Shown: piece by piece, positions 1 through 64,000 of the stretch
Position numbering within the stretch: position 1 is the stretch's first letter
How the letters are laid out: each line of letters starts with the position of its first letter
Source: Eledone cirrhosa
Taxonomy: Eukaryota
Assembly (NCBI GenBank): GCA_964016885.1
Contig: OZ024741.1
Location: 90,210,001-90,274,000, forward strand
Direction of reading: 5' to 3'
Length of the DNA stretch: 64,000 nucleotides
Position numbers and translations under genes: made by a program
The notes under the pieces: model-generated
What the model saw: only the letters and a program-made list of their open reading frames with translations
The model's database searches: none
What the model was told of the DNA's origin: nothing

Positions 1-814
<814 letters not shown>

Positions 815-978
815 ATTGTTATACTTTGGGAGGGTCATGTTGCCAATAAGAAACACACGCACCAGTTGCTTTCACTTCAATTTATTATATATTTATAATT
901 TTATAAATTTACAAATCTACAAACCTATAAATTTCTGGTTGGTTGGTTGGTTCCACAACCAGATAGTTGTTTATATAT

Positions 979-1023
979 AGTCATAGTCCTTTCGTCACAC
1001 ACTCTGTGACCTCTTCAGTGACT
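979..1023 (-). ncRNA. Minimal type I hammerhead ribozyme (PLE-A inverted pLTR)
   Basis: Reverse complement of the motif at 4714-4758. Confidence 0.8.
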
Positions 1024-1226
1024 GGGGATTCCTTTCTTTGTTTCTGTGCCTTTCCTTTCTTCTATCCTACGCCATTTTGTTTCTGTGTGTGTGTGTTGTG
1101 TGCTCAGTTTGCACATGCGCCACATCCGGGTGTCTGTGTGTGTTTGTGTTCATTTATCTATTTGTTTATTTATTTATTTATTTATTGGTTGTTTGTTCTA
1201 TGTGTGTGTGTGTTTTCATTTTGTCC

Positions 1227-1649
1227 TTAATTGTAAGTTGTGATGTTGCTGTTCCACTCATATTTTCTATTTAATTTTGGTTGTAATTCTTTTATGCTTA
1301 CTGCCTCTGTAATTTGCCTAAACATTGCGTCTTTTCTGTGTGTGGATTCTATTTTTATTTCTATGTTCTCCAATCTACCCCTGTGTTCCATCTCAGCATG
1401 TTGGTAGAGCACAGATGACTCCCCACTATCCCGAAGGTCCCGCCAGTGCTCACCCACCCGTTCCCCTACACTACGAGCCGTCTCACCCATGCACACCACA
1501 TTTCTGCTTCTACATTGTCCCTCAGTACATCCCATGCCATACACTACACCTCCAGTTTCACAGTCAATATGGGGGCTTATTTTACAGGTTATACATTTCC
1601 CATCTATACATGAGGGTCTTTGGAACGGGTATGTCTTGCTAATAAGTGC
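1227..1649 (-). pseudogene. Inverted duplicate of the PLE-A GIY-YIG endonuclease C-terminus
   Basis: The translation ALISKTYPFQRPSC...LNRKYEW is nearly identical to the C-terminus of ORF 3301-4512. Confidence 0.9.
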
Positions 1650-4512
1650 AATAGCAACATACCCAGAAACAACAACAACAGACACGCAGACACAAACAAC
1701 AATAACAACACACACAACAACGATAACACACACGGAGACAACAACAACACACGTCAACAACAACACACATCAACAACAACAACACACACGCATTCAATGC
1801 CTCTCACCACCACCACAATCTTAACAAACACACAGACACAGAAAACAAGTAATGACAGTAGCACAGAAATCAGAGAAATAAGGGAAAGTAATAAGATTAA
1901 AAGGAAAAGGAGATGGGAGACTAAGGACAAAGAGAATAACCAAGACGAACACACAGACACACAAAATAGGGTAGATAACAACATTGAGCCAGTGGAAAGA
2001 GACAGGAGTAATTATGAGAGACATAGAAACAACCATGAGGCTGTTGGTGGAAATAGAAATAGAAACAACACAACTAACAATAACAATAGCACTAGTACAC
2101 ATAACGCAGCAGCCTGGAACTCTCCGTTTTATAATCCCTCCGATAAATCATTCGACCTGCGACGAGTCCACGCCACGACTTTACCATTTAACAAACGCAC
2201 GCAGTTGCCGTCGCAGGTCGATGAACAAACAGAAGCACAATTTAGTATAGCTAAATCCGAACTTAGAAATATTATAGAACAGTATAGCAAGAAGCATAAT
2301 AGAATAGAGGCCCAGCAACTGGGAGAAAAATCTTCAAATGGCTTGCGTAAGCTCATGCAGCGCTCGCGTAATGGAGAGATAGCATGCTTTCCAACAGACA
2401 AGTCTGGCAGAATGTCGGTTGACAGCCTGCCAAACTACATCCAGGCAATGCAACCCCACATCACTAACACAAGAGAGGTAACACCACAGGAGCATGAGGA
2501 TAGAGAAAAAGCCCTCAATGCCCATATGGTGATGTGGACGAATATAATGCAGCCCAAAAAAGGACTGCCAACAACTTCCAGGCCTGGAACAATGACGTGC
2601 CGGCGTTGTATGGGCTTCGAAAAGACCATAAAACGGGCTGTGACCCTGTCGCGGGACCACCAACACGGCCAGTCTGTGGGGCTAACATTGCTAGTAACTA
2701 CAGACTGTCCTACTTCCTCTCCCTGATCATACGCCCCATCATTGAGATGTCCCCAGATGTATGTGACAGCACGGAGGACCTCCTCAGCAGAATCGGCGCG
2801 AGTAACCGATCTGGGGACCTAACAAACTGCATAATAGGCAGTATGGATGTTGTGTCCCTGTATCCATCTATTGACGTGGATTTTGCTGTGGAGAAATGCG
2901 TAGAAATGATCAGCGAGGGCAAGGTTGAGTTCCGTGGGATTGATACCAGTGAGCTGGGACTTCTGCTTAAGCTTGCCCATAGTAATGGTTGCCTAGACAC
3001 TTATGACCTTAGCAACCTGTGCCCTACAAGACCAGCAAGAGGCAGACCACCTAACATTGCCTCAATGGCCAAGAAAACCCGCACGGATAGATGGAGCGGG
3101 TGGACCAGAGCCATACGGACACCCGAGGACCACGATGAACTGAGGAAAATGATTGCACATGCGGTAGGGGCCAGCATAAAATTAAAATAAAAAATTAACC
3201 CTTAGGGAACATATATTTCAATTTTAATGGTAAAACATATGCCCAAGAGGAAGGAGCAGCCATTGGTGTTAGCATTGCAGGCGACATAGCTAACGTATTC
3301 ATGGTATGGTGGGACAGTGGACTTAAACAAAAACTTAAAGAACAATTAGAGGACAGCTTGGCCCTGATAATGTACTCCCGCTACGTAGATGATATAAACA
3401 TCGTAGTTAAGACACCCCCACTGGAGAACAGTCGGGAGCTGGAGAGGGGCACAGTGGAAGGCATCCAGCAAATAGCAAACTCCATCCACCAGAGCATTAG
3501 AGTTACTATAGACTACCCAAGTAGACACCCCAACCATCGATTACCTGTACTAGACACAGAGCTCTGGTTAGATACCATTAACAACCAAAAACAAATCCTC
3601 CATTCCCATTGTGCCAGACCCATGGCTTCCAGGCATCTGATCCACCGAAACTCGGCCATTTCGGACCATACCAAAATCAACATACTGATTGCGGATTTGG
3701 TACGGGTGATGAGAAATGTGTCCCGCATGTGCAACCCCGAAGAACTAGAGAGGCACATACAACACTTCATCCACCGTATGCAGTTCTCTGGCTACAATCA
3801 GAGAGATAGAATCAGAGTGTATAGAGGAGCCGGAGCCAAATGGGAAAAAATGGTAAATAATGACATGGGTGGGACCTGCCCCTTGTGTGGGAGCAAATTT
3901 TGGAATAGAGTGGAAGGAACTAGGAGCAAGGCCAATGGAATAAACTCATGGTATGATGGCAATAAATACCAGAGTGTAGTGTTCATCAATACAACCCCTA
4001 GAGGCGAACTAGCCTACAAATTTAGAAGGGCCCTAAATAAACATAGACTCAATATTAAGATGGTAGAAAGACCAGGTGCCTCCGTAGGGGCACTTATTAG
4101 CAATACATACCCGTTCCAAAGACCCTCATGTATAGATGGGAAATGTATAACCTGTAAAATAAGCCCCCATATTGACTGTGAAACTGGAGGTGTAGTGTAT
4201 GGCATGGGATGTACTGAGGGACAATGTAGAAGCAGAAATGTGGTGTGCATGGGTGAGACGGCTCGTAGTGTAGGGGAACGGGTGGGTGAGCACTGGCGGG
4301 ACCTTCGGGATAGTGGGGAGTCATCTGTGCTCTACCAACATGCTGAGATGGAACACAGGGGTAGATTGGAGAACATAGAAATAAAAATAGAATCCACACA
4401 CAGTAAAGATGCAATGTTTAGGCAAATTACAGAGGCAGTAAGCATAAAAAAATTACAACCAAAATTAAATAGAAAATATGAGTGGAACAGCAACATCACA
4501 ACTTACAATTAA
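1650..4512 (+). pseudogene. PLE-A RT/GIY-YIG ORF, disrupted
   Basis: Motifs PTDKSGR, PALYGLRKDHK, RPVCG, SMDVVSLYPSI, GAAIG, RYVDD, GETAR and LNRK.EW are present. There is a frameshift in an A-run near 2560 and a slippage duplication with a stop at about 3180-3197. YIG reads CMG. Confidence 0.9.
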
Positions 4513-4713
4513 GGACAAAATGAAAACACACACACACATAGAACAAACAACCAATAAATAAATAAATAAATAAACAAATAGATAAATGAACACAAACACA
4601 CACAGACACCCGGATGTGGCGCATGCGCAAACTGAGCACACAACACACACACAGAAACAAAATGGCGTAGGATAGAAGAAAGGAAAGGCACAGAAACAAA
4701 GAAAGGAATCCCC

Positions 4714-4758
4714 AGTCACTGAAGAGGTCACAGAGTGTGTGACGAAAGGACTATGACT
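4714..4758 (+). ncRNA. Minimal type I hammerhead ribozyme (PLE-A pLTR)
   Basis: AGTCA-CTGAAGA-G-GTCACA(GAGTG)TGTGAC-GAAA-GGAC-TA-TGACT: both core boxes, helix I and helix II are present. Confidence 0.8.
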
Positions 4759-5574
4759 ATATATAAACAACTATCTGGTTGTGGAACCAACCAACCAACC
4801 AGAAATTTATAGGTTTGTAGATTTGTAAATTTATAAAATTATAAATATATAATAAATTGAAGTGAAAGCAACTGGTGCGTGTGTTTCTTATTGGCAACAT
4901 GACCCTCCCAAAGTATAACAATATCGGTTTCAACACACGATTTCAGACAAAGAATCTTGCTAAACAAATTCAGCAACGAAATATATATATACGCATATAT
5001 ATATATATATGTTTATACGTGAATGTGCCGTGCGGGTGTAAAATATGTCATCAACTGCAAATCGCTTAATTCCTTTGAAATGTACTCCAAGGCAAGTATG
5101 AAATCCCCAGTCTTTCTCCTTCTCTGATCTCTCTCTCTCTCTCGCTCTCACACACACATATTCTTACATCCATACATATATAAACAAACATCACTTAAAA
5201 AGAATACGCTGTTAGATTCTCGTCTGAAATTGAACTCTTGCATTTCCTGCCGACATTTCAATTTCCTGCGAAATTGTAGGCCTTTACGTATGCAGTATAT
5301 TTATTTATATTGATTTGTGTTGGTATACCAGTGTTTATGTTTAAAATGCCAGATTGGCAGGAGGATATGTCGACGCCCGCAAGATTTATCTTCATCATAC
5401 CATTGAGAAACGTGTTCGATATGTATTCAAATAGACGAGGCATCATGGACAAGTGTTCTTTATCATAGTGACGGAGTGATCCAAGACTTGTTAAGAATCT
5501 GTATGGAAGTCTGTCAGATACATTGTACCTTTAATTCAGATATCCAGAATGGTAATCTTTAACGGAGCACCACA

Positions 5575-5845
<271 letters not shown>

Positions 5846-6066
5846 TATTGTTATATTTGGGGAGGGTCATATTTGCGTAATATTGCCAGAATTAATAACA
5901 GAACACACTCACTGTTTGGTTGGTTTTCGCTTCTCGCTGTCTTTTATATATATATATATCTGCGATCTAACTTACTCGGTCCTCAATGTTGCCATTGACT
6001 GACCGGCGGTCAAAAATAATACAGATACAATATAGACACAAACACATATATATAGTTTACATAATT

Positions 6067-6110
6067 TACATAAATCTTTCGTTGCACATCTGCAACATCG
6101 TCAGTGGTGT
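6067..6110 (-). ncRNA. Hammerhead motif (PLE-B left pLTR)
   Basis: Reverse complement of 10318-10362. Confidence 0.65.
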
Positions 6111-6379
6111 TATATTCATTGTTCCTCCTGTTGTGTTGTATGTCTACGCCATTTTTTTTTTTTTTTGTTCAGTCTGTCTATATATTTATTTATTTATTTG
6201 CTTGTTTGTTTATCTTATTTTATTTTGTCTTCTTTGCGCATGCGTTTGCGTGTGTGTATAGTGTTATGTGTGATGTGTGACTAGTGTGTATAGTGTTGTG
6301 TCTGCTGGGTGACTAGTGTGTGTTTATGTGCTTGTGTATGTATTTATTTATCTTATTTTATTTAATTTTATTTACTTAT

Positions 6380-8554
6380 TTATACTTCTCTTAGGTCAGT
6401 GTTGTTTGTTTGGGTGTTGTTGTTGTTCCACTCATTCTTTCTGTTTAGCTTTGGTCTTCTAATTTCTATTTCACTGGCCTCTCTGATTTGCCTATCTGCT
6501 GGGTCATTCCTATGTTTAGATATTATTCTAATTTCTATGTTGTCTATGTTACCGTCGTGTTGTTGTCTAGCATGTTCGTATAGTACTGACCCGTTTTTTC
6601 GTCCTTTTAGTTCCCCCCAGTGTTGGTCTATCCTTTCCCCTATGCTACGAGCTGTCTCACCTATGTATGTTGTTGTCATGTTTCTGCAAGTACCCTCTGT
6701 ACATCTTATGCTATAGACTACGTTTCTGGTTTTACAGTTTATCCGGGGGTTCACCTTACATATGATACATTTCCTATTAGTACAGTGGGTTTTCTTAAAA
6801 GGGTAGGTTTTGCTGATCAGGGATTTTATGGTGGTTCCTGGCTTTTCTACCACCTTAATTTTTAAGTGGGTCTTTCTCAGGGCCTTTCTACACTGGTTAG
6901 CTAATTTCCCTCCAGGGGTGGCATCCACAAACATGACACTCTGATATCTCTGGTTGTCGTACCATGATGTGGCCTTCCCTATCTTATGTCTAGCCCTATC
7001 TAAGCTATTCCATGATTTGCTCCTGTATAGTGGGCAAATTCCTTTCATGTCCAGTTCTATGAGGGTCTTATACTTTTCCATGGCTCCTTCGTATACTCTG
7101 ACTCTGTCTCTTTGGTTGTAGCCAGAGAACTGCATGCGGTTGATGAAGTGTTGGATGTGTCCTTCCATTTCTGTTGGGTCGCACATGCTGGACACATTCT
7201 TCATCACTCGTACCAAATCTGCGATCAGAATATTAAACTTAGCACTACTGGACATTGCTGAGTTTTTGAGTATCAGGTATTTGGAGGCCATGGGTTTAGC
7301 ATAGTGTGAGTGGAGAATTTGGGCTCTCTCGTCTATAGTGTTAATCCAGAGTTCTGTGTCTAATACAGGTAGTCTATTGTTAGGGTGTTTGGAAGGGAAG
7401 TCTATAGTTACAGTTATACTCTGGTGTATGGAATTAGCTATCTGCTGGATGCTTTCCATCGTGCTACGTTCTAAATCAAACTTGTTAGTGCTCTCTAGTG
7501 GGGGTGTTCTTATAACTATATTGATATCGTCTACATAACGAGAGTACATGATGAGGTCTATGGAGTTTTCATTAAGGAGATCTTTAAGTCTCCTTTCCCA
7601 CCATACCATGAAAAGGTTGGCAACATCACCAGCTATGCTGACGCCGATGGCTGCTCCCTCATTTTGGGTGTAGATTTTCTCATTGAACTTAAATATGTGG
7701 CCCTTTAGGGTAGTTTTGATACTAGCCTCTATTGCATGTGCGACCATTTTTCTTACCTGATCAGTGTTTTGGGGGGTCCGTATAGCTTTGGTCCACCCAA
7801 TCCACCTTCCTATGGGAGTCTTTTTAGCCATTGAGGTTATGGTGGGGGGTCTACCTCTTATAGGTCTACTAGGGCAGAAACATCTAAGGTCATGGCTGTC
7901 TAGGTAGTCAGTGTCGTAGGTAAGTCTAAGTAGGAGGCCCAGTTCGTCTGTGTCGACGTCGCAGAACTCCACCTCACTCTCAATGATCATCTCCACACAT
8001 CTTTTCACAGCAAAATCAATGTTAATGGATGGGTACAGTGACACCACATCCATGCTGCCTATTATGCAGTTGGATAGGCTCCTGTTTTTGTTGCACTCAC
8101 TGATTCTGCTGAGGAGGTCCTCTGTACTTTCACATACATCTGGGGACATCTTGATTATGGGGCGTATAACCATTGAGAGGAAGTAGGAGATCCTGTAGTT
8201 GCTAGCTATATTAGCTCCGCATACGGGTCTTGTTGGTGGTCCTGTTGTCGGGTCGTCGACTGTCTTGTGGTCTTTGCGGAGCCCATACAAGGGTGGTATG
8301 CCATTGTTAGACGCCTGGAAGTTGTTGGCAGTGCGTCTGCTTGGCTTTAGGATGTCAGTCCACATCATCATGTGAGCGTTGAGGATTTTTTCTCTCCCAT
8401 CGTGTGTTAGTTGTGCAACTTCGCTCGTGTTGGTGATGTGGGGTTGCATTGCCTCGATGTAGTTCGGCATGCTATCTATTGACATCCTACCAGACTTATC
8501 TGTGGGTAGACACACTACCTCACCATCCCTTGTGCGCTGCCTGAGGCTAACCAA
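6380..8554 (-). CDS. PLE-B reverse transcriptase plus GIY-YIG endonuclease (5'-truncated, uninterrupted 724 aa)
   Basis: PTDKSGR, PPLYGLRKDHK, SMDVVSLYPSI, RYVDD, HYAKPMAS, Cys-rich linker, VVYSIRC...YIGETAR, LNRKNEW. Confidence 0.93.
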   Translation of the reverse strand: MVSLRQRTRDGEVVCLPTDKSGRMSIDSMPNYIEAMQPHITNTSEVAQLTHDGREKILNAHMMMWTDILKPSRRTANNFQASNNGIPPLYGLRKDHKTVDDPTTGPPTRPVCGANIASNYRISYFLSMVIRPIIKMSPDVCESTEDLLSRISECNKNRSLSNCIIGSMDVVSLYPSINIDFAVKRCVEMIIESEVEFCDVDTDELGLLLRLTYDTDYLDSHDLRCFCPSRPIRGRPPTITSMAKKTPIGRWIGWTKAIRTPQNTDQVRKMVAHAIEASIKTTLKGHIFKFNEKIYTQNEGAAIGVSIAGDVANLFMVWWERRLKDLLNENSIDLIMYSRYVDDINIVIRTPPLESTNKFDLERSTMESIQQIANSIHQSITVTIDFPSKHPNNRLPVLDTELWINTIDERAQILHSHYAKPMASKYLILKNSAMSSSAKFNILIADLVRVMKNVSSMCDPTEMEGHIQHFINRMQFSGYNQRDRVRVYEGAMEKYKTLIELDMKGICPLYRSKSWNSLDRARHKIGKATSWYDNQRYQSVMFVDATPGGKLANQCRKALRKTHLKIKVVEKPGTTIKSLISKTYPFKKTHCTNRKCIICKVNPRINCKTRNVVYSIRCTEGTCRNMTTTYIGETARSIGERIDQHWGELKGRKNGSVLYEHARQQHDGNIDNIEIRIISKHRNDPADRQIREASEIEIRRPKLNRKNEWNNNNTQTNNTDLREV

Positions 8555-8598
8555 GCCCTAGTAGACCTATAAGAGGTAGACCCCCCACCATAACCTCA

Positions 8599-10050
8599 AT
8601 GGCTAAAAAGACTCCCATAGGAAGGTGGATTGGGTGGACCAAAGCTATACGGACCCCCCAAAACACTGATCAGGTAAGAAAAATGGTCGCACATGCAATA
8701 GGGGCTAGTATCAAAACTACCCTAAAGGGCCACATATTTAAGTTCAATGAGAAAATCTACACCCAAAATGAGGGAGCAGCCATCGGCGTCAGCATAGCTG
8801 GTGATGTTGCCAACCTTTTCATGGTATGGTGGGAAAGGAGACTTAAAGATCTCCTTAATGAAAACTCCATAGACCTCATCATGTACTCTCGTTATGTAGA
8901 CGATATCAATATAGTTATAAGAACACCCCCACTAGAGAGCAATAACAAGTTTGATTTAGAACGTAGCACGATGGAAAGCATCCAGCAGATAGCTAATTCC
9001 ATACACCAGAGTATAACTGTAACTATAGACTTCCCTTCCAAACACCCTAACAATAGACTACCTGTATTAGACACAGAACTCTGGATTAACACTATAGACG
9101 AGAGAGCCCAAATTCTCCACTCACACTATGCTAAACCCATGGCCTCCAAATACCTGATACTCAAAAACTCAGCAATGTCCAGTAGTGCTAAGTTTAATAT
9201 TCTGATCGCAGATTTGGTACGAGTGATGAAGAATGTGTCCAGCATGTGCGACCCAACAGAAATGGAAGGACACATCCAACACTTCATCAACCGCATGCAG
9301 TTCTCTGGCTACAACCAAAGAGACAGAGTCAGAGTATACGAAGGAGCCATGGAAAAGTATAAGACCCTCATAGAACTGGACATGAAAGGAATTTGCCCAC
9401 TATACAGGAGCAAATCATGGAATAGCTTAGATAGGGCTAGACATAAGATAGGGAAGGCCACATCATGGTACGACAACCAGAGATATCAGAGTGTCATGTT
9501 TGTGGATGCCACCCCTGGAGGGAAATTAGCTAACCAGTGTAGAAAGGCCCTGAGAAAGACCCACTTAAAAATTAAGGTGGTAGAAAAGCCAGGAACCACC
9601 ATAAAATCCCTGATCAGCAAAACCTACCCTTTTAAGAAAACCCACTGTACTAATAGGAAATGTATCATATGTAAGGTGAACCCCCGGATAAACTGTAAAA
9701 CCAGAAACGTAGTCTATAGCATAAGATGTACAGAGGGTACTTGCAGAAACATGACAACAACATACATAGGTGAGACAGCTCGTAGCATAGGTGAAAGGAT
9801 AGACCAACACTGGGGGGAACTAAAAGGACGAAAAAACGGGTCAGTACTATACGAACATGCTAGACAACAACACGACGGTAACATAGACAACATAGAAATT
9901 AGAATAATATCTAAACATAGGAATGACCCAGCAGATAGGCAAATCAGAGAGGCCAGTGAAATAGAAATTAGAAGACCAAAGCTAAACAGAAAGAATGAGT
10001 GGAACAACAACAACACCCAAACAAACAACACTGACCTAAGAGAAGTATAA
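8599..10050 (+). CDS. PLE-B RT C-terminal half plus GIY-YIG endonuclease (5'-truncated)
   Basis: 483 aa, differing from the minus-strand copy at only two visible residues. Confidence 0.9.
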   Translation: MAKKTPIGRWIGWTKAIRTPQNTDQVRKMVAHAIGASIKTTLKGHIFKFNEKIYTQNEGAAIGVSIAGDVANLFMVWWERRLKDLLNENSIDLIMYSRYVDDINIVIRTPPLESNNKFDLERSTMESIQQIANSIHQSITVTIDFPSKHPNNRLPVLDTELWINTIDERAQILHSHYAKPMASKYLILKNSAMSSSAKFNILIADLVRVMKNVSSMCDPTEMEGHIQHFINRMQFSGYNQRDRVRVYEGAMEKYKTLIELDMKGICPLYRSKSWNSLDRARHKIGKATSWYDNQRYQSVMFVDATPGGKLANQCRKALRKTHLKIKVVEKPGTTIKSLISKTYPFKKTHCTNRKCIICKVNPRINCKTRNVVYSIRCTEGTCRNMTTTYIGETARSIGERIDQHWGELKGRKNGSVLYEHARQQHDGNIDNIEIRIISKHRNDPADRQIREASEIEIRRPKLNRKNEWNNNNTQTNNTDLREV

Positions 10051-10317
10051 ATAAGTAAATAAAATAAAATAAAATAAGATAAATAAATACATACACAAGC
10101 ACATAAACACACACTAGTCACCCAGCAGACACAACACTATGCACACTAGTCACACATCACACATAACACTATACACACACGCAAACGCATGCGCAAAGAA
10201 GACAAAATAAAATAAGATAAACAAACAAGCAAATAAATAAATAAATATATAGACAGACTGAACAAAAAAAAAAAAAATGGCGTAGACATACAACACAACA
10301 GCAGGAACAATGAATAT

Positions 10318-10362
10318 AACACCACTGACGATGTTGCAGATGTGCAACGAAAGATTTATGTA
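10318..10362 (+). ncRNA. Hammerhead motif (PLE-B right pLTR)
   Basis: CTGACGA-T-GTTGCA(GATG)TGCAAC-GAAA-GATT-TA. Helix I is weak. Confidence 0.65.
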
Positions 10363-11144
10363 AATTATGTAAACTATATATATGTGTTTGTGTCTATATT
10401 GTATCTGTATTATTTTTGACCGCCGGTCAGTCAATGGCAACATTGAGGACCGAGTAAGTTAGATCGCAGATATATATATATAAAAGACAACGAGAAGCGA
10501 AAACCAACCAAACAGTGAGTGTGTTCTGTTATTAATTCTGGCAATATTACGCAAATATGACCCTCCCCAAATATAACAATATCTGTTTCGACACACGATT
10601 TCATATAAAAAACCTCGCAAAACTAATTCATCGCCGCTATATATATCTATATATATATATATATCTATATATATCTATATATATCTATATATCTATATAT
10701 ATATCTATATATATCTATATATATATACATATATATATAAATATAAATTAGCGAGAATCGTATTTCGGCTATTGGAAATTAGCGAAAAACAACTTCCGAG
10801 ATGTGTGACAAGCGCTCCATAGAAGCTAGTGAACTAGAGCTACAACATAAGTTAAAAGGCCAAACACACTGAGACGATGGTTAAACCATTATCCGCACAG
10901 CCACAGAAACGACCAAGTAATTTGGGTCAAACAAATAAAATATGATAGAAAATTATACCCGGACCTCTGGAAGGTTGGTACCACTGCTAGTATATGAATA
11001 TAAGATATAAATATATATAAGATATAAATATATATATATATTTATTTATTTATATATATATTTATTTATATATTTATATATTTTATATATTATATATATA
11101 TTTATATATTTACATCTTATATATTTATATCTTATATTCATATA

Positions 11145-11728
11145 CTAGCAGTGGTACCCGGCGTTGCAAGAGATAAGGTATTGTGAAATATATAACCGCC
11201 TTAGCTAAGCTTAGTATTGCCACAACCACGGCTGGCAAAGAAGTAAGGATCTGGTGGTACGTAAGTAAGTAACACTGTGGCTTAAAACGTGAGTAAGAAG
11301 TTGTGTGCATTAACCAACTGTTTGGGGAATAAGTGTGAGATTTGTCTTGAACAAGGGTGGCAAAATAACTGGAGGCAGCAGACAGCCAGACATACAGACA
11401 GATATTATAAGGGCGCGTTCTGGACGCAGAGCGAATTGTAGGAAGTGACGTAATGCAGACAGCCAAACATACAGACAGATATTATAAGGGCGCGACGTTA
11501 TATGTATGTATCTATCTAAAAAGAGAAAGACTAAGAATTATAGAGAGAGATCGCTAAATCGCCTAATACGGTCCCTAGGGCATTGAAAATTTGAATTTTC
11601 TTTTGCTCAGAACACTCCCTGACATATAAGTATTACATGTGTAAAGTTTGAAAACACTCTCTTGGGTGTTTCTCTAGTTTTAGGGGTTCAAACTCACACA
11701 CAGACATCCTCAGTTTTATATATATGGA
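11145..11728 (-). mobile_element. Non-autonomous Helitron
   Basis: On the minus strand it starts TCCATATATATAAAA and ends GCAACGCCGGGTACCACTGCTAG, inserted between A and T. Confidence 0.75.
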
Positions 11729-11947
11729 TTATATATATATATATATTTATATATTGTATATATATATATATATATATATATAAATTTATATATTATATAT
11801 ATGTATTTATATATTGTATATATATATATATATATATATATAAATTTATATATTATATATATGTATTTATATATTGTATATATAAATATATATATATATA
11901 TATTTACAATATTAAATAAATGGAAACTATATTTATAAAACCATATT

Positions 11948-12013
11948 TATTTCATTATATATATTTCGGGGATATCATATTAACAATATGCTATGCCTTC
12001 CTCAGACAAAATA
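11948..12013 (-). ncRNA. Type I hammerhead ribozyme
   Basis: TATTTTGT-CTGAGGA-long helix II-GAAA-TATATA-TA-ATGAAATA. Same family as 45109, 51892 and 52094. Confidence 0.7.
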
Positions 12014-12437
12014 CAATATAAACAGTTTTATAGATAAATAGATTCGACATACCGTTATAACACCGACTTCCATTTGAAGAGGTTTACGCTGGCAGTGAAA
12101 AAATTTTACACAGAGAGAAAGAAAGAGAGAAAAAAGAAAGAAAGACAGAAAACGAAGAAAAGGAAGAAAAAGAAGAAATGCATGGAACAAAATAGAGAGA
12201 TGGAAAGATATATAAAGCGAAGAACTTCATGTAAAGAAACAGAAAGAGATATATATATATAGAGAGGAAATAGAGATAGATACATATATATATAGAAAAT
12301 TAGGTAGTGGGAGGTCATTTTGAGTAAATGTATCAATGATACATTTATTTATTTATTTATTTATTTAGCTCAAGTATTAATGTAAGGGAGATATATATAG
12401 AGAGAAAAAATATATAGAGAGGAAAAAATAGCGAGAG

Positions 12438-12469
<32 letters not shown>

Positions 12470-13485
12470 ATAGCCACATATATTCGAGGCGTAAAAACCC
12501 TATGTTTTAATGTATTAGTATTTATAAAACTTACACTATATTGTAAATATCAGTATTCCTGAATGAGACAGGTACCCATAGTGTGTGAAAATTAATTATC
12601 TTATGTTTAGTTTTAAAAAATTCATATGTTTATGTGACAGCTACAAACATCCATGCGAATCCACATGATTCACCCTGCAAACTCTAAGTTCACGGAAAAC
12701 ATTCTCAATGTGGTATAAAAATTTGAGCATACATATATGTGTATTAATTATTATTCCTGTCTTTACTCTACAAGATTATCTATCAAGCAGAAATAGAGAG
12801 CAGATTTCAATATACTAATAAAAATATATATCAGAAACAAAACTAAAAAAATAAAAAATAAAAAGATAACAATAATAATAATAAGTAAAAATAAGTAATA
12901 ATAAAATAGAAAACTAAAAAAATATTACGAAAGAATATTACATAATAAAAATATTACATATTAAAAATATTACGTATTAAAAAATATTACGTATTAAAAA
13001 TTTACATATTAAAGATATTAAAAATAAAAATAAAAAATAAAAAATAAAAAATAAAAATAAAAAATATTATAAATATTATAAAATACTACAATAATAAAAA
13101 ATAAAAATAAAAATAAACCACAAAGATCAACCCTTCAAAGTTAATTGACAATATATTGCCAAGTTCATTACAAGACAAAGCCAAAAATTATCTATCAAAT
13201 CACATCTAGCAAAGATCATTTCAAAAAGTCTATGATGTCCAAATTGGTCTACATATGTTCTTATATTTAATATAGAAGTTTATCTAGTGTAAGGTCTATT
13301 CAAAAAATTTGGAGCATCAGCTTTTAGGGTAGCTTAATTTTTCATGAGGAATGTTTAAATAAAAATAAAAATAAAAATAAAATAAAAATAAACAATAAAA
13401 AGAATAAAAAGAAGGAATCAAAAAATTTAGGAATCAAAAATTTATCGGCTAGTTTCCCATATAAATATAAATCAAACTAAATATA

Positions 13486-14390
13486 CTACATTTTAAATTT
13501 AAATTTATATTTAAACGTTGAGTTTAATCTATGTTTGCAACAACTGAATAAATTTGTCCGTAGGTTAAGGGAATTTTTAGATTTTAGTATAAAGAATATC
13601 TCCTCTGCGCAGAGGTCACATGTCTCAGAGGATGAATTAAAAGGAATCCCCCTTGAGACTATATTCCAAGCCGTCGAATATCTAACGTTATCTAGCTTAA
13701 GTTGCCAGAGTACGCCTGATAGTGCCGTTGAAGATTTTTTACTTGGATCTGTGAAAGAATTCTTGTGGTTATTATAGCGAAGTTTAAATTCCGTCGATGT
13801 GGAACCGACGTAGTTAAAAGAATTACAATTGTATACTATATTTTTAACTAAGCAGTTGTTATTTAACGGAAATTTAGATCTATCTCTACAGTTACATTTG
13901 TTAACTTGTATATTATTTATGCTATTATCAATAGGTTTTAAGTTCCTATTATTTATTCTATTAATATTTTGTGCTAAATTTTTGGTGGATGAGTAGGTTA
14001 ATTTAATTGTATGCCTATTGAAAATTGAGTGATACCTATGTGTTCTAGGGAAGCGATTATCAAGAGCTTTGAAAAATAATTTAGCGATGTGGGTTTTAAT
14101 GTTTAGTGAGAAGGGGGGGGGGGGCAAACCAAATTATGTTCCTAGTTCTATTTCTTTTTTGGCCTTTGGAATTATTGTAATGCTTTCTATTATAGTTGTT
14201 AATGTTGTTGCCGTAATTAAAAAAGTTGTTACTTTGTTTAGTTTGTCTATCATTATCTATGTACACAATCTTATCAGCATATCCTGCCCTAGCTAATGCT
14301 TCATTATAGTATTGGGCCTTTTCGTCGAAAATCTTTCTATTCGACGAGATCCTAGAGATACGTTTTTGAACTGAGTTTACTATAGTGGTT
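13486..14390 (-). pseudogene. PLE RT thumb plus GIY-YIG endonuclease fragment
   Basis: YYNEALARAGY, WFAPPP-FS (frameshift in a C-run), IFNRHTIKLTYS, CNCR, IVY...YVGST, CDLCAEE. Confidence 0.88.
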
Positions 14391-14604
14391 TTTCTCACAC
14401 ATATATATATATATATACAATATATAAATACATAAATATATATATATATATACAATATATAAATACATATGTATAATATATATATATTTATATATTATAC
14501 ATATGTATTTATATGTAAAAATATATATATATTTATGTATTTATATATTGTATATATATATATATATGTGTGAGAAAAACCACAGACCCTCCATCTCAAC
14601 TCTA

Positions 14605-14638
14605 CTTTTGAAAAGCACAACTGCGAAACCGGTAAAGG
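14605..14638 (+). ncRNA. Hammerhead variant (U3-A8 core)
   Basis: CTT-TTGAAAA-GCA(CAAC)TGC-GAAA-CCGG-TA-AAG, with palindromic helix III ACCGGT. Confidence 0.6.
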
Positions 14639-14830
14639 AACCAAATAAATATATATATATTTTTAAAAATAAGACTCCAGTTGCATTTTCGATTTCATCT
14701 TTTTTTCTTTATGCTTTCACTCGTGTAGGACACTTCGGTTATTTTTCATTTTATAAAAAAAATCTAAATTTCTAATATATATATATATATATATTTATAT
14801 ATTGTATATATATATATATATATATATATA

Positions 14831-14996
14831 ACGAAGGAGGTGTGGTAAGGAACCAGGTGGACCATAATGCACCAGAGTACTCAATACTTAGGGTAGTAGA
14901 GTGGGTAATAGGAGAAAGTTCAAGACCCCGACGGCAGAGCTCAAGCCGTTTCGACGACTATTTCTGGACTCCGTCGGGGTCTTGAACTTTCACCTA
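14831..14996 (-). mobile_element. Short PLE-type 3' end with small inverted duplication and HHR 3' half
   Basis: Arms 14909-14934 and 14971-14996. GAAA-CGGC..GCCG-TC on the minus strand, TA flanks, and a related fragment at 21163-21221. Confidence 0.55.
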
Positions 14997-15103
14997 TATA
15001 TAATATATACATATTTATATATATTGTGTGTATATATATATATATAATATATATATATTTATATATATTGTGTGTATATATATATATATATATTTATATA
15101 TAT

Positions 15104-15140
<37 letters not shown>

Positions 15141-15973
15141 ATATACTGGATATGCGTGTATGTGCGCGTGTGTATCTATGTATGTGTCTGAGAGTGTTTG
15201 TGTATATATGTGCCCGAACGCCGATATGTGTCTTTATATGCGTGTATGTGTGTGTCTGCGCGTGTGTGCGCGTATGCGTGCGTGTGAGACCGGATGTAAG
15301 GGGCTGTTTAGGCAGGCGCCAATAGGCATGTGGTGGTCTGTATGTGGGTGTGGGTATGTGTAAGAGAGGGAGAGAGTGTGTGTGTGTGTATATATATGCA
15401 TGGGGGTATGTGTGTCTACACATGTATGCGTACATATGTGTATGCATGCATGTGTGTGTGCCTGCGCGTATGTATGTGTGTGTGTGTATATGTGGGTACA
15501 TACTCGGGAGTGTGAACAGACGTGTGAGATACCGAACCCAGCAAGGCTCCATTGAAGTGTGTCGGATGGAAAATGGCTGATGACCAGTGTAGCAGTAAGT
15601 AGTGACCAGAACTTAAGATGACGTAGAAAAACAACAGCCAATGGCATGACAAGAGTGGAAGATATTTTTTGAAGGTGTTTTTTGACGATAACACCCCAGT
15701 GAGAAAATTTGCTCCGAACGAATTGCATGTGTCCGAAGGAACCTGCAGCCGTAGAATCAGCCAGATCCATAAAGTGATCATGTCTCGAGCTACCTGCCGG
15801 CGAAACAATTGTAACACGCAATAAACTGAGTCCAGATGCATCACTGATTTTTCGTTTTTTATACTATTCACACTCTGCTCTGTATGAATATTGAGTGCTA
15901 ATTTTGGCATACCGCCTATGGAAGCACCATAGCTACCATTATACACACGTATATATGTATATATATATATACG

Positions 15974-16022
<49 letters not shown>

Positions 16023-17684
16023 TTATGTATGTATGTATATATAATTTAATTCCCTAATAATTTAATTAATATTATATAAGGAAATATTACTAATCTAGGA
16101 TTTATGACTTCTCCAAAACAACATCATTCAGAGTCCATGCATGGTTCCGACTGCACTGAAGTTGAATGATATCTGTGCTGTCTCACACAGTTTATAAAGT
16201 AAAACGTTTATATGCGCTAATTTGACATTAATTTTTTCAGAATGTCTTTTCCGGCATACGCCATATACGTAGCTTATCTCCCGTGATAGGATCAGTTCAA
16301 TGGTTTTCTTTTTTTCTTTCTTTCTTTCTTTATTTATTTATTTATTTCTAGTTGATGCTGATCTGTCGCATGCTTAGTGTAGTGGCAAGTTGTAAACACA
16401 ATCTTCTGGTCTTTCCCATCATTCATTTGCATAACCCTTCATCTTATAAAGTTTATAAAAAACTTGTAGACTTTTACAGTTCAAAATACTGTAAACATTT
16501 GTAGATTATGAATTAAGTATTACCGTCCAGTACTTTATTAATACATTTTTTTGAAAAGTACTAAACAGTACTATGACAGCAACACATTAAAAATTAAAGA
16601 CATTTTTTACAATTTTTTATCCACAAGTATTTTAAATAACAAATCGTCTTCTTCTTCTTCTTCTTCTTTAAAAAATAAAATAGAACAGCTCAAATCTTTG
16701 AGGCAGGTGCCATGATTCAATATTTGAGACTGAGAAGCATTTGCAATGGCTATTCTAAATATTCTATAGGTATTTTACATTTTTTAACCATCATTTTCCC
16801 CGTAAGATCATGTAATATTTAACACAAAATCTACTGTATAAAATTAGATTTAGCACAACACTAGCAGGCAACTGCACGTTAAAAGCATGAGATTCCTGAA
16901 ATGTGGGGACCGTAGCAAGGGCACTGGGAAACGAGGAAATAAAATAATAAGGAAAGGAAAAAGGAGGAACGCCAACGTTAATGTGAGTTCTTTCTTTCTC
17001 TTATAGCATTGTCTCTCATGCTCTCTTTTCCTCTCTCGCCACCTTCAATTACTACAGATCTACATTTTCGTGGCTATCTCACACAAGCACGTATATATAT
17101 TTGAGCACATATACATATACCCATACATACATGCGCACATACATACATACCCACACACGCATACATGCATATACTCACATGCGCACATACACATATGCCC
17201 ACATACTTATGCATACTTACATCTACATACACCCACGCATGCACACACGCTTGTGAAATTCAGGTGCAAATGACTGTGCATTCCACTGACACGTGAACCC
17301 ATAATGCAATTCCCAGGGAGATTCAGCATGACACAGTGAAAAGGCTAATACATTGAAATACAAGTACAACTCATTTTTTCCAGCTGAGTAGATTCAAGTA
17401 ACTTGAAATTAAGTGTCGTACTCAAAAGCACAACGCGTCGCCAAGAATCGAACACACGACCCTATGATGGTGAGATGAACCCGTTAACCACAAAGCCTTC
17501 ACACATACAAACACACATGCATGCACATACACACTCATACATACATACATACATACATACATACAAACATATCTACCGAGTTGATCTTTAAATTCCAATT
17601 AAAGACTCTCTCTCTATTGGTAAACATTTATAGAATTATAAAACCAGAATACACACACACACATACACATACATACTTACAAAG

Positions 17685-17757
<73 letters not shown>

Positions 17758-17804
17758 TATGTATGTATAGAACTAAATGTAAATTAGTATTTCGGGTCTT
17801 TATT

Positions 17805-18150
17805 ATATCGGTAGAGGGTCGGACGCCATGCTTTCCAGCATAGTTACGTCCCTTTACGATCTGAGTTCAAATCCCGCCGAGGTTGACTTTGCCTTTCATC
17901 CTTACGGGGTCGATAAAATAAAGTACCAGTAATATACTGGGTAATTGCTGGCCTTGTGCCTAACGTAGAAACAATTATTATACTTACGAAACGAACGCAT
18001 AGAGTTACGGCCCTTGCCATTCTGAGTTCAAATCCCGCTGAGGTTAACTTTGCCTTTCATCCATACGGGGTCGATAAAATAAAGTACCAGTAATGTACTG
18101 GATTATTTCTGGCCTTGTGCCAATAGTAGAAACAATTATTATACTTACGA
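17805..18150 (+). mobile_element. Two tandem tRNA-derived SINE copies (GAGTTCAAATCC...GCCTTTCATCC...GTCGATAAAATAAAGTACCAG family)
   Basis: B-box-like GAGTTCAAATCC and a conserved central domain. More than 25 copies occur in the window. Confidence 0.85.
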
Positions 18151-18799
18151 AACACCCACACATTGCAACCCACACATCCACCTTCACATTGCCATCTTCT
18201 CTCCCTACCCCACCTCTACCTTCTACTTTTCCAGCTTCCCAAACTCTCTTCCTTCTTTACACTCACTCATTCATCAGTCTTCTTTCCCTTCACTTTCTTT
18301 TTCACTTCCTTCATACTTTTTCATAAATATCTTTCCCGATTCTCCCCGCGCACCCATTCACTCAAACACTTAGCGTCATGATTATAATTTGTGTGTGAGT
18401 ATGTGTTCTGCATTGTGTGTGTGTGTGTGCGCGCGCGCGCGTGTGCGTGTTTGTGTGTATAATATAAGCTATAAGTACAAGGAAATACCTCGGCGAAGCG
18501 TATTGTATGGTATATGTGTGTGTGTATGTGTGGGGGGATACGAAACGTCACACATGAAATGTGAATTAAATACATTCAACTAACTCAGATTTCATTTGCA
18601 ATTTCAAGATAAGAACTCTCTTGGAGGGAATGTCACTAAAAAAACAAAGCAAAAAAACAAGCGAGACAACTCTAACGGTAACAATCAATTCAAGGACAAT
18701 GCAGGAAAGAGAGAATAGTGTCATATGACCCAACTAGAGAAATTTTTCTACTTACTATATTTCATGTGTGTATATATATATATATATACACACCGAGAG

Positions 18800-19203
18800 A
18801 GATGACCCCTTAGCCTTTGTCAAGGGAGAATTCTAGGAGAAGGAAAACTCTGATATAACACCTGCAACCCTGATGGTATCCAATGATGTTGACTTGTTCT
18901 TCTTTTTGGTAAATATCATCTTGGTTAAGAGAGTGGGACTGGCTTTGTGCAGTGCCTTTGCTCACTATAAAAGCTTCACGGCACAGGCATTGCTTTATAT
19001 CTGGAGATCTCTCTGCACTTGTCGTCACATGGTACCATGGGCCCAGCACTCTGTGTCAATAATTGTCACAAGTGTAGCATTTGTACCAGAGTTTTCAAGT
19101 CGCTGGCTGGACTAAAAAGTCACACTCGTTCAGCGCATCGGTAGGGGTTCTCCTACATGGATGTAAAGTAGTGGCCGTACTCGAAATCGAGTTGGCAGCC
19201 ACC

Positions 19204-19204
<1 letters not shown>
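18800..19204 (+). mobile_element. Non-autonomous RTE-related element
   Basis: The 3' part encodes C..C.RVFKSLAGLKSH.R.AH, typical of the RTE ORF end. Paralog at 29805-30374 and fragment at 25586-25640 (minus). Confidence 0.65.
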
Positions 19205-19238
<34 letters not shown>

Positions 19239-19270
19239 TTATGCAATTATCAAAGTTGTTCAAATCATTT

Positions 19271-19322
19271 AATAGCTGACAATCGTTTCTTCCAAACTCT
19301 CGTTTGGAATCATCGGAGCATT
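19271..19322 (-). ncRNA. Hammerhead variant (CCGATGA core)
   Basis: Helix II TTCCAAAC(GAGA)GTTTGGAA, then GAAA-CGATTG-TC. Confidence 0.7.
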
Positions 19323-20649
19323 ATCAATGTTTGCACATATAATTAACCTCCTATTCAACTGAACAATAATATAGATACATATAAATTGATGTTGTGAGCA
19401 ACAGTTTCGTATTTACAGGGTGGAATGGATGTGACATATATTTTACGAGAATTGTACAATAATTGTGCAAACATTCTCTTTCCTCTACACAACTCCTATT
19501 CATCTATAACCTTATGCTCTGCAATAACAGTTAGAATTAGACATAGAGTTACCACCTTGTGATATAACTACAATAGATTATATCATATACAGTAATGGAT
19601 ATTTGGCACTTGGTACGTAGAGACATTTAATGTAATATGTGATAATAAACTATATGTGCATTTATAATTATATAATTAAATGCTTAAATTACACAACATA
19701 ATAATAATAAAGCATATATACATTTATAATTAAATATAAAATGTAATAGCATTGTATATTAGGGATTATATTATTACACATGTAGCATATCTATTACGAC
19801 ACATTAACAGCTGTATAATCCTTCATAACATATACCTTGTCCAGTAATGAATAGATAACAATCTAAAGAGACCTTTAATGTATGATAGTAGAATACACTG
19901 TATTTAAAATCAGGCATAAATATACAGGGTTATGTGACAGAGATCCAATGGTATCATATTATATTGTGTATTAGAACAAAGAATTTTAATAACTGAATTG
20001 AACTTAATTAGCTAGTTACCTCCCCTTACGCATTAATCCGGAAATAAACGATTGAAAATTTAACGGTTGATCAAATATAGTCTATGAATATGAATTCATT
20101 ATGACGAATTTACAATCCATTGCTCTAACTAACTTAAAACATTCAATATAAACATTAACTAAAATTTAATTCAACATATGTCATGGAAAAGTCTGCAAAA
20201 ACTGTATGTTTCTCAACACACATTAATTCGAACACCATCAACATTCAACATCCACCATAGATTCTAATACATTAACATAGTTGCTTAAAGTGCAGTATTT
20301 ATTCATCTATATATGCATAATAGCTTTGCTTGTCTCCTTCTCATGTATATGACTTACGCAGTCGCACTATCCACACGCCTGCATATGAATTGTTATTGCA
20401 CTCTTCCTTTCTCAAAACTACTTCCTCAATGCCTCTTTAATATTTGGACTATTCCCTTGTTTTAACTGTTGCATGTATTCCACTCCGTGCTTTTGATTTT
20501 AATTTAATTTGAATTTGAATTTGAACTTGAACTTGAATGTTTGTACAATTATTGTACAATTCTCGTACTGTTGCTCACAACATCAATTTATATGTATCTA
20601 TATTATTGTTCAGTTGAATAGGAGGTTAATTATATGTGCAAATATTGAT

Positions 20650-20701
20650 AATGCTCCGATGACTCCAAACGAGAGTTTGGAAGAAACGATTGTCAGCTAT
20701 T
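20650..20701 (+). ncRNA. Hammerhead variant (CCGATGA core)
   Basis: AATGCT-CCGATGA-CTCCAAAC(GAGA)GTTTGGAA-GAAA-CGATTG-TC-AGCTATT. Confidence 0.7.
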
Positions 20702-20877
20702 AAATGATTTGAACACAATTTTGATAATTGTATAATTTATTTATTTTCCTGCTCAGTAAAACAACTGATGTTCATACATTGAGCTATTTCTCTTACTGGT
20801 AATAAGGTAATTAAGAAATTACTGACCTTCCTGTTTATGGTTGTTTATACTATATACATAACTATAAATAGTATTAC

Positions 20878-20914
<37 letters not shown>

Positions 20915-21046
20915 TGTGTCACACATGAAATATATATGTATATGCTATTTCAATCGTTAAACTAATATATTCCTTCCATATACTGTGACGTTTTTTCTGT
21001 TTACTTCACACACACACACACACACACACAGACAGACACACACACA

Positions 21047-21167
<121 letters not shown>

Positions 21168-21442
21168 AGAGTCAGGACCTCGACGACTGAGCTCCGGCCT
21201 TTTCGACCGCTAGATCCGAACATATATATATATATTCGTGTGTGTGTAATATAACAGTAAATATAGTGAAGGCTATATGAAGTTGTTTATTAATTTAGTT
21301 ACCATACATATTTCGCTGGAGTCGACTATTAGGTGGCCGTAAAATTGTTCTGTATGCAAATGAGGCTAATCAGCCGATGTATACATCTGAGAATACTATC
21401 TACTCACAGCAGTTCCTGTGGGTAGCAGAGACGAGAGAATAC

Positions 21443-21487
21443 ACAATCTCGATAAGGAGTAATAACTCCGAAACAATTGTCGATTGT
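21443..21487 (+). ncRNA. Hammerhead variant (TCGATAA core, U3-A8)
   Basis: ACAATC-TCGATAA-GGAGT(AATA)ACTCC-GAAA-CAATTG-TC-GATTGT. Helices I and II are perfect and helix III is palindromic. Confidence 0.75.
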
Positions 21488-21909
21488 TTTCTCCCATCTA
21501 CCGCTGGAACAAAAGGATGACGATTAGTCATTTAATACGTAGTGTTTTATGAGACTATTTGCTTGCAAACAAACCGAATATTAATAATATTATAATATTA
21601 TATTATTGTTAATTGGCAGTATTGGTAGAAGGTTGGCGCCATGCTTTCTAGCATAGTTACGTCTGAGTTCAAATCCCGCCGAGGTTAACTTTGCCTTTCA
21701 TCCTTACGGGGTCGATAAAATAATGTACCAGTAATGTACTGGGTAATTGCTGGCCTTGTGTCTAAAGTAGAAACAATTATTATATTATTGTTATTATTCA
21801 CTCACGAATACATTTAGTTATCCACCATGTTAAGAGCGAAAACAAATCTTTTTTTTATTTTTAAATATAATGTAATAATATATATATATATATATATATA
21901 TGTGTATGT

Positions 21910-22075
21910 AAAAGGTAAACAGAAATAACAACACAATCGGTACAGTATATGGAAGGTATATATTAGGTTAACGCTTGATATAGCAGGAAGAGGGTCTTAA
22001 CGTTTAGTCCTTCATCAGAAGAAAGAATGAGAAATAAAATAGATTGAGGGAACGGGCGGGATGGAATTGGAAAAA
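21910..22075 (-). mobile_element. Short HHR-bearing PLE-type 3' end (family also at 42130-42301 and 52990-53166)
   Basis: Three homologous copies next to microsatellites. The HHR here has a helix II deletion. Confidence 0.7.
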
Positions 22076-22874
22076 ATGTCTTTAGATAAAAATAACAGGT
22101 CTATTCATGTTGACATCTCACAGCGTGAGTACTTGTCTTCCTTTCCTATATCTAAATTTGATAATTCTAAGCCAAGTCTACTGAACTGAATAAGTTTCGC
22201 CGATGAGATATATCAAAATAGAAACATGTTCCCTGGTTTCATTGGTTTGTGTATAAGGTAGGAATACCTTTTTACTAAATGGCTCTCTCGAGCAGATTCC
22301 TTCAACCAAATCACACCCGTAAGGCACTGGTGAACCCAAAGCTACAGTTGTCTACTACTGTAGTCGTGGCTTAATCTTGGGGCAATTGGCCAAGATGACA
22401 TCCAATAGAATTGAACCCAGAAACACCGGCCTGTGGAGTGAACAGCTTAACTATACGGCTATACTTGCGACTTTGCAAATTCAAATGACTTGGACACGCG
22501 TCAGCTAATTAAGACGTTATATGCGAAGCCCGAGGGCTTATCTAAATTCCATTGGCGTTAAGCATCTGAGAGTACAATACCTTTGACAGGACACCACTCA
22601 GTCGTAGCTTTGACACCCAGCTGTTGCCGGTACTAACTTTCAGACTGGAGCAATGTAAAATTAAGTGTTTTGTTGAAGTATACTACATGCTGCCTATTCC
22701 AGGATTCGAACCCACGACATTAAGATCGTGAGCCCAACACTCTAACCACTAAGCGCAAGTTTTCACATGCTGAAACAAACAACGATTATTCAGGCAGGGG
22801 GTTGGAAATTTCGCAAACATGTATTAATAGAGATGTACTATGAGAAAGTTAAGACTATACTGACAGACTATTTC

Positions 22875-23005
22875 TTAAGAAATAGAGCAATTCTTAAGAA
22901 TGCAACAATAGATCAATTCCTAAGAATGCATTCATAGACCGATTCTGAAAAATGCACTAATAGATCAGTCCATAAGAATCTACTGATAGACAAATTCTTA
23001 AGAAT
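22875..23005. repeat. 26-bp minisatellite (~5 diverged units)
   Basis: AAGAATGCAACAATAGATCAATTCCT-like units in tandem. Confidence 0.75.
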
Positions 23006-23264
23006 AATCAAACATAACAACATAGCATAATCATTAGGAAATAAGCTATATCTTTGTAAATTAAGATGTTATTTTCTATATAAGCTTAATAGCTTAATAA
23101 GAAATGATTCGTCATAATAACACAGCGACTAGAGACAATTACAGTCAGACCAGAGACAATCATAGTCAGTCGACAATTTAAAACTGTTCTAAAACACTCA
23201 AGCCAGTTCAGTATCACCTGCAATCATGTTGCCAAGAATTGTGTGTGTGTGTGTGTATGTGTGC

Positions 23265-23305
<41 letters not shown>

Positions 23306-23380
23306 GGAAAATTTGAACAGGAACAAAACAGAGAGGCAGTACAACGAATGTTTATTAATTTAGAGTGGGGTGGTGGTGGG

Positions 23381-23416
23381 GAACGACGTTTCGGACATAA
23401 GCCCTTCCTCAGGTGA
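23381..23416 (-). ncRNA. Minimal hammerhead ribozyme
   Basis: CTGAGGA-A-GGGC(TTAT)GTCC-GAAA-CG-TC. Helix I is short. Confidence 0.65.
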
Positions 23417-23706
23417 GAAGTGTGTGAGAAGAGAGTTCAAAGGGTGTGTAGGGGAGTGGTGGAGATACATATAGCGAAAAGGGGGTGGGAGGAAACGGTG
23501 CGAATGAAATTAAAGATAAAAATAAAAATAAAGCATGATCAAAATGAAATGAAATGAAATAAAAATAAATATAAAAGCATGATCAAAATAAACTGAAATT
23601 AAAAAGGGGTAAAACAGGTGGTGGAAGGGTGTGGGGTGCGTAGTGGTGGTGGCGGGTGGAGTGGGGAGAGGGAGACGGGGTGTCCGAGCGGGGAGGGCTG
23701 AAGGTG

Positions 23707-23743
<37 letters not shown>

Positions 23744-24887
23744 AAAGCAAGGGTTGGGGGAAGAACGGGGTTGCATGTTAAGGAAGAGGTGTGTGTGGGG
23801 TGGGGTGTAGGTCGGAGTGCGTGTGTGGATAGAGGGGTGGGGGAGAGGAATCCGGAGGCTGAAGGTGTAAATATGTGGTGGAAAGCACGTGTGTGTGGGG
23901 TTTAAGCGTGTTGTGGGTGTAGGTGGCGTGTGGGAGAAAAAAAAATTTTTTGGGGTGTGTGTGTGGGTGAGTTATATAGGTGATTCCGTAAGAGGATGTG
24001 GTTGAAATGTTGGTAAACTCCTATGATGGTAGTAGATTCCACGGTGGTCAAGTTCCACATACGAGTATTCCATGAAGAGATGGTCGGAAGAGGAGAGATG
24101 TGGAGTGCGCGCGCAACAGGAAATGGTCAAGGCGGTGGGAGTGCTGTGTGTCTGTTTGTGCTGGGAGGTGGTCAGAGGGCATAGCAGCAGTCGGGTGGAA
24201 TGGTAAAGGGCTGAGGATGGGTAGGTGTGAAAGTTGGAGTGAGGAGGGTGTGTGTGTGTATTAGTAGAGGTGTTAGTGGGATGAGTGAGTGTGGAGAAAG
24301 GGTGTGGGTGGAGCGGGGAGAGAAGGGTGTGGGGGTCGATGGCGGGAGTGTGGTGTACTGGTGTGTGTGTAGTTTGATGAAGGGGGTGTTAGTGGATGTT
24401 AGTATACGGGAGGTGGAGAAAGGGTTGAATGCAGGTGTGAGTGGGGGTTAGTGGTGGTAGGGTGTGTAGAGTTGGTGGTGTACGAGGTTGTGTGGGTACG
24501 TGTGCGTGGGGTTGGGGGTGTTAGTGATGTTAGTTGCGTGTGGGGTGGGTGGTGTAAGTGGGTGCGTGTGTTCGTGTGCTTGGGGTCAGGGGGTGTTAGT
24601 GATGTTAGTGCGGGGTGGTGGGTTGGAGGTGTGGGGGTGAGGGTTAGTGGTGGTAGTAGGGTGTGTGTTTAGAGTGAGCGCGTGTATATATGTGCCGGTG
24701 GGTGTGTGCGTGTGATAAGGAGGGGGGGGGGGAAGAAGAAGGGAGGTATGTTAGTTGGGGAAGGGTGGTCGATTGAGGGGTGGAGTGGAGGTGTTAGTAT
24801 TGTTAGTTGTGGGGTGGGCGGTGAAAAGGAGGGGTGTGTTAGTGGTGTTAGTGGAGGATATGTGTGGGGGAGGGGGGCAGTCGAAGG

Positions 24888-25585
24888 CTAAAGGAATAAG
24901 GGTGGGGAGTTCAGGCCGGGGGGAGTGTGGGTCTGTAAGATGAAGATGGTTCTTTGTTCGACTCTGAGGAGATTGGCGGGTGTTCCGTGGCATTGGAGTA
25001 GGCCACAGACTGTGAGATGGCGTGCGGAATGTCCAGGGGCACCAAAGTGGCGGGCGATGGGGGAACTACCACCGAGACGAATATCCCGGAGGTGCTCAGT
25101 GAATCGGTCCGCCAGGCGACGTCCCGTCTGTCCGACGTAAGTCGCGCTGGACTCCGTGCAGCGAAGTCCGTAGACTAGCTTGGAGGAGGTGCAGCGGAAG
25201 GCATGCCGGACAGAGAGAGAGTGGCCGTTGGGACCCTGGAAGGTGGTGGTGTTGGTGATGTGGGGACAGGTGTTGCAGCGGGGCCTAGAATAGGGAAAGG
25301 AACCGGGGGGAGGGAAGAGCGTGGGTTGGGGGGTAGGGAGCTGTGGACGAGGAGGGTGCGGAGATTGCGTGCGCGTTTGAAGGAGGGGAGTGGTGGGGTT
25401 GGGAAGATGTGGGAGGTGGAGGGGTCGGACTGGAGGCGTCGGAAGAGGCGGTGGAGGGGTGGTAGGTGATGGGGAAGGGGAGACGGTGGGTGGGTGTGCG
25501 GTGGGGTGAGGGTGGTGGAGCGGTGGACAGCACGGGCGCGGGTGAGATCGGTGTGGACGAGAGAGGGGGGTAACCTCTGCGGATG
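24888..25585 (-). pseudogene. Neptune-type GIY-YIG endonuclease and linker (absent from the ORF track)
   Basis: Manual translation: PITYHP...RARNLRTLLVHS...RPRCNTCPHI...FRCTSSKLVYGLRC...YVGQTGRRLADRFTEH...PIARHF...EQRTIFILQTHTPPGLN. Confidence 0.88.
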
Positions 25586-25768
25586 ATGGCTGCCAACTCG
25601 TTTTCGAGTACGGCCACTACTTTATATCCATGTAGGAGAATGTGTGTCTCTATATATATATATATACACACATGTGGTTACTTGATAAAATACATTTAGA
25701 GATAAAAGGAAGGCACAAACAAGTGACAGTCCCCTCCCCTCTTCAGTTGTCTGCTGGAGGTCACCGAC

Positions 25769-25807
<39 letters not shown>

Positions 25808-25812
<5 letters not shown>

Positions 25813-26407
25813 TGAAATAAAATGAAAACGAAATTTCATTTCTCACTCTTAGTATGGCACTTACTTAAATGTAAGTATGTATGTATACGTACATACATAT
25901 ATGTATACAGACGTACAGTAGCATGCATATATACGCTACTGTACGTATACATACATACTTACATTTAAGTAAGTGCCATACTAAGAGTGAGAAATGAAAT
26001 TTCGTTTTCATTTTATTTCAACTTATCGTTTTCGGTATGCCTGACCGATTTAACTCACTCAATATGCAAATTAGGCTGCTCAGCCGTTAATTTTCATAAG
26101 GAAAGTATATACTTTCGAACGTTCAACTATCTGGCAGATGGGTATACGGTGCTGATGATAGCTAACAAGCTTGAAACTAGTACATCGTTCCTGTGTCAGT
26201 GTTGAACAAAAAGGTGACGTGGTTGCCTTAACACCGTATGGCATAAATTCAGGCTGTTCAGTTTGTTTACAAACGAACAAAGCGGCGTTATAATAAGCGT
26301 CCGCTAAACTGATGCGTGCATATATGTATGTGTACCTGTATGTATATATATATATATATATATATATGCATGCTACTGTACGTCTGTATACATATATGTA
26401 TGTACGT

Positions 26408-26412
<5 letters not shown>
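25808..26412 (+). mobile_element. Retrozyme-like ~461 nt HHR unit with inverted arm
   Basis: Forward unit 25941-26412 and inverted arm 25808-25932. Paralog at 52517-52935. Confidence 0.7.
26147..26187 (+). ncRNA. Type I hammerhead ribozyme
   Basis: CGGTG-CTGATGA-TAGCT(AACA)AGCTT-GAAA-CTAG-TA-CATCG. Confidence 0.75.
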
Positions 26413-26453
<41 letters not shown>

Positions 26454-26459
<6 letters not shown>

Positions 26460-28458
26460 ATATTTGGGGAGGGTCATATTGTTATAATATTGTCAGAAAT
26501 AATAGGTTACTATTTTCTATTGTATACTTTCTTAAAGTATAAAAATATTGAATATAGAAATAAGTAGTGTTACTACAACAACGATGACCTTATATTTAAT
26601 TACTCGTAATTGGCCTATTTACAGAATATTTCCTTTGCCCCCAAAGTTACTTTATCTGGCAATCAATGTTTATTTTTGACCAACGGTTAAAAATAAAGAT
26701 ATAAATATATATATATATATATATAGTCTATCAAAGTTCTTTCGTCACACATCTGTGACATCATCAGTGGTACTATTATGTTTCCTCCCGTTGTATTGTA
26801 ATGCCTACGCTATTTTTATTTTGTTTATTTATTTATTTATATTTCCCTTAGGTCAGTATTGTTTATTTGGGTATGGTTGTTATTATTCCATTCGTCTTTT
26901 CTGTTCAACTTTGGTTTTCTTAGTTCTATCTCCGATTTGCCTACCTGTTAAGTAATTTCTATGCTTAGATTTTAATTTCTATGTTGTCTATATTACCATC
27001 ATGTCTTTGTCTGGCGTGTTCATATAGTACTGAACCGGTTTTGTCCTTTTTAGTTCCCCCAAGTGCTGGTCTAGTCTTTCTCCTATGCTTCGTCATGTTT
27101 CTGCAAGTACCCTCTGTACATCTTATGCTATAGGCTACATTTCTAGTTTTACAATTTATCTGGGGGTTCATTCTACATATAACACATTTCTTATTCGTAC
27201 AGTGGGTTTTCTTTCCGATCAGGGATTTTATGGTAGTTCCTGGCTTTTCTACCACTTTAATCTTTAGCTGGGCCTTTCTACATTGCTTAGCTAATTTCCC
27301 TCCAGGGATAGCATCCACGAACATGACACTCTGGTATCTTTGGTTGTCGTACCATGAAGTGGATTTCTTTATCTTATGTTTAGTCCTATCTAAGCTATTC
27401 CATGATTTTCCCCTGTATAATGGGCAAATTCCTTTCGTGACCATTTCTATGAGGGTCTTATATTTCTCCGTGGCTCCTTTGTATACTCTGATTCTGTCTC
27501 TTTGGTTGTTGCCAGAGAACTGCATTTGGTTGATGAAGTGTTGGATGTCTCTTTCCATTTCAGTTGGGTCGCACATGCAGGATACATTCTTCATCACTCG
27601 TACCAAGTCAGCGATCAGAATATTAAACTTAGCACTATTGGACATTGCTGAGTTTTTGAGTATCAGGTATTTGGAGGCCATGGGTTTAGCATAGTGTGAG
27701 TGGAGACTTTGGCCCCTCTCGTTTATAGTGTTTAACCGGTGTTCCGTGTCTAATGCTGGTACTCTATTGTTAGGGTGTTTGGAAGGATAGTCAATAGTTT
27801 CACTTATATTTTGGTGTATGTAGTTAGCTATCTGCTGGATGCTCTCCATTGTGCTATTTTCTAGGTTCAGGTTTATTGGTACTCTCTTGTGGGGGTGTTC
27901 TTATTACTATATTAATATCGTCTACGTAACGAGAGTACATAACGAGGGCTATGGAGATTTCTTTTAGGAGTTCTCTGAGTCTCCTTTCCCACCACACCAT
28001 AAATAGATTGGCAACATCGCCAGCTATGCTGACGCCAATGGCTGCCCTCTCATTCTGGGTGTAGATTTTTTTCATTAAATTTAAACATATGGCTCTTTAG
28101 GGTAGTTTTAATACTAGCCCCTATTGGATGTGCGACCATTTTTCTCACCTGGTCGTTGTTTTGGGGTGTCCGTATGGCTTCGGTACATCCATTCCATCTT
28201 CCTATGGGAGTCTTTTTAGCCATTGAGGTTATGGTGGGGGGTTTACCTCTTATAGGTCTATTGAGGCAGAAACAGCTAAGGTCATAATTATCTAAGTATT
28301 CAGTGTCATAAGTAAGTTTAAATAGGAGGTCCAGTTCATATGTGTCGACGACGCAGAACTCCACCCCACTCTCACTGATTATTTCCACACATTTTCCACA
28401 GCAAAATCAATGTCAATGGATGGGTACAGGGATACAACATCCATACTGCCTATTATGC
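26454..28458 (-). mobile_element. Degenerate PLE related to PLE-B
   Basis: Frameshifted RT/EN pieces (28050-28388, 27854-28075, 26965-27849) homologous to PLE-B, with the same ATTGTTATATTTGGGGAGGGTCAT terminus. Confidence 0.9.
26723..26776 (-). ncRNA. Hammerhead motif (PLE-A/B family)
   Basis: CTGATGA-T-GTCACA(GATG)TGTGAC-GAAA-GAAC-TT. Confidence 0.7.
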
Positions 28459-28479
28459 ATTATATATACATAATTCTTT

Positions 28480-29095
28480 GTCTCTCTATCTGCCTTTTCC
28501 TTATGCATTTCCAAACGGCTCGACCAAATATTTCAAGGTAATAGTATTATACCCCAGGAGTAACATGTAATTTTTATTTTCATTTGGATTAAAACAATTT
28601 AATACTTTATCTAAAATAATCTACTATAGACAAGTAAACGGATATTTTATAACACGACGACGACGTCACATTTTGTGTATGAGTGTGTATGTATCTGTGA
28701 GTGTGTGTATGTGTCTGTGAGTGGGTTTGCGCGTTCATTACGTACCTTACGCCTTAGCAAGTTCCCTGTTAGAGCCAGTTTTGCTATGACCATACATAAA
28801 GTTCAGGCTCAGAGTTTCAAAGTTGTAGGATTGAATACAAGAGAATCGGTTTTTGCCCACGGACAGTTGTATGTAGGTTGTTCACAGGGAGAAACACCTA
28901 GAAATCTTCATATACTACTCACGAACAGTAAAACGAAGAATCCAGTGTAACTGGAAGATTTTTTTATTGTTTATTTTTTGTAACTCACTCACCGCGGTCT
29001 CGCTTCATACTGTAAAGCAGACAAACATCCAATACAGTCATTTTCTCTTCTACCTGTCTTATCTTATCATTTGTTTACCCTGGTGCATCAGCTAG
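28480..29095 (+). mobile_element. Helitron remnant with PIF1-helicase C-terminal fragment
   Basis: FPVRASFAMTIHKVQAQS..VGL....VFAHGQLYVGCS (28755-28950), and a CTAG|T 3' end at 29092-29096. Confidence 0.8.
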
Positions 29096-29509
29096 TATAT
29101 ATATATATATATAATATATATATATTATATATAATTTATGTTAGGCTATTTACCAATGGATAGAACCGGGAGTTTGGGTTGGTAAACGATTATGCAACAA
29201 ATTAACCAAAGCACTCAACGTTATGCAAATCATCCATCGTAGATGTGGTATCCAGTGGCTGGTGCAGGAACTGAGTAGAGTATTAATTAAAACAACAGAA
29301 GGCCGGACTGGAAAAATTACTTTAGAATTTGAATCCCGCGAAAGCACTATACATATTTCGATGGCACAGTTCTATCATCCGATTATGATGCAAGATTAAG
29401 CGATTTCATCAGGTGTTATTTGCAGAATTATGTAACATTACGTTGAATCCAAACATAGAATAGAAGATAGGAAAAAAATGGAAGATAGAAAACACACACA
29501 CATATACAG

Positions 29510-29625
29510 TGAAGGCGCATGGCTTAATAGTGTATTCGGCTTACGATTGTAAGGTTGTGAGTACGATTCCCGGCAACGCATTGTATCCTTGAGCAAGACA
29601 CTTTATTTTATGTTACTCCAATTCA
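29510..29625 (+). mobile_element. Second tRNA-derived SINE family (TTGAGCAAGACACTTTATTT domain)
   Basis: tRNA-like head. Relatives at about 53470-53735, 58205-58440 and 59170-59280. Confidence 0.65.
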
Positions 29626-29804
29626 CCCCCCCCCCCACACACACACACATATATATTTAAAAAGAGAGAAGAGAGGACGCAATTTGTTACTGGCCTGATA
29701 GTTTTTTTGTTTTGTTAATTTTCTTTTCGCTGTGTGTTATACATGAGAATCAGAAGTATGTATGTATGTATGTATGTATGTATGTATGTATGTATGTATG
29801 TATG

Positions 29805-30144
29805 TACCACCCGGTTAAACCACTGGGAGTGAAGGACCTCTAGTCTTTGTCAAGGCATTCTTCTAGGAGAAGGCAACTCAAGAAACTGGGATAACTCCGA
29901 TATAAAACCTGCGGCTCAGTAGTTACCGATGATATTGATCTTTTCTTCTTTTCGGGTTATAGCTACTGTCGCTGAGAGAGTGGGATTGGCTCAGTGCACA
30001 GTCTTTCCTTACTTTAAAAAATATCTTCACGCACAGGCATTGCACGATAGAATTAATTAATAATTATTAATAATGGTATATCGTGCAATGGCCATACTCG
30101 ATAACGAGGGGGGCAGCCATCATGTATGTATGTCTGTTTGTCTC

Positions 30145-30185
<41 letters not shown>

Positions 30186-30374
30186 ATGTATGTATGTATG
30201 TATGTATGTATGTATGTCATTATGTGTCAATAATTGTCACAAGTATAGTGTTTGTACCAGAGCTTTCAAGTCGCTGTCTGGACTAAAAAGTAACACTCGT
30301 TCTGCGCATCGGTAGGGGTTCTCCTACATGGATATAGAGTAGTGGCCGTGCTCGAAAACGAGTTGGCAGCCACC
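29805..30374 (+). mobile_element. Non-autonomous RTE-related element
   Basis: Homologous to 18800-19204, with an internal microsatellite. Confidence 0.65.
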
Positions 30375-31134
30375 ATATATATATATATATATGTATGTTT
30401 GTTGGTTTGTTTCCTACTACTAATTACTTTCATGGTTACTTTATCACCTCAACGTTAAACTTTAAACACTCCACCCGCTTCTCTTAATGGTGCGTAACAT
30501 CATTATCATTCAAGTGGACAGCAAAGATATGTACGCTTTTTCTATGTACTTATCAATGTCTCCTTCAACCCTCAAAACACTCATTTTTTTTCTCAGCGGT
30601 CGCTTGTTCTGCTAGAAATAACAACCAAATCGCCCTTGAATCACACCCTGTCTTAACCGTCAAAGGACTCCTTGAATAATATGCCGATAAAAAAATTTAA
30701 TTTGATATTTTTACATGTTTATATGCCCGACGCGTATATTTACATACATACACATTTATGCAATCTTAGTTAAACTCTGTACTGTATATATACAGATGTA
30801 CAAAAAAAAAAAAAAAGATAGATTAAAAAAAAAGACACGGGATGATCATTGTTTCAACAACTTAGGTATCAGATCAATCAGAACTAAGCTACAGAAATTT
30901 GCCTACTGCTTCTGGAGGCTCCCTTGTTGGTACGTTCCTTTTCATTTACTTGTTTCATCTGTATGAAAGCATTCTTCTTGTTGTTCTTGAATAACTGTAA
31001 GTCGAGTATGCAGGGGAAAAAAACATGGCCATGAAGGGAATTCTAGAGAGTTGACGTTCTAGAATGGAACGAATGACAGCATAATTGCAATTTAGTAACA
31101 CCATTCCGACTTTGTATCCTTATAACTGATACAT

Positions 31135-32822
31135 ATTAATGATTCCTGATTTAGGCACAAGGCCAGCAATCTTGGGGAGGGAAAAGTCGATTAAATCGAC
31201 GCCCGTGCGTTACTGGTGCTTTATTTTATCGACTCCGTAAGGATGAAAGACAAAGCTAACCATCTGCGGAATTTGAAATCGGGCCGTATATCTATGCTGC
31301 AAAGCATATTGTCCGACGCTTTGCAGTGATACGTTTACAAGTGTGTAATTGTGTAGGTTACGATTATGTTGATGGAATTAATTGTTTTTCTCGTAATAAG
31401 TGTGTTGGGTTGGTAGAATAGGTAAATCCTCGGATAAAATGCTATTGTGGTATTTGTTCTGGCTCTTTACATTCTGAGTTCAAATCTCGCTGAGGATAAA
31501 CTTTGCCTTTCATCTTTGCGTGGTCAATAAAATACTGTACCAGTCATCTACTGGCGTCGATGCAATCGACTTTCCCCAACCCCCTCAAATTGTTTGTCTT
31601 GTTCCTAAATTAGACATCAATATTTTATCGCAGTTGGCATAGGGTTACGCCCCTTTACGATCTGAGTTCAAATCCTACCGAGGTTAGCTTTGCCTTTCAT
31701 CCTTACGGGGTCGATAAAATAAAGTACCAGTAATGCACTGGGCTTGATTTAATTGACTAACTCCTCCCCAAAAATTGTTGGCCTTGTGCCTAACTCAGAG
31801 ACCCATATTTTTCTCGCAGTTCTTAGTTGTAGAAATATTTCCTTCCTTGTAGAACATCTGTAATAATTAAAAGAGAAAAAACAAACAATTTCTGATTAAT
31901 ATTATCCATGAAATTACCCAGTGCAAAGTACCAGTAATGCACTGGGTAATTGCTGGCCTTGTGCCTAAAGTAGAAACAATTATCCATGAAATTAGAAGGC
32001 ATGATAAAAAAAACATTACTCGAAAAAATTATATATTAATAATGGTTTCTGATTTAGACACAAGGCCAGCAATTTGAAGGGGAGGGGATAGTCGATTAAA
32101 TCTACCCCAGTGCATTACTGGTACTTTATTTTATCGACCCCGTGAGGATGAAAGGCAAAGCTAACCTCTGCGGGATTTGAACAAAGAACGCAAAGGGCCG
32201 TAACTCTATGCTGAAAAGCATGTTGTGCGGTGCTCTACCTATTCTGCCAATCCATAATACCAGGTTTATGTTTACTTTCGGGCATAATTATTTCGGTCAC
32301 TATTTGTAAGTTGGCTTAAACCTAAACTCGGAAATGTTTACATCATGCCTTCCAATTCAATGTTGATATTGTATAATATCAATCATAATAATTGTTTCTG
32401 CAATAGGCACAAGGCCAGCAATTTGAAGGGAATGGGAAAGTCGACCAAATCGATCCCAGTGCGTTACTGGTACTTTATTTTATCGACTCCGGAAGGATGA
32501 AAAGCAAAGTTAACCTGGGCGGTATTTGAACTCAGAACGTAAAGAGCCATAACTCTATGCTGCAAAACATGGTGTCTGACGCTCTACCGATACTACTAAT
32601 CCACCGCAACAATAATGTATTAGATTTGCTACGGAAACGTAATGACATTTCTACAACTATGAATTGCAAAAAAAGAAATTGTTGTCGTAATATATACAAT
32701 CGGAGATCTATCTGAATTTTTTCATAATATAATTGTTTCTACTTTTGCACAAGGCCAGCAATTACCTAGTGCATTATTGGTACTTTATTTTATCGACCCC
32801 CGTAAGGATGAAAGGCAAAGTT
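31135..32822. mobile_element. Cluster of ~7 SINE copies in both orientations
   Basis: Repeated GAGTTCAAAT/GCCTTTCATCC/GTACCAG/GGCCTTGTGCC blocks. Confidence 0.85.
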
Positions 32823-34451
32823 AAGAAAGTTATGAAGAAACCTGGTTGAGGTGGGAGAGCACTAAACTATAGTTATGCTAGATTGTGATTAGTGGTCAGT
32901 GGGGGATCTTGAAGAATTAGACAATATGTGACTCGAGACCAGCCAGATCTGAGAGACACAGATCATTATAGTAGCAGTAGAAAAACAGAGTAAAGAGACA
33001 ACACGTTTTGAGGGATAGAGATTGATGTGTGTTAGTGAGCGTCTCGACGCCAATCAGTTGATTGGCCTATACAGTCAAGCCGTAGATATGTTGGAGTAGT
33101 AAATTATGACCTTTTAGCCTGTAGATTGGTTTTCTTATTTAGTGTATCAATTCCTTTTATAACCTGAAATTCAAGCTTTAAATGCTCTTGTTTGGCCTTT
33201 AGGAAATTTAATGTCGCAATTTCACGCATCACAGCTTCAGATAGTATTACTATTGTTATTGTCCTTTTGTTAGTGTCTCTTTCTTGATGTTGTTGTTGCT
33301 GATTTGACCCAAGTCAGCTCTAATTGAGCAGACCGATGATCAAAGGCATTCCAATCATGACCCAATTTTTACCGCAAGATATTAAGAGCATCCGAGGGAG
33401 ATTTAGCTGCTATTTCTAATGAGCTTGCTGTTTGTTGGTAATAGATCTTGTCAGTAGTTCAGTTATTACAGTAAATATACGGAGAGAAAATGTGTCGAAC
33501 TACTTTGCACATTTTGTTGGACCTCTGTTGTTTCTGAAGATTAGTGCTTTAGTTGATTCAGTCAACGGAACAGCCTACTCGATAAATTAACTTGTAAGTG
33601 GCTGAGCATTCAACAGCCACGTGCACCCTTAATCTAGTTCTCGTGAGATGCAATGCGACACAATAAGTGACAATACACAATACAAACACGAATGCCATTA
33701 GATTTTCTAAAGGAACAAATAAAGCTTCAATGGTTCACTTATCCAACATATGCATATTTAGTAGTATTTTACCAAGTATAATTAACAACGATAGTGATGT
33801 TTAATCTGATTAAGAAGTGACTCCACCAGATTGTTTTTGTATAGGCAACGAAACAAGAAATATTGCAGGTATGTATTTACTTTGGTGGTTTCAATTTGTA
33901 TTACGTTTTTTGTTTATTCTTTTGACTTTATGGGTGTAATGTAAAAGATCAGTGTTTAGTTTAGCGTGCAACTATCCACTGCTTGTGTAATTCTAAATTT
34001 AATTTTGTGTAGTAAGATCATATTTTGTGTGAAATACTACATGCCCTTACATCATAAATGATGGTTATATAAATGATATAACACGCTCATAAAATGTTTA
34101 AAATAGCCATTAAATGCTTCTCACACTCAGAGAATATCAAACACTAGGTCATGGCACCTGCCTGTAAGATTTGTTTGGTTCTAAAATTTCAAAAAATTAA
34201 CCCTGGTAAAGAATCACCCGAGTGAATCCCCATACTCTTTTCTCTACGTAGAACAGAATTTTCATTTGACGACGAAACAAATATACTTAGCTAGGAACTT
34301 CCTGTAGTAGATTCAACAAGTACTAGTAATATGTTTAGTTGTAATGTTGATGCGTGAGTGTGTCCCCGTGAAATATGCACCAGGTCCGGACACAAAAGAA
34401 CCAAATTCCCACTGTCACTGCCTCTACCGCTCTCTCCATCTCTTACTATTA

Positions 34452-34700
34452 TTAGCAAATGGGGGCCGACGTGCTGGCCGCCCACGGCCCAGGCGACACA
34501 ATAGAGAAGGCGTTTTCCCGCAGGATGGTGAGGGAGACGCGCTCAAAGAGCCATTCCAGCTTGTGAGACTCATACTTGCAGGTAGAAAACTTTGTGCCGA
34601 CGGTGGTGAGTAGGGGGGTGGCCCTAGGACCAAGGACACCAGAAGTCTCCACTGCCACGAGCTCGACCGCAAACATATCGGAGAGCGACCGTGTTAGCTT
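34452..34700 (-). pseudogene. CRE-clade non-LTR retrotransposon restriction-like endonuclease C-terminus
   Basis: VAVETSGVLGP...WLFERVSLTILRENAFSI matches the AVET.G..GP...QR.S.AI.RGNA pattern. Confidence 0.7.
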
Positions 34701-35277
34701 TTCGCAGCATTTAGTTGGTAGGCATGAAACTGTGGATTGTGAGAGGTGGGGATTATAGGGTCATGCTGCTTGAAGAACGTTAATGATGTTAGCTAAATAG
34801 AATTGGGTTTGGTCGAGATTCGAAACTAATTCGCGTAGAAGACTTGACAACTATCCTCATTTAAACCGTGTTCATTACACTTTGAGCTGGATATATTCTG
34901 TTAAAATGGCATATAAACTAGTTTGAATAAATACTTTAAATAAATACTAAAATAATACATACAAGGAAGCCTTTGCATGGTAACTCAATATGCAAGAAAT
35001 ACTATATAAAAACTTCCCTCAAACCATATTCTATCTTTTCTAAAAACGGGCGCATACATTGGATAAAGTAGTGCTAAATACATTCTCTGAAAATAGGATG
35101 GGATGGTACAAGTTGAAGCGCCTTACTCATACATCTGCTTCAGCGTAGAAGAAATCATTACATACATAAACATACATACATCCATTCATACATACATGCA
35201 TATATACATACATAGATACATATGAGTGAAATTTGTTAGATGGAAACTGTTGTATATACACACACACGTATATATAT

Positions 35278-36000
35278 ATAAATGATATAGATATCCCAGT
35301 AGGTACTAGGTACCCACGGAAATATATATGGTGTCTATAATAGTGGTTGTTCTATGGTACTAATTTGATATACCAGAACTGTAAATATGAGCGGAACAAG
35401 TAAACATTAAACAATCTTTCAAATAAATTAAAATACGATTTAAATATTTACCTCTATGGCACTAGAAGAGGTAAATATTTAAATCGTAATTTAATTTATT
35501 TAAAAGATTGTTTAATGCTTACTTGTTCCGCTCATATTTACAGTTCTGGTATATCAAATTAGTACCATAGAACAACCACTATTATAGACACCATATATAT
35601 TTCCGTGGGTACCTAGTACCTACTGGGATATCTATATCATTTATCTAATTCTCCTTAATGTAGAGAAAAAAATGCTGTATCATGCTGCTATTTCTAGCAG
35701 CATGAAATATCAGAGAGTCTATAATTCCCGCTTTTTCTAACGGTCCAATAAGTGTGTGGGTCATTTTAACGGCTTGATTCATTCACTGGGCAGAGGGTGA
35801 TATATCTACATCTATACGGACTTATGTCTAGTAGATTTGGAAAAGCAATCTGAAGAGCTATATCTTTCCATTTGAAATCCTCTGAATTTCCAATCTTTTG
35901 ATAAGCGAAACCGTCGGTCATGGCACTAGAAGAGGTAAATATTTAAATCGTATTTTGATTTATTTGAAAGATTGTTTAATGTTTACTTGTTCCGCTCATA
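35278..36000 (+). mobile_element. Retrozyme-like 464 nt HHR unit with direct terminal repeat and inverted arm
   Basis: Direct repeats 35456-35536 and 35920-36000. Inverted arm 35278-35455 versus 35467-35644. TA flanks. Confidence 0.8.
35845..35924 (+). ncRNA. Type I hammerhead with large loop II
   Basis: GCAAT-CTGAAGA-GCTATATC...GATAAGC-GAAA-CCGTCGG-TC-ATGGC. Confidence 0.7.
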
Positions 36001-36024
36001 TATATATATATATATATATATATT

Positions 36025-37725
36025 TAAGCCACACGGCTTATCCGTGACGATAGATCCTAGCACTAAGACGGTGAATTCCCTGGACGTTACCCTGGAAATG
36101 ACTACGGGCATCCACCGACCTTATTTCAAGCCCAATGAGAACCTGCAATATGTGAACAGGCAATCGAACCACCCCAAGTCAGTAGAAGCAATAGTTAAAG
36201 GGGTATCTAAACGCGTATCCACCCTGTCGGCCAACGCAGACGTGTTCAAACACCACGCCGACTATTATAATGAGGCACTGCGCAGGGCCGGTTACACAGA
36301 TAGCATAGTGTATACCACAGACAGGGAAGAGCCTAGCGCCGAGGCATGTGGATACGGCAATAGGTAGAAGAAATGACCCGGTACTAGCCTCCAAGAACAC
36401 GAGTAGTAACACAGTTCACCTTAAAGACACAGGACCCACAATAGGACAGACGAAGACACACACGGGCGCTGGATCACCCAGTACACGTAGGCAAAAGCCC
36501 GGCACGCACACCACATGCGTCGCGGTAACTAGAACTAGGGACAGGGTAACGACAAGTACGACCGTGGCACCCGTTATAGGAAACACCCGACCTGGTAGCA
36601 GTGGTATAGCCCCGACAACAGCACCACATAGCATTAAAGAGACTAACAGTGGAGCCGACAATACAAAACGGAATACCTTAGTAAGTGAAAGGCATAACCA
36701 TGACGCCCACAGCAGACATATAGATAGAGGCAACATAGGGGACGTAATAATGGGCGGGCAAAACCCGAGACGGACATCAGACCCAAGACACACTCACACG
36801 ACTACACACACACGAAAGAACAAGACTAGATCTAAGGCCGTTACATGGTTTAACGCGTCGTATTCTAAGCATGTACGCAGGAATGTGCCAGGGCTTTATT
36901 TCCAAGCGTTAGACGAGTGTTTCCCGCCGTCGAACAAATACCACAAGATTTTCAACCGCCACACGGTGAAGTTTTCCTTCCCCACAGGACCTGACATGGC
37001 CGACTACATGGCCAAAACCAACGCGGTAAAGATGGGGAATCTCGACCGTCAACCGCAGTGGCAGAATGACCGTCCATCGGATCTCGGAGGGCCCCTCGAA
37101 GACCGGTTTCCAACAACAACCCGGCCCTCGCGGCTGCCGCCACGCCCGCGAAAGGTGATACAATCCAACGCCGGGAGGGAACGAGTGGCGGAGGGGAGAC
37201 GACCTTGCCGGCGGAACAACACCCTGAGAATCAGGAGAGGGACCTAGCAGATCAAGGACCAGGCGTCCGAAATGAACAAAATAACAATGTAACTGCAGAG
37301 CGGGCACCCAGTGCCCCCTGCAGGGAAGATGTCTGACGAAGGGCCTGGTATATAAATGTGTGGTTAGCACGCACAATATAAAGCGCACCTACATCGGCGC
37401 AACATCCACGAGCTTTAAATCGCGGATGTATAACCACACGAACTCTTTCAAGGACCGCAGTAAGAGGCAGTCTACTAGGCTAACGGACCTGGTGTGGGAC
37501 TTGAAAGACAAGGGCACCCCGTACGCCCTTGAATGGAGTATCGTTCTGCACGCGAATGCATACTCGGCTAAGAGTAGAAAGTGTAGCCTATGCCTATACG
37601 AGGCCATGGAAATAGTCAGACTGAAGGATGATGCGGTCAACCTGAAATCGGAAATAATCATGACGTGCAGACACCAGAGAAGGTGCACACTCTCAGCATG
37701 GAATCCACCGGGAATCCTAGGCTAA
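36025..37725 (+). pseudogene. PLE RT thumb plus GIY-YIG fragment (WFN / CNC..CPL type), frameshifted
   Basis: LDVTL, YVNRQSNHP, YYNEALRRAGY, TWFNASYS, KIFNRHTVKFSF, CNCRAGTQCPLQGRCL, LVY...YIGAT, CSLCLYE. Confidence 0.88.
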
Positions 37726-38224
37726 AGGCATGCGGCGGACCACGCGCCGACCAGAGCGGCGAAACGGGCTCAAGGGATCAGACACCATACCCTGATGACA
37801 GTATATGCCCCGTGGGGTAAACCAAAATAACCCAACCCTAGATGCATACCCGACTCTGCACCTCACCTTAGGCAAGAACATCGCCTGAGCCGGGACAGGT
37901 TGACCCAGTTTCCACTGACTTTCAGTCAAATACCTTACACCTATAGGACAGCATACCTCAACCACAGTGACATATTCCAGTATGGCCGGTCCACGCACCC
38001 CCAGGCATGTGTACCTTTTCAATCGAGAATACATACTCTCCACGTATTCCATTTTGGAACACATATTATTTGTTCCGTGTACAGGCCCAAGTGTACATCT
38101 CATACTCCTCTTATGTACTATATCATACGCAGACACGTCCCTTCTTTTTTATATATCTCTGTGACGTTATATATATATTTTTAATATATTGTATATTTCT
38201 TTTTTATATGTGTGTATGTACATA

Positions 38225-38272
<48 letters not shown>

Positions 38273-38469
38273 CACACACATATGTACATACACACACATA
38301 CACATAAAAAATCTACAATATACTAAAATATACACATAACGTCATACATTAAAGGATTATCTTGTAGTAAACATGCACATATATAAACAATATAACCATA
38401 TACATACATCCATACACATACACATATACATATATATATATATTTGTATATACACACATATATACATAT

Positions 38470-38800
38470 ATAGCTGATCCTTTGGCTGTGGGACGGCTTA
38501 GCTAGCGCTGAGTTATAATAATTAGCATTACTATTGAAGATCTCTTTATTGGCAGACGTTAGAGATCCTGTCAGAGACACTCTTAACTACGGCCTTAACT
38601 ATATATCTAGGGTGATTGGACCCAGCGTTGATATACACCAGCTTCTCATTGGCTTTATGATATAGGTGGTGTAGCTTGGTGTTGAGATTGAGGGTGGTGT
38701 CCAGGAAACTAACTATTTTTCTATTGGGTTCCATCTCTACTTTAAGTCCTACCTTGCTAAAAAAAGGTGTCTAATTCTCCTCTTCATATTTTCGACCATT
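38470..38800 (-). pseudogene. PLE RT fragment
   Basis: FLDTTLNL...YINAGSNHP...YYNSALAK. Confidence 0.8.
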
Positions 38801-39180
38801 GCGCAGAGAAGAAGAGAAAACTAAAAAAAATAAATAAATAAACAGATTAAATAAAGATGGCGTAGATATACAATACAACAGGAGGAAACATAATAGTACC
38901 ACTGACGATGTTGCAGATGTGCAACGAAAGAACTTTGTTAGACTATATATATGTGTTTGTGTCTATATTATATCTGTATTTTTGACCGTTGGTCAGTCAA
39001 TGGTAAACATTGAGGACCGAATAAATTAACTGATATAAAAGACACAGAGGCGAAAACCAACCAAACAGTGAGTGTGTTCTGTTATTAATTCTGGCAATAT
39101 TATAACAATATGACCATCCCCAAGTATAACGATATTTGTTTCGACACACGATTTCATATCAAAAACTTCGCAAAACAAAT
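38800..39180 (+). mobile_element. Solo pLTR plus 3' extension of the PLE-B family (HHR at 38893-38946)
   Basis: Homologous to 10190-10625, with CTGACGA-T-GTTGCA..TGCAAC-GAAA. Confidence 0.85.
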
Positions 39181-39288
39181 ATATATAGTTATATATATAT
39201 ATATATATATAGTTATACATATATATATATATAGTTATACATATATATATATATAGTTATACATATATATATATAGTTATATATAGTT

Positions 39289-39341
<53 letters not shown>

Positions 39342-39356
39342 TATATATATATATAG

Positions 39357-39414
<58 letters not shown>

Positions 39415-39561
39415 TTTGAGTATATCTTGGTTGTATACCAACACCTCAGTATGCAGATTGGAGCACTCGGCGAAGTGCGCAGGTTGGTTTGGTTACTCCG
39501 GAGTAATGTAAAATAAAATAAAATAAATAAGTCAAATGTTTAAAATTTGGCTTCGTTTATT

Positions 39562-39616
39562 ACTGCTATATATATTTCGGTGACAGCCATCTTTGGCTGT
39601 GACCTCTTCAGGTAGT
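39562..39616 (-). ncRNA. Type I hammerhead ribozyme
   Basis: ACTAC-CTGAAGA-GGTCACAGCCA(AAGA)TGGCTGTCACC-GAAA-TATATA-TA-GCAGT. Confidence 0.75.
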
Positions 39617-39642
39617 CCGAAATAGTGTGGTAGAGACGTAGA

Positions 39643-40104
39643 AAAAAGAAATAGGATTTCGCTTCAAGCATAGCTTTATACAATATGTGAATTATATATA
39701 CTTTTCTCGTCGGTGTAAATGATATACGAAATATTTATACATATTGTATAAAGCTATGCTTGAAGCGAAATCCTATTTCTTTTTTATTATAAGTTGAGCC
39801 AACTTATGCAGCTTCATATGCAAATGAGATTAATCACCTCATTTACATAGACGAGAAAAGTATATATTCTCGCCTGTCTTCTAGTCCAGTAGTCGCAAGC
39901 GGTGGGAGGGACCATCCTGACGAAGGCCAGTTAAGCCTGAAATGCATAGACAGTTGTCCCCCTTGCTTCTGCTAGACATCACCAGAGGGCGTTAGCTGTC
40001 CGGTGTTTGCATAGCTGCGGCTTCCTAAAACCGTATTTCTTTGGATATACGAAATATTTATACATATTGTATAAAGCTATGTTTGAAGCGAAATCCTATT
40101 TCTT
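39643..40104 (+). mobile_element. Retrozyme-like 323 nt HHR unit with direct terminal repeat and inverted arm
   Basis: Direct repeats 39721-39782 and 40044-40104, plus an inverted mosaic at 39643-39722. Confidence 0.72.
39908..39960 (+). ncRNA. Type I hammerhead ribozyme
   Basis: CTGACGA-AGGC(CAGTTAA)GCCT-GAAA-TGCA-TA-GA, with distal GGGAC/GTCCC pairing. Confidence 0.75.
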
Positions 40105-40135
<31 letters not shown>

Positions 40136-40138
<3 letters not shown>

Positions 40139-41742
40139 TGTACCAGGAAGAGGCACCACTGATGCCCTCTTCATTGTGAGGCAGTTACAGGAAAAGTACC
40201 TAGCTAAAAGTAAGCCACTCTACCTGGCATTCGTCGATCTTGAGAAAGCCTTTGACAGAGTTCCACGTGCTATAATCTGGTGGACTCTTAGAAAACTAGG
40301 AGTAGATGAATGGCTTGTGAAAGCTGTACAAGCCATGTATAGGGGAGCAGTCAGCAAAGTTAGGATTAGCAATGAGTATAGCGAGGAATTTAGCGTACAG
40401 GTCGGTGTCCACCAGGGCTCTGTTCTTAGCCCTCTCCTGTTCATCATAGTCCTGCAAGCAATAATGGAGGAGCTTAAGACTGGATGTCCATGGGAACTCC
40501 TGTATGCAGATGACCTCGCACTTATAGCTGAGTCTATGGTAGAACTAGAGAAGAAATTCCAAACTTGGAAGCAGGGACTAGAAAGAAAGGGTCTCAAAGT
40601 CAATCTGACAAAGACTAAGGTCCTTGTAAGTAGACGAGAAAACAGAACTCAGATTCCCTCAGGGAAATGGCCTTGCTCAGTATGTAGGAAAGGTGTAGGT
40701 AGGAACTCCATTCTCTGCCCCAAATGCAAACAATGGGTACACAAGAGATGTAGCGGGATCTCAGGAAGCTTAATTAAGAATGTAGGCTTCACATGTAGCA
40801 GCTGTGCTGGAACAGCAAACAACCACAGGAAACAAGTATCACCAATCTCTGGGAGGGCTCTGTAGAAACAGTAGACAGCTTCTGCTACCTAGGTGACCGA
40901 ATTAGCAGCGGAGGTGGGTGTTCAGAAAGTACAATAACTAGGGTAAGAACGGGATGGAAGAAGTTCAGGGAGCTACTGCCACTGCTAGCTGCAAAAGGCT
41001 TTTCCCTCAAAATGAAAGGCAGACTGTATGATGCGTGTATACGAACAGCAATGTTACACGGTAGTGAGACCTGGGCGCTGAAGGTGGAAGACTTACGTAG
41101 ATTAGAAAGAAACGAAGCCTGCATGCTCCGATGGATGTGTAATAGTAATATACGCGAACTGCAAAGCATAAATGAATTGAGAGAGAGACTGAGCATAAAA
41201 GGAATCAAATGCTGTGTGTAGGAGAGGCGGTTGCGTTGGTATGGACATGTGATGCGTATGACGGAATACAGCAGCATAAAAAGGTGCAGAGCACTAGAAG
41301 TCAATGGAAACCGCGGAGTGGTGAGACCCAAGAAGACCTGGGATGAGGTGATAAAAGCCGACCTTACCCAATTACACCTCTCAAAGGCGATGACACGCCT
41401 ACAGAGTACCCGACCTCCCATGGATACAAGCCGAAACTGAAGCTTATAGACAATATGCCCCCACACCCTCCCACTGCAAAGCGGTCGTGGAGGTGCCACG
41501 GCAAAAAAGCACCCAGTCCACACTGTAAAGTGGACGTGTAGGCGCCACGGAAAAAAAGCACCCAGCACTCACTGTAAATGAGGTTGGTGTTAGGAAGGGC
41601 ATCCAGCTGTAGAAATCAAGCCAGAATCAGTTCCCGTATGAGCAAGACAAGGTCAGCCGACCAGACACTGCCCACAACAGGACAACCCGTCTAACCCATG
41701 CTAGCTGGAAGAACGGACGTAAAACGGTGATGATGATGATGA

Positions 41743-41745
<3 letters not shown>
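40136..41745 (+). mobile_element. 5'-truncated RTE-X-like LINE (RT with internal PHD-like Cys finger) and (GAT)n tail
   Basis: FVDLEKAFDRV, QGSVLSP, YADD, CSVC...CPKC.QWVHKRC, LHGSETW, RWYGHVMR. Frameshift and stop present. Confidence 0.88.
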
Positions 41746-41806
<61 letters not shown>

Positions 41807-42129
41807 ATATTTAGAGAGAGAGAGGTACAACGCAATAAAGTTAGACTTCACTATATTTTATTTATTACCTAGTAGTTGTTATACGTATTTAGATGGTGTC
41901 TGTTACGTAATATCACATTTTCAGATACAATTTCATCAGACTGTTCTCACCCGCATAAACTTTAGTAATGTAATTTGGTGATATATACACCGGAAGGCTT
42001 TTGATGTTGATTCTCCACTATGCAGATCCAGTCGATATACGTTTGTGACATCGAAACTAATCACTGATTAATTAACACGACATAATGTCAACATGAGTGG
42101 ACCTGTTATATTTTATCTAAAGACATTTT

Positions 42130-42296
42130 TTCCAATTTCAACCAACCCGTCTGTTCAATCTATCTTATTTTTCATTCTTTCTTCTGGTGAAGGACTAGCG
42201 TCCGAAACGTTAAGACCCTCTTCCTGCTATATCAAGCGTTAACAGAATATATCCCTTCCATATACTCTACCTATTGTGTTGTTATTTATGTTTACC

Positions 42297-42301
<5 letters not shown>
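42130..42301 (+). mobile_element. Short HHR-bearing PLE-type 3' end (HHR 42180-42215, core CTGGTGA mutated)
   Basis: Homologous to 52990-53166. Confidence 0.7.
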
Positions 42302-42384
<83 letters not shown>

Positions 42385-42397
42385 ATATATATATATA

Positions 42398-42594
42398 AGT
42401 TTATCCCGGGTTCAATCGTGGGTAACCACAGTAAGTAAGGTACTCAATACAAAGCAGTGTATAAATATTTAATATAGAAAAGGCTTCTACAGGACTAGAA
42501 CTGTTTCTTTCGTGAGAAATCATCAGGGCTTCCTGATGATTTCTCACGAATGAAACAGTTCTAGTCTTGTAGAAGCCTTTTCTATATTAAATAT
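42398..42594 (-). mobile_element. Palindromic HHR-bearing PLE-type end
   Basis: Arms 42465-42527 and 42532-42594, each with CTGATGA-TTTC(TCAC)GAAW-GAAA. Confidence 0.65.
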
Positions 42595-42748
42595 ATATAT
42601 ATATTTGCTTTTCGACAACTTTTTGTGTGCGAAACAAGGAGGATACTGGGTATATTGCCGTACAATTGATCCTATGCGTGTGCTCCAAATGGATTTGTTG
42701 AACAAATTGTAAGCATCGAGATCGAGATAACTGGATATTGATCTAAAC

Positions 42749-43036
42749 CAGCCATGGGCAACCCTTTTCGAGAAGCGGGCGGCATGAGATATAGATCATT
42801 CAGGCGGGCCGCAAGTGCTAATTTACATTCGCGCCCACATTAAAAAAAGGGCGGTAACTCGGGTTGTTTTGATTTGTTTCTTCAGAATTCGTACACGTTG
42901 TTTTCCTCGATCGTAAAAAAGATAGAAAGATAAATTACGACTGAAAAGTTGGGGTAAAAAAATCAGAAAGATTTCACTTAGGTGACATAGGTGAGCCATT
43001 CAGAAAGCTTCGTGGGCTGCAGGTTGCCCCTGAATC
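42749..43036. mobile_element. hAT-type MITE
   Basis: 8-bp TSD ATCTAAAC, with degenerate TIRs CAG...GGGCAAC / GTTGCCC. Confidence 0.6.
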
Positions 43037-43059
43037 ATCTAAACTCTTATTTGATATAT

Positions 43060-44580
43060 ATATATGTTTATTCGGGTTTGAAGGTTCACCACTGGATAGA
43101 GCTGGTCAATTCCGTATGGTCAATCTTAATATGGAGAGTACTCAACGTAAAGCAGTTCAACCGTCTTCGTTTTTGTAGTTGGTGGTGCTAGTACGGAGTT
43201 AAATATTATAATAAAATGACAGGAGGCTGGACTTGTGTAAATCCTTGAAAGGTTTATTATACTATGATCATTTCAATGACCGGGTTCTGTATATCATCAG
43301 GTATTCGAAATATAATAAATGAATGTAATAGGTAAAATCCATGGGGCTGAAAATCAAAGACAGGAGAACGACCGACCATCTAACATCTTCCACTTTAGCC
43401 GGTCGCCCTCAAGTGTTGGCTATTCGGTCTACTTGAGGCCATCTGGTGAGGGGGTAAAGCTTTTAGTGTGCTACTACCCTCCCGGTCAAATAGAAAGGGA
43501 GAGGGAGATAAGTCAGCATTAATATCATGCTGGTAGATTGGCAGTATCGGTAGAGAGTCGGACGCCATGCTTTCCAGCATAGTTACGTCCCTTTACGATC
43601 TGAGTTCAAATCCCGCCGAGGTTGACTTAGCCTTTCACCCTTACGAGGTCGATAAAATAAAGTACCAGTAATGCACTGGGTAATTGCTGGCCTTGTGCCT
43701 AAAGTAGAAACAATTAATATCATGCTACACGAAAAAGACAAAAAGAAGGGGGAAGAAAAGGAAGAAGAAGAAAAGTCAGCGTTAATGTCGAGCTACAAGA
43801 AGAAAGACAGAAAGAAAGAGGAAGAGAAGTCCGTACTAATGTCAAGCTAGTCAGGCCAGGAGTGGCGCGAAAAATGTTTATTCTAAAGGACCCGTATCTT
43901 AACAGAGGTAAATATAGTGGGGGTCTGCATGTTATAATGTGTGAGCAGAAGATTGAACGTTAATTTTTGTTTAGATCTATAGGATGAAGTTACAAAAATT
44001 CAATATTTAATATTAACATTATAAAATTAAAGAAATTAGAAAATTGAAAATTAAACAGTTTAAAATTTTTAAGGTTTTAGTTGCGAGGTTTAAGTAAAGA
44101 AAGAGTCTTTTATGAAGAAACTTAAATTGTATTATAGAGTAAAGATTATGTCTTTGTTTAGCAGTCAAACAGCATGCGGCGACTGCAGGCTCCGTCGGCC
44201 CAACCTTACCGCGTGTCAGCCCTTCCGAGTGATATCGCCTAGCACTCTAGGAATGTATAACAGGCTTCAGGTGCGCCAGTGGGAAGTCAGCCCTCATCGT
44301 TAGGCCATCCTTGTACCAAACCAGTACTATTAATCTACCCGGGAGGGGATTTGTTTAAGTAGAGGGAGGCGTGATACATCTAATAGTTATGATTAGTTCT
44401 CCAATTTAAAGGTAATATATGGCGGTCTTAGATTTTACCTATTACATTCATTTATTGTATTTCGAATACCTGATGATATCACCGGATTCATACGGAACCC
44501 GGTCATTGAAATGATCATAGTATAATAAACCTTTCAAGGATTTACACAAGTTCAGCCTCCTGTCATTTTATTATAATATT
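43060..44580 (-). mobile_element. Non-coding PLE-type insertion with inverted pLTR and nested SINE (43530-43715)
   Basis: Arms 43202-43340 and 44431-44580 with HHRs, and TA flanks. Confidence 0.7.
44466..44523 (+). ncRNA. Type I hammerhead ribozyme (deleted copy at 43259-43304 minus)
   Basis: ATAC-CTGATGA-helix II-GAAA-TGATCA-TA-GTAT. Confidence 0.7.
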
Positions 44581-44685
44581 ATATATATATACATATGTAT
44601 ATATATATGTATATATATATATATATATACGTGGGAAAGTAAGAAATCGGAGAATAGACCGTTAAAACATGTTTATTTAAAACAG

Positions 44686-44724
44686 CACCTACGTACGTTT
44701 CGCCCAGTTGGGCTTCTCAAGGGC
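44686..44724 (-). ncRNA. Hammerhead variant (TTGAGAA core, U3-A8)
   Basis: CC-TTGAGAA-GCCC(AACT)GGGC-GAAA-CGTACG-TA-GG. Confidence 0.65.
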
Positions 44725-44961
44725 ATAAATAATCAAAAGTGTTCCTTACATTTCTCGGAAAGAGTTTTTGGGGTTAAATCCACGTCAAGGTTCATTGCTC
44801 GCAAAAATAGCTTGTTTTGATTTTGCAGCAGGTCCTTTGGCATACGCTACTTGGCAAATAACTATATGTATCACCTATCCTCCCCTTTTTTTCTCTCTCT
44901 CGATACGTAAATACTGTATATATATATATATATGTATACATATATATATATATATATATGT

Positions 44962-45006
<45 letters not shown>

Positions 45007-45766
45007 GAGGTTATATTTAATTTGTTGGGATTCAAGGAAGCTCCAACCGGTAAGGTTGTCTTTTTTTCAGGGTATGTCAATATTTATCTATAAAACTAAT
45101 CTGTATTGTATTTTATCTGATGAAATCGCACCATAGTTTGCCTTGGTGGCCCTTAAAATATGTATAATAAAATAAATATGGTTTTATAAATATAGTTTCC
45201 ATTTGTTAATATATTGTATATATATATATATACTATTTCGATTGGTCGTTCCATTGTTGTTACTGTCTGTCTGTCGGAACTACCGACAGAAATATATATA
45301 CATTCATATTTTCTTGCAAGAGTATTCTGTCCCTTAGATGTTTGACCAGGATGGTAATTATCCCACGCCAGGTATCTACTGTCAACGATACCTGTTCGGG
45401 TTGGGTTGTCTTGGCTACCTTTTACGTGTCACCATGTGTTGTGCGCTATTGGTAAATAGTCGTTGACCTTACGCTGAGTTCATTCGTCCTTTTGACAGGT
45501 AATGTCATATATACATACATACACACGAATGCATGTATACATACATATAGACATACATATAAACATACATACTGACATACATACACACATTCAATCATGC
45601 TTGACTACTTTGCTGATGTATAAATTCCCATGAAAGAGTTTTGTTTCGTGGTGAGAAACTAATTCTTTCTCTATTAGCGCCAAATTTGAAAATTAAAACT
45701 AGAACATACATGCATGCACACACACACACACACACACACTCAACGTACCTATAAATTACACACGCA

Positions 45767-45813
<47 letters not shown>

Positions 45814-46097
45814 GTATGTATGATGAAGGACATTTTATGAGCCGGAAACATTATTGTCTCCGTAACTCTATCCACGAAACAGTAACATTTACCACTCTAG
45901 ATTATATCTACCTTGACTATCACGTATTTACCACAACCTAACGCTCGAGACCAGTGCTCACCGTCCATTTTGTGTCTGGTCGTTTCTACATTTGTTTTTC
46001 ATGGAGAAAACTGCTGGACTAAGAAAATTGTTATACAAATCATTTCACACAGGTACATATACATATTATTATTATTATTATCATCGTTATTATTATT

Positions 46098-49000
46098 CTG
46101 CCGAGGTTAACTTTGCCTTTCATCCTGACGGGGTTGATAAAATAAAGTACCAGTAATGTACTGGTTAATTGCTGGCCTTGTGCCAAAAGTAGAAACAATT
46201 ATTATCATCGTTATTATTGTGCACTTTTACTCGACCTTATTGTAAACCCCCACTGTCCCTGTCTTTGTATTGTCCCCTACATGTCGGCCCTTGTGGCTAA
46301 TAAATGAAATCATTATTATTTTGCAGAATTTATAGACTTGGACAAAATGCTTTCTGGTATTTAGTTAAGACTTTGTACCATCTGATTTCAAATACCGCTG
46401 ATATAATCGACTATCCCCGCCCCCCAAATTATTGGCCTTGCGCCTAAAGGGCGGTGGATTGGCAGTATCGGTAGAGCATTTGGACAACATGCTTTGCCAC
46501 ATATAGTTACGGCCCTTTACGTTCTCAGTTCAAATCTCACCGAGGTTAGCTTTGTCTTTCATCCTTACGGGGTCGATTACATAAAGTACCAGTAATGCGC
46601 TGGTGTCGATTTACTCGACTTTTCTCTTCCCCCCAAATCGTTGGTCTTGTGCCTAAACCAGAAACCATTATTATTGTTGTCGTTGCTTCGACAATTTCAT
46701 GTGTGTACCCCCTTTTTTGAGGTGTTCTTATTTTTGAACTCATTACATAAACAGAAAGCAAACGCAAATTATCAGTAAATGGGAATGCGATTGTGTGTTT
46801 TTTTACTCTTTTCTAATGCTTAATTACGACTCATTCTTATTAGTCTTGTTGAAGCCATTTCTCTATTAAACGTTGTATATATACTACTATTTGATTCGAA
46901 TTAAAGAGGGCCCTTGCCATTCTGAGTTCAAATCCCACCGAGGTTAACTTTGCCTTTCATCCTTACGGGTCGATTAAGTAAAGTACCAGTAACACACTGG
47001 GATAATTGCTGGCCTTGTGCTAAAAGTAGAAACAATTATTAGTTCCCAAGATTGGCAGTATCGGAAGAGTCGGATGCATAGAGTTACGGCCCTTTGCAGA
47101 CTAAGTTCAAATCCCGCCGAGGTTAAGTTCATCCTTACGGGGTCGATAAAATAAAGTACTAGTAATGCACTGAGATAATTGCTGGCCTTGTGCCAAAAGT
47201 AGAAACAATTATTAGTTTCCCTCTTCAGTACACTGTGAGGAATCCATGATACGTTCAACTAACCTGCTAGAAATAGCAGCCAAATCTCCTTTGAATCATA
47301 CTTAAATCGTCTTAAAATGAAAGGGAAGGTCACATTATAAGTTTCAACTTTCACGTGGAAAGCAAAATCAATGTGGAGAATGAAGTGCTACCTTCCAGCA
47401 AATTTATTAAAAAGTGAATGATATTGGTGAACATGGTCCGAATGAACGGACATACTCTGAGTATACAGCTCTAGATTGGAGAAGGACAACTCGGAGAAGA
47501 CACTTTCCTTGGTGGTCAAGGTGACCATGACTTTTGTGTGTGTGTGTCTGGGGGTGGGGTGTCGAAGAGTGACCCTCGAAAATCTTTAGGTGATTTTCTT
47601 TGTTCAAATGTTATTGTTACTTCTTTAGTTTTTGTTCTCACTATTTCTCATTTTTATACATATCCACAAAACCACACCGTATCGTATTGTAACGTTCTTA
47701 ATATGTTTTCTATAAACCCTTTGTGATTAATAAAGGAACAGCTATTTAGTATTACTGTGGTTATGTTGAAACATTTATAATAATTGTTTCTATATTTGGC
47801 ACAAAGCCGGCAATTATCCCAGTGTATAACTGGTACTTTATTTTATCGACCTCGTAAGGATGAAAGACAAAGTTAACCTTGGCGGGATTTGAACTCAGCC
47901 CGTAAAGGACCGTGACTCTATAATGCAAAGCATGGCGTCCGATCCTCTACCGATACTGCCAATCCACTACCCTTTTATGAAACATTTATAATAATTGTTT
48001 CTACTTTTGGCACAAGGCCAGCAATTACCCAGTGCATTTCTGGTACTTTATTTTATCGACCCCGTAAGGATGAAAGGCAAAGTCAACCTCGGCGGGATTT
48101 GAACTCAGATCATAAAGGGACGTAACTCTATGCTTCAAAGCATGGTGTCCGTCTCTCTACCTATAATAATTGTTTCTACTTTTGGCACAAGGCCAGCAAT
48201 TATCCCAGTGTATTACTGGTACTTTATTTTATCGACCCCGTAGGGATGAAAGGCAAAGTTAACCTCGGCGGGATTTGAACTCTACCTATAATAATGATTT
48301 CTAATTTTGGCACAAAACCAGTAATTGTAGGGAAAGGGAAAGTCGAATATACCTACCCATTACTTGACTGGTACTTTATTTTATCGACATCAGCAGGATA
48401 AGTAAAGTTGATCTCGGCGGGATTTGAACTCAGATCATAAAGAGTCAGAACAAACACTGCCAGTCGTGAAAATATTGGTAATAATAGTATCTACTTCAGG
48501 CACAAGGCCAGCAATTTGAAAGGGAGGGGAAAGTCGATTAAATCTACCCTAGTACTTACTGGTGCTTTATTTTATCGACTCCGTAAGGATGAAAGGCGAA
48601 GCTAACCTCGGCGGGATTTGAACTCAGAACGTAAAGGGCCGTAACTCTCTGCCGACGCTCTACCGATACAGCCAATCCACCGCATTATTAGTAATAATGA
48701 AACCTTCCTTTTTATTACTCTAATAAATACAGTCAGTTACTCTTTATAATTAATTTACCAATTAAACTAATTTCCTGGTGCCACGTAATTTTTTAATGAA
48801 CATTTTTATGTTGTAAGTTACTAAAATGCTAGCAAGCAAGAGTGAAGACTATGCTTCCATTGATAACAATTAAGAATAAAAATCTTCGGGGTTGTCTCCA
48901 CCAGAAAATATTAACTAACACCTAATATTGATTTCTAATTTTGGCGCAAGACCAGCAAATTTAGGGCAGAGCAACGTCGATTAAAATCAACCATGTTACT

Positions 49001-49130
49001 TAACTGGTACTTTATTTTTATCGACCCCGAAAAGATGAAAAGCAAAGTTGATCTTGGTCGGATTTGAACTTAGAATGTAAAGAGCCGGAACATATACAGC
49101 GATGGTATTTTACCCAATAATCTACAAATT
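46098..49130. mobile_element. SINE-dense region, including a head-to-tail array at 47780-48685 (minus)
   Basis: About 11 copies of the major SINE family. Confidence 0.85.
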
Positions 49131-51797
49131 TTGCTAATACAAGTTCATCAAGATTAAAAATATACGAGCTTGTCTCCCCTAATTGTTCCACCAGATAGTG
49201 ATATTAGCTAACCCTTAACATTTTCCCCTATTTTAATGTTGAAACATTGTGAATATTCAAACCACACCTTCTTGAACTATTTAGAGATACTACACCCAAT
49301 TTATTTGTTCCGTACCATTAAAATATATAACTCCCGGACGAAGAGTACTGCACGAAACTCTCAACTCTTCTGTTCCACCCGGTAAACCAATTAATTCTAT
49401 ATTTTAGCAATTTAGAGGAAATATTAACATCTACTAATCGCTTGTCTATCACAGCTCCATTCATGCACATCATTAGATCCTGAATACAAACAACGTGCAC
49501 CTTTCCTTTCTCAAACATCCCCCCCCCCCCCCCCCCAAAAAAATACATATATATAAGTGTAGAATTCGTCCATGCGGGTTTTGTTGTTTTCTGTAGATCT
49601 TTGGCCTTTTATTGAACCTGCCGCTAGCTATCGTGTTTTAGGCGGAGGAAAGCACAGCTATCGTAGGTGTTAATGTGCTTAAAGCGTTGTTTGAACTTTA
49701 CTAGATAAGCATTGTCACTTAGCAACAAAGCTATTCACCTTTATATTGTGAATATCTTGTTGTTTGTTTCCTACATACTCTTCCTCCTCAGATGGCGGTT
49801 GGCTAAGTTAGACTGAACTGACAGGATAGTTGTCTCGCCCCAGGCCAGCCAGAATTGAGCAGACTTATGATCAAAGGTGTTCCAGCCGTGACCATCCCGT
49901 CTTATTATTATTTTTTTTTGCGAATAACCTCCAGACTGTGTACACTTTTAGGACAGCTGTGGGTAGCTTGATCCTGTGTAGGCGTATCTGTGCTGAGGAA
50001 ATAATAAAATCTTTAATTTTATAAATTTATAGATATGCACGAGATTACACTAAGTAACATTAATTAGAATGTTATAATGCACTAATTAACCAGATGATTA
50101 TAATGCTGTAAATATCCTTATAACATATTGGAAGCCACTTATATTGAATTACTATTTTGGTCGTAAAACCGAAATCGTTTTTATCCTGTGTTTTTAGAGA
50201 ACTCCCTCAGCGGGTGGCTTCAAAATTAAATAGTTTTTAATTTACGCACAAGGCCAGCAATTTTGGAGAGAATGGGAAAATTAATTACATCGACCAGTGC
50301 TTGACTGGTACTTATTTTATCAATCCCCGAAAGGATGAAAGGCAAAGTTGACCTCGGTGGAATTTGAACTAAGACCATAAAGAGCCGGAACAAAATATCG
50401 CAAAGCATTTCGTCGGACACTCTAATGATTCTGCTAATCCGCCAACTGGTTTTAAATTTTAATGCGGGTAAAACTTTGCTTACGACCATGTGGTTCTTCC
50501 ACAGTTGGCCTAAAGGCTTTCTCGTAGGTTCAAGACTGTATAGAAGAATAATTCTCAAACATTACATGAAAAACATTGTTCAGTGGAGCTAACATACCTA
50601 ATGTGGCGAGACAAAACAATTTTTATTTAGTAGAATTTACACTTGTGGTGAAAGTTTATGATTACGAAATTCTGGTTAAGGAAGCAACACTGACAGGGTG
50701 ATTTTGACGATACATAGTTCGAACGATAGTTAGCGTAACTTGGTAGCTTGGTAACTTTGATATCGCTTCAAATATTTACTCGTTATCTCTGACCTTTGAA
50801 ATGTGATCAAGCGGTCACAAATCTAGAAAAGGTAACTGTCTTCATGAATGTAAGGCATCTATTTATTGCCACCATAGTTGTATGGTTTTTGGTTCGATCC
50901 CATTGTATTATATACTCGGCAACGGGGTCGATAAAATAAAGTGCTAGTAATGCACTGGAATAATTGCTGGCCTTGTGCCAAAAGTAGAAACAATTATATA
51001 CTCGGCAACTGTTTTCTACAGTAGCATTTGGTCGACCAAAGCATCGTGAACAACATTTGTATATCGGAACAGTACAGAAGCTCGTCGTTGTATGTTTATG
51101 TATTTTTTAAAGTTTGTCTCAGCTATTGTGGTCAGGAACATACTGGAGCACACAAACACGTACATATATATATATATGTGTGTGTGTGAATTTCTGTGCG
51201 TGTGTCTGCTTTGTTTTGTGGCTTTTAGACCCAGACCCCTGGTGGTCTATCACAACAAATGGAATATTTGGAATTAGGGTAACCCGAGAGTGTTTCGATG
51301 CTACTTTGCTCCACTGACACGCAGAACAAATTCGGACCATCCTACAGGACACACTCATACAGTGTACTTACGTTAACAATTACGTTAACAATTATAAGTA
51401 AACCGTAGAATATCGCTCCGAGAGCATATCGTTCTCTCACCACGAAATACGTTTACTTATAAACGATTAGCTACACAACACCCTCATAAAATATGGTATG
51501 GGTTCGAATCTCATCGGAGGTGCTGTGCTAGGTTGTTTCAATCATTCCCCTACTTATTATTGGTTCTTATCACAGCTTTGCTTAATTAAGTGGAGGCCCA
51601 TCATGTTGTAGAGAATTGACGTTGGTGTGTTAAATAAAATAAAAAATATTGCTACCAGTTTTTATATTTTGTATGCAAAAAAAGCAACTTTTTCTTTTTC
51701 ATGCATATATATATACTGATAGATACATTACGAAACATACGCACACTAGTAGAAAAACCCACGGTAGTGCTGTTACTGCTTATATATACATACTGCT

Positions 51798-51846
<49 letters not shown>

Positions 51847-51852
<6 letters not shown>

Positions 51853-52290
51853 GATATTAATAAATGGAAACTATATTTATAAAACCATATTTATTTCATT
51901 ATACATATTTCAGGGATACCAAATTAAATTATGGTATGCCTTCATCAGGCAAAATACAATATATAACAGTTTTACAAATAAGCTTTGACGTACCCTATTA
52001 AAATGCAACCATTGTTTTGGGAAGTCATCCAAAAACAATGGTTGCATTTTAATAGGGTACGTCAAAGCTTATTTGTAAAACTGTTATATATTGTATTTTG
52101 TCTGATGAAGGCATACCATAATTTAATTTGGTATCCCTGAAATATGTATAATGAAATAAATATGGTTTTATAAATATAGTTTCCATTTATTAATATCGTA
52201 TATCTACTCCAAAAACTTGTCGAGTGCTTTATATCAGTTATAAAAAATATTTACTTGTTGTATCCCAACAATTTTAAATAGAACTTTTGC
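51847..52290 (+). mobile_element. Palindromic PLE 3' end (~175-bp arms) with two HHRs (51892-51956 minus, 52094-52158 plus)
   Basis: Arms 51847-52022 and 52028-52203. TATTTTGT-CTGATGA-AGGCATACCA..TGGTATCCCT-GAAA-TATGTA-TA-ATGAAATA. Confidence 0.8.
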
Positions 52291-52516
52291 ATATATATAT
52301 ATAAATTCAAATATTAATAAAATAGATGTTCTTGTGATCAATTAAATAACATTTAATTGATCACAAGAACATCTATTTTATTAATATTTGAATTTTAATA
52401 TTAATAACTCTGGAAAATATTTAACTGTAGAGTGCTTCCAATCTACTGTAAAACTCATTCTTTGATGTAATCATTGAATCTTGTTTAACTCTTCAATATA
52501 TATATATATATATATA

Positions 52517-52935
52517 GACGTATACATACTTATATTTAAGTATCAGCCGTACTAAGAGTGAGAAATGAAATTTCAATTTCATTTTTTCCATTTATCGTTT
52601 TCGGTACGCCCGGCCGACTAACTCACTCGATATGCAAATTAGGGTACTCAGCCGTTAATATGCGTAAGGAAAGTATATACTTTCAAACGTTCAATCGATT
52701 GACAGGAAGGTATACGGTGCTGATGACAAGTCAGAAGCTAGTTCATCGTTCCTTTGTCAGTGCTGAACAAAAGGGCAACGATGGTTGCCAAACACTGTAC
52801 GGCTTAATTTGTTTACAAACAAACCGAACATTATAATAAATGTTCGGTAAAAGCCATACGTACATATATATATGTGTACATGTATGTATATACATACTAC
52901 TGTACGTCTGTATACATATATGTATGTACATATAT
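52517..52935 (+). mobile_element. Diverged copy of the 461 nt HHR unit
   Basis: Colinear with 25941-26412. The HHR at 52715-52748 is degenerate. Confidence 0.8.
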
Positions 52936-53044
52936 ATACAGGGTATCCCAAAAAAGGTATACACACTTTGATTAGAATGCTGTAAGACATTTCTTTCCAA
53001 TTCCAACCCGCCCGTTCCCTCAATCTATCTTATTTCTCATTCTT

Positions 53045-53080
53045 TCTTCCGATGAAGGACTAGCGTCCGAAACGTTAAGA
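53045..53080 (+). ncRNA. Minimal hammerhead variant
   Basis: TCTT-CCGATGA-A-GGAC(TAGC)GTCC-GAAA-CG-TT-AAGA. Confidence 0.7.
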
Positions 53081-53160
53081 CCCTCTTCCTGCTATATCAA
53101 GCGTTAACCTAATATATCCCTTCTATATACTGTACCGATTGTGTTGTTATTTCTGTTTAC

Positions 53161-53197
<37 letters not shown>

Positions 53198-53738
53198 TAG
53201 AGGGCGCACAGGACAAAGAAAATGAAAATTAAAAAAAAACAACGGAAAGACGGACAGTCCCATCTCAGTCAACCTCTACGGTGTCGGTTATTCTACCGTT
53301 CATTCTACTCCACATCAAGACATAAGAAAACAAGTAGAGACAACTTATGCCTTTAGGCAAATTACACAAACATAGAGTGCCAAAGGAGAAAAAATATAGA
53401 AAGGAGAGAAATAGTAAAACAGAAAAGAATAATAAAGACTGTAGTCCAACGTGCAGACAAAGAAGAATACTGAGGCGTAAAATTGTGGACGCAGCATGGT
53501 CGAATCGTTAAGAAATTTGCTTCGCAGTCATTTTGTCCCAGGTTCAATAGCATGGCGTGACATTTCGGGCAAGTGTCATTTACCATATCCTCAGGCTGAC
53601 CCATGCTTTGTAAGTGATATTAGGTAGGCGGAAATTGTTTGAAACCCCTCGAGTGGATTGTGTCTGTAATTCCAAGGGATAGCCTTGATATCACGCTGAA
53701 TCTCCTTGAGAACTACGTATGTCTGTGTAATGTTCAGC

Positions 53739-56330
53739 CTTCTTCTTCTTCTTCTTCTTCTTCTTCTTCTTCTTCTTCATTCTTGAGTCATCCCACCATC
53801 GAGGGTGAAGAATGCACAAATTCTTACTCCAGACTTCCCGATCTCTCATCTCAGCAAGAAGATCCCGTCGAGTGAGACTAGTATCCCTCGCCAACAGAGT
53901 CCTGATGGTTATGTTTGGACGCCCAGCTCGGAGCTTTGCATCTGATTACCAGAAGAGCAGTTTCTCTGCAGGTTCACCCTGGCGGGAAATATGACCAGCA
54001 GCAGCCAAACGACGGGATAGAACTTAGTTGGTAGTGTGACTTTGCCACGAAATGTTGAACACCACACATAACATCTTGGTGTCGGAACCATCAAGTCCAG
54101 GTTTCTGAACCATATAGTGAGGTGGTTCCGACCGTAGCTTTGAAGACGTTGTACTTCGTAGATCTTGGGATGGGAGCTTTCCAGGCTTTTTGTAGTGAAT
54201 TTATTGCACTCTATGCTTGACTAATTCTGGTGGTCATATCATTCTTGAAACAGCTCAATAGATGAACCTTCCGAAGCATGTAGTGGACTGAGAATGGATG
54301 AATTCAAATGCATGACTTTAGTTTTTGAAGCATTGAAAAACAAACCCACTTCTTGGCAGACAATCTCGACACGATAGGGGAGGTCTTGAGCTGATTCTTC
54401 CAGAAGAGCGATGTCATCTGCTAAGTCAAGATCAGGGAGCACAATAGCTTGGTGATGGTGACTCCGACAACTCTTGATGGTTATACCATCAGTATTTGTG
54501 ATGGCTGTGCGAAGGGCGTAGTCCAAACATGTAAAAAGGAACGGAGCAAGTGGATCACCTTGCAAAACTGGACGGATTCTATTCAGCAAACAACCATTCT
54601 AGACCCTGGAGGCAATTTGAGCAAGATAAATGCCTCTGTAGTGAAGCGCATATCACGATTCTTTAAGATTGGATAACAGCTTCATTAAGTCGATTGCCAT
54701 TGTAAGTTTCAATGCATTGCGATGGGCCCTCTTCATCTTGGGGGTTTCTAGAACTCCGTTTGTAAGTCATCGAGACCAGGAGCTTTTTTCAATTTTCATT
54801 TGACGGACAGTTGAGTTGATTTCATCTCACGAGAACTCTTCTTGTTTGATGCTCCAACTACTGCTGAACTAATATCCCCATTAATAAGATCTTCGACGCG
54901 TTTAATAACATAGAAAAAACATTTTCAGCCACTCTCACGTTAATTTCATGATCAGGCAGTTCTATTAATGGAACAGTTGAAACACTCATTGTCTAAACCG
55001 ACTGAGTTCCATTCCATTACATTTCTAGGCATTTGGGGTTGGTTTAAAGCAGGGGTCTCAAACGAGCGGCAGAAGAATTTTCTTGACTGTTTCCTAAAAC
55101 TTGATAATTTGTCCCTCGCCCCTCCTTACTATTGCAGCAGCAGCAGTATTAAGCTTGACCTGCCAACTCAATGCGAATAGATAATCAATTTTAAAATCAA
55201 CCAGGGTCTAACCATGTTTATTTCCAGAGAAGTGTTGAACGTAATTTGATATTTCAGTCGCTTTCACTTCAAGATCCAAAGCTGAAATGTAGAAATATGT
55301 ATCCATTTCCTATACATTTAAAAACATTCCAAATAAGAACGTTAGTGAACTTTAAATTGGTTTGTTTCAAAGACCTATTATGATAGCGGGATAACTGAGA
55401 TTATTGGTAACTAACTCACTTAATAGAACTCAAGGAAATTATTTGTTCCTGAAAAGGGGTAGATTTGAAAATTTATATTAACATAGGGAAGGTATATCCG
55501 AGATGACACACATTACACACAAATAAAAATAATAGAAAATGTTTGAGAGCAGAGAATTAAATAAAAATAAATTTCGAAGACGTAATTTTTGCTCAACTAT
55601 GTAAGTGAAAAAAAAAAAAGTATCGATGATGTTAAAAAAAAAAAAGTGAATTGCCGAAGAGAACCAAAGTTTTCAAGAGAAGTGGGAATGTTTGTATTTT
55701 GTAATAGAGGGAAAGTATAACATACAATGCTTGATATGTCCGCATAATATTGCAGTACAAAAATAGTATAACATAAGGAGATATTACGAAACAAAAGTAA
55801 AAACGGAATTAAGGAAAATTTGTTCCACTACATTTTGTACTAATTCACATATGCCACGTACTATAATATGCGTATTCATTATGATGAACAAATTAATAGC
55901 AACCTATCAACTGTATGACAGATTAGCATTATAACTGATGCCCCCCCCCCCCCTTTTCAGTTTTGTCCCACCGTGCCTCTCCCTCAAGATATAATGGCCC
56001 TTTTGAACTTTTGAGTTCGCGACCCCTGTTTTAAAGACTTAGTCAGAAGACAAAGTCGCAGTGTCTTTGACCATTTTTAGAGTCTCTGCAACTGCTGCTG
56101 ATAGGAAGGGAATTTGTTATCTCCTGACTGGAGGCCTGGTCTGAATGCTTGCAACAGAGTGGACTCCTCTAAAGCATCCAGAAATTTGTTCCGTATAATA
56201 AACTTTGATCTTTTTGCTATTGTATCTAACAGATAGTGGGCGGCATTCACATGATACTTGAGCCAGCTGTAAACAGTTTCCTCCGTCTTTTATTTTCTTT
56301 AACTTTCTGAAATTCTTTATCGATACTCAA
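53739..56330 (-). mobile_element. Degenerate RTE-like LINE with (GAA)n tail, interrupted by a MITE
   Basis: VLQGDPLAPFLF...DLDLADDIALL...NASKTKVM. The 5' boundary is uncertain. Confidence 0.7.
55050..56028. mobile_element. hAT-type non-autonomous DNA transposon
   Basis: TIRs CAGGGGTCTCAAAC / GTTCGCGACCCCTG and 8-bp TSD GTTTAAAG/TTTTAAAG. Confidence 0.75.
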
Positions 56331-59321
56331 GGAAAGTTAACGAATTGGCAGAATCGTTAAAAGAAATATTTGTGATATTCATACTGGCTCTCAGCTCTCA
56401 GAGTTCAAATCCCGCTGAGGTCGATAAAAAAAGTACCAGTCGAGGCTTCCTCTATATCTCTTTCTCAGTTCCTCTTTATCATACTTTCTCTCTTTCTTTG
56501 GAAGAAATCAACTGTTTTCACACCTGTATGTTACAACAGCATCTAATAGACAACATTCTCAGGGAGATCTAGTCTGTTGTAAGAATCTTTCAAGTTTTTA
56601 CTATCAATGGAATATATTGTTTCTACCATCCAATCCTATTTATTGTAGAATTGCATTATGGGACACTGATTTGTAAGTGCCATATTCTCGCTGCCATATA
56701 TTCTTAAGTCTGGATTAATACCACCTCACTACTCAGTCTTTGTATGCAGTAACTATCGTATGGAATATTTTCCTTAACTACGACAGCCTTTATTGTTTGA
56801 ACAGAGTAATTATTAATGTTGATTTTTTTTCTCAGTCTACATCGTTATCTCCTTGAGATCTGACATTAATATACGGACGTATACATTGAAAGAAGCTCGC
56901 TCCTATTCAAAGGTAGTCATATTTCCTGTTTATGAATTTCACTGCAATATTTTAATTTCACATCTCTATTTTTGTGTATGCTAAAGCTAAATAACATTAA
57001 GTACTCAACAGACAATAGACACCATATTAACCTTTCCCCCAGAACCACTGTTATGTACACTTGTTTAAATATCAACTCCATCCATTCTTTCTCTCCAGCT
57101 TACCTTATTCAGTTTTAAATAAACATTTATCATACCAAATTCTCCCGCTCTCTACGTCTACCGCCCCCAAACTTTGGATAAACAAAACACTTGCTCTCAC
57201 CAAATTCCATCCCTATACCGTTCAAAAGCATCGTCTTTAAATAATTTATTATTATTATTTAGATGGTGTTCGAGTGGCAGAATTGCTCGGCTGTTGGAGA
57301 AAATGTCTTGATATTTCGTTTCATCACACTTGTGTTCTAGGTTAAAATCCAAACGAAGCGAACTTTCAATTCTTCAGAGTGTGGTCGATTAAATCAATTA
57401 AAATGTAAGCACTTTAAAACAAACAGTTTTGTATCACATAACTAGGTGCGATTTCAGACGGTTTATCCAAAGTGCTGAAATATTCACTGTACTGTAGATA
57501 AATTCTAATACACACGATGATCTGCGAGATCGTGGGTAACAGAGGTAATGTATCCTTACCTATGACCGCTACTAGATCAATGTAGCAGTTATGAATAATA
57601 GATCCAGGAAAAAAATCATAAGAAAACTTATTGATTTTATGTTTTTTTTTGTTCATTTAAGAAAGTAAATAAAACATGATTTTTTTTCTACATACGTTCT
57701 AATGTCAACATAGTGTCAAAGTACTAGTAATGCACTGGGTAATTGCTGGCCTTGTGCCTAAAGTAGAAACAATTATTGTATACAGACCATGTATTATCAA
57801 TTAATAAATGGTTTTAAATATTTGTTTAATTAGTTTTACGATTTATTTATTGTTTGAATGAAATGTAACCTAATTCTTATGGCTTTCCCACTTAGCTCTA
57901 CAATAAGGCAAGAAATGTTTGAAATTATTTTGAAGACTTTGCAACATTAGCGACAACTGTTTAATATTTTGAATTTTTGTTTTCAACTTGATAATTTTTC
58001 TGGTTCTTTCTTTACATTCTGAGTTCAAATCCTACCGAGGTCAAGTTTGTCTTTCATTCTTCCGAGGGTTGATTTAATCAACTTTACTTTTCATCCAAAA
58101 TGTGCTAAAAATAGAAATCAATATGGTAATCGCAGCAATTACTCTAGACTTGCATGATGTGTTCAGACTTGTTTGTAAATCAAGTTGTTAAACATAACTA
58201 AATGTGATGGCTTAGTGGTTAGGGATGTTGGGCTCGTGAGTTCGATTTTCGACGGTACGTTTTGCCCTTGAGCAAGGCACTTTATTTCGCGTTGCTCTAG
58301 TTCATTCAGCTGGCAAGACACAATTTGTGTCGCGCTGAATAGTCCTAAGAACTACGTCTATGGAATGTTCAGCCAGCCACACTTGCACGTTAATTTCACA
58401 AGCAGGCTGTTCTGTGGGTTAAACAACTTGAACACTCATCAGCGATGCCAAGAGAGGTCCAAAACACATACATAACCAATTTTTTTTTTTATTACTTCGC
58501 ACATTAACGACTACAACAGGCCTCTGGCTGTAGATCGCCGGACAAAATGCTTGAGTTCAAATCTCGCCGAGGTCAATTTTGTCTTTCATTCTTCTAGTTT
58601 CGATATAATAAATACCAGTAAACATTTTTTTTCCTATAAATTGTTGGCCTTGTGTCTAAATTAGAAATCATTAAAGATTGAAACGTGTTGGTAGCAGAAA
58701 CGTTATAGCACTTGAATAAATGTTTTACTTGCACGATCTGGGTTCAAATTCCACCTTGGTCGACCGTTATTAATTAATGGAATATCTTGTCAAACACACC
58801 AAATTCATTGCGTATACAATTCATACATATTACACCTAAAGAGTGGAGCCTCCCTCACCGACTCGTGTGTTTGTGTGTAAGCAGAAAATGCGAAATGAAT
58901 CCGACGAATACAAAATGCAAACACTGCACAAAATTAGGTTTACAACGACGCAAGCAGTGGGCAACTGCGCGTTAAAATAATCACGGCAGGACCCACTTTT
59001 TGAAACGCTCGTTTATTGGCCAATCTGACGCTACTATAAATAACTATAAACCCACCGTTCTACACTACTCTTACACCCAATTATTACAGTAGAATTTTAC
59101 ATCCCGTATTTTATATTTTGTTTTAATACATGTTATAAAAAGTGAGTATGATGTATGAGATGTTGCGTATGAAGGCGCGTAGCTCAGTGGTTAGTGTGTT
59201 CGACTCGGGATCTTGAGTTCGATTGCTGGAGACGCGTAGTGTTCCTGAGCAAGACATTTTATTTTCACGTTGCACAGTCACACAAATGCCGTTGTGGAGC
59301 CATGGTCAACATGTTCGGACT

Positions 59322-59810
59322 ACATCGGCTGTCTTTTCTCCACTGTACAGGTCGGTTTCCTCGGCACGTTACCTTGAACGACAACACAGAAGGCGCCTTG
59401 ACATACCCGATATCCCATCCAAATGGAGCCTATAAGTCTCGATCGGGTGAAAGCAAGCACTCAGACGTGATAACTTTGTTTCCGTTCGAAGGGTGTAAAT
59501 CTCTAATCTGGCACGCCACTTACTGCAGCACGTTCTCCAATTTCAATCTCTTCGCTTCGGTCATAAACTCGGGCACTGCCACCCGTAACTTAGAGGAGCG
59601 GAAAATAACCAACTACCGTGACTGGACCGACCGCTTTATTTGTGTGCCGGTTGCCATCTAGACATCCGGTGTTCTCGTTCCCCGGATTGATGTGTTTCTC
59701 CGCAAAATCAGGGGAAGAGGTAGCATCACGCCTGAGGGAGTTCCGTGAATTGGAATGTCTCATGGAGCATGTGTCACTCGCCGTTCTCCGCGACAACTAT
59801 GAATCTTCTC
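59322..59810 (+). pseudogene. CRE-clade retrotransposon zinc-knuckle/RLE fragment
   Basis: CTGRFPRHVTLND...KHSDVITLFPF..KSLIW...EERKITNY...VPVAI*TSGVL...VSLAVLRDN. Confidence 0.7.
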
Positions 59811-60046
59811 CCTCCCTACTCTCTCTCCTTCAAGAAGACATTGGATGTATTAAGACTAGAAAGGTGATGGGCTCAACGGTGCCTTTACGACTCCATCATG
59901 AATGAGTTACAGTCCACATGTACATACAGTATGTATATTTCTTTGTGCTAACAAATGCCGTTCTTACGATTAAACACTTAATTGAACAGAATGGATAACA
60001 AAGGGAGAAAAAATACTGAAATGATGGGGTGAAGGAGAGGGGGGGA

Positions 60047-60236
60047 CTACTACTACCACCACCACCCTACTACTACTACAACCACTATTACTACCACATC
60101 TGCCAACACTACTACTACTACCAGCGTCACCACCACTACCATCACTATTATTACTACTACTACTACCATTACTACCACATCTACCACCACCACCACCACC
60201 ACTACTACCACCACCACCACCACCACTACTACTACT
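60047..60236. repeat. (CAC/TAC)n trinucleotide repeat
   Basis: Direct reading. Confidence 0.9.
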
Positions 60237-61924
60237 CATTGGCAAAGTTCACTGTAAAATCTGCGTTTTTTCTCTTGTTATTTTTCTTTTTTTCTCATTT
60301 GTATTGTTTCGTGTTGTTTTTCAACTGATACCATTTGATCTCCCCCTCACACACTACCTGGAAATAATAGTGATGACAGGTCTCTCTTAAAAAGGAGATG
60401 TGCTAGTTATTGTGGTAAGAGATAAATAGATAGACAAAGAAAGCAGATAGTGAGGTAGGAATAGGTGTGTGTGCGCGCGCCCGTGTCAGTGTGTACATAT
60501 GTGTGCGTGTGTGTGTACTCACTAATACGTATACGTCAGCAAAAGGAGCTTGGGGAACACTTTGTTTACTACTACTACAAACTATCATTATAAACACCGC
60601 AAGGCATATATTTGCTGCTACACCTCCATTCATACACACGCGGAGCTGTGCGTGTGCGTGAAAACGTGGGGGTGGTGTACATTAATGCTATTAAGTGCAT
60701 GAGGTGACTCGGTACACTTTTATATAAAAACTGAGCTGGAAGGAAACGTGTCAGAAGTTTTGTGAATGTGTAAAAGCGATGCGTGGAATTATCTCCCTTC
60801 TTTTGTTTTTATAGTTTTAATATTCCGAGAGGAAGCTTTTGTCTGCTATTTGCTTGAATAATCTCTGTTGATCTGAGTTTTTCAACTCACTATTTGGCAT
60901 ATCAGTGCGGCAATTTGCAGAGCAGTTAAAATGTCAGATAGAATACTTGGCAGTATTTGTTCCGGCTCTCTGAGTTCAAATCAACTGATCCTTTCGAGGT
61001 CGATAAAAAAAAAAGTACCAATCCAGTATTGAGGTCAGTTCCTCCTCTATATCACTCTCTTTCCTTTACTGTTCAGACTTGGGGAGAGGGTGGTCTCCGC
61101 AAGGTTTAAAATGCCCAAGAAATGCCGTATGTCACTATGACGTCTCTCCACTCCAAAAGGAATTACGGATTCATATACACATATTACATATGTGAAACTC
61201 TACCGTAGGGACTCCCCAAACTTTTTACACTATTGACCCCTTCATAGAACCTTGCATCCTTTTCTACCCTTGTTATATACAATAATAAAATCAGCAAACA
61301 AAATATAAAAAAGACATTAAAGGCTAATTATATATAAATCAGAACACCTGCATAAGTTGTATTTTATTGTATTATTTTATGTCGTGGCTTGCCAGAATCC
61401 TAATACTGTCGGACCAAGTATTTTGAGGCATTTAGTTACGATCCTTTACTTTCTGAGTTCAAATCCTGCTGTGGTTAACTTTGCCTTTCATCCGCCCAGG
61501 GTCAACAAAATTACGTACCAGTCAAGTACTGAGGTCAATATAATCGACTTTCCCTACCGCCAATTAAAAAAAATTATTCCCAAAAAATTATTTTACAGAT
61601 TTTCAATTCTTATACAAATATCAAATTTTAGCCCAAAAGTTCAGTCGACCACACACCCCTGAGGGTCGATATTTGTACTCGGTGTGCAGAACAATTTCCC
61701 CGGGTCTCTCTCTGTCTTTCTGTACACTCATGCACATGTATAATTGTCAGATCAGAACAGGAGAACACTTTCAATTGGTTATGCAATTGTTGATACTATC
61801 TACCGGTCGCAACTCTTAGTTTTTAGAGTACGTGATTAAGGGAACACATAACTGGTTTTCGAAATAATCACCAAGATCACTAAATACCCACTGCATTTTT
61901 CGAAATTAATTTGACAGATGAGTT

Positions 61925-62350
61925 TACCAAGACACTGCTGTATTGCCAAGTCTCGCAATTACATACTTGGAATTCAACAGCTAAGAAGTGTTCAATGAGC
62001 ACTCGTTGAGGGCCATCCTGTAATTAAGAAGAGTGATGCATGTGGGTGAACCTATACAATTCATAAAAAAAAAACTTTAAATGTTTCATCGCTCAACTAC
62101 ATTGCACACATTCAAAGGCTCATCCTATTTGGAGACTTTTAGAAAAGTAAATGGAGCAGTTCTCAATATATATGAAACTTACCATCAGCTTGGATTACTT
62201 GATAATTCACAGTGGGACAACTCTCTCCGGGAAACAGAAGCAATACTCTCCTCCGCAAGCACGGGAGCCCTATTCATAATCATGTTTGCAGTTTGGTCAG
62301 CCCTGTTGAACTTGGCATGTCAGACGACACCTTAAAAAAACTTCAATTTG
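61925..62350 (+). pseudogene. Helitron RepHel fragment
   Basis: KG...ETFRKVNG...LGLLDNSQWDNSLRE...LF resembles the GP.SF..LRTV.G...GLL.DD.EW...L.EA region. Confidence 0.6.
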
Positions 62351-62667
62351 AAAATCCGACAATAAGATCACTTTTAATGATGTTTTGGTACGATTTGAAG
62401 ACAACGTTATCAAACTCATTAGGAAAAAAAACAGTTGGATATCTCAACCAAATAGAAATTCGCCTAATTTTTCATTGTCAGCATGGCCATGAAACCTTTC
62501 ATAATATGCATTTGTTTACAATATAAGATGCCGCAAATAAAGCCAACGATATAATTAAGCCAACAACCTGATGATATAATTGTGAATGTCAATACAGATA
62601 ATAATGAGGATTGTTATAATAGTAATAATAATGGTTTCTTTATTTATAATAATAATAATAATAATAA

Positions 62668-64000
62668 CAATGCTTTCTTTATTAATCACAAGGGTTTACA
62701 CAAAGTAAGACATTAAGGGCAGTACAGGACAATACAGGACGGTACAAATGGGCATTTCTGCGTCTAAAAAAAATACAAAAACAGAGGATGTAACAAAAAA
62801 AACAATGAAAAATTCCCCAATAGGGGGGAGACTTCCGAGGGCCATCGTGGAGAAAGCCCATTAAAAAAGCCGCGGTGACCCTGACCACCAGGGCAAGTGC
62901 CCTCTCCCACTTTTCCACCTTCAATTTACAGGCACTTACTCAGAGTAGGCCCATTTACTCGGGCCATTCTTGCCTCTCTCACCCATCTTTCAACAAAATG
63001 CTGGGAAGAGAGCACTTCTCTCTAATTTTCCTTTTCAAATGAAATTTGAAAAAGTTAATCAGGGCATCACCGAAGAGGCAAGTGCTCATCTTCAGCCCTT
63101 TCAGACGCGTCCACCATACTATCTCTTTTGCCATGGCCACCAGACAGATAAAAACTTCACGATGGCCTCAGCTGATAGCCGGATCCGTCCTTCACGCGAC
63201 AGCAGGTGTTCAACATAAACCCACAAGACAGAAATGCTCGGACACTGGAAGAGTGCGTGCAGGACGGTTTCGTCGCCCTGTGCGCATCTCAGACATGCCC
63301 GGCTGACGGCACTTCCATGCCTGTAGAGTTTATCCCGAACTGGCAAAGCCCCTCGGTAGTACTGCCAGGCCAGGGATTTCTGGAAGTTGTCCATGACCCC
63401 GGCCCGAAAGTTCTTCCGAAGAGATTGGCTAGTTGATTTTCGTCGACGCCTAGAGTTTCCCCAAGTACGTCGTCGCTCTTTCCCTCCACTAATCCTCTAT
63501 AGAAATCCAAGGTGGAGTTTCCACCGATCACATTGCCCGACTGGTCGAGGGCTGTGAGCGCCTGAAGACATTCCAGTCTCCAAGCGCTCCCTCTCGGTCT
63601 TCGCTTGACCCAGGACTACAGCTCCGTCAAGGAGACGAGCTGGGGAAAGACGCATCTAGCAAACGGTGACCACACCTGATCACCGTCGAGGAAGAGGTGA
63701 TGTCGTCGTAGCCTGAGCGCGTGTCTGCGCATCATCAGCCACGGCATGCCCATCCCTCCACGTAGCGGGTGTTGACAGCAGATGGACCGCCTTACCATCG
63801 GAGCGCGTCCCTTCCACAAAAAGCGAAGGAGCAAACGCTCCAGCGCAGTCGTGCGAGGCTTAGGACAAGTCACGACGGTCAGGCGGTAGTAGATGACTGA
63901 CGCGATGTACGCATTCGCCAACTCCGCTCGACCTTCCAGGGATAGCTTCCTCTCTGCCCATTTCTGGGTGAGAGAAGCCACCCTGCTCGTCACCTCGTCC
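62668..64000 (-). mobile_element. L1/Tx1-clade LINE 3' portion (RT C-terminus plus zinc finger), runs off the window
   Basis: W..RKLSLEGRA...FLWKG...P.RGGMG and CLRC....ETVLHALFQCP, with frameshifts. Confidence 0.88.

Follow-up and report, generated by a model that had tools for sequence, protein, structure and literature searches.

In the accessible text of two earlier reports, EN+ Penelope-like elements (PLEs) combine a reverse transcriptase (RT) of telomerase-like type with a C-terminal GIY-YIG-type domain, a CCHH motif and a CX2-5CxxC linker, and they can show an inverted 5'-truncated copy, a tail on one end, a (TA)n target, a junction palindrome and an Asn-rich coding stretch (PMC8557442, PMC3846280). 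The origin of the tandem and inverted structures is described there as unresolved (PMC8557442), and self-priming on an antisense template is one proposed route to the head-to-head forms (PMC3846280). The tail, 30-40 nt in length, is often present on only one PLE end, and its trimming by the endonuclease has been proposed (PMC8557442). As reported in the available portion of PMC11167929, the purified protein of Poseidon PAc from Anolis carolinensis, predicted to be dimeric, cleaves an AT-rich target and extends both target strands in vitro; its RT has two neighbouring start points, between which the tail lies, and a Y17A substitution at the YIG tyrosine abolishes its nuclease activity.

Deaminases are known to leave scars in reverse-transcribed elements. 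In ADAR-hypermutated avian retroviruses and HTLV-2/STLV-3, inosines are fixed as G by reverse transcription at densities of nearly 50% locally, and one such case lies in an inverted-repeat region (PMC12925331, accessible part). APOBEC editing has been recognised in integrated copies by direction and strand bias; those scars are cDNA C>U changes in vertebrate LTR elements, and the G-to-A screen, as presented in the available text, covered LTR elements, with 19 invertebrate genomes at noise level (PMC4866542, PMC2873906). The accessible part of PMC5625713 describes massive editing of Penelope RNA in lizard and an exceptionally high hyper-editing rate in octopus.

The window analysed here (64,000 nt of the Eledone cirrhosa contig OZ024741.1, positions 90,210,001 to 90,274,000) contains a PLE copy, E1 (813-4980), which is 5'-truncated and carries a head-to-head inverted arm. 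On the top strand it reads as microsatellite, the last 835 nt in antisense (813-1649), a sense copy (1650-4924), the tail (4925-4980) and microsatellite again; both flanks belong to one microsatellite, which bears on any target-site duplication. E1 shares with the EN+ PLEs all the features listed above. Its tail is longer, at 56 nt, the upstream direct pLTR is absent owing to the 5' truncation and, unlike the EN+ PLEs of the accessible descriptions, it bears a strand-specific load of A>G changes common to both arms. Its ends fit the behaviour of PAc in vitro, although PAc probably belongs to another PLE clade and its available account does not take up inverted arms, editing or the number of templates. 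The A>G load resembles that of the hypermutated retroviruses in its apparent fixation by reverse transcription and in its inverted-repeat setting, but those are exogenous LTR viruses, whereas E1 is chromosomal, presumably germline and of non-LTR type, and its density is lower, at about 9% overall. It resembles the APOBEC scars in being recognised from direction and strand bias in an integrated copy, and differs in being an RNA-type A>G change in a PLE.

Table 1 Positions of the features of E1 and of its comparators in the window
Feature	Position	Strand	Remark
(AT)n array interrupted by ACGC, E1 insertion target	1-812		ACGC-interrupted unit continues at 4981-5010
Short arm of E1, inverted, 5'-truncated	813-1649	-	Endonuclease-region end and 3' UTR/pLTR; no tail; A>G sites as in forward arm
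Quasi-palindrome across head-to-head junction 1649/1650	1627-1664		13-bp stem, 2-nt bulge, -9.8 kcal/mol as DNA
Long 5'-truncated E1 copy	1650-4924	+	RT and GIY-YIG-type endonuclease, preceded by an Asn-rich N-terminal region and followed by the 3' UTR/pLTR
RT region of E1	2340-4100	+	Keeps SMDVVSLYPSI and YVDD motifs; frame interrupted
Net A>G excess zone of E1	2600-4399	+	Symmetric comparison with paralogs
Forward arm of E1	4090-4924	+	Duplicated as 813-1649
CX4CX2C linker and GIY-YIG-type endonuclease of E1	4126-4512	+	YIG reads CMG
Arm difference (T at 4104)	4104/1635		K/N
Arm difference	4404/1335		R/S
Arm difference	4410/1329		Silent, CpG
Arm difference	4450/1289		E/K
Arm difference	4626/1113		Non-coding, CpG
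Hammerhead-like core in E1 pLTR	4711-4748	+	CUGANGA, stem II, GAAA
PLE tail of E1, 56 nt	4925-4980	+	On one end only
Comparator PLE E2	5846-10637	-	Long arm minus 8557-5846, no tail; short arm plus 8555-10582, tailed; no strand-specific A>G excess
Comparator PLE E3	26452-28459	-	Decayed; neither tail nor inverted arm seen

Three further copies of the family lie in the window: E2, E3 and a solo 3' end near 38824-39180. E2 and E3 are about 68-70% identical to E1 at the DNA level (range for E1 versus E2, 59-70%). E2 retains an open 725-aa frame and is a useful control for tail and arm models. Its arms differ by seven substitutions in 2027 nt (99.6% alike over 2 kb), three of them A/G and none C/T, which are too few to read. 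The long arm of E2 has 680 nt of extra 5' sequence absent from the short arm, while the short arm bears a 55-nt tail missing from the long arm; thus, neither arm is a simple copy of the other. The E2 junction shows a 3-4 nt overlap (8555-8558) and a weak hairpin only. Tails homologous to that of E1 are found in E2 (10583-10637) and in the solo copy, which ends near 39180. The tail-less ends of E1, E2 and E3 share a stop at the TATAACAAT(AT) terminus, beyond which the tailed ends extend by about 45-56 nt of homologous sequence, and this common terminus suggests that the arm end is made by the PLE machinery. The tail occupies exactly one end in both E1 (long arm) and E2 (short arm).

The family of E1 and E2 is an EN+ PLE family with a telomerase-related RT, whose fold is predicted by a structure model of E2 (mean pLDDT 86.5; top seven Foldseek hits all telomerase RTs). 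A PDB profile search returned RTs only, plus one unrelated weak match, and the Pfam RVT_1 match was weak (E=0.011). Pfam GIY-YIG gave no direct match to E1 or E2. The E2 endonuclease domain aligns (E=8e-9) with a window fragment that scores 22.3 bits against Pfam GIY-YIG (cut-off 22.6), and the VVY...Y-G, R, H, E and N positions are conserved in the family. Across 50 sequences, C608 and C619 of the CCHH motif and C592, C597 and C600 of the CX4CX2C linker are invariant, and H646 and H662 of the CCHH motif are near-invariant; both motifs are present in E1. A CX2-5CxxC linker upstream of GIY-YIG is a Neptune/Nematis feature in the accessible text of PMC8557442, and E1 carries this motif. The E1 endonuclease retains the R, H, E and N positions, with its YIG changed to CMG at codon 4246. 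The closest named protein, from Octopus vulgaris, matches the last ORF of E1 at 59% and E2 at 69%, which points to an octopus as the probable host. An (AAC)n Asn/Thr-rich coding stretch lies at 1650-2100, 5' of the E1 RT, where the N-terminus of the octopus protein is Asn/Ser-rich; it recalls the N-rich inserts described in the available text of PMC3846280.

The pLTR of E1 holds a short core that by eye resembles the hammerhead consensus. Rfam hammerhead gave no match in the E1 pLTR. The core occurs in four pLTR copies (4711-4748, about 10325-10355, 26740-26770 and 38900-38935), in all of which stem II is fully paired, with two compensatory pairs (14/500 shuffles).

The two E1 arms (813-1649 versus 4924-4090) are 99.16% identical over 837 columns and differ by five substitutions and one 2-nt CA-repeat indel. 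Exactly three of the substitutions alter a residue, in agreement with the first-pass annotation, which had counted about three; the inverted segment that it placed at 815-1649 is present, with a measured start at 813. Judged from the aligned relatives, the substitutions probably arose in the forward arm at 4104, 4404, 4410 and 4450 and in the inverted arm at 1113. Two of the five are CpG transitions, and the set has the look of mutations acquired in the usual way after insertion. The E1 reading frame is broken at three places: in an A run near 2556-2561, by a duplication-like insertion near 3180-3195 and in a T run near 3222-3225. The coding arms are free of such breaks, all three being confined to the unique coding part; two affect homopolymer runs, and the load is slightly above that expected from the 0.6% arm divergence. 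The junction hairpin has a chance of about 0.002 among 20,000 random breakpoint pairs. An assembly artefact is unlikely to be the source of arms that differ at six places and whose anatomy is like that of E2.

Protein searches yielded no close unedited parent or sibling of E1 (best matches 49%, 59% and, on short stretches, at most 55%). A>G was therefore tested symmetrically, E1 against paralogs about 70% identical, a design in which single edited sites stay uncertain. Against E2, E1 shows 160 A>G and 91 G>A changes (p=1.6e-5), with 61 T>C and 75 C>T (p=0.26); against E3, the counts are 140 A>G and 65 G>A, with 59 T>C and 56 C>T. Within the arm alone, the comparison with E2 gives 43 A>G and 17 G>A (p=0.001). 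The A>G changes on which the first-pass annotation built its argument are thus borne out as a strand-specific, directional excess. Split by codon effect, A>G and G>A number 111 versus 60 at non-synonymous and 49 versus 31 at synonymous sites, and the per-base synonymous A>G rate in E1 (0.27) is not above that of other transitions (0.26-0.34).

The net excess, assessed over the coding region, amounts to about 70 sites. Its density is about 6-12% of A in 2600-4089 and about 23% in 4090-4399 (Fisher p=0.06, Poisson resampling p=0.01), and neither 2340-2599 nor 4400-4500 showed any detectable net excess. The data do not support an abrupt rise in editing at 4090, since radical sites are also densely packed at 3830-3940 and 4084-4089. 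Clustering, diluted by the 30% background divergence, is weak: adjacent pairs number 49 versus 37.9 (p=0.017), and the densest 60 nt gives p=0.16. At A>G sites, the 3' neighbour is G in 33/114 cases versus 6/62 in the control (p=0.004) and the 5' neighbour is U in 26/105 versus 7/62 (p=0.044); a 5' G is found in 18/105 versus 13/62 in the reverse-direction control (p=0.54), with p=0.04 in the three-way set. Invertebrate hyper-editing, according to the accessible part of PMC5625713, favours a downstream A and not a downstream G.

The changes also strike conserved residues. We compared E1 and E2 at 315 columns conserved among 179 relatives, which were those of 259 proteins that aligned to E2 with at least 33% identity over at least 100 aa. 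Radical residues occur at 33 of these columns in E1, 16 A>G-explained and 17 other, and at 14 in E2, 2 A>G-explained and 12 other; an alternative C>G or T>G route is open to 4 of the 16. At the A>G-struck columns, 84-100% of relatives keep the ancestral-type residue, among them the second GIY-YIG tyrosine (116/116 relatives; Cys in E1) and a lysine kept in 163/163, and several codons require two or three A>G changes each. It is therefore unlikely that these are ordinary subfamily alleles, the finding that the first-pass annotation had named as fatal to its reading. At the 437 columns where E2 equals the Octopus vulgaris protein, E1 deviates at 79 (33 A>G-explained, 11 G>A), while the reverse test gives 54 deviations (13 A>G-type, 14 G>A; p=0.042). 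We rejected the idea that E2 is edited as well, its A>G and T>C rates being alike (23/393 and 12/228) and its radical A>G-explained sites only two.

Together, these results indicate that ADAR is very probably the enzyme behind the A>G changes of E1. Post-insertion mutation is rejected as their source, the arms being only 0.6% diverged. Since the coding strand shows the A>G excess and T>C is not raised, the inosines sat on sense RNA, and it is a sense-strand RNA that fixed the edits, a statement that applies to the fixing round. An antisense template, or deamination of cDNA in a hybrid, would read as T>C and is thus disfavoured for that round; the polarity conflicts, at least there, with the antisense-template idea as given in the available text of PMC3846280.

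All 43 candidate A>G sites of the coding arm carry G in both E1 arms (43/43), of which a net of about 26 are edits and the remainder ordinary divergence at about 70% identity. The peptide quoted in the first-pass annotation is identical in the forward and inverted copies, its motif being partly native (homolog P0001 has SIGERVGEH). No arm-private A>G was found in the E1 coding arm. At 108 sites E2 and the forward arm both read A; the inverted arm has G at one of them (4450), where the forward arm is probably the one that changed, E being the commonest family residue. The edits are therefore older than arm formation, in line with the first-pass inference that they pre-date insertion, and the matching arms imply that one molecule fed both or that the donor DNA itself carried the Gs beforehand. 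Two independently edited RNAs, with a net of 26 edits among 172 A, would give about 44 discordant sites, while 0-1 are seen (P about 4e-21); if editing were site-specific, two RNAs would match with P=0.02 at 90% and P=0.26 at 95%. The proposal that both arms came from one RNA or from its first cDNA thus holds in so far as two same-round, independently edited RNAs are ruled out. Identical arms are equally predicted by an edited DNA master, and the first-cDNA option is weakened by the anatomy of E2, with its tail on the short arm. Near-identity of arms is generic, being found in E2 likewise. We lean slightly towards a single RNA of the same round as the template of both E1 arms; the editing and template conclusions concern one locus (n=1). 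Whole-unit copying of an edited hairpin RNA is rejected, as it predicts arm-private T>C changes and none are seen.

The alternative that survives best, unlikely but worth serious thought, is that one or more earlier rounds fixed the edits in a DNA copy which was later mobilised in trans, possibly through two unedited RNAs; the edits would then be real and yet uninformative on template number. PLE trans-mobilisation is described in the accessible text of PMC3846280 and of a retrozyme preprint (bioRxiv 10.64898/2026.07.22.740005), and the identical arms, the three frame breaks outside the arms and the uneven A>G gradient, which could reflect several rounds, would all fit. However, non-A>G radical changes are about as few in E1 as in E2 (17 versus 12 of 315), so no long phase as a dead master is evident, and a hyperedited copy would have had to keep its promoter and stay productive. 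No sibling locus with the E1 pattern was found among the three other window copies or the protein-level matches (at most 59%), a weak point, since broken copies are poorly represented as proteins.

Under a single template, a long first-strand cDNA could have snapped back at 4090 and copied the short arm from itself, which we consider improbable. Such self-copying accounts for the perfect sharing of sites, for a short arm lying wholly inside the long one and for the junction palindrome of E1. In E2, however, each arm carries private sequence, and with the tail on the short arm and the 680 nt on the long arm a simple fold-back of the first cDNA fails there, unless tails were trimmed later by the endonuclease, in which case this objection is void. 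In E1, self-copying would need an exact stop at the common pLTR terminus, and the junction similarity is same-sense and does not prime fold-back of the long cDNA.

Later homogenisation, in which gene conversion or a post-insertion inverted duplication spread an edited arm, is very unlikely. The arms are only 2.4 kb apart and a complete early conversion would be traceless, but an unbroken tract covering at least 4121-4490 would be needed before the five substitutions, the outer arm end falls at the terminus that E1 has in common with E2 and E3, and the 2-kb arms of E2 are equally alike. Just as hard to credit is an ordinary subfamily in which base drift or RT error bias gave the G excess: the distance of the comparators, the weak clustering, the non-significant 5' G depletion and the C>G or T>G routes would allow it, but the changes keep to one strand and one direction, hit conserved residues including the invariant YIG Tyr and the 163/163 Lys, need two or three steps in several codons and show a U-A-G context.

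For the single-RNA reading, we propose a mechanistic model. A sense PLE transcript in double-stranded form would have undergone ADAR deamination across 1.8 kb or more, with a net of about 70 A>I changes; the duplex may have come from a long inverted arm of the donor locus or from an antisense partner. The edited molecule would then have been reverse-transcribed into an (AT)n break, both arms copying one set of edited nucleotides. Both ends of the cut target would prime cDNA on the same RNA at two adjacent, tail-defining start sites, one cDNA starting at the pLTR terminus and the other about 56 nt further out. One cDNA may displace the other from the RNA, which would survive; PLE RT is not known to have an RNase H. 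The cDNA 3' ends would stop apart (1650 and 4090) and be joined head-to-head by a short snap-back or microhomology, the E1 junction hairpin being a product of the short cDNA snapping back and priming its own extension, or else a native resemblance that directed where the ends were joined. The endonuclease probably came from unedited RNA.

Under double priming, one end and only one should bear a tail, which is what E1 and E2 show. Two initiations are likely, and the shared edits of E1 suggest that both can take place on one RNA. We thus favour two RT starts on one RNA for the E1 arms, with two loci as its basis, and prefer double priming to fold-back only tentatively, somewhat short of probable. 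In LINE-1 twin priming, an inversion results when both target ends prime on a single RNA; what is flipped in L1 is a 5' segment, and the 3' end is not duplicated. The inverted arm of E1 differs in duplicating the 3' 835 nt, so that both arms hold the 3' end.

By analogy with Y17A in PAc, the Cys at the YIG tyrosine may likewise kill the nuclease of E1, and its protein was likely supplied in trans. Mobilisation in trans, which the first-pass annotation had deduced from a dead GIY-YIG, is thus likely given the Tyr-to-Cys change and yet not forced: the protein may have been translated before editing or encoded by a different unit within a tandem transcript, and the RNA may instead have entered at a pre-existing break.

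Inverted arms, tails and junction palindromes are already known PLE features. In the literature searched, mostly openly readable main texts, no genomic PLE copy edited by ADAR turned up, nor any use of RNA edits for template counting. Random inosines act as a molecule-specific barcode, and a genome screen for edited PLEs could count the templates per insertion and read the template strand; in E1 the edits came via sense RNA, against the antisense-template idea. If the reading of E1 is true, the passage of ADAR edits from transposon RNA into heritable DNA is not confined to retroviruses, and such edits can inactivate the endonuclease of a PLE. If the edits were instead already fixed in a donor copy, the mechanistic point falls and the heritable ADAR scar stays. 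It is tempting to speculate, as a possibility that we consider doubtful, that PLE inverted arms arise in general from two RTs on one sense RNA, which begin at the two start sites delimiting the tail and of which one displaces the other, and that the hairpin transcripts of such insertions are ADAR-scarred and rewritten into the germline. If so, barcoded copies would be numerous in ADAR-rich cephalopod genomes and would document past RNA editing in the germline, and the scarring of inverted insertions would be a self-limiting brake on PLEs.

The window holds further PLE-like material. A head-to-head palindrome (35275-35647, 97.8%) adjoins a PLE-like copy, and a 74-nt portion of the palindrome is repeated at 35931-36004; ORF pieces of RT-like and GIY-YIG-like character lie at 35939-36364 and 37285-37722. 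A minus-strand PLE-like remnant (13489-14583) has a GIY-YIG-like frame and, on its 5' side, an AT-rich palindrome (14385-14583), and a minus-strand fragment at 24891-25616 (Pfam GIY-YIG, 22.3 bits) belongs to a different PLE family. Near-perfect long palindromes occur at 25809-26024, 51844-52206 and 10977-11158, the first two beginning directly at (AT)n; related single arms of the long palindromes lie elsewhere in the window, and they are potential dsRNA sources. A LINE-type RT ORF fragment, labelled by eye from its motifs, lies at 40137-41218.

Follow-up and report, generated by a model that had tools for sequence, protein, structure and literature searches.

Clustered A-to-G changes in a Penelope-like element of Eledone cirrhosa point to retrotransposition of ADAR-edited RNA

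A Penelope-like element insertion (PLE-A) in the genome of Eledone cirrhosa was found to carry a patchy zone of A>G hypermutation on its sense strand, and this copy very probably derives from a sense RNA that was hyperedited by ADAR and then retrotransposed in the germline. The strand specificity, neighbour context and clustering of the changes, their recurrence at other loci and their mirroring in inverted arms are all consistent with a sense RNA that was edited before being reverse-transcribed, and lend support to the proposal, made in an initial annotation of this DNA, that an edited transcript had been retrotransposed. The window analysed is a stretch of 64,000 nt (contig OZ024741.1, positions 90,210,001 to 90,274,000), and its own numbering is used below.

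The PLE-A insertion and its A-to-G changes

PLE-A is a head-to-head insertion inside a (TA)n tract, with the microsatellite target present on the left flank (1-812) and again after about 4980. A short inverted arm (813-1649, minus strand; element positions 4090-4924) faces the long, or body, arm (1649-4924, plus strand), which on the evidence of its ORFs and family alignments carries a reverse transcriptase (RT) followed at the C-terminus by a GIY-YIG-type endonuclease. The body is slightly 5'-truncated; family copies are 92 to 99% identical to it and extend further 5'. The match between the arms stops at 4924, and a 3' tail follows on the long arm only (4925-4980, plus strand). A similar tail likewise follows PLE-B, the second such element in the window.

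The motifs read in the ORFs have the Neptune-type order, an RT and then a C-terminal GIY-YIG endonuclease with CCHH and the R, H, E and N residues. The Pfam RVT_1 profile matched the elements below the cut-off only (E 0.011 and 1e-4), the Pfam GIY-YIG profile did not match the PLE endonuclease, and Atlas entries that resemble the C-terminus of PLE-B at 0.96 have GIY-YIG in 13 to 18% of their members. The endonuclease is preceded in the PLE-A ORF by CIDGKCITC, an instance of the CX2-5CxxC linker that is described as a feature of EN+ Penelope-like elements (PMC8557442). Neptune-type elements have inverted or tandem terminal arms, a one-arm tail and an AT-rich target, and PLE-A, with inverted arms, agrees with them. 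It resembles the EN+ Neptune-type elements of PMC8557442, PMC3846280 and PMC11167929 in its RT with a GIY-YIG-type domain at the C-terminus, cysteine linker, inverted arms, tail and AT-rich target. Judged by these motifs and this layout, PLE-A is a Penelope-like (Neptune-type) retrotransposon, and its insertion is young.

The initial annotation measured PLE-A against PLE-B and placed the changes at 2640-4365. PLE-B is only 73-75% identical and belongs to a different family, so the column majority of PLE-A's own family (29 loci, then 58) was taken as the yardstick. From this family consensus a spectrum was tabulated in which, against 58 loci, 93 of the 1,284 majority-A columns are A>G in the window copy while T>C is found at 0 of 621 (Fisher p=8e-17). 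There are 11 other changes to set against the 93, namely 3 G>A, 8 transversions and no C>T, and the sense-strand G>A signature of APOBEC type is thus not seen. The changes are confined largely to one zone (2918-4368, plus strand), where 90 of the 543 A of the family have become G, compared with 2 of 481 in 1649-2917 and 1 of 159 in 4369-4924 (low-complexity sequence at 4512-4700 masked). The best family matches reach 91-92% identity for the edited stretch and 99% for the unedited 5' part. The three A>G outside the zone recur in other copies (5/33, 7/58 and 9/154 arms) and are probably family variants, which makes 2918-4368 the true edited span in place of the one first given.

Within this zone the patchiness that had been reported is real, as none of 2,000 permutations was as clustered. 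The earlier hand counts are exact: 13 A and 40 G in 4241-4320, and 34 A and 22 G in the PLE-B stretch at 9758-9837. For the family of PLE-A itself, the counts in 4241-4320 are 32 A and 21 G. On three points at which the proposal could have failed, the family has the A alleles, A>G is in excess and G is depleted at the 5' neighbour position.

The edited codons give 58 amino-acid changes and 17 silent ones. Edits are dense in the endonuclease core (4174-4251, plus strand), where a codon-by-codon count against the own family gives N>D, K>E, R>G, N>G, S>G, I>M and R>G, and where YIG has become CMG, with the tyrosine replaced by cysteine. The YIG>CMG change, the IDCETGGVVYGMGC changes, HCARP and CPLCG, all listed in the initial annotation, are A>G against the own family as well. 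A few of its residue pairs read differently, PLE-B having served as the yardstick (against the own family, the change at 3448 is N>G and that at 2987 is S>G), but their direction stands. Two further lesions of the copy are of a kind other than A>G. The frame is shifted by a 1-nt deletion close to 2558 (2555-2560, plus strand), the extra base being present in 43 family alignments, and the ORF is broken near 3186 by a 10-nt A/T insertion with stop codons (3178-3198, plus strand) that is missing from all 45 covering family alignments. Loss of the endonuclease through editing, as the initial annotation has it, would therefore not be the sole lesion of this copy, as these two frame breaks are unrelated to editing.

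Hypermutated copies elsewhere in the genome

The copies of these elements were screened for A>G clusters with motifs tolerant of A>G. The first screen required G at the TAG site at 4201 and gave 32 matches, against 6,272 for the same motif with A; 19 of the 32 came from 17 hypermutated loci and the other 13 were ordinary single changes. A second screen, at site 4186, gave 26 matches, 13 of them from 11 hypermutated loci, 10 of which were already known. The third, at site 4251, added one locus with 14 A>G and 0 T>C (L200) and a weak case in which A>G makes up 5 of 7 changes (L201), together with a locus of the PLE-B family (L199). In L098/L099 the edits, 22 A>G with 0 T>C, fall in non-coding sequence of the 3' part. 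In total there are 20 firm hypermutated loci in the PLE-A family, from at least two subfamilies and spread over at least nine contigs, and one in the PLE-B family. The latter (L199; C3:93726700-93727700) has 33 A>G, in a 5' T/A context, against a single T>C, and was found in PLE-B family screens that gave 0 of 13 at one site and 1 of 5 at another. The editing process is not restricted to one family. These screens detect only copies that match exact motifs of 24-35 letters, so older edited copies are missed. The 5' half was screened once, at low power, with 3 matches, none of them clearly hypermutated. The idea that editing always stops near 4370 on the 3' side was considered and rejected, since other loci are edited to 4500-4850.

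When 16 loci were pooled, with 271 columns variable among unedited copies removed, there were 1,172 A>G against 141 other changes, including 24 G>A, 24 C>T and 11 T>C. Individual loci have up to about 150 edits. The edited sites of these loci overlap only as common hot spots would lead them to (Jaccard median 0.22, maximum 0.59, 120 pairs), and the loci are apparently separate events.

Unedited copies and the opposite strand served as controls. A T>C motif at the adjacent base, 4185, gave 20 matches, each with 1-6 T>C and none T>C hypermutated. In 176 kb of background copies there are 217 A>G, 120 T>C, 234 G>A and 204 C>T; the A content of the family is about 1.8 times its T content, and the A>G to T>C imbalance of the background is no greater than base composition gives. 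Among 90 position-ordered loci with A at 4201, clusters numbered one for A>G, none for T>C, a weak one for G>A and none for C>T. Adding L066, from the same interval, gives about 2 edited loci in 93. At site 4201 itself the prevalence is 19 of 6,304 arm matches (0.3%), which is a lower bound, and so roughly 0.3-2% of family copies are hypermutated. In one otherwise ordinary copy (L229 4229-7488), six A>G fall within 17 nt at element positions 2052-2068, perhaps a case of light local editing.

The preference for a 5' T or A, to which the initial annotation had drawn attention, is borne out. In the window copy the edited fractions by 5' neighbour are T 34/132, A 46/183, C 6/121 and G 5/111 (p=6e-9), or 25% after T or A compared with 5% after C or G. 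A 3' G is also favoured, with 30/122 edited against 11-16% for other bases (p=0.03). In the 16 pooled loci the rates by 5' base are T 0.44, A 0.34, C 0.16 and G 0.09, and the rate with a 3' G is 0.39 against 0.23-0.27; in simple numbers the most frequent 3' base is A (427/1,168), while per opportunity G ranks highest. The depletion of G upstream and its enrichment downstream match the published ADAR hyper-editing motif (PMC4365171). Most vertebrates favour G at the 3' neighbour, while in invertebrates Porath 2017 (PMC5625713) reports that the base enriched downstream is A, not G. Deduced from this mutation signature, the enzyme is likely to be an ADAR.

In the pooled loci editing is commonest at TA steps, as would be expected if duplex DNA had been hypermutated at TpA after insertion. 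Such a process predicts A>G together with T>C on one strand, however, and T>C is absent. In addition, AA steps in the window copy have an edited fraction close to that of TA steps (46/183 and 34/132), and the neighbouring PLE-B copy is unaffected, with 4 A>G and 5 T>C against its family. TpA-directed hypermutation is hardly conceivable as the source.

Inverted arms and the timing of the changes

Within the range of the window copy's short arm there are 38 G alleles, and this arm bears every one, 37 of them unambiguously, with the 38th, at 4090, being a 1-nt overlap at the junction. The two arms differ at 5 private sites and none of these is A>G. With every A>G of this range common to both arms and the other differences private, the A>G changes must predate the duplication of the arm and the others must be later. 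The same is seen more widely. In six loci with two arms (the window copy, L066, L081, L084/L216, L092 and L098), 258 of 266 edits are common to both arms, far above what two independently edited RNAs would give. The A>G changes arose before integration. The shared sites indicate that both arms derive from a single edited template molecule and, if the changes are RNA edits, they favour the sense strand as that template. Editing of the window locus's own hairpin in situ was rejected as a source, as it would not mirror sites across the arms and the edits reach 1.1 kb beyond the paired part.

An artefact of assembly or polishing can be given next to no weight. The G alleles of the window copy are absent among the matches listed for four other sequencing runs, from other samples, as an artefact would have it; those matches read the family A, which confirms polarity only. 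Whichever contig strand the element lies on, the edits nevertheless track its sense strand, and inverted arms mirror them; they are found at 20 loci on at least nine contigs, and the arms hold private mutations other than A>G that resemble ageing. At window positions 4238-4242, two contigs of low depth in one run (X1) have G at 4238, an edited site elsewhere. They may represent an edited copy from a different sample, and are too thin for counting.

It is quite improbable that an adenine deaminase acted on DNA, or on an RNA:DNA hybrid, at integration and not on free RNA. In model hybrids ADARs can edit the DNA strand (PMC12925331), and the signature gives the chemistry and not the substrate. 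The DNA strand of a hybrid would be the antisense cDNA, though, and its editing would read as T>C on the sense strand, where the window copy has 0 of 621 and the pooled loci have 11 against 1,172 A>G. The presence of the same sites in both arms also argues against it. Biased dNTPs can cause hypermutagenesis too, and misincorporation by the RT under a skewed pool could generate runs of A>G that would likewise be strand-specific and pre-integration. This has a very slight probability, as the five-fold 5' neighbour bias and the 3' G bias are ADAR-like, the edited and unedited zones are sharply bounded, and, had the arms been copied separately, their errors would not agree at 258 of 266 sites.

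Retrotransposition of an ADAR-hyperedited sense RNA thus remains the preferred reading, and bears on how the second arm is made. Slightly more probably than not, one RNA was copied from both nicked target strands. A template switch onto the new DNA is possible though doubtful, and later gene conversion is unlikely because the arms retain private differences. For head-to-head inversions an antisense template with self-priming has been proposed (PMC3846280), and the PLE-A edits provide a probe of this proposal; in the literature searched, no edited genomic copies of EN+ Penelope-like elements were found. In vitro, an anole PLE protein is described as cleaving and extending both target strands, with hammerhead cleavage not required (PMC11167929). 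One locus, L092/L093 (C22:15914700-15917200), is a perfect palindrome whose two arms stop alike at 3976, agree in 78 edits and have 0 differences, and it is either very young or homogenised.

Edited arms are also more 5'-truncated than others, with a median 5' end at 3,974 (22 arms) against 3,491 (102 unselected arms; Mann-Whitney p=4e-4), in a comparison that includes the weak case L201 and has ends censored at 2,690, checked by three-letter alignment. Editing thus probably shortens copies as well. Cleavage of inosine-rich RNA or stalling of the RT could account for this. That the RT simply stops at inosine was tried and set aside as a post hoc lead only, since at long-arm ends A is not over-represented at the first base left uncopied. 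The short arms of the window copy, L066 and L081 end immediately next to an edited base, and two further short arms end within two bases of one. The junction at window position 1649 adjoins a run of four edited bases, 4087-4090.

Near the 3' end of the element there is a motif, picked out by eye, of CTGAAGA ... GAAA around a predicted 6-bp stem (4719-4747, plus strand), which is hammerhead-like. The fold of its predicted stem is not significant (z -0.13), and a scan with Rfam gave no hammerhead match, only below-threshold miRNA matches on (TA)n. This core is intact in the window copy and edited in four loci (L066, L085, L092 and L098), in both arms where both are present. That four loci integrated with an altered core is in line with the in vitro data of PMC11167929.

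Source of the duplex, related systems and neighbouring elements

In the proposed route, sense PLE RNA that is partly double-stranded would have A converted to inosine by ADAR, and the edited RNA would then be reverse-transcribed in the germline, the PLE RT reading inosine as G and fixing about 90 of the changes. A domain search of the genome gave matches to the adenosine-deaminase domain PF02137 at four loci, one of which matches human ADAR2 at E=8e-80 and retains the catalytic motifs HAE, PCGDAR and SCSDK. The other three, at C1:146.4 Mb, C1:320.7 Mb and on C25, are presumably a multi-exon ADAR-like gene, an ADAT-like exon and a divergent member, respectively. Of the four loci (L184-L195), the ADAR2-like one (C6) was the only one compared with solved structures.

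The duplex would probably be the hairpin formed by read-through of a head-to-head donor, with an inverted arm covering the 3' half of the element; the unedited 5' 1.27 kb of the window copy would then be the loop. The head-to-head arrangement is found in 35 of the 90 position-ordered loci. Hairpin-type loci with long arms exist, with inverted arms from 3101, 3191 and 3314 (1.6-1.8 kb) beside near-full bodies, and these would be expected from their layout to fold back if read through. A hunt for the donor among 20 candidate stretches at 15 diagnostic columns gave no match to the window haplotype. A hairpin donor also predicts that some copies have T>C patches from its antisense arm, and none was seen in the 90 position-ordered loci or the T>C screen, which counts against the hairpin. 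With neither a donor match nor a T>C patch, the duplex may instead have been supplied by antisense RNA acting in trans.

More tentatively, ADAR may be a germline restriction factor of these elements that mutates and shortens about 1 in 100 new insertions. The edits would then be single-molecule barcodes, by which head-to-head insertions could be read as one sense RNA reverse-transcribed twice, once at each nicked strand of the target, for which the hammerhead would not have to be intact.

In the literature that was searched, no report of inherited ADAR-edited PLE copies was found, and nothing relevant was found in the part of PMC3197674 consulted. The general route is known outside Penelope-like elements, and the edits have value as a single-molecule barcode of PLE integration. 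The closest case is in cultured cells, where 3 of 235 L1-mediated pseudogene insertions are reported as ADAR-marked (PMC11702581), with clustered A>I of the RNA template fixed by retrotransposition as here. Those insertions are described as somatic and experimental, with edits limited to inverted Alu pairs of host mRNAs, whereas the present ones are in a genome assembly, affect the coding RNA of the element itself with up to about 150 edits, number at least 21 loci and depend on PLE machinery. L1 RNA in human (HeLa) cells is reportedly not edited by ADAR1 (PMC5224506), while Penelope RNA is heavily edited in a lizard (PMC5625713).

ADAR-type A>G has also passed through reverse transcription in avian retroviruses (Rous-associated virus as well as avian leukosis virus), where according to a review it is linked to an inverted repeat (PMC12925331). 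These are single isolates of infectious retroviruses, unlike the endogenous non-LTR family here, of which a measurable share is edited. The hyper-edited RNA clusters made by ADAR (PMC4365171, PMC5625713) are alike in density, clustering and neighbour motif but are transient, and the PLE-A changes sit in genomic DNA. APOBEC 'DNA editing' of LTR retrotransposons (PMC4866542) likewise leaves strand-biased clusters that are found against a family yardstick, though these are G>A through cytidine deamination of cDNA and not A>G in a PLE. The 123-genome screen for such footprints, as described there, covered LTR elements with a G-to-A filter and DNA transposons as control, and its 19 invertebrate genomes were at noise level (PMC4866542).

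The edited copies would provide an adenine counterpart of the APOBEC footprints, one that a G-to-A, LTR-only screen would not see, and a route from RNA edits to inherited DNA that can be counted here at 21 or more loci. They also allow the template strand, the origin of inverted arms, the need for a hammerhead and the curb on insertion length to be addressed from sequence alone, and keep a record of where and how strongly element RNA was double-stranded in germ cells.

Several other elements are present in the window. PLE-B (5846-10581) is also head-to-head, with its long arm on the minus strand and its short arm (8555-10581) on the plus strand, and the arms are about 100% identical. A third PLE copy, degenerate and related to PLE-B, lies at 26965-28406 (minus strand). 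Further PLE-like or GIY-YIG fragments are found at 13486-14494, 24888-25621 and 35939-37725, the last two with weak matches to Pfam GIY-YIG. A frameshifted RT with a PHD-like finger is present at 40137-41221 (plus strand; Pfam RVT_1 E 3e-26, PHD E 3e-7); a two-site editing pattern gave 0 matches in its family, which is uninformative as there is no denominator. The fragment at 28630-28950 (plus strand) resembles a PIF1-type helicase, and that at 63119-63999 (minus strand) a non-LTR ORF2.

Follow-up and report, generated by a model that had tools for sequence, protein, structure and literature searches.

Short hammerhead ribozyme units with a host U6-type promoter motif in the cephalopod Eledone cirrhosa: probable non-LTR retrozymes

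Analysis of a 64,000-nucleotide stretch of the Eledone cirrhosa genome (hereafter the window), together with genome-wide searches, revealed high-copy, ORF-less hammerhead ribozyme (HHR) repeats with the insertion anatomy of Penelope-like elements (PLEs), in which each monomer contains the motif and TATA box of host U6-type genes. These units are probably retrozymes driven by an snRNA-type promoter, cut by their ribozymes and copied by PLE machinery; judged from the DNA, their anatomy is that of non-LTR retrozymes. A preliminary description of the window had proposed short non-coding HHR units with an snRNA-type promoter motif and a likeness to retrozymes and newt satellite 2, and both points were borne out.

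Architecture of the units

The octamer ATGCAAAT was re-found at 21354, 26064, 39818 and 52632, and the HHR core boxes at 21449, 26152, 39917 and 52720, at the previously reported distances of 95, 88, 99 and 88 nt. The other two of the six exact octamers in the whole window, at 29223 (+) and 16432 (-), are not followed by [GT]AG, and the sequence at the corresponding distance shows no hammerhead core. The features are listed below, with predicted start sites placed from the TATA position at -30/-31 in host genes.

21335..21606, + strand: family C unit, promoter through HHR to 3' part; old, copies 81-87% identical
21353..21364, + strand: 12-mer TATGCAAATGAG of C
21444..21486, + strand: C hammerhead, type I; core TCGATAA (U3-A8 pair), palindromic helix III CAATTG, predicted GUC cut after 21481
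21608..21783, + strand: dispersed SINE-like repeat (repeat families D11/D15/D17) inserted in unit C
21775..21862, + strand: rest of unit C, with a T-run at its end (tail end)
25809..25893, - strand: family A inverted 5'-truncated copy with tail end (about -40 from the octamer)
25878..26418, + strand: family A unit, ~1.1 monomers between (TA)n tracts; monomer ~466-500 bp, top copies 99-100% identical
26063..26074, + strand: 12-mer TATGCAAATTAG of A
26080..26084, + strand: TCAGC box of A (predicted -56), placed as the TCAGT box is in host U1/U2/U4/U5 promoters
26106..26111, + strand: TATA box of A, 42 nt from the octamer start; predicted start site near 26136
26146..26188, + strand: A hammerhead, type I, CTGATGA / GAAA; palindromic helix III CTAG, predicted GUA cut after 26182
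to about 26133/26198, + strand: predicted extension of A hammerhead helix I
39642..39722, - strand: family B inverted fragments, 5' side of the insertion
39722..40104, + strand: family B unit, 1.2 monomers (324-326 bp); 60-bp terminal direct repeat, T-run at end
39780..39785, + strand: T6 run of B, 38-33 nt before the octamer, where B insertions have their tail end
39817..39828, + strand: 12-mer TATGCAAATGAG of B, followed by TCACC at 39834
39861..39866, + strand: TATA box of B, 43 nt from the octamer start; predicted start near 39891
39908..39960, + strand: B hammerhead, type I, CTGACGA / GAAA; palindromic helix III TGCA, predicted AUA cut after 39948
52500..52938, + strand: older A-lineage unit A', 76% identical to the 26064 unit; 12-mer 52631-52642, TATA 52674-52679, hammerhead from 52720 without GAAA

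The division of the four units into three diverged families holds in part, the units at 26064 and 52632 forming one lineage (76% identity over 467 nt). Families A, H and C are homologous, C being connected to A via an intermediate family, while B aligns to the others solely over the ~55-bp promoter and has only the octamer-to-TATA segment in common with C and H. The architecture is tandem, not LTR, with monomers of 324-484 bp (some A to 502) and a GC content of 0.33-0.41, and no stop-to-stop frame of at least 150 aa was found over the four units. Folded as circles, monomers are 66-71% paired, with MFE z-scores of -10.9, -10.9 and -8.2 against 25 dinucleotide shuffles per monomer, values inflated by TA hairpins.

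GAAA(A)GTATATA is indeed common to three units, at 26101, 39855 and 52669, the third lying one base from the position first given (52670). GAAAGTATATA is the TATA box, previously unrecognised as such, and is degenerate in the window C copy and in family F (CATATAA). The proposed inverted octamer proved weak and not conserved: ATTTACAT in B is a private change from the B consensus ATTTACAC, and C has GTATACAT.

The hammerheads, recognised by hand and by script, are of type I with a short palindromic helix III; Rfam returned no hammerhead among the matches listed (150 of 160). The copy at 52720 is broken, having lost its GAAA box. The box at 21449 reads TCGATAA, not CTGATGA, corresponding to the covariant U3-A8 core described in PMC4209133 plus an extra U4C change. 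Among 30 copies of family C, cores were TCGATAA (7), TTGATAA (6), TTGACAA (5), TCAATAA (4) and others (8). Helix II covaries in F (GTTGT/ACAAC versus GATGT/ACATC) and in C (GGAG/CTCC versus GGGG/CCCC), and the 3-8 core pair is kept. In its predicted extended form, helix I starts 4-14 nt before the predicted start site, and the conserved C|AG at this place may therefore be a structural feature and not an initiator.

Promoter motif, host snRNA genes and choice of polymerase

The 12-letter pattern TATGCAAATKAG, presumably a POU/Oct-type factor site, occurs at 37,404 sites genome-wide against 623 for the pattern read backwards. CTGANGA lies 70-100 nt downstream of TATGCAAAT[GT]AG at 27,306 of the 37,404 sites (control 0), and the motif is combined with TATA at 23,001 sites (control 714); the reversed motif precedes CTGANGA at the same distance at 330 sites, mostly inversion junctions. 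A chance origin of the motif-hammerhead coupling is excluded. Since these counts come from few amplified families, the independent evidence is the comparison between families. Copies A, B and C of the window, which were chosen without the pattern, agree with one another at 11 of the 12 motif positions, compared with 5 of 59 positions upstream and 3 of 43 downstream. Conservation of the motif within families scarcely exceeds that of its flanks (C, 0.944 versus 0.911; B, 0.989 versus 0.965), as expected for neutrally decaying copies, and this gives no positive evidence; the octamer conservation sought by the preliminary description was found between families and hardly within them. A promoter-only search brought up further HHR-bearing families, D and E.

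The motif matches host U6-type genes, in agreement with the proposed snRNA-type promoter at a fixed distance from the HHR. It lies at -76 to -79 in seven of eight host Pol III type-3 genes (three U6, U6atac, MRP and two tRNA-Sec, the tRNA-Sec and MRP genes having been examined only after the pattern had been formed), versus 0 of 23 rows of U1/U2/U4/U5 promoters with the motif at that place. All type-3 genes examined have TATA at -30/-31, and all eight start with G. The combination characteristic of host U6-type promoters, TATG[CG][AT]AAT[GT]AG followed by TATA, is present in the units. The octamer is here a proximal element (predicted -72/-73 in the units), not the distal one it was taken for; the distal motif recurring in host snRNA genes is TTAY(C/T)TCCCTT, at about -260.

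The spacing between motif and TATA is 42-43 in the window families versus 46-48 in host Pol III genes; the predicted start base is A in families A, B, C and F. A spacing of 46-48 with a G start was found only in the older family D, which reproduces the U6 layout exactly (spacing 47, a G at position TATA+30, T5-T7 ~13 nt after the cut site; 219 versus 2 sites) and is likely transcribed by Pol III. Because a Pol III-gene motif is combined with the 42-43 spacing and a box matching the TCAGT position of U1-U5 genes, the odds are split for families A, B, C, E and F, and lean slightly towards Pol II over a Pol III that terminates leakily. The spacing, 4-5 bp shorter than in all seven Pol III genes, favours Pol II and may be likened to the 4-bp PSEB/TATA offset between classes in Drosophila (PMC1761439); the T5-T7 runs to be crossed and the reversed 12-mer beside PLE-like ORFs also count for it. 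In a profile built from 16 Pol II promoters, an offset of 15-17, picked after inspection, was among the three best of 350 offsets for 10 of the 13 promoters, with low scores; at that offset five host Pol III genes rank 16-187 and family F ranks 32nd. Retrozyme scores of -14 to +13 are for the most part lower than the leave-one-out scores of true Pol II genes (1-30). The TCAGT+TATA geometry is also seen in the host RNase P gene, which has a T9 end and no 12-mer, so this geometry does not prove Pol II.

It is possible, though the less probable view, that Pol III transcribes the same elements from a promoter of the U6 type (type 3), the T-runs at unit ends acting as leaky terminators; the templates would be transcripts that run past one T-run and end at the following one, so that the T-run would set the tail end. 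Along with the restriction of the proximal 12-mer to Pol III genes and the layout of family D, the coincidence of tail ends with T-runs in A, B, F and window C speaks for it, as does the Pol III precedent in Schistosoma (PMC6765202). Four of five monomers have no T4 from the predicted start to the tail, but this is weak (shuffle P 0.08, 0.025, 0.17 and 0.45), and A and A2 are poor in A-runs as well. Pol III transcription is opposed by a spacing half a helical turn off all seven host genes, a predicted A instead of the G that starts all eight, and the read-through that T5-T7 would require.

More speculatively, and with considerable doubt, a compact snRNA promoter may have been captured and its polymerase switched by a 4-5-bp change in spacing. 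Family D would be a true U6-type Pol III unit ending just behind the ribozyme, whereas A, B, C and F (>27,000 sites) would mix a Pol III-class octamer with Pol II-class PSE/TATA geometry, which would let transcription cross T-runs and yield promoter-containing multimers and circles, the module having moved between unrelated ribozyme RNAs.

Insertion anatomy and relation to Penelope-like elements

The suggested link to PLE machinery is supported by the Penelope-type anatomy of the copies, which show partial tandems, inverted 5'-truncated copies, a one-sided tail and (TA)n microsatellite targets; insertion flanks are mostly (TA)n, which limits the view of target-site duplications. By hand count, with some loci overlapping, 3' ends are bimodal, in agreement with the PLE tail (bioRxiv 2021.04.23.441226, section 6): 47 of 61 at -96..-100 or -38..-47 in A, 51 of 61 at -73..-78 or -27..-41 in B, and 10 of 12 at -103/-108 or -34/-35 in F. 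Monomers join head to tail without an ORF, in arrays of 31 and 15 hammerheads. Long arrays have a mosaic structure with periods of 2 and 10 units (14/20 and 7/14 variable columns shared) and are not plain copies of one circle. Alignment of the units to the pLTRs examined gave nothing beyond simple repeats, and no ends are shared with the PLE-like families examined as possible autonomous partners (three families and one lineage).

The reversed 12-mer occurs in repeats flanking long PLE-like ORFs (416 sites), and one long PLE-like lineage carries it ~125 nt before its own hammerhead. The motif could accordingly be an inherited relic, or an enhancer-like POU site, from a PLE terminal repeat, with no working core promoter and expression by host read-through alone. 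Another, young PLE family with an HHR in 11 of 25 loci and the 12-mer in none also fits this view, and, A, H and C being homologous, part of the motif sharing is descent. We nevertheless regard it as improbable: orientation and TATA spacing are fixed across A, B, D and E, whose transcribed parts do not align, and match unrelated host genes.

That the units are solo terminal repeats or plain 3' ends of long autonomous PLEs, as their anatomy and a retroelement ORF match within ~1.5 kb at 28 of 141 loci might suggest, is very improbable and, for the elements tested, largely refuted by the ORF-less monomers and arrays, by the lack at all 141 loci of a same-strand ORF match ending up to 800 nt upstream of the octamer (three end 810-950 nt upstream, their ORF families occurring in other orientations elsewhere), and by 55 loci of three PLE-like families, in which the 3' consensus differs and the forward motif is absent except in one known B' copy.

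In the preferred reading, of promoter-driven retrozymes, a POU/Oct-type factor would bind TATGCAAATKAG, SNAPc the YCAS box 16 nt later and TBP the TATA box, and RNA would start ~30 nt downstream of TATA, 16-26 nt ahead of the ribozyme core. In arrays of at least two monomers the polymerase would pass the T-runs and the next promoter, and two hammerheads could pair via the palindromic helix III, freeing a unit-length RNA with the promoter at its 3' end that could be ligated into a circle. The PLE RT-endonuclease would then nick (TA)n, begin copying at a fixed site, 27-103 nt before the octamer, and continue for more than one unit. Single copies, as in the window, could be transcribed and would not hand on the promoter.

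Significance and comparison with known systems

In the species tested, animal retrozymes are among the circular RNAs of highest abundance, and their transcription was left open in PMC7229834. The suggestion that such elements are undescribed in cephalopods stands only in part: cephalopod hammerheads are already in print, with 235 hammerhead-1 matches in the giant squid (PMC6962438), whereas our literature search found no description of a cephalopod promoter or retrozyme. Promoter precedents were found in newt satellite 2 and in the schistosome repeats. In the present units the promoter is readable from sequence and comparable with host snRNA genes, and its two spacing classes offer a direct test of polymerase choice. 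If active, the elements would spread ~37,000 U6-type motif copies, a possible sink for the binding factor and source of cryptic starts. A by-product is an outline of the U6/U6atac/MRP/tRNA-Sec promoter of this genome, useful for small-RNA expression in a cephalopod.

The Pol III promoter of the Schistosoma Sm-alpha repeats is tRNA-type. The cephalopod units differ in their upstream snRNA-type module and share with these HHR SINE-like repeats the order of promoter then hammerhead, the promoter at the 3' end of the cleaved RNA and the need for tandems to propagate (PMC6765202). Newt satellite 2 (PMC2220036, PMC6765202) is likewise a ~330-bp HHR repeat with dimer-type helix III and an internal snRNA-type promoter, which is Pol II in the newt; the cephalopod units belong to another phylum, their octamer lies 16 nt from a PSE-like box and a TATA box is present. 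Partial tandems, inverted 5'-truncated copies, one-end tails, microsatellite targets, palindromic helix III and the U3-A8 variant recur in PLE/pLTR hammerheads (PMC4209133, bioRxiv 2021.04.23.441226), but the units are without ORF and their tails measure ~45-70 nt versus 30-40 nt. Like snRNA promoters, including Drosophila PSEA-PSEB/TATA (PMC1761439), they combine an upstream element and a TATA-position element with a 4-bp spacing difference between classes; unlike them, the module travels in a mobile element and joins a Pol III-class motif to Pol II-class spacing.

The closest counterparts in anatomy are the metazoan non-LTR retrozymes of Cervera & de la Peña (2020), for which the mollusc example is the mussel and the criteria include tandem repeats of ~150-450 bp with GC <50% (PMC7229834). 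In the portions of that paper available to us no promoter is named ('promoter' appears twice, both times T7, and 'cephalopod' not at all). Both systems have type I HHRs, short low-GC ORF-less tandem repeats, a self-paired monomer and PLE co-occurrence, whereas the cephalopod units, known here from DNA sequence alone versus circRNA there, are distinguished by a host-matched internal promoter, direct PLE-type tails and A monomers of up to ~500 bp.

Hammerhead units and their shared motif

All four octamers of the preliminary description and their distances of 95, 88, 99 and 88 nt to the hammerhead ribozyme (HHR) core were read exactly in the window sequence, which contains six exact octamers in all. 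As that description had held, short units with hammerheads are present: each of the four, named A, B, C and A' (octamers at 26064, 39818, 21354 and 52632, respectively), carries a type I HHR whose helix III is palindromic, reading CTAG in A, TGCA in B and CAATTG in C. The core of unit C reads TCGATAA, in which the 3-8 base pair is kept as U3-A8, a variant already described for hammerheads in the available text of PMC4209133, together with an additional U4C. The GAAA is lost from the HHR copy at 52720, and helix II covaries from subfamily to subfamily. Folding of the circular monomers lies far below that of shuffled sequences (z -8 to -11, a figure inflated by TA hairpins); an Rfam scan yielded no hammerhead, only miRNA-like chance hairpins, among the 150 of 160 matches listed. 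Just 5' of helix I, a G|GTA (window 26139-26145 and 52709-52715; also in families F, G and H) resembles a 5' splice site, and may represent a loop-1 tertiary contact of the ribozyme rather than a splice site.

Other features of the window
1077-4662, 6153-10277, 26968-27900, 13489-14133, 24891-25616, 36309-37244: RT/endonuclease remnants resembling Penelope-like elements (PLEs), two with long inverted arms
21608-21783 and about 15 other places: abundant SINE-like repeat; the 21608-21783 copy splits unit C
35275-35647: inverted repeat of 181 bp, 98% perfect
40137-40862: LINE-type RT fragment (RVT_1, E 2.8e-26), directly after unit B
51844-52206: fifth hammerhead (core 52102) in a near-perfect 179-bp palindrome; a long PLE-like lineage has hammerheads of this type in its terminal repeat

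The full motif is longer than the octamer and reads TATGCAAAT[GT]AG (the 12-mer), presumably an Oct/POU site. In the 3.0-Gb genome it occurs at 37,404 sites versus 623 for the control, with CTGANGA 70-100 nt downstream at 27,306 sites (control 0, reversed motif 330) and TATAWA 26-38 nt downstream at 23,001 sites (control 714), and the A/F-type hammerhead pattern by itself is found at 36,959 sites versus 7; these counts stem from a few amplified families. The high-copy feature is real in this genome, but the independent signal for the motif is that A, B and C in the window share 11 of its 12 positions, against 5 of the 59 positions upstream and 3 of the 43 downstream. Better conservation of the octamer than of its flanks across copies held within families, by a slight difference only (C, 0.944 vs 0.911; B, 0.989 vs 0.965), the figure for family D being circular because D was selected by the motif. 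In contigs of run X1 (one of four runs, of unknown kind; two gave nothing), the common variants fall outside the 12-mer, TATA and core, the free N7 position excepted, a pattern that is weak at about 17 variant sites and was not counted as evidence.

Promoter architecture in host genes and units

The sequence TATG[CG][AT]AAT[GT]AG stands at -76 to -79 in the host U6 (three loci), U6atac, RNase MRP and both tRNA-Sec genes, with TATA at -30/-31 and a motif-TATA spacing of 46-48. Such type-3 genes use SNAPc and Brf2. The 12-mer is present in 7/8 of them, counting U6 array copies as one, leaving out the SRP genes (without the motif), and dropping L112/L113 (repeat inserted in the promoter), L119, L120 (octamer at -275) and the loci judged retrocopies (L124-126 and U6atac L178-184). 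The repeat in L112/L113, two U6 array genes, is a SINE-like copy between TATA and start. The exception in the tally is the RNase P RNA gene (L334:1390-1500), which has a U1-like TCAGT and a TATA without the 12-mer and ends in T9. At the same place the 12-mer occurs in 0/23 U1/U2/U4/U5 promoter rows; these promoters have AATTA near -90, a TATA-like element near -30 and, between the two, YCAGT at -55 to -58, with ATGGAAATGA at -109 in one U4 array, and the host Pol II snRNA genes carry the 3' box AAAATCAGA[CAT]. Many U1, U2, U6 and RNase P genes have in common TTAY(C/T)TCCCTT near -260, with a range of about -250 to -290 (L091-L146, L177, L205, L334), which is likely the host distal element.

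The preliminary description had taken the octamer for the distal element; in this genome's own genes it is proximal, and by the same comparison the GAAAGTATATA noted there is the TATA box. The "inverted octamer" also has to be abandoned, as it is not conserved. Two further candidates in the units were rejected. For a 3' box, the host form is absent and the similar AAACCGAAC belongs to a hairpin; for the host distal motif, the sole match is a loose GTCCCCCTTG in B that doubles as helix I.

Families A, B, C, E, F and H have a motif-TATA spacing of 42-43, except for one E copy with 40, and in all of them YCAS follows the octamer start by 16 nt (predicted -56/-57). A profile was built from 16 promoters of the Pol II class; its scores are low, and the offset was chosen after inspection. 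It places this offset among the top 3 of 350 in 10/13 promoters of these families (A' 6th and 7th, F 32nd); the rank is 23rd-47th in D/G and lies between 16th and 187th for five host genes of the Pol III class. We lean towards the prediction that Pol II transcribes the window's families, as argued by the motif-TATA spacing, the YCAS position, the A at the predicted start, the T5-T7 runs that would have to be crossed, the use of the 12-mer beside long ORFs and the newt precedent in the available part of PMC2220036. Transcription by Pol III, a prediction falling somewhat short of probable, draws on the class-specific 12-mer, the layout of family D, the tail ends that fall at T-runs and the RNase P exception; depletion of T-runs, tried as proof of Pol III, was weak and not T-specific.

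Family D (L185, L186, L274-L303), which makes up most of the matches listed from 219 U6-spaced sites, is an old HHR repeat of exact U6 geometry, with a spacing of 47, G at TATA+30 and T5-T7 about 13 nt after the cut site, yet its consensus has a period of about 356 bp. It could give rise to a Pol III RNA of about 90 nt; as a speculation, this RNA might serve as trans partner for dimeric cleavage. T-runs also stand shortly 3' of the ribozyme in family G and in one E copy.

Families, insertions and relation to long PLEs

Monomers of 324-484 bp (GC 0.33-0.41) stand head to tail in arrays reaching 31 hammerheads. Family A is young, with 99-100% identity among its top 40 copies; copy identity is about 95% in B and 81-87% in C. 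A chain of homology links A, A', H and C, to which B is alignable only from octamer through TATA; D, E and G are separate families, and F has mainly the promoter and ribozyme in common with A.

Genomic loci of further families and of a long lineage
L349-L351, L355: family F arrays of 31 and 15 hammerheads, 466-469-bp period, each within a single PLE-type insertion
L214, L215, L167, L187: further old HHR families G and E behind the same 12-mer
L356-L369 (e.g. L366:610-740, 4836-4965): related long lineage, units of about 4.2 kb with long ORFs

Variants in the F arrays are mosaic, with 2- and 10-unit periodicity; rolling copying of a single circle was rejected on this ground, and the shared variants imply that DNA-level turnover or multimeric templates contributed. 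Insertions, most of them in (TA)n, consist of partial tandems plus an inverted copy truncated at its 5' end, with scattered 5' ends and 3' ends at two fixed places, typically the long form at one end and the short form at the other. Counted by hand relative to the next octamer, 22/61 A ends lie at -96 to -100 and 25/61 at -38 to -47 (several A loci overlap), and 25/61 B ends lie at -73 to -78 and 26/61 at -27 to -41; the two places in F, likewise hand-counted, hold 2/12 and 8/12.

That the units are plain 3' ends of long autonomous PLEs, an alternative raised in the preliminary description, was not borne out in the loci and PLE-like families examined. A retroelement ORF match lies within about 1.5 kb at 28/141 oriented loci; same-strand matches ending at most 800 nt upstream were found at 0/141, and three end 810-950 nt upstream, from families that elsewhere stand in other orientations. 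Three PLE-like families were examined at 55 loci; a forward motif was present only in one known B' copy, and the 3' regions are different sequences. One young PLE-like family, a sister of the lineage of about 4.2 kb, contains a hammerhead of its own, reached by 11/25 loci, but lacks the motif. No autonomous partner was found among the PLE-like families examined.

The lineage of about 4.2 kb carries the 12-mer reversed, in both its T and its G form, about 125 nt ahead of the hammerhead, at 416 genomic sites, which suggests an orientation-independent factor site; this lineage is a possible origin of the promoter module. The forward octamer is absent at the window's 52102 hammerhead (51844-52206), whose use as a motif-free control is weakened by relatives carrying the reversed 12-mer beyond the portion present in the window. 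Pfam gave no match for three ORFs of the long lineage and only sub-threshold RT or GIY-YIG matches for three window PLE-like ORFs, so that the label PLE rests here on architecture and motifs read by eye. Relatives of window 13489-14133 show 96-99% identity and contain frames of up to 785 aa.

Proposed cycle and comparison with known systems

Initiation would occur near TATA+30, 16-26 nt before the HHR core; the polymerase would read through into the next monomer, the hammerheads would cleave as dimers before ligation, and a PLE enzyme would copy the product into (TA)n. With the promoter upstream of the start, only arrays of at least two units could pass it on, and the same need for tandem copies is argued for schistosome repeats in the available text of PMC6765202. 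The predicted helix I reaches 4-14 nt upstream of the predicted start. This fits selection acting on an RNA in which the promoter region is contained, and it weakens the case for the conserved C|AG being an initiator. Identification of the promoter makes the question of how such elements are transcribed directly testable.

A literature search, with most subscription papers outside its scope, found no account of these elements or their promoter and no description of a cephalopod U6 promoter; the 2020 retrozyme supplement may list cephalopods, and the primary newt and schistosome papers may bear on novelty. For the giant squid, 235 hammerhead-1 hits are reported (PMC6962438, in part). By anatomy the units are non-LTR retrozymes, a family defined experimentally by expression and cleavage (PMC7229834, available portion). 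They resemble newt satellite 2, but the octamer is not a distal element in them, and they have the motif in common with host U6-type promoters but, except in family D, not the spacing. The one-sided tail known from PLEs (bioRxiv 2021.04.23.441226, available text) recurs in these units at a length of 45-70 nt. In Drosophila, counted from the start of PSEA, the Pol II element spans positions 30-37 and the U6 TATA spans 34-41 (PMC1761439, available part), the same 4-bp offset as that between the spacing of the units and that of the host Pol III genes.
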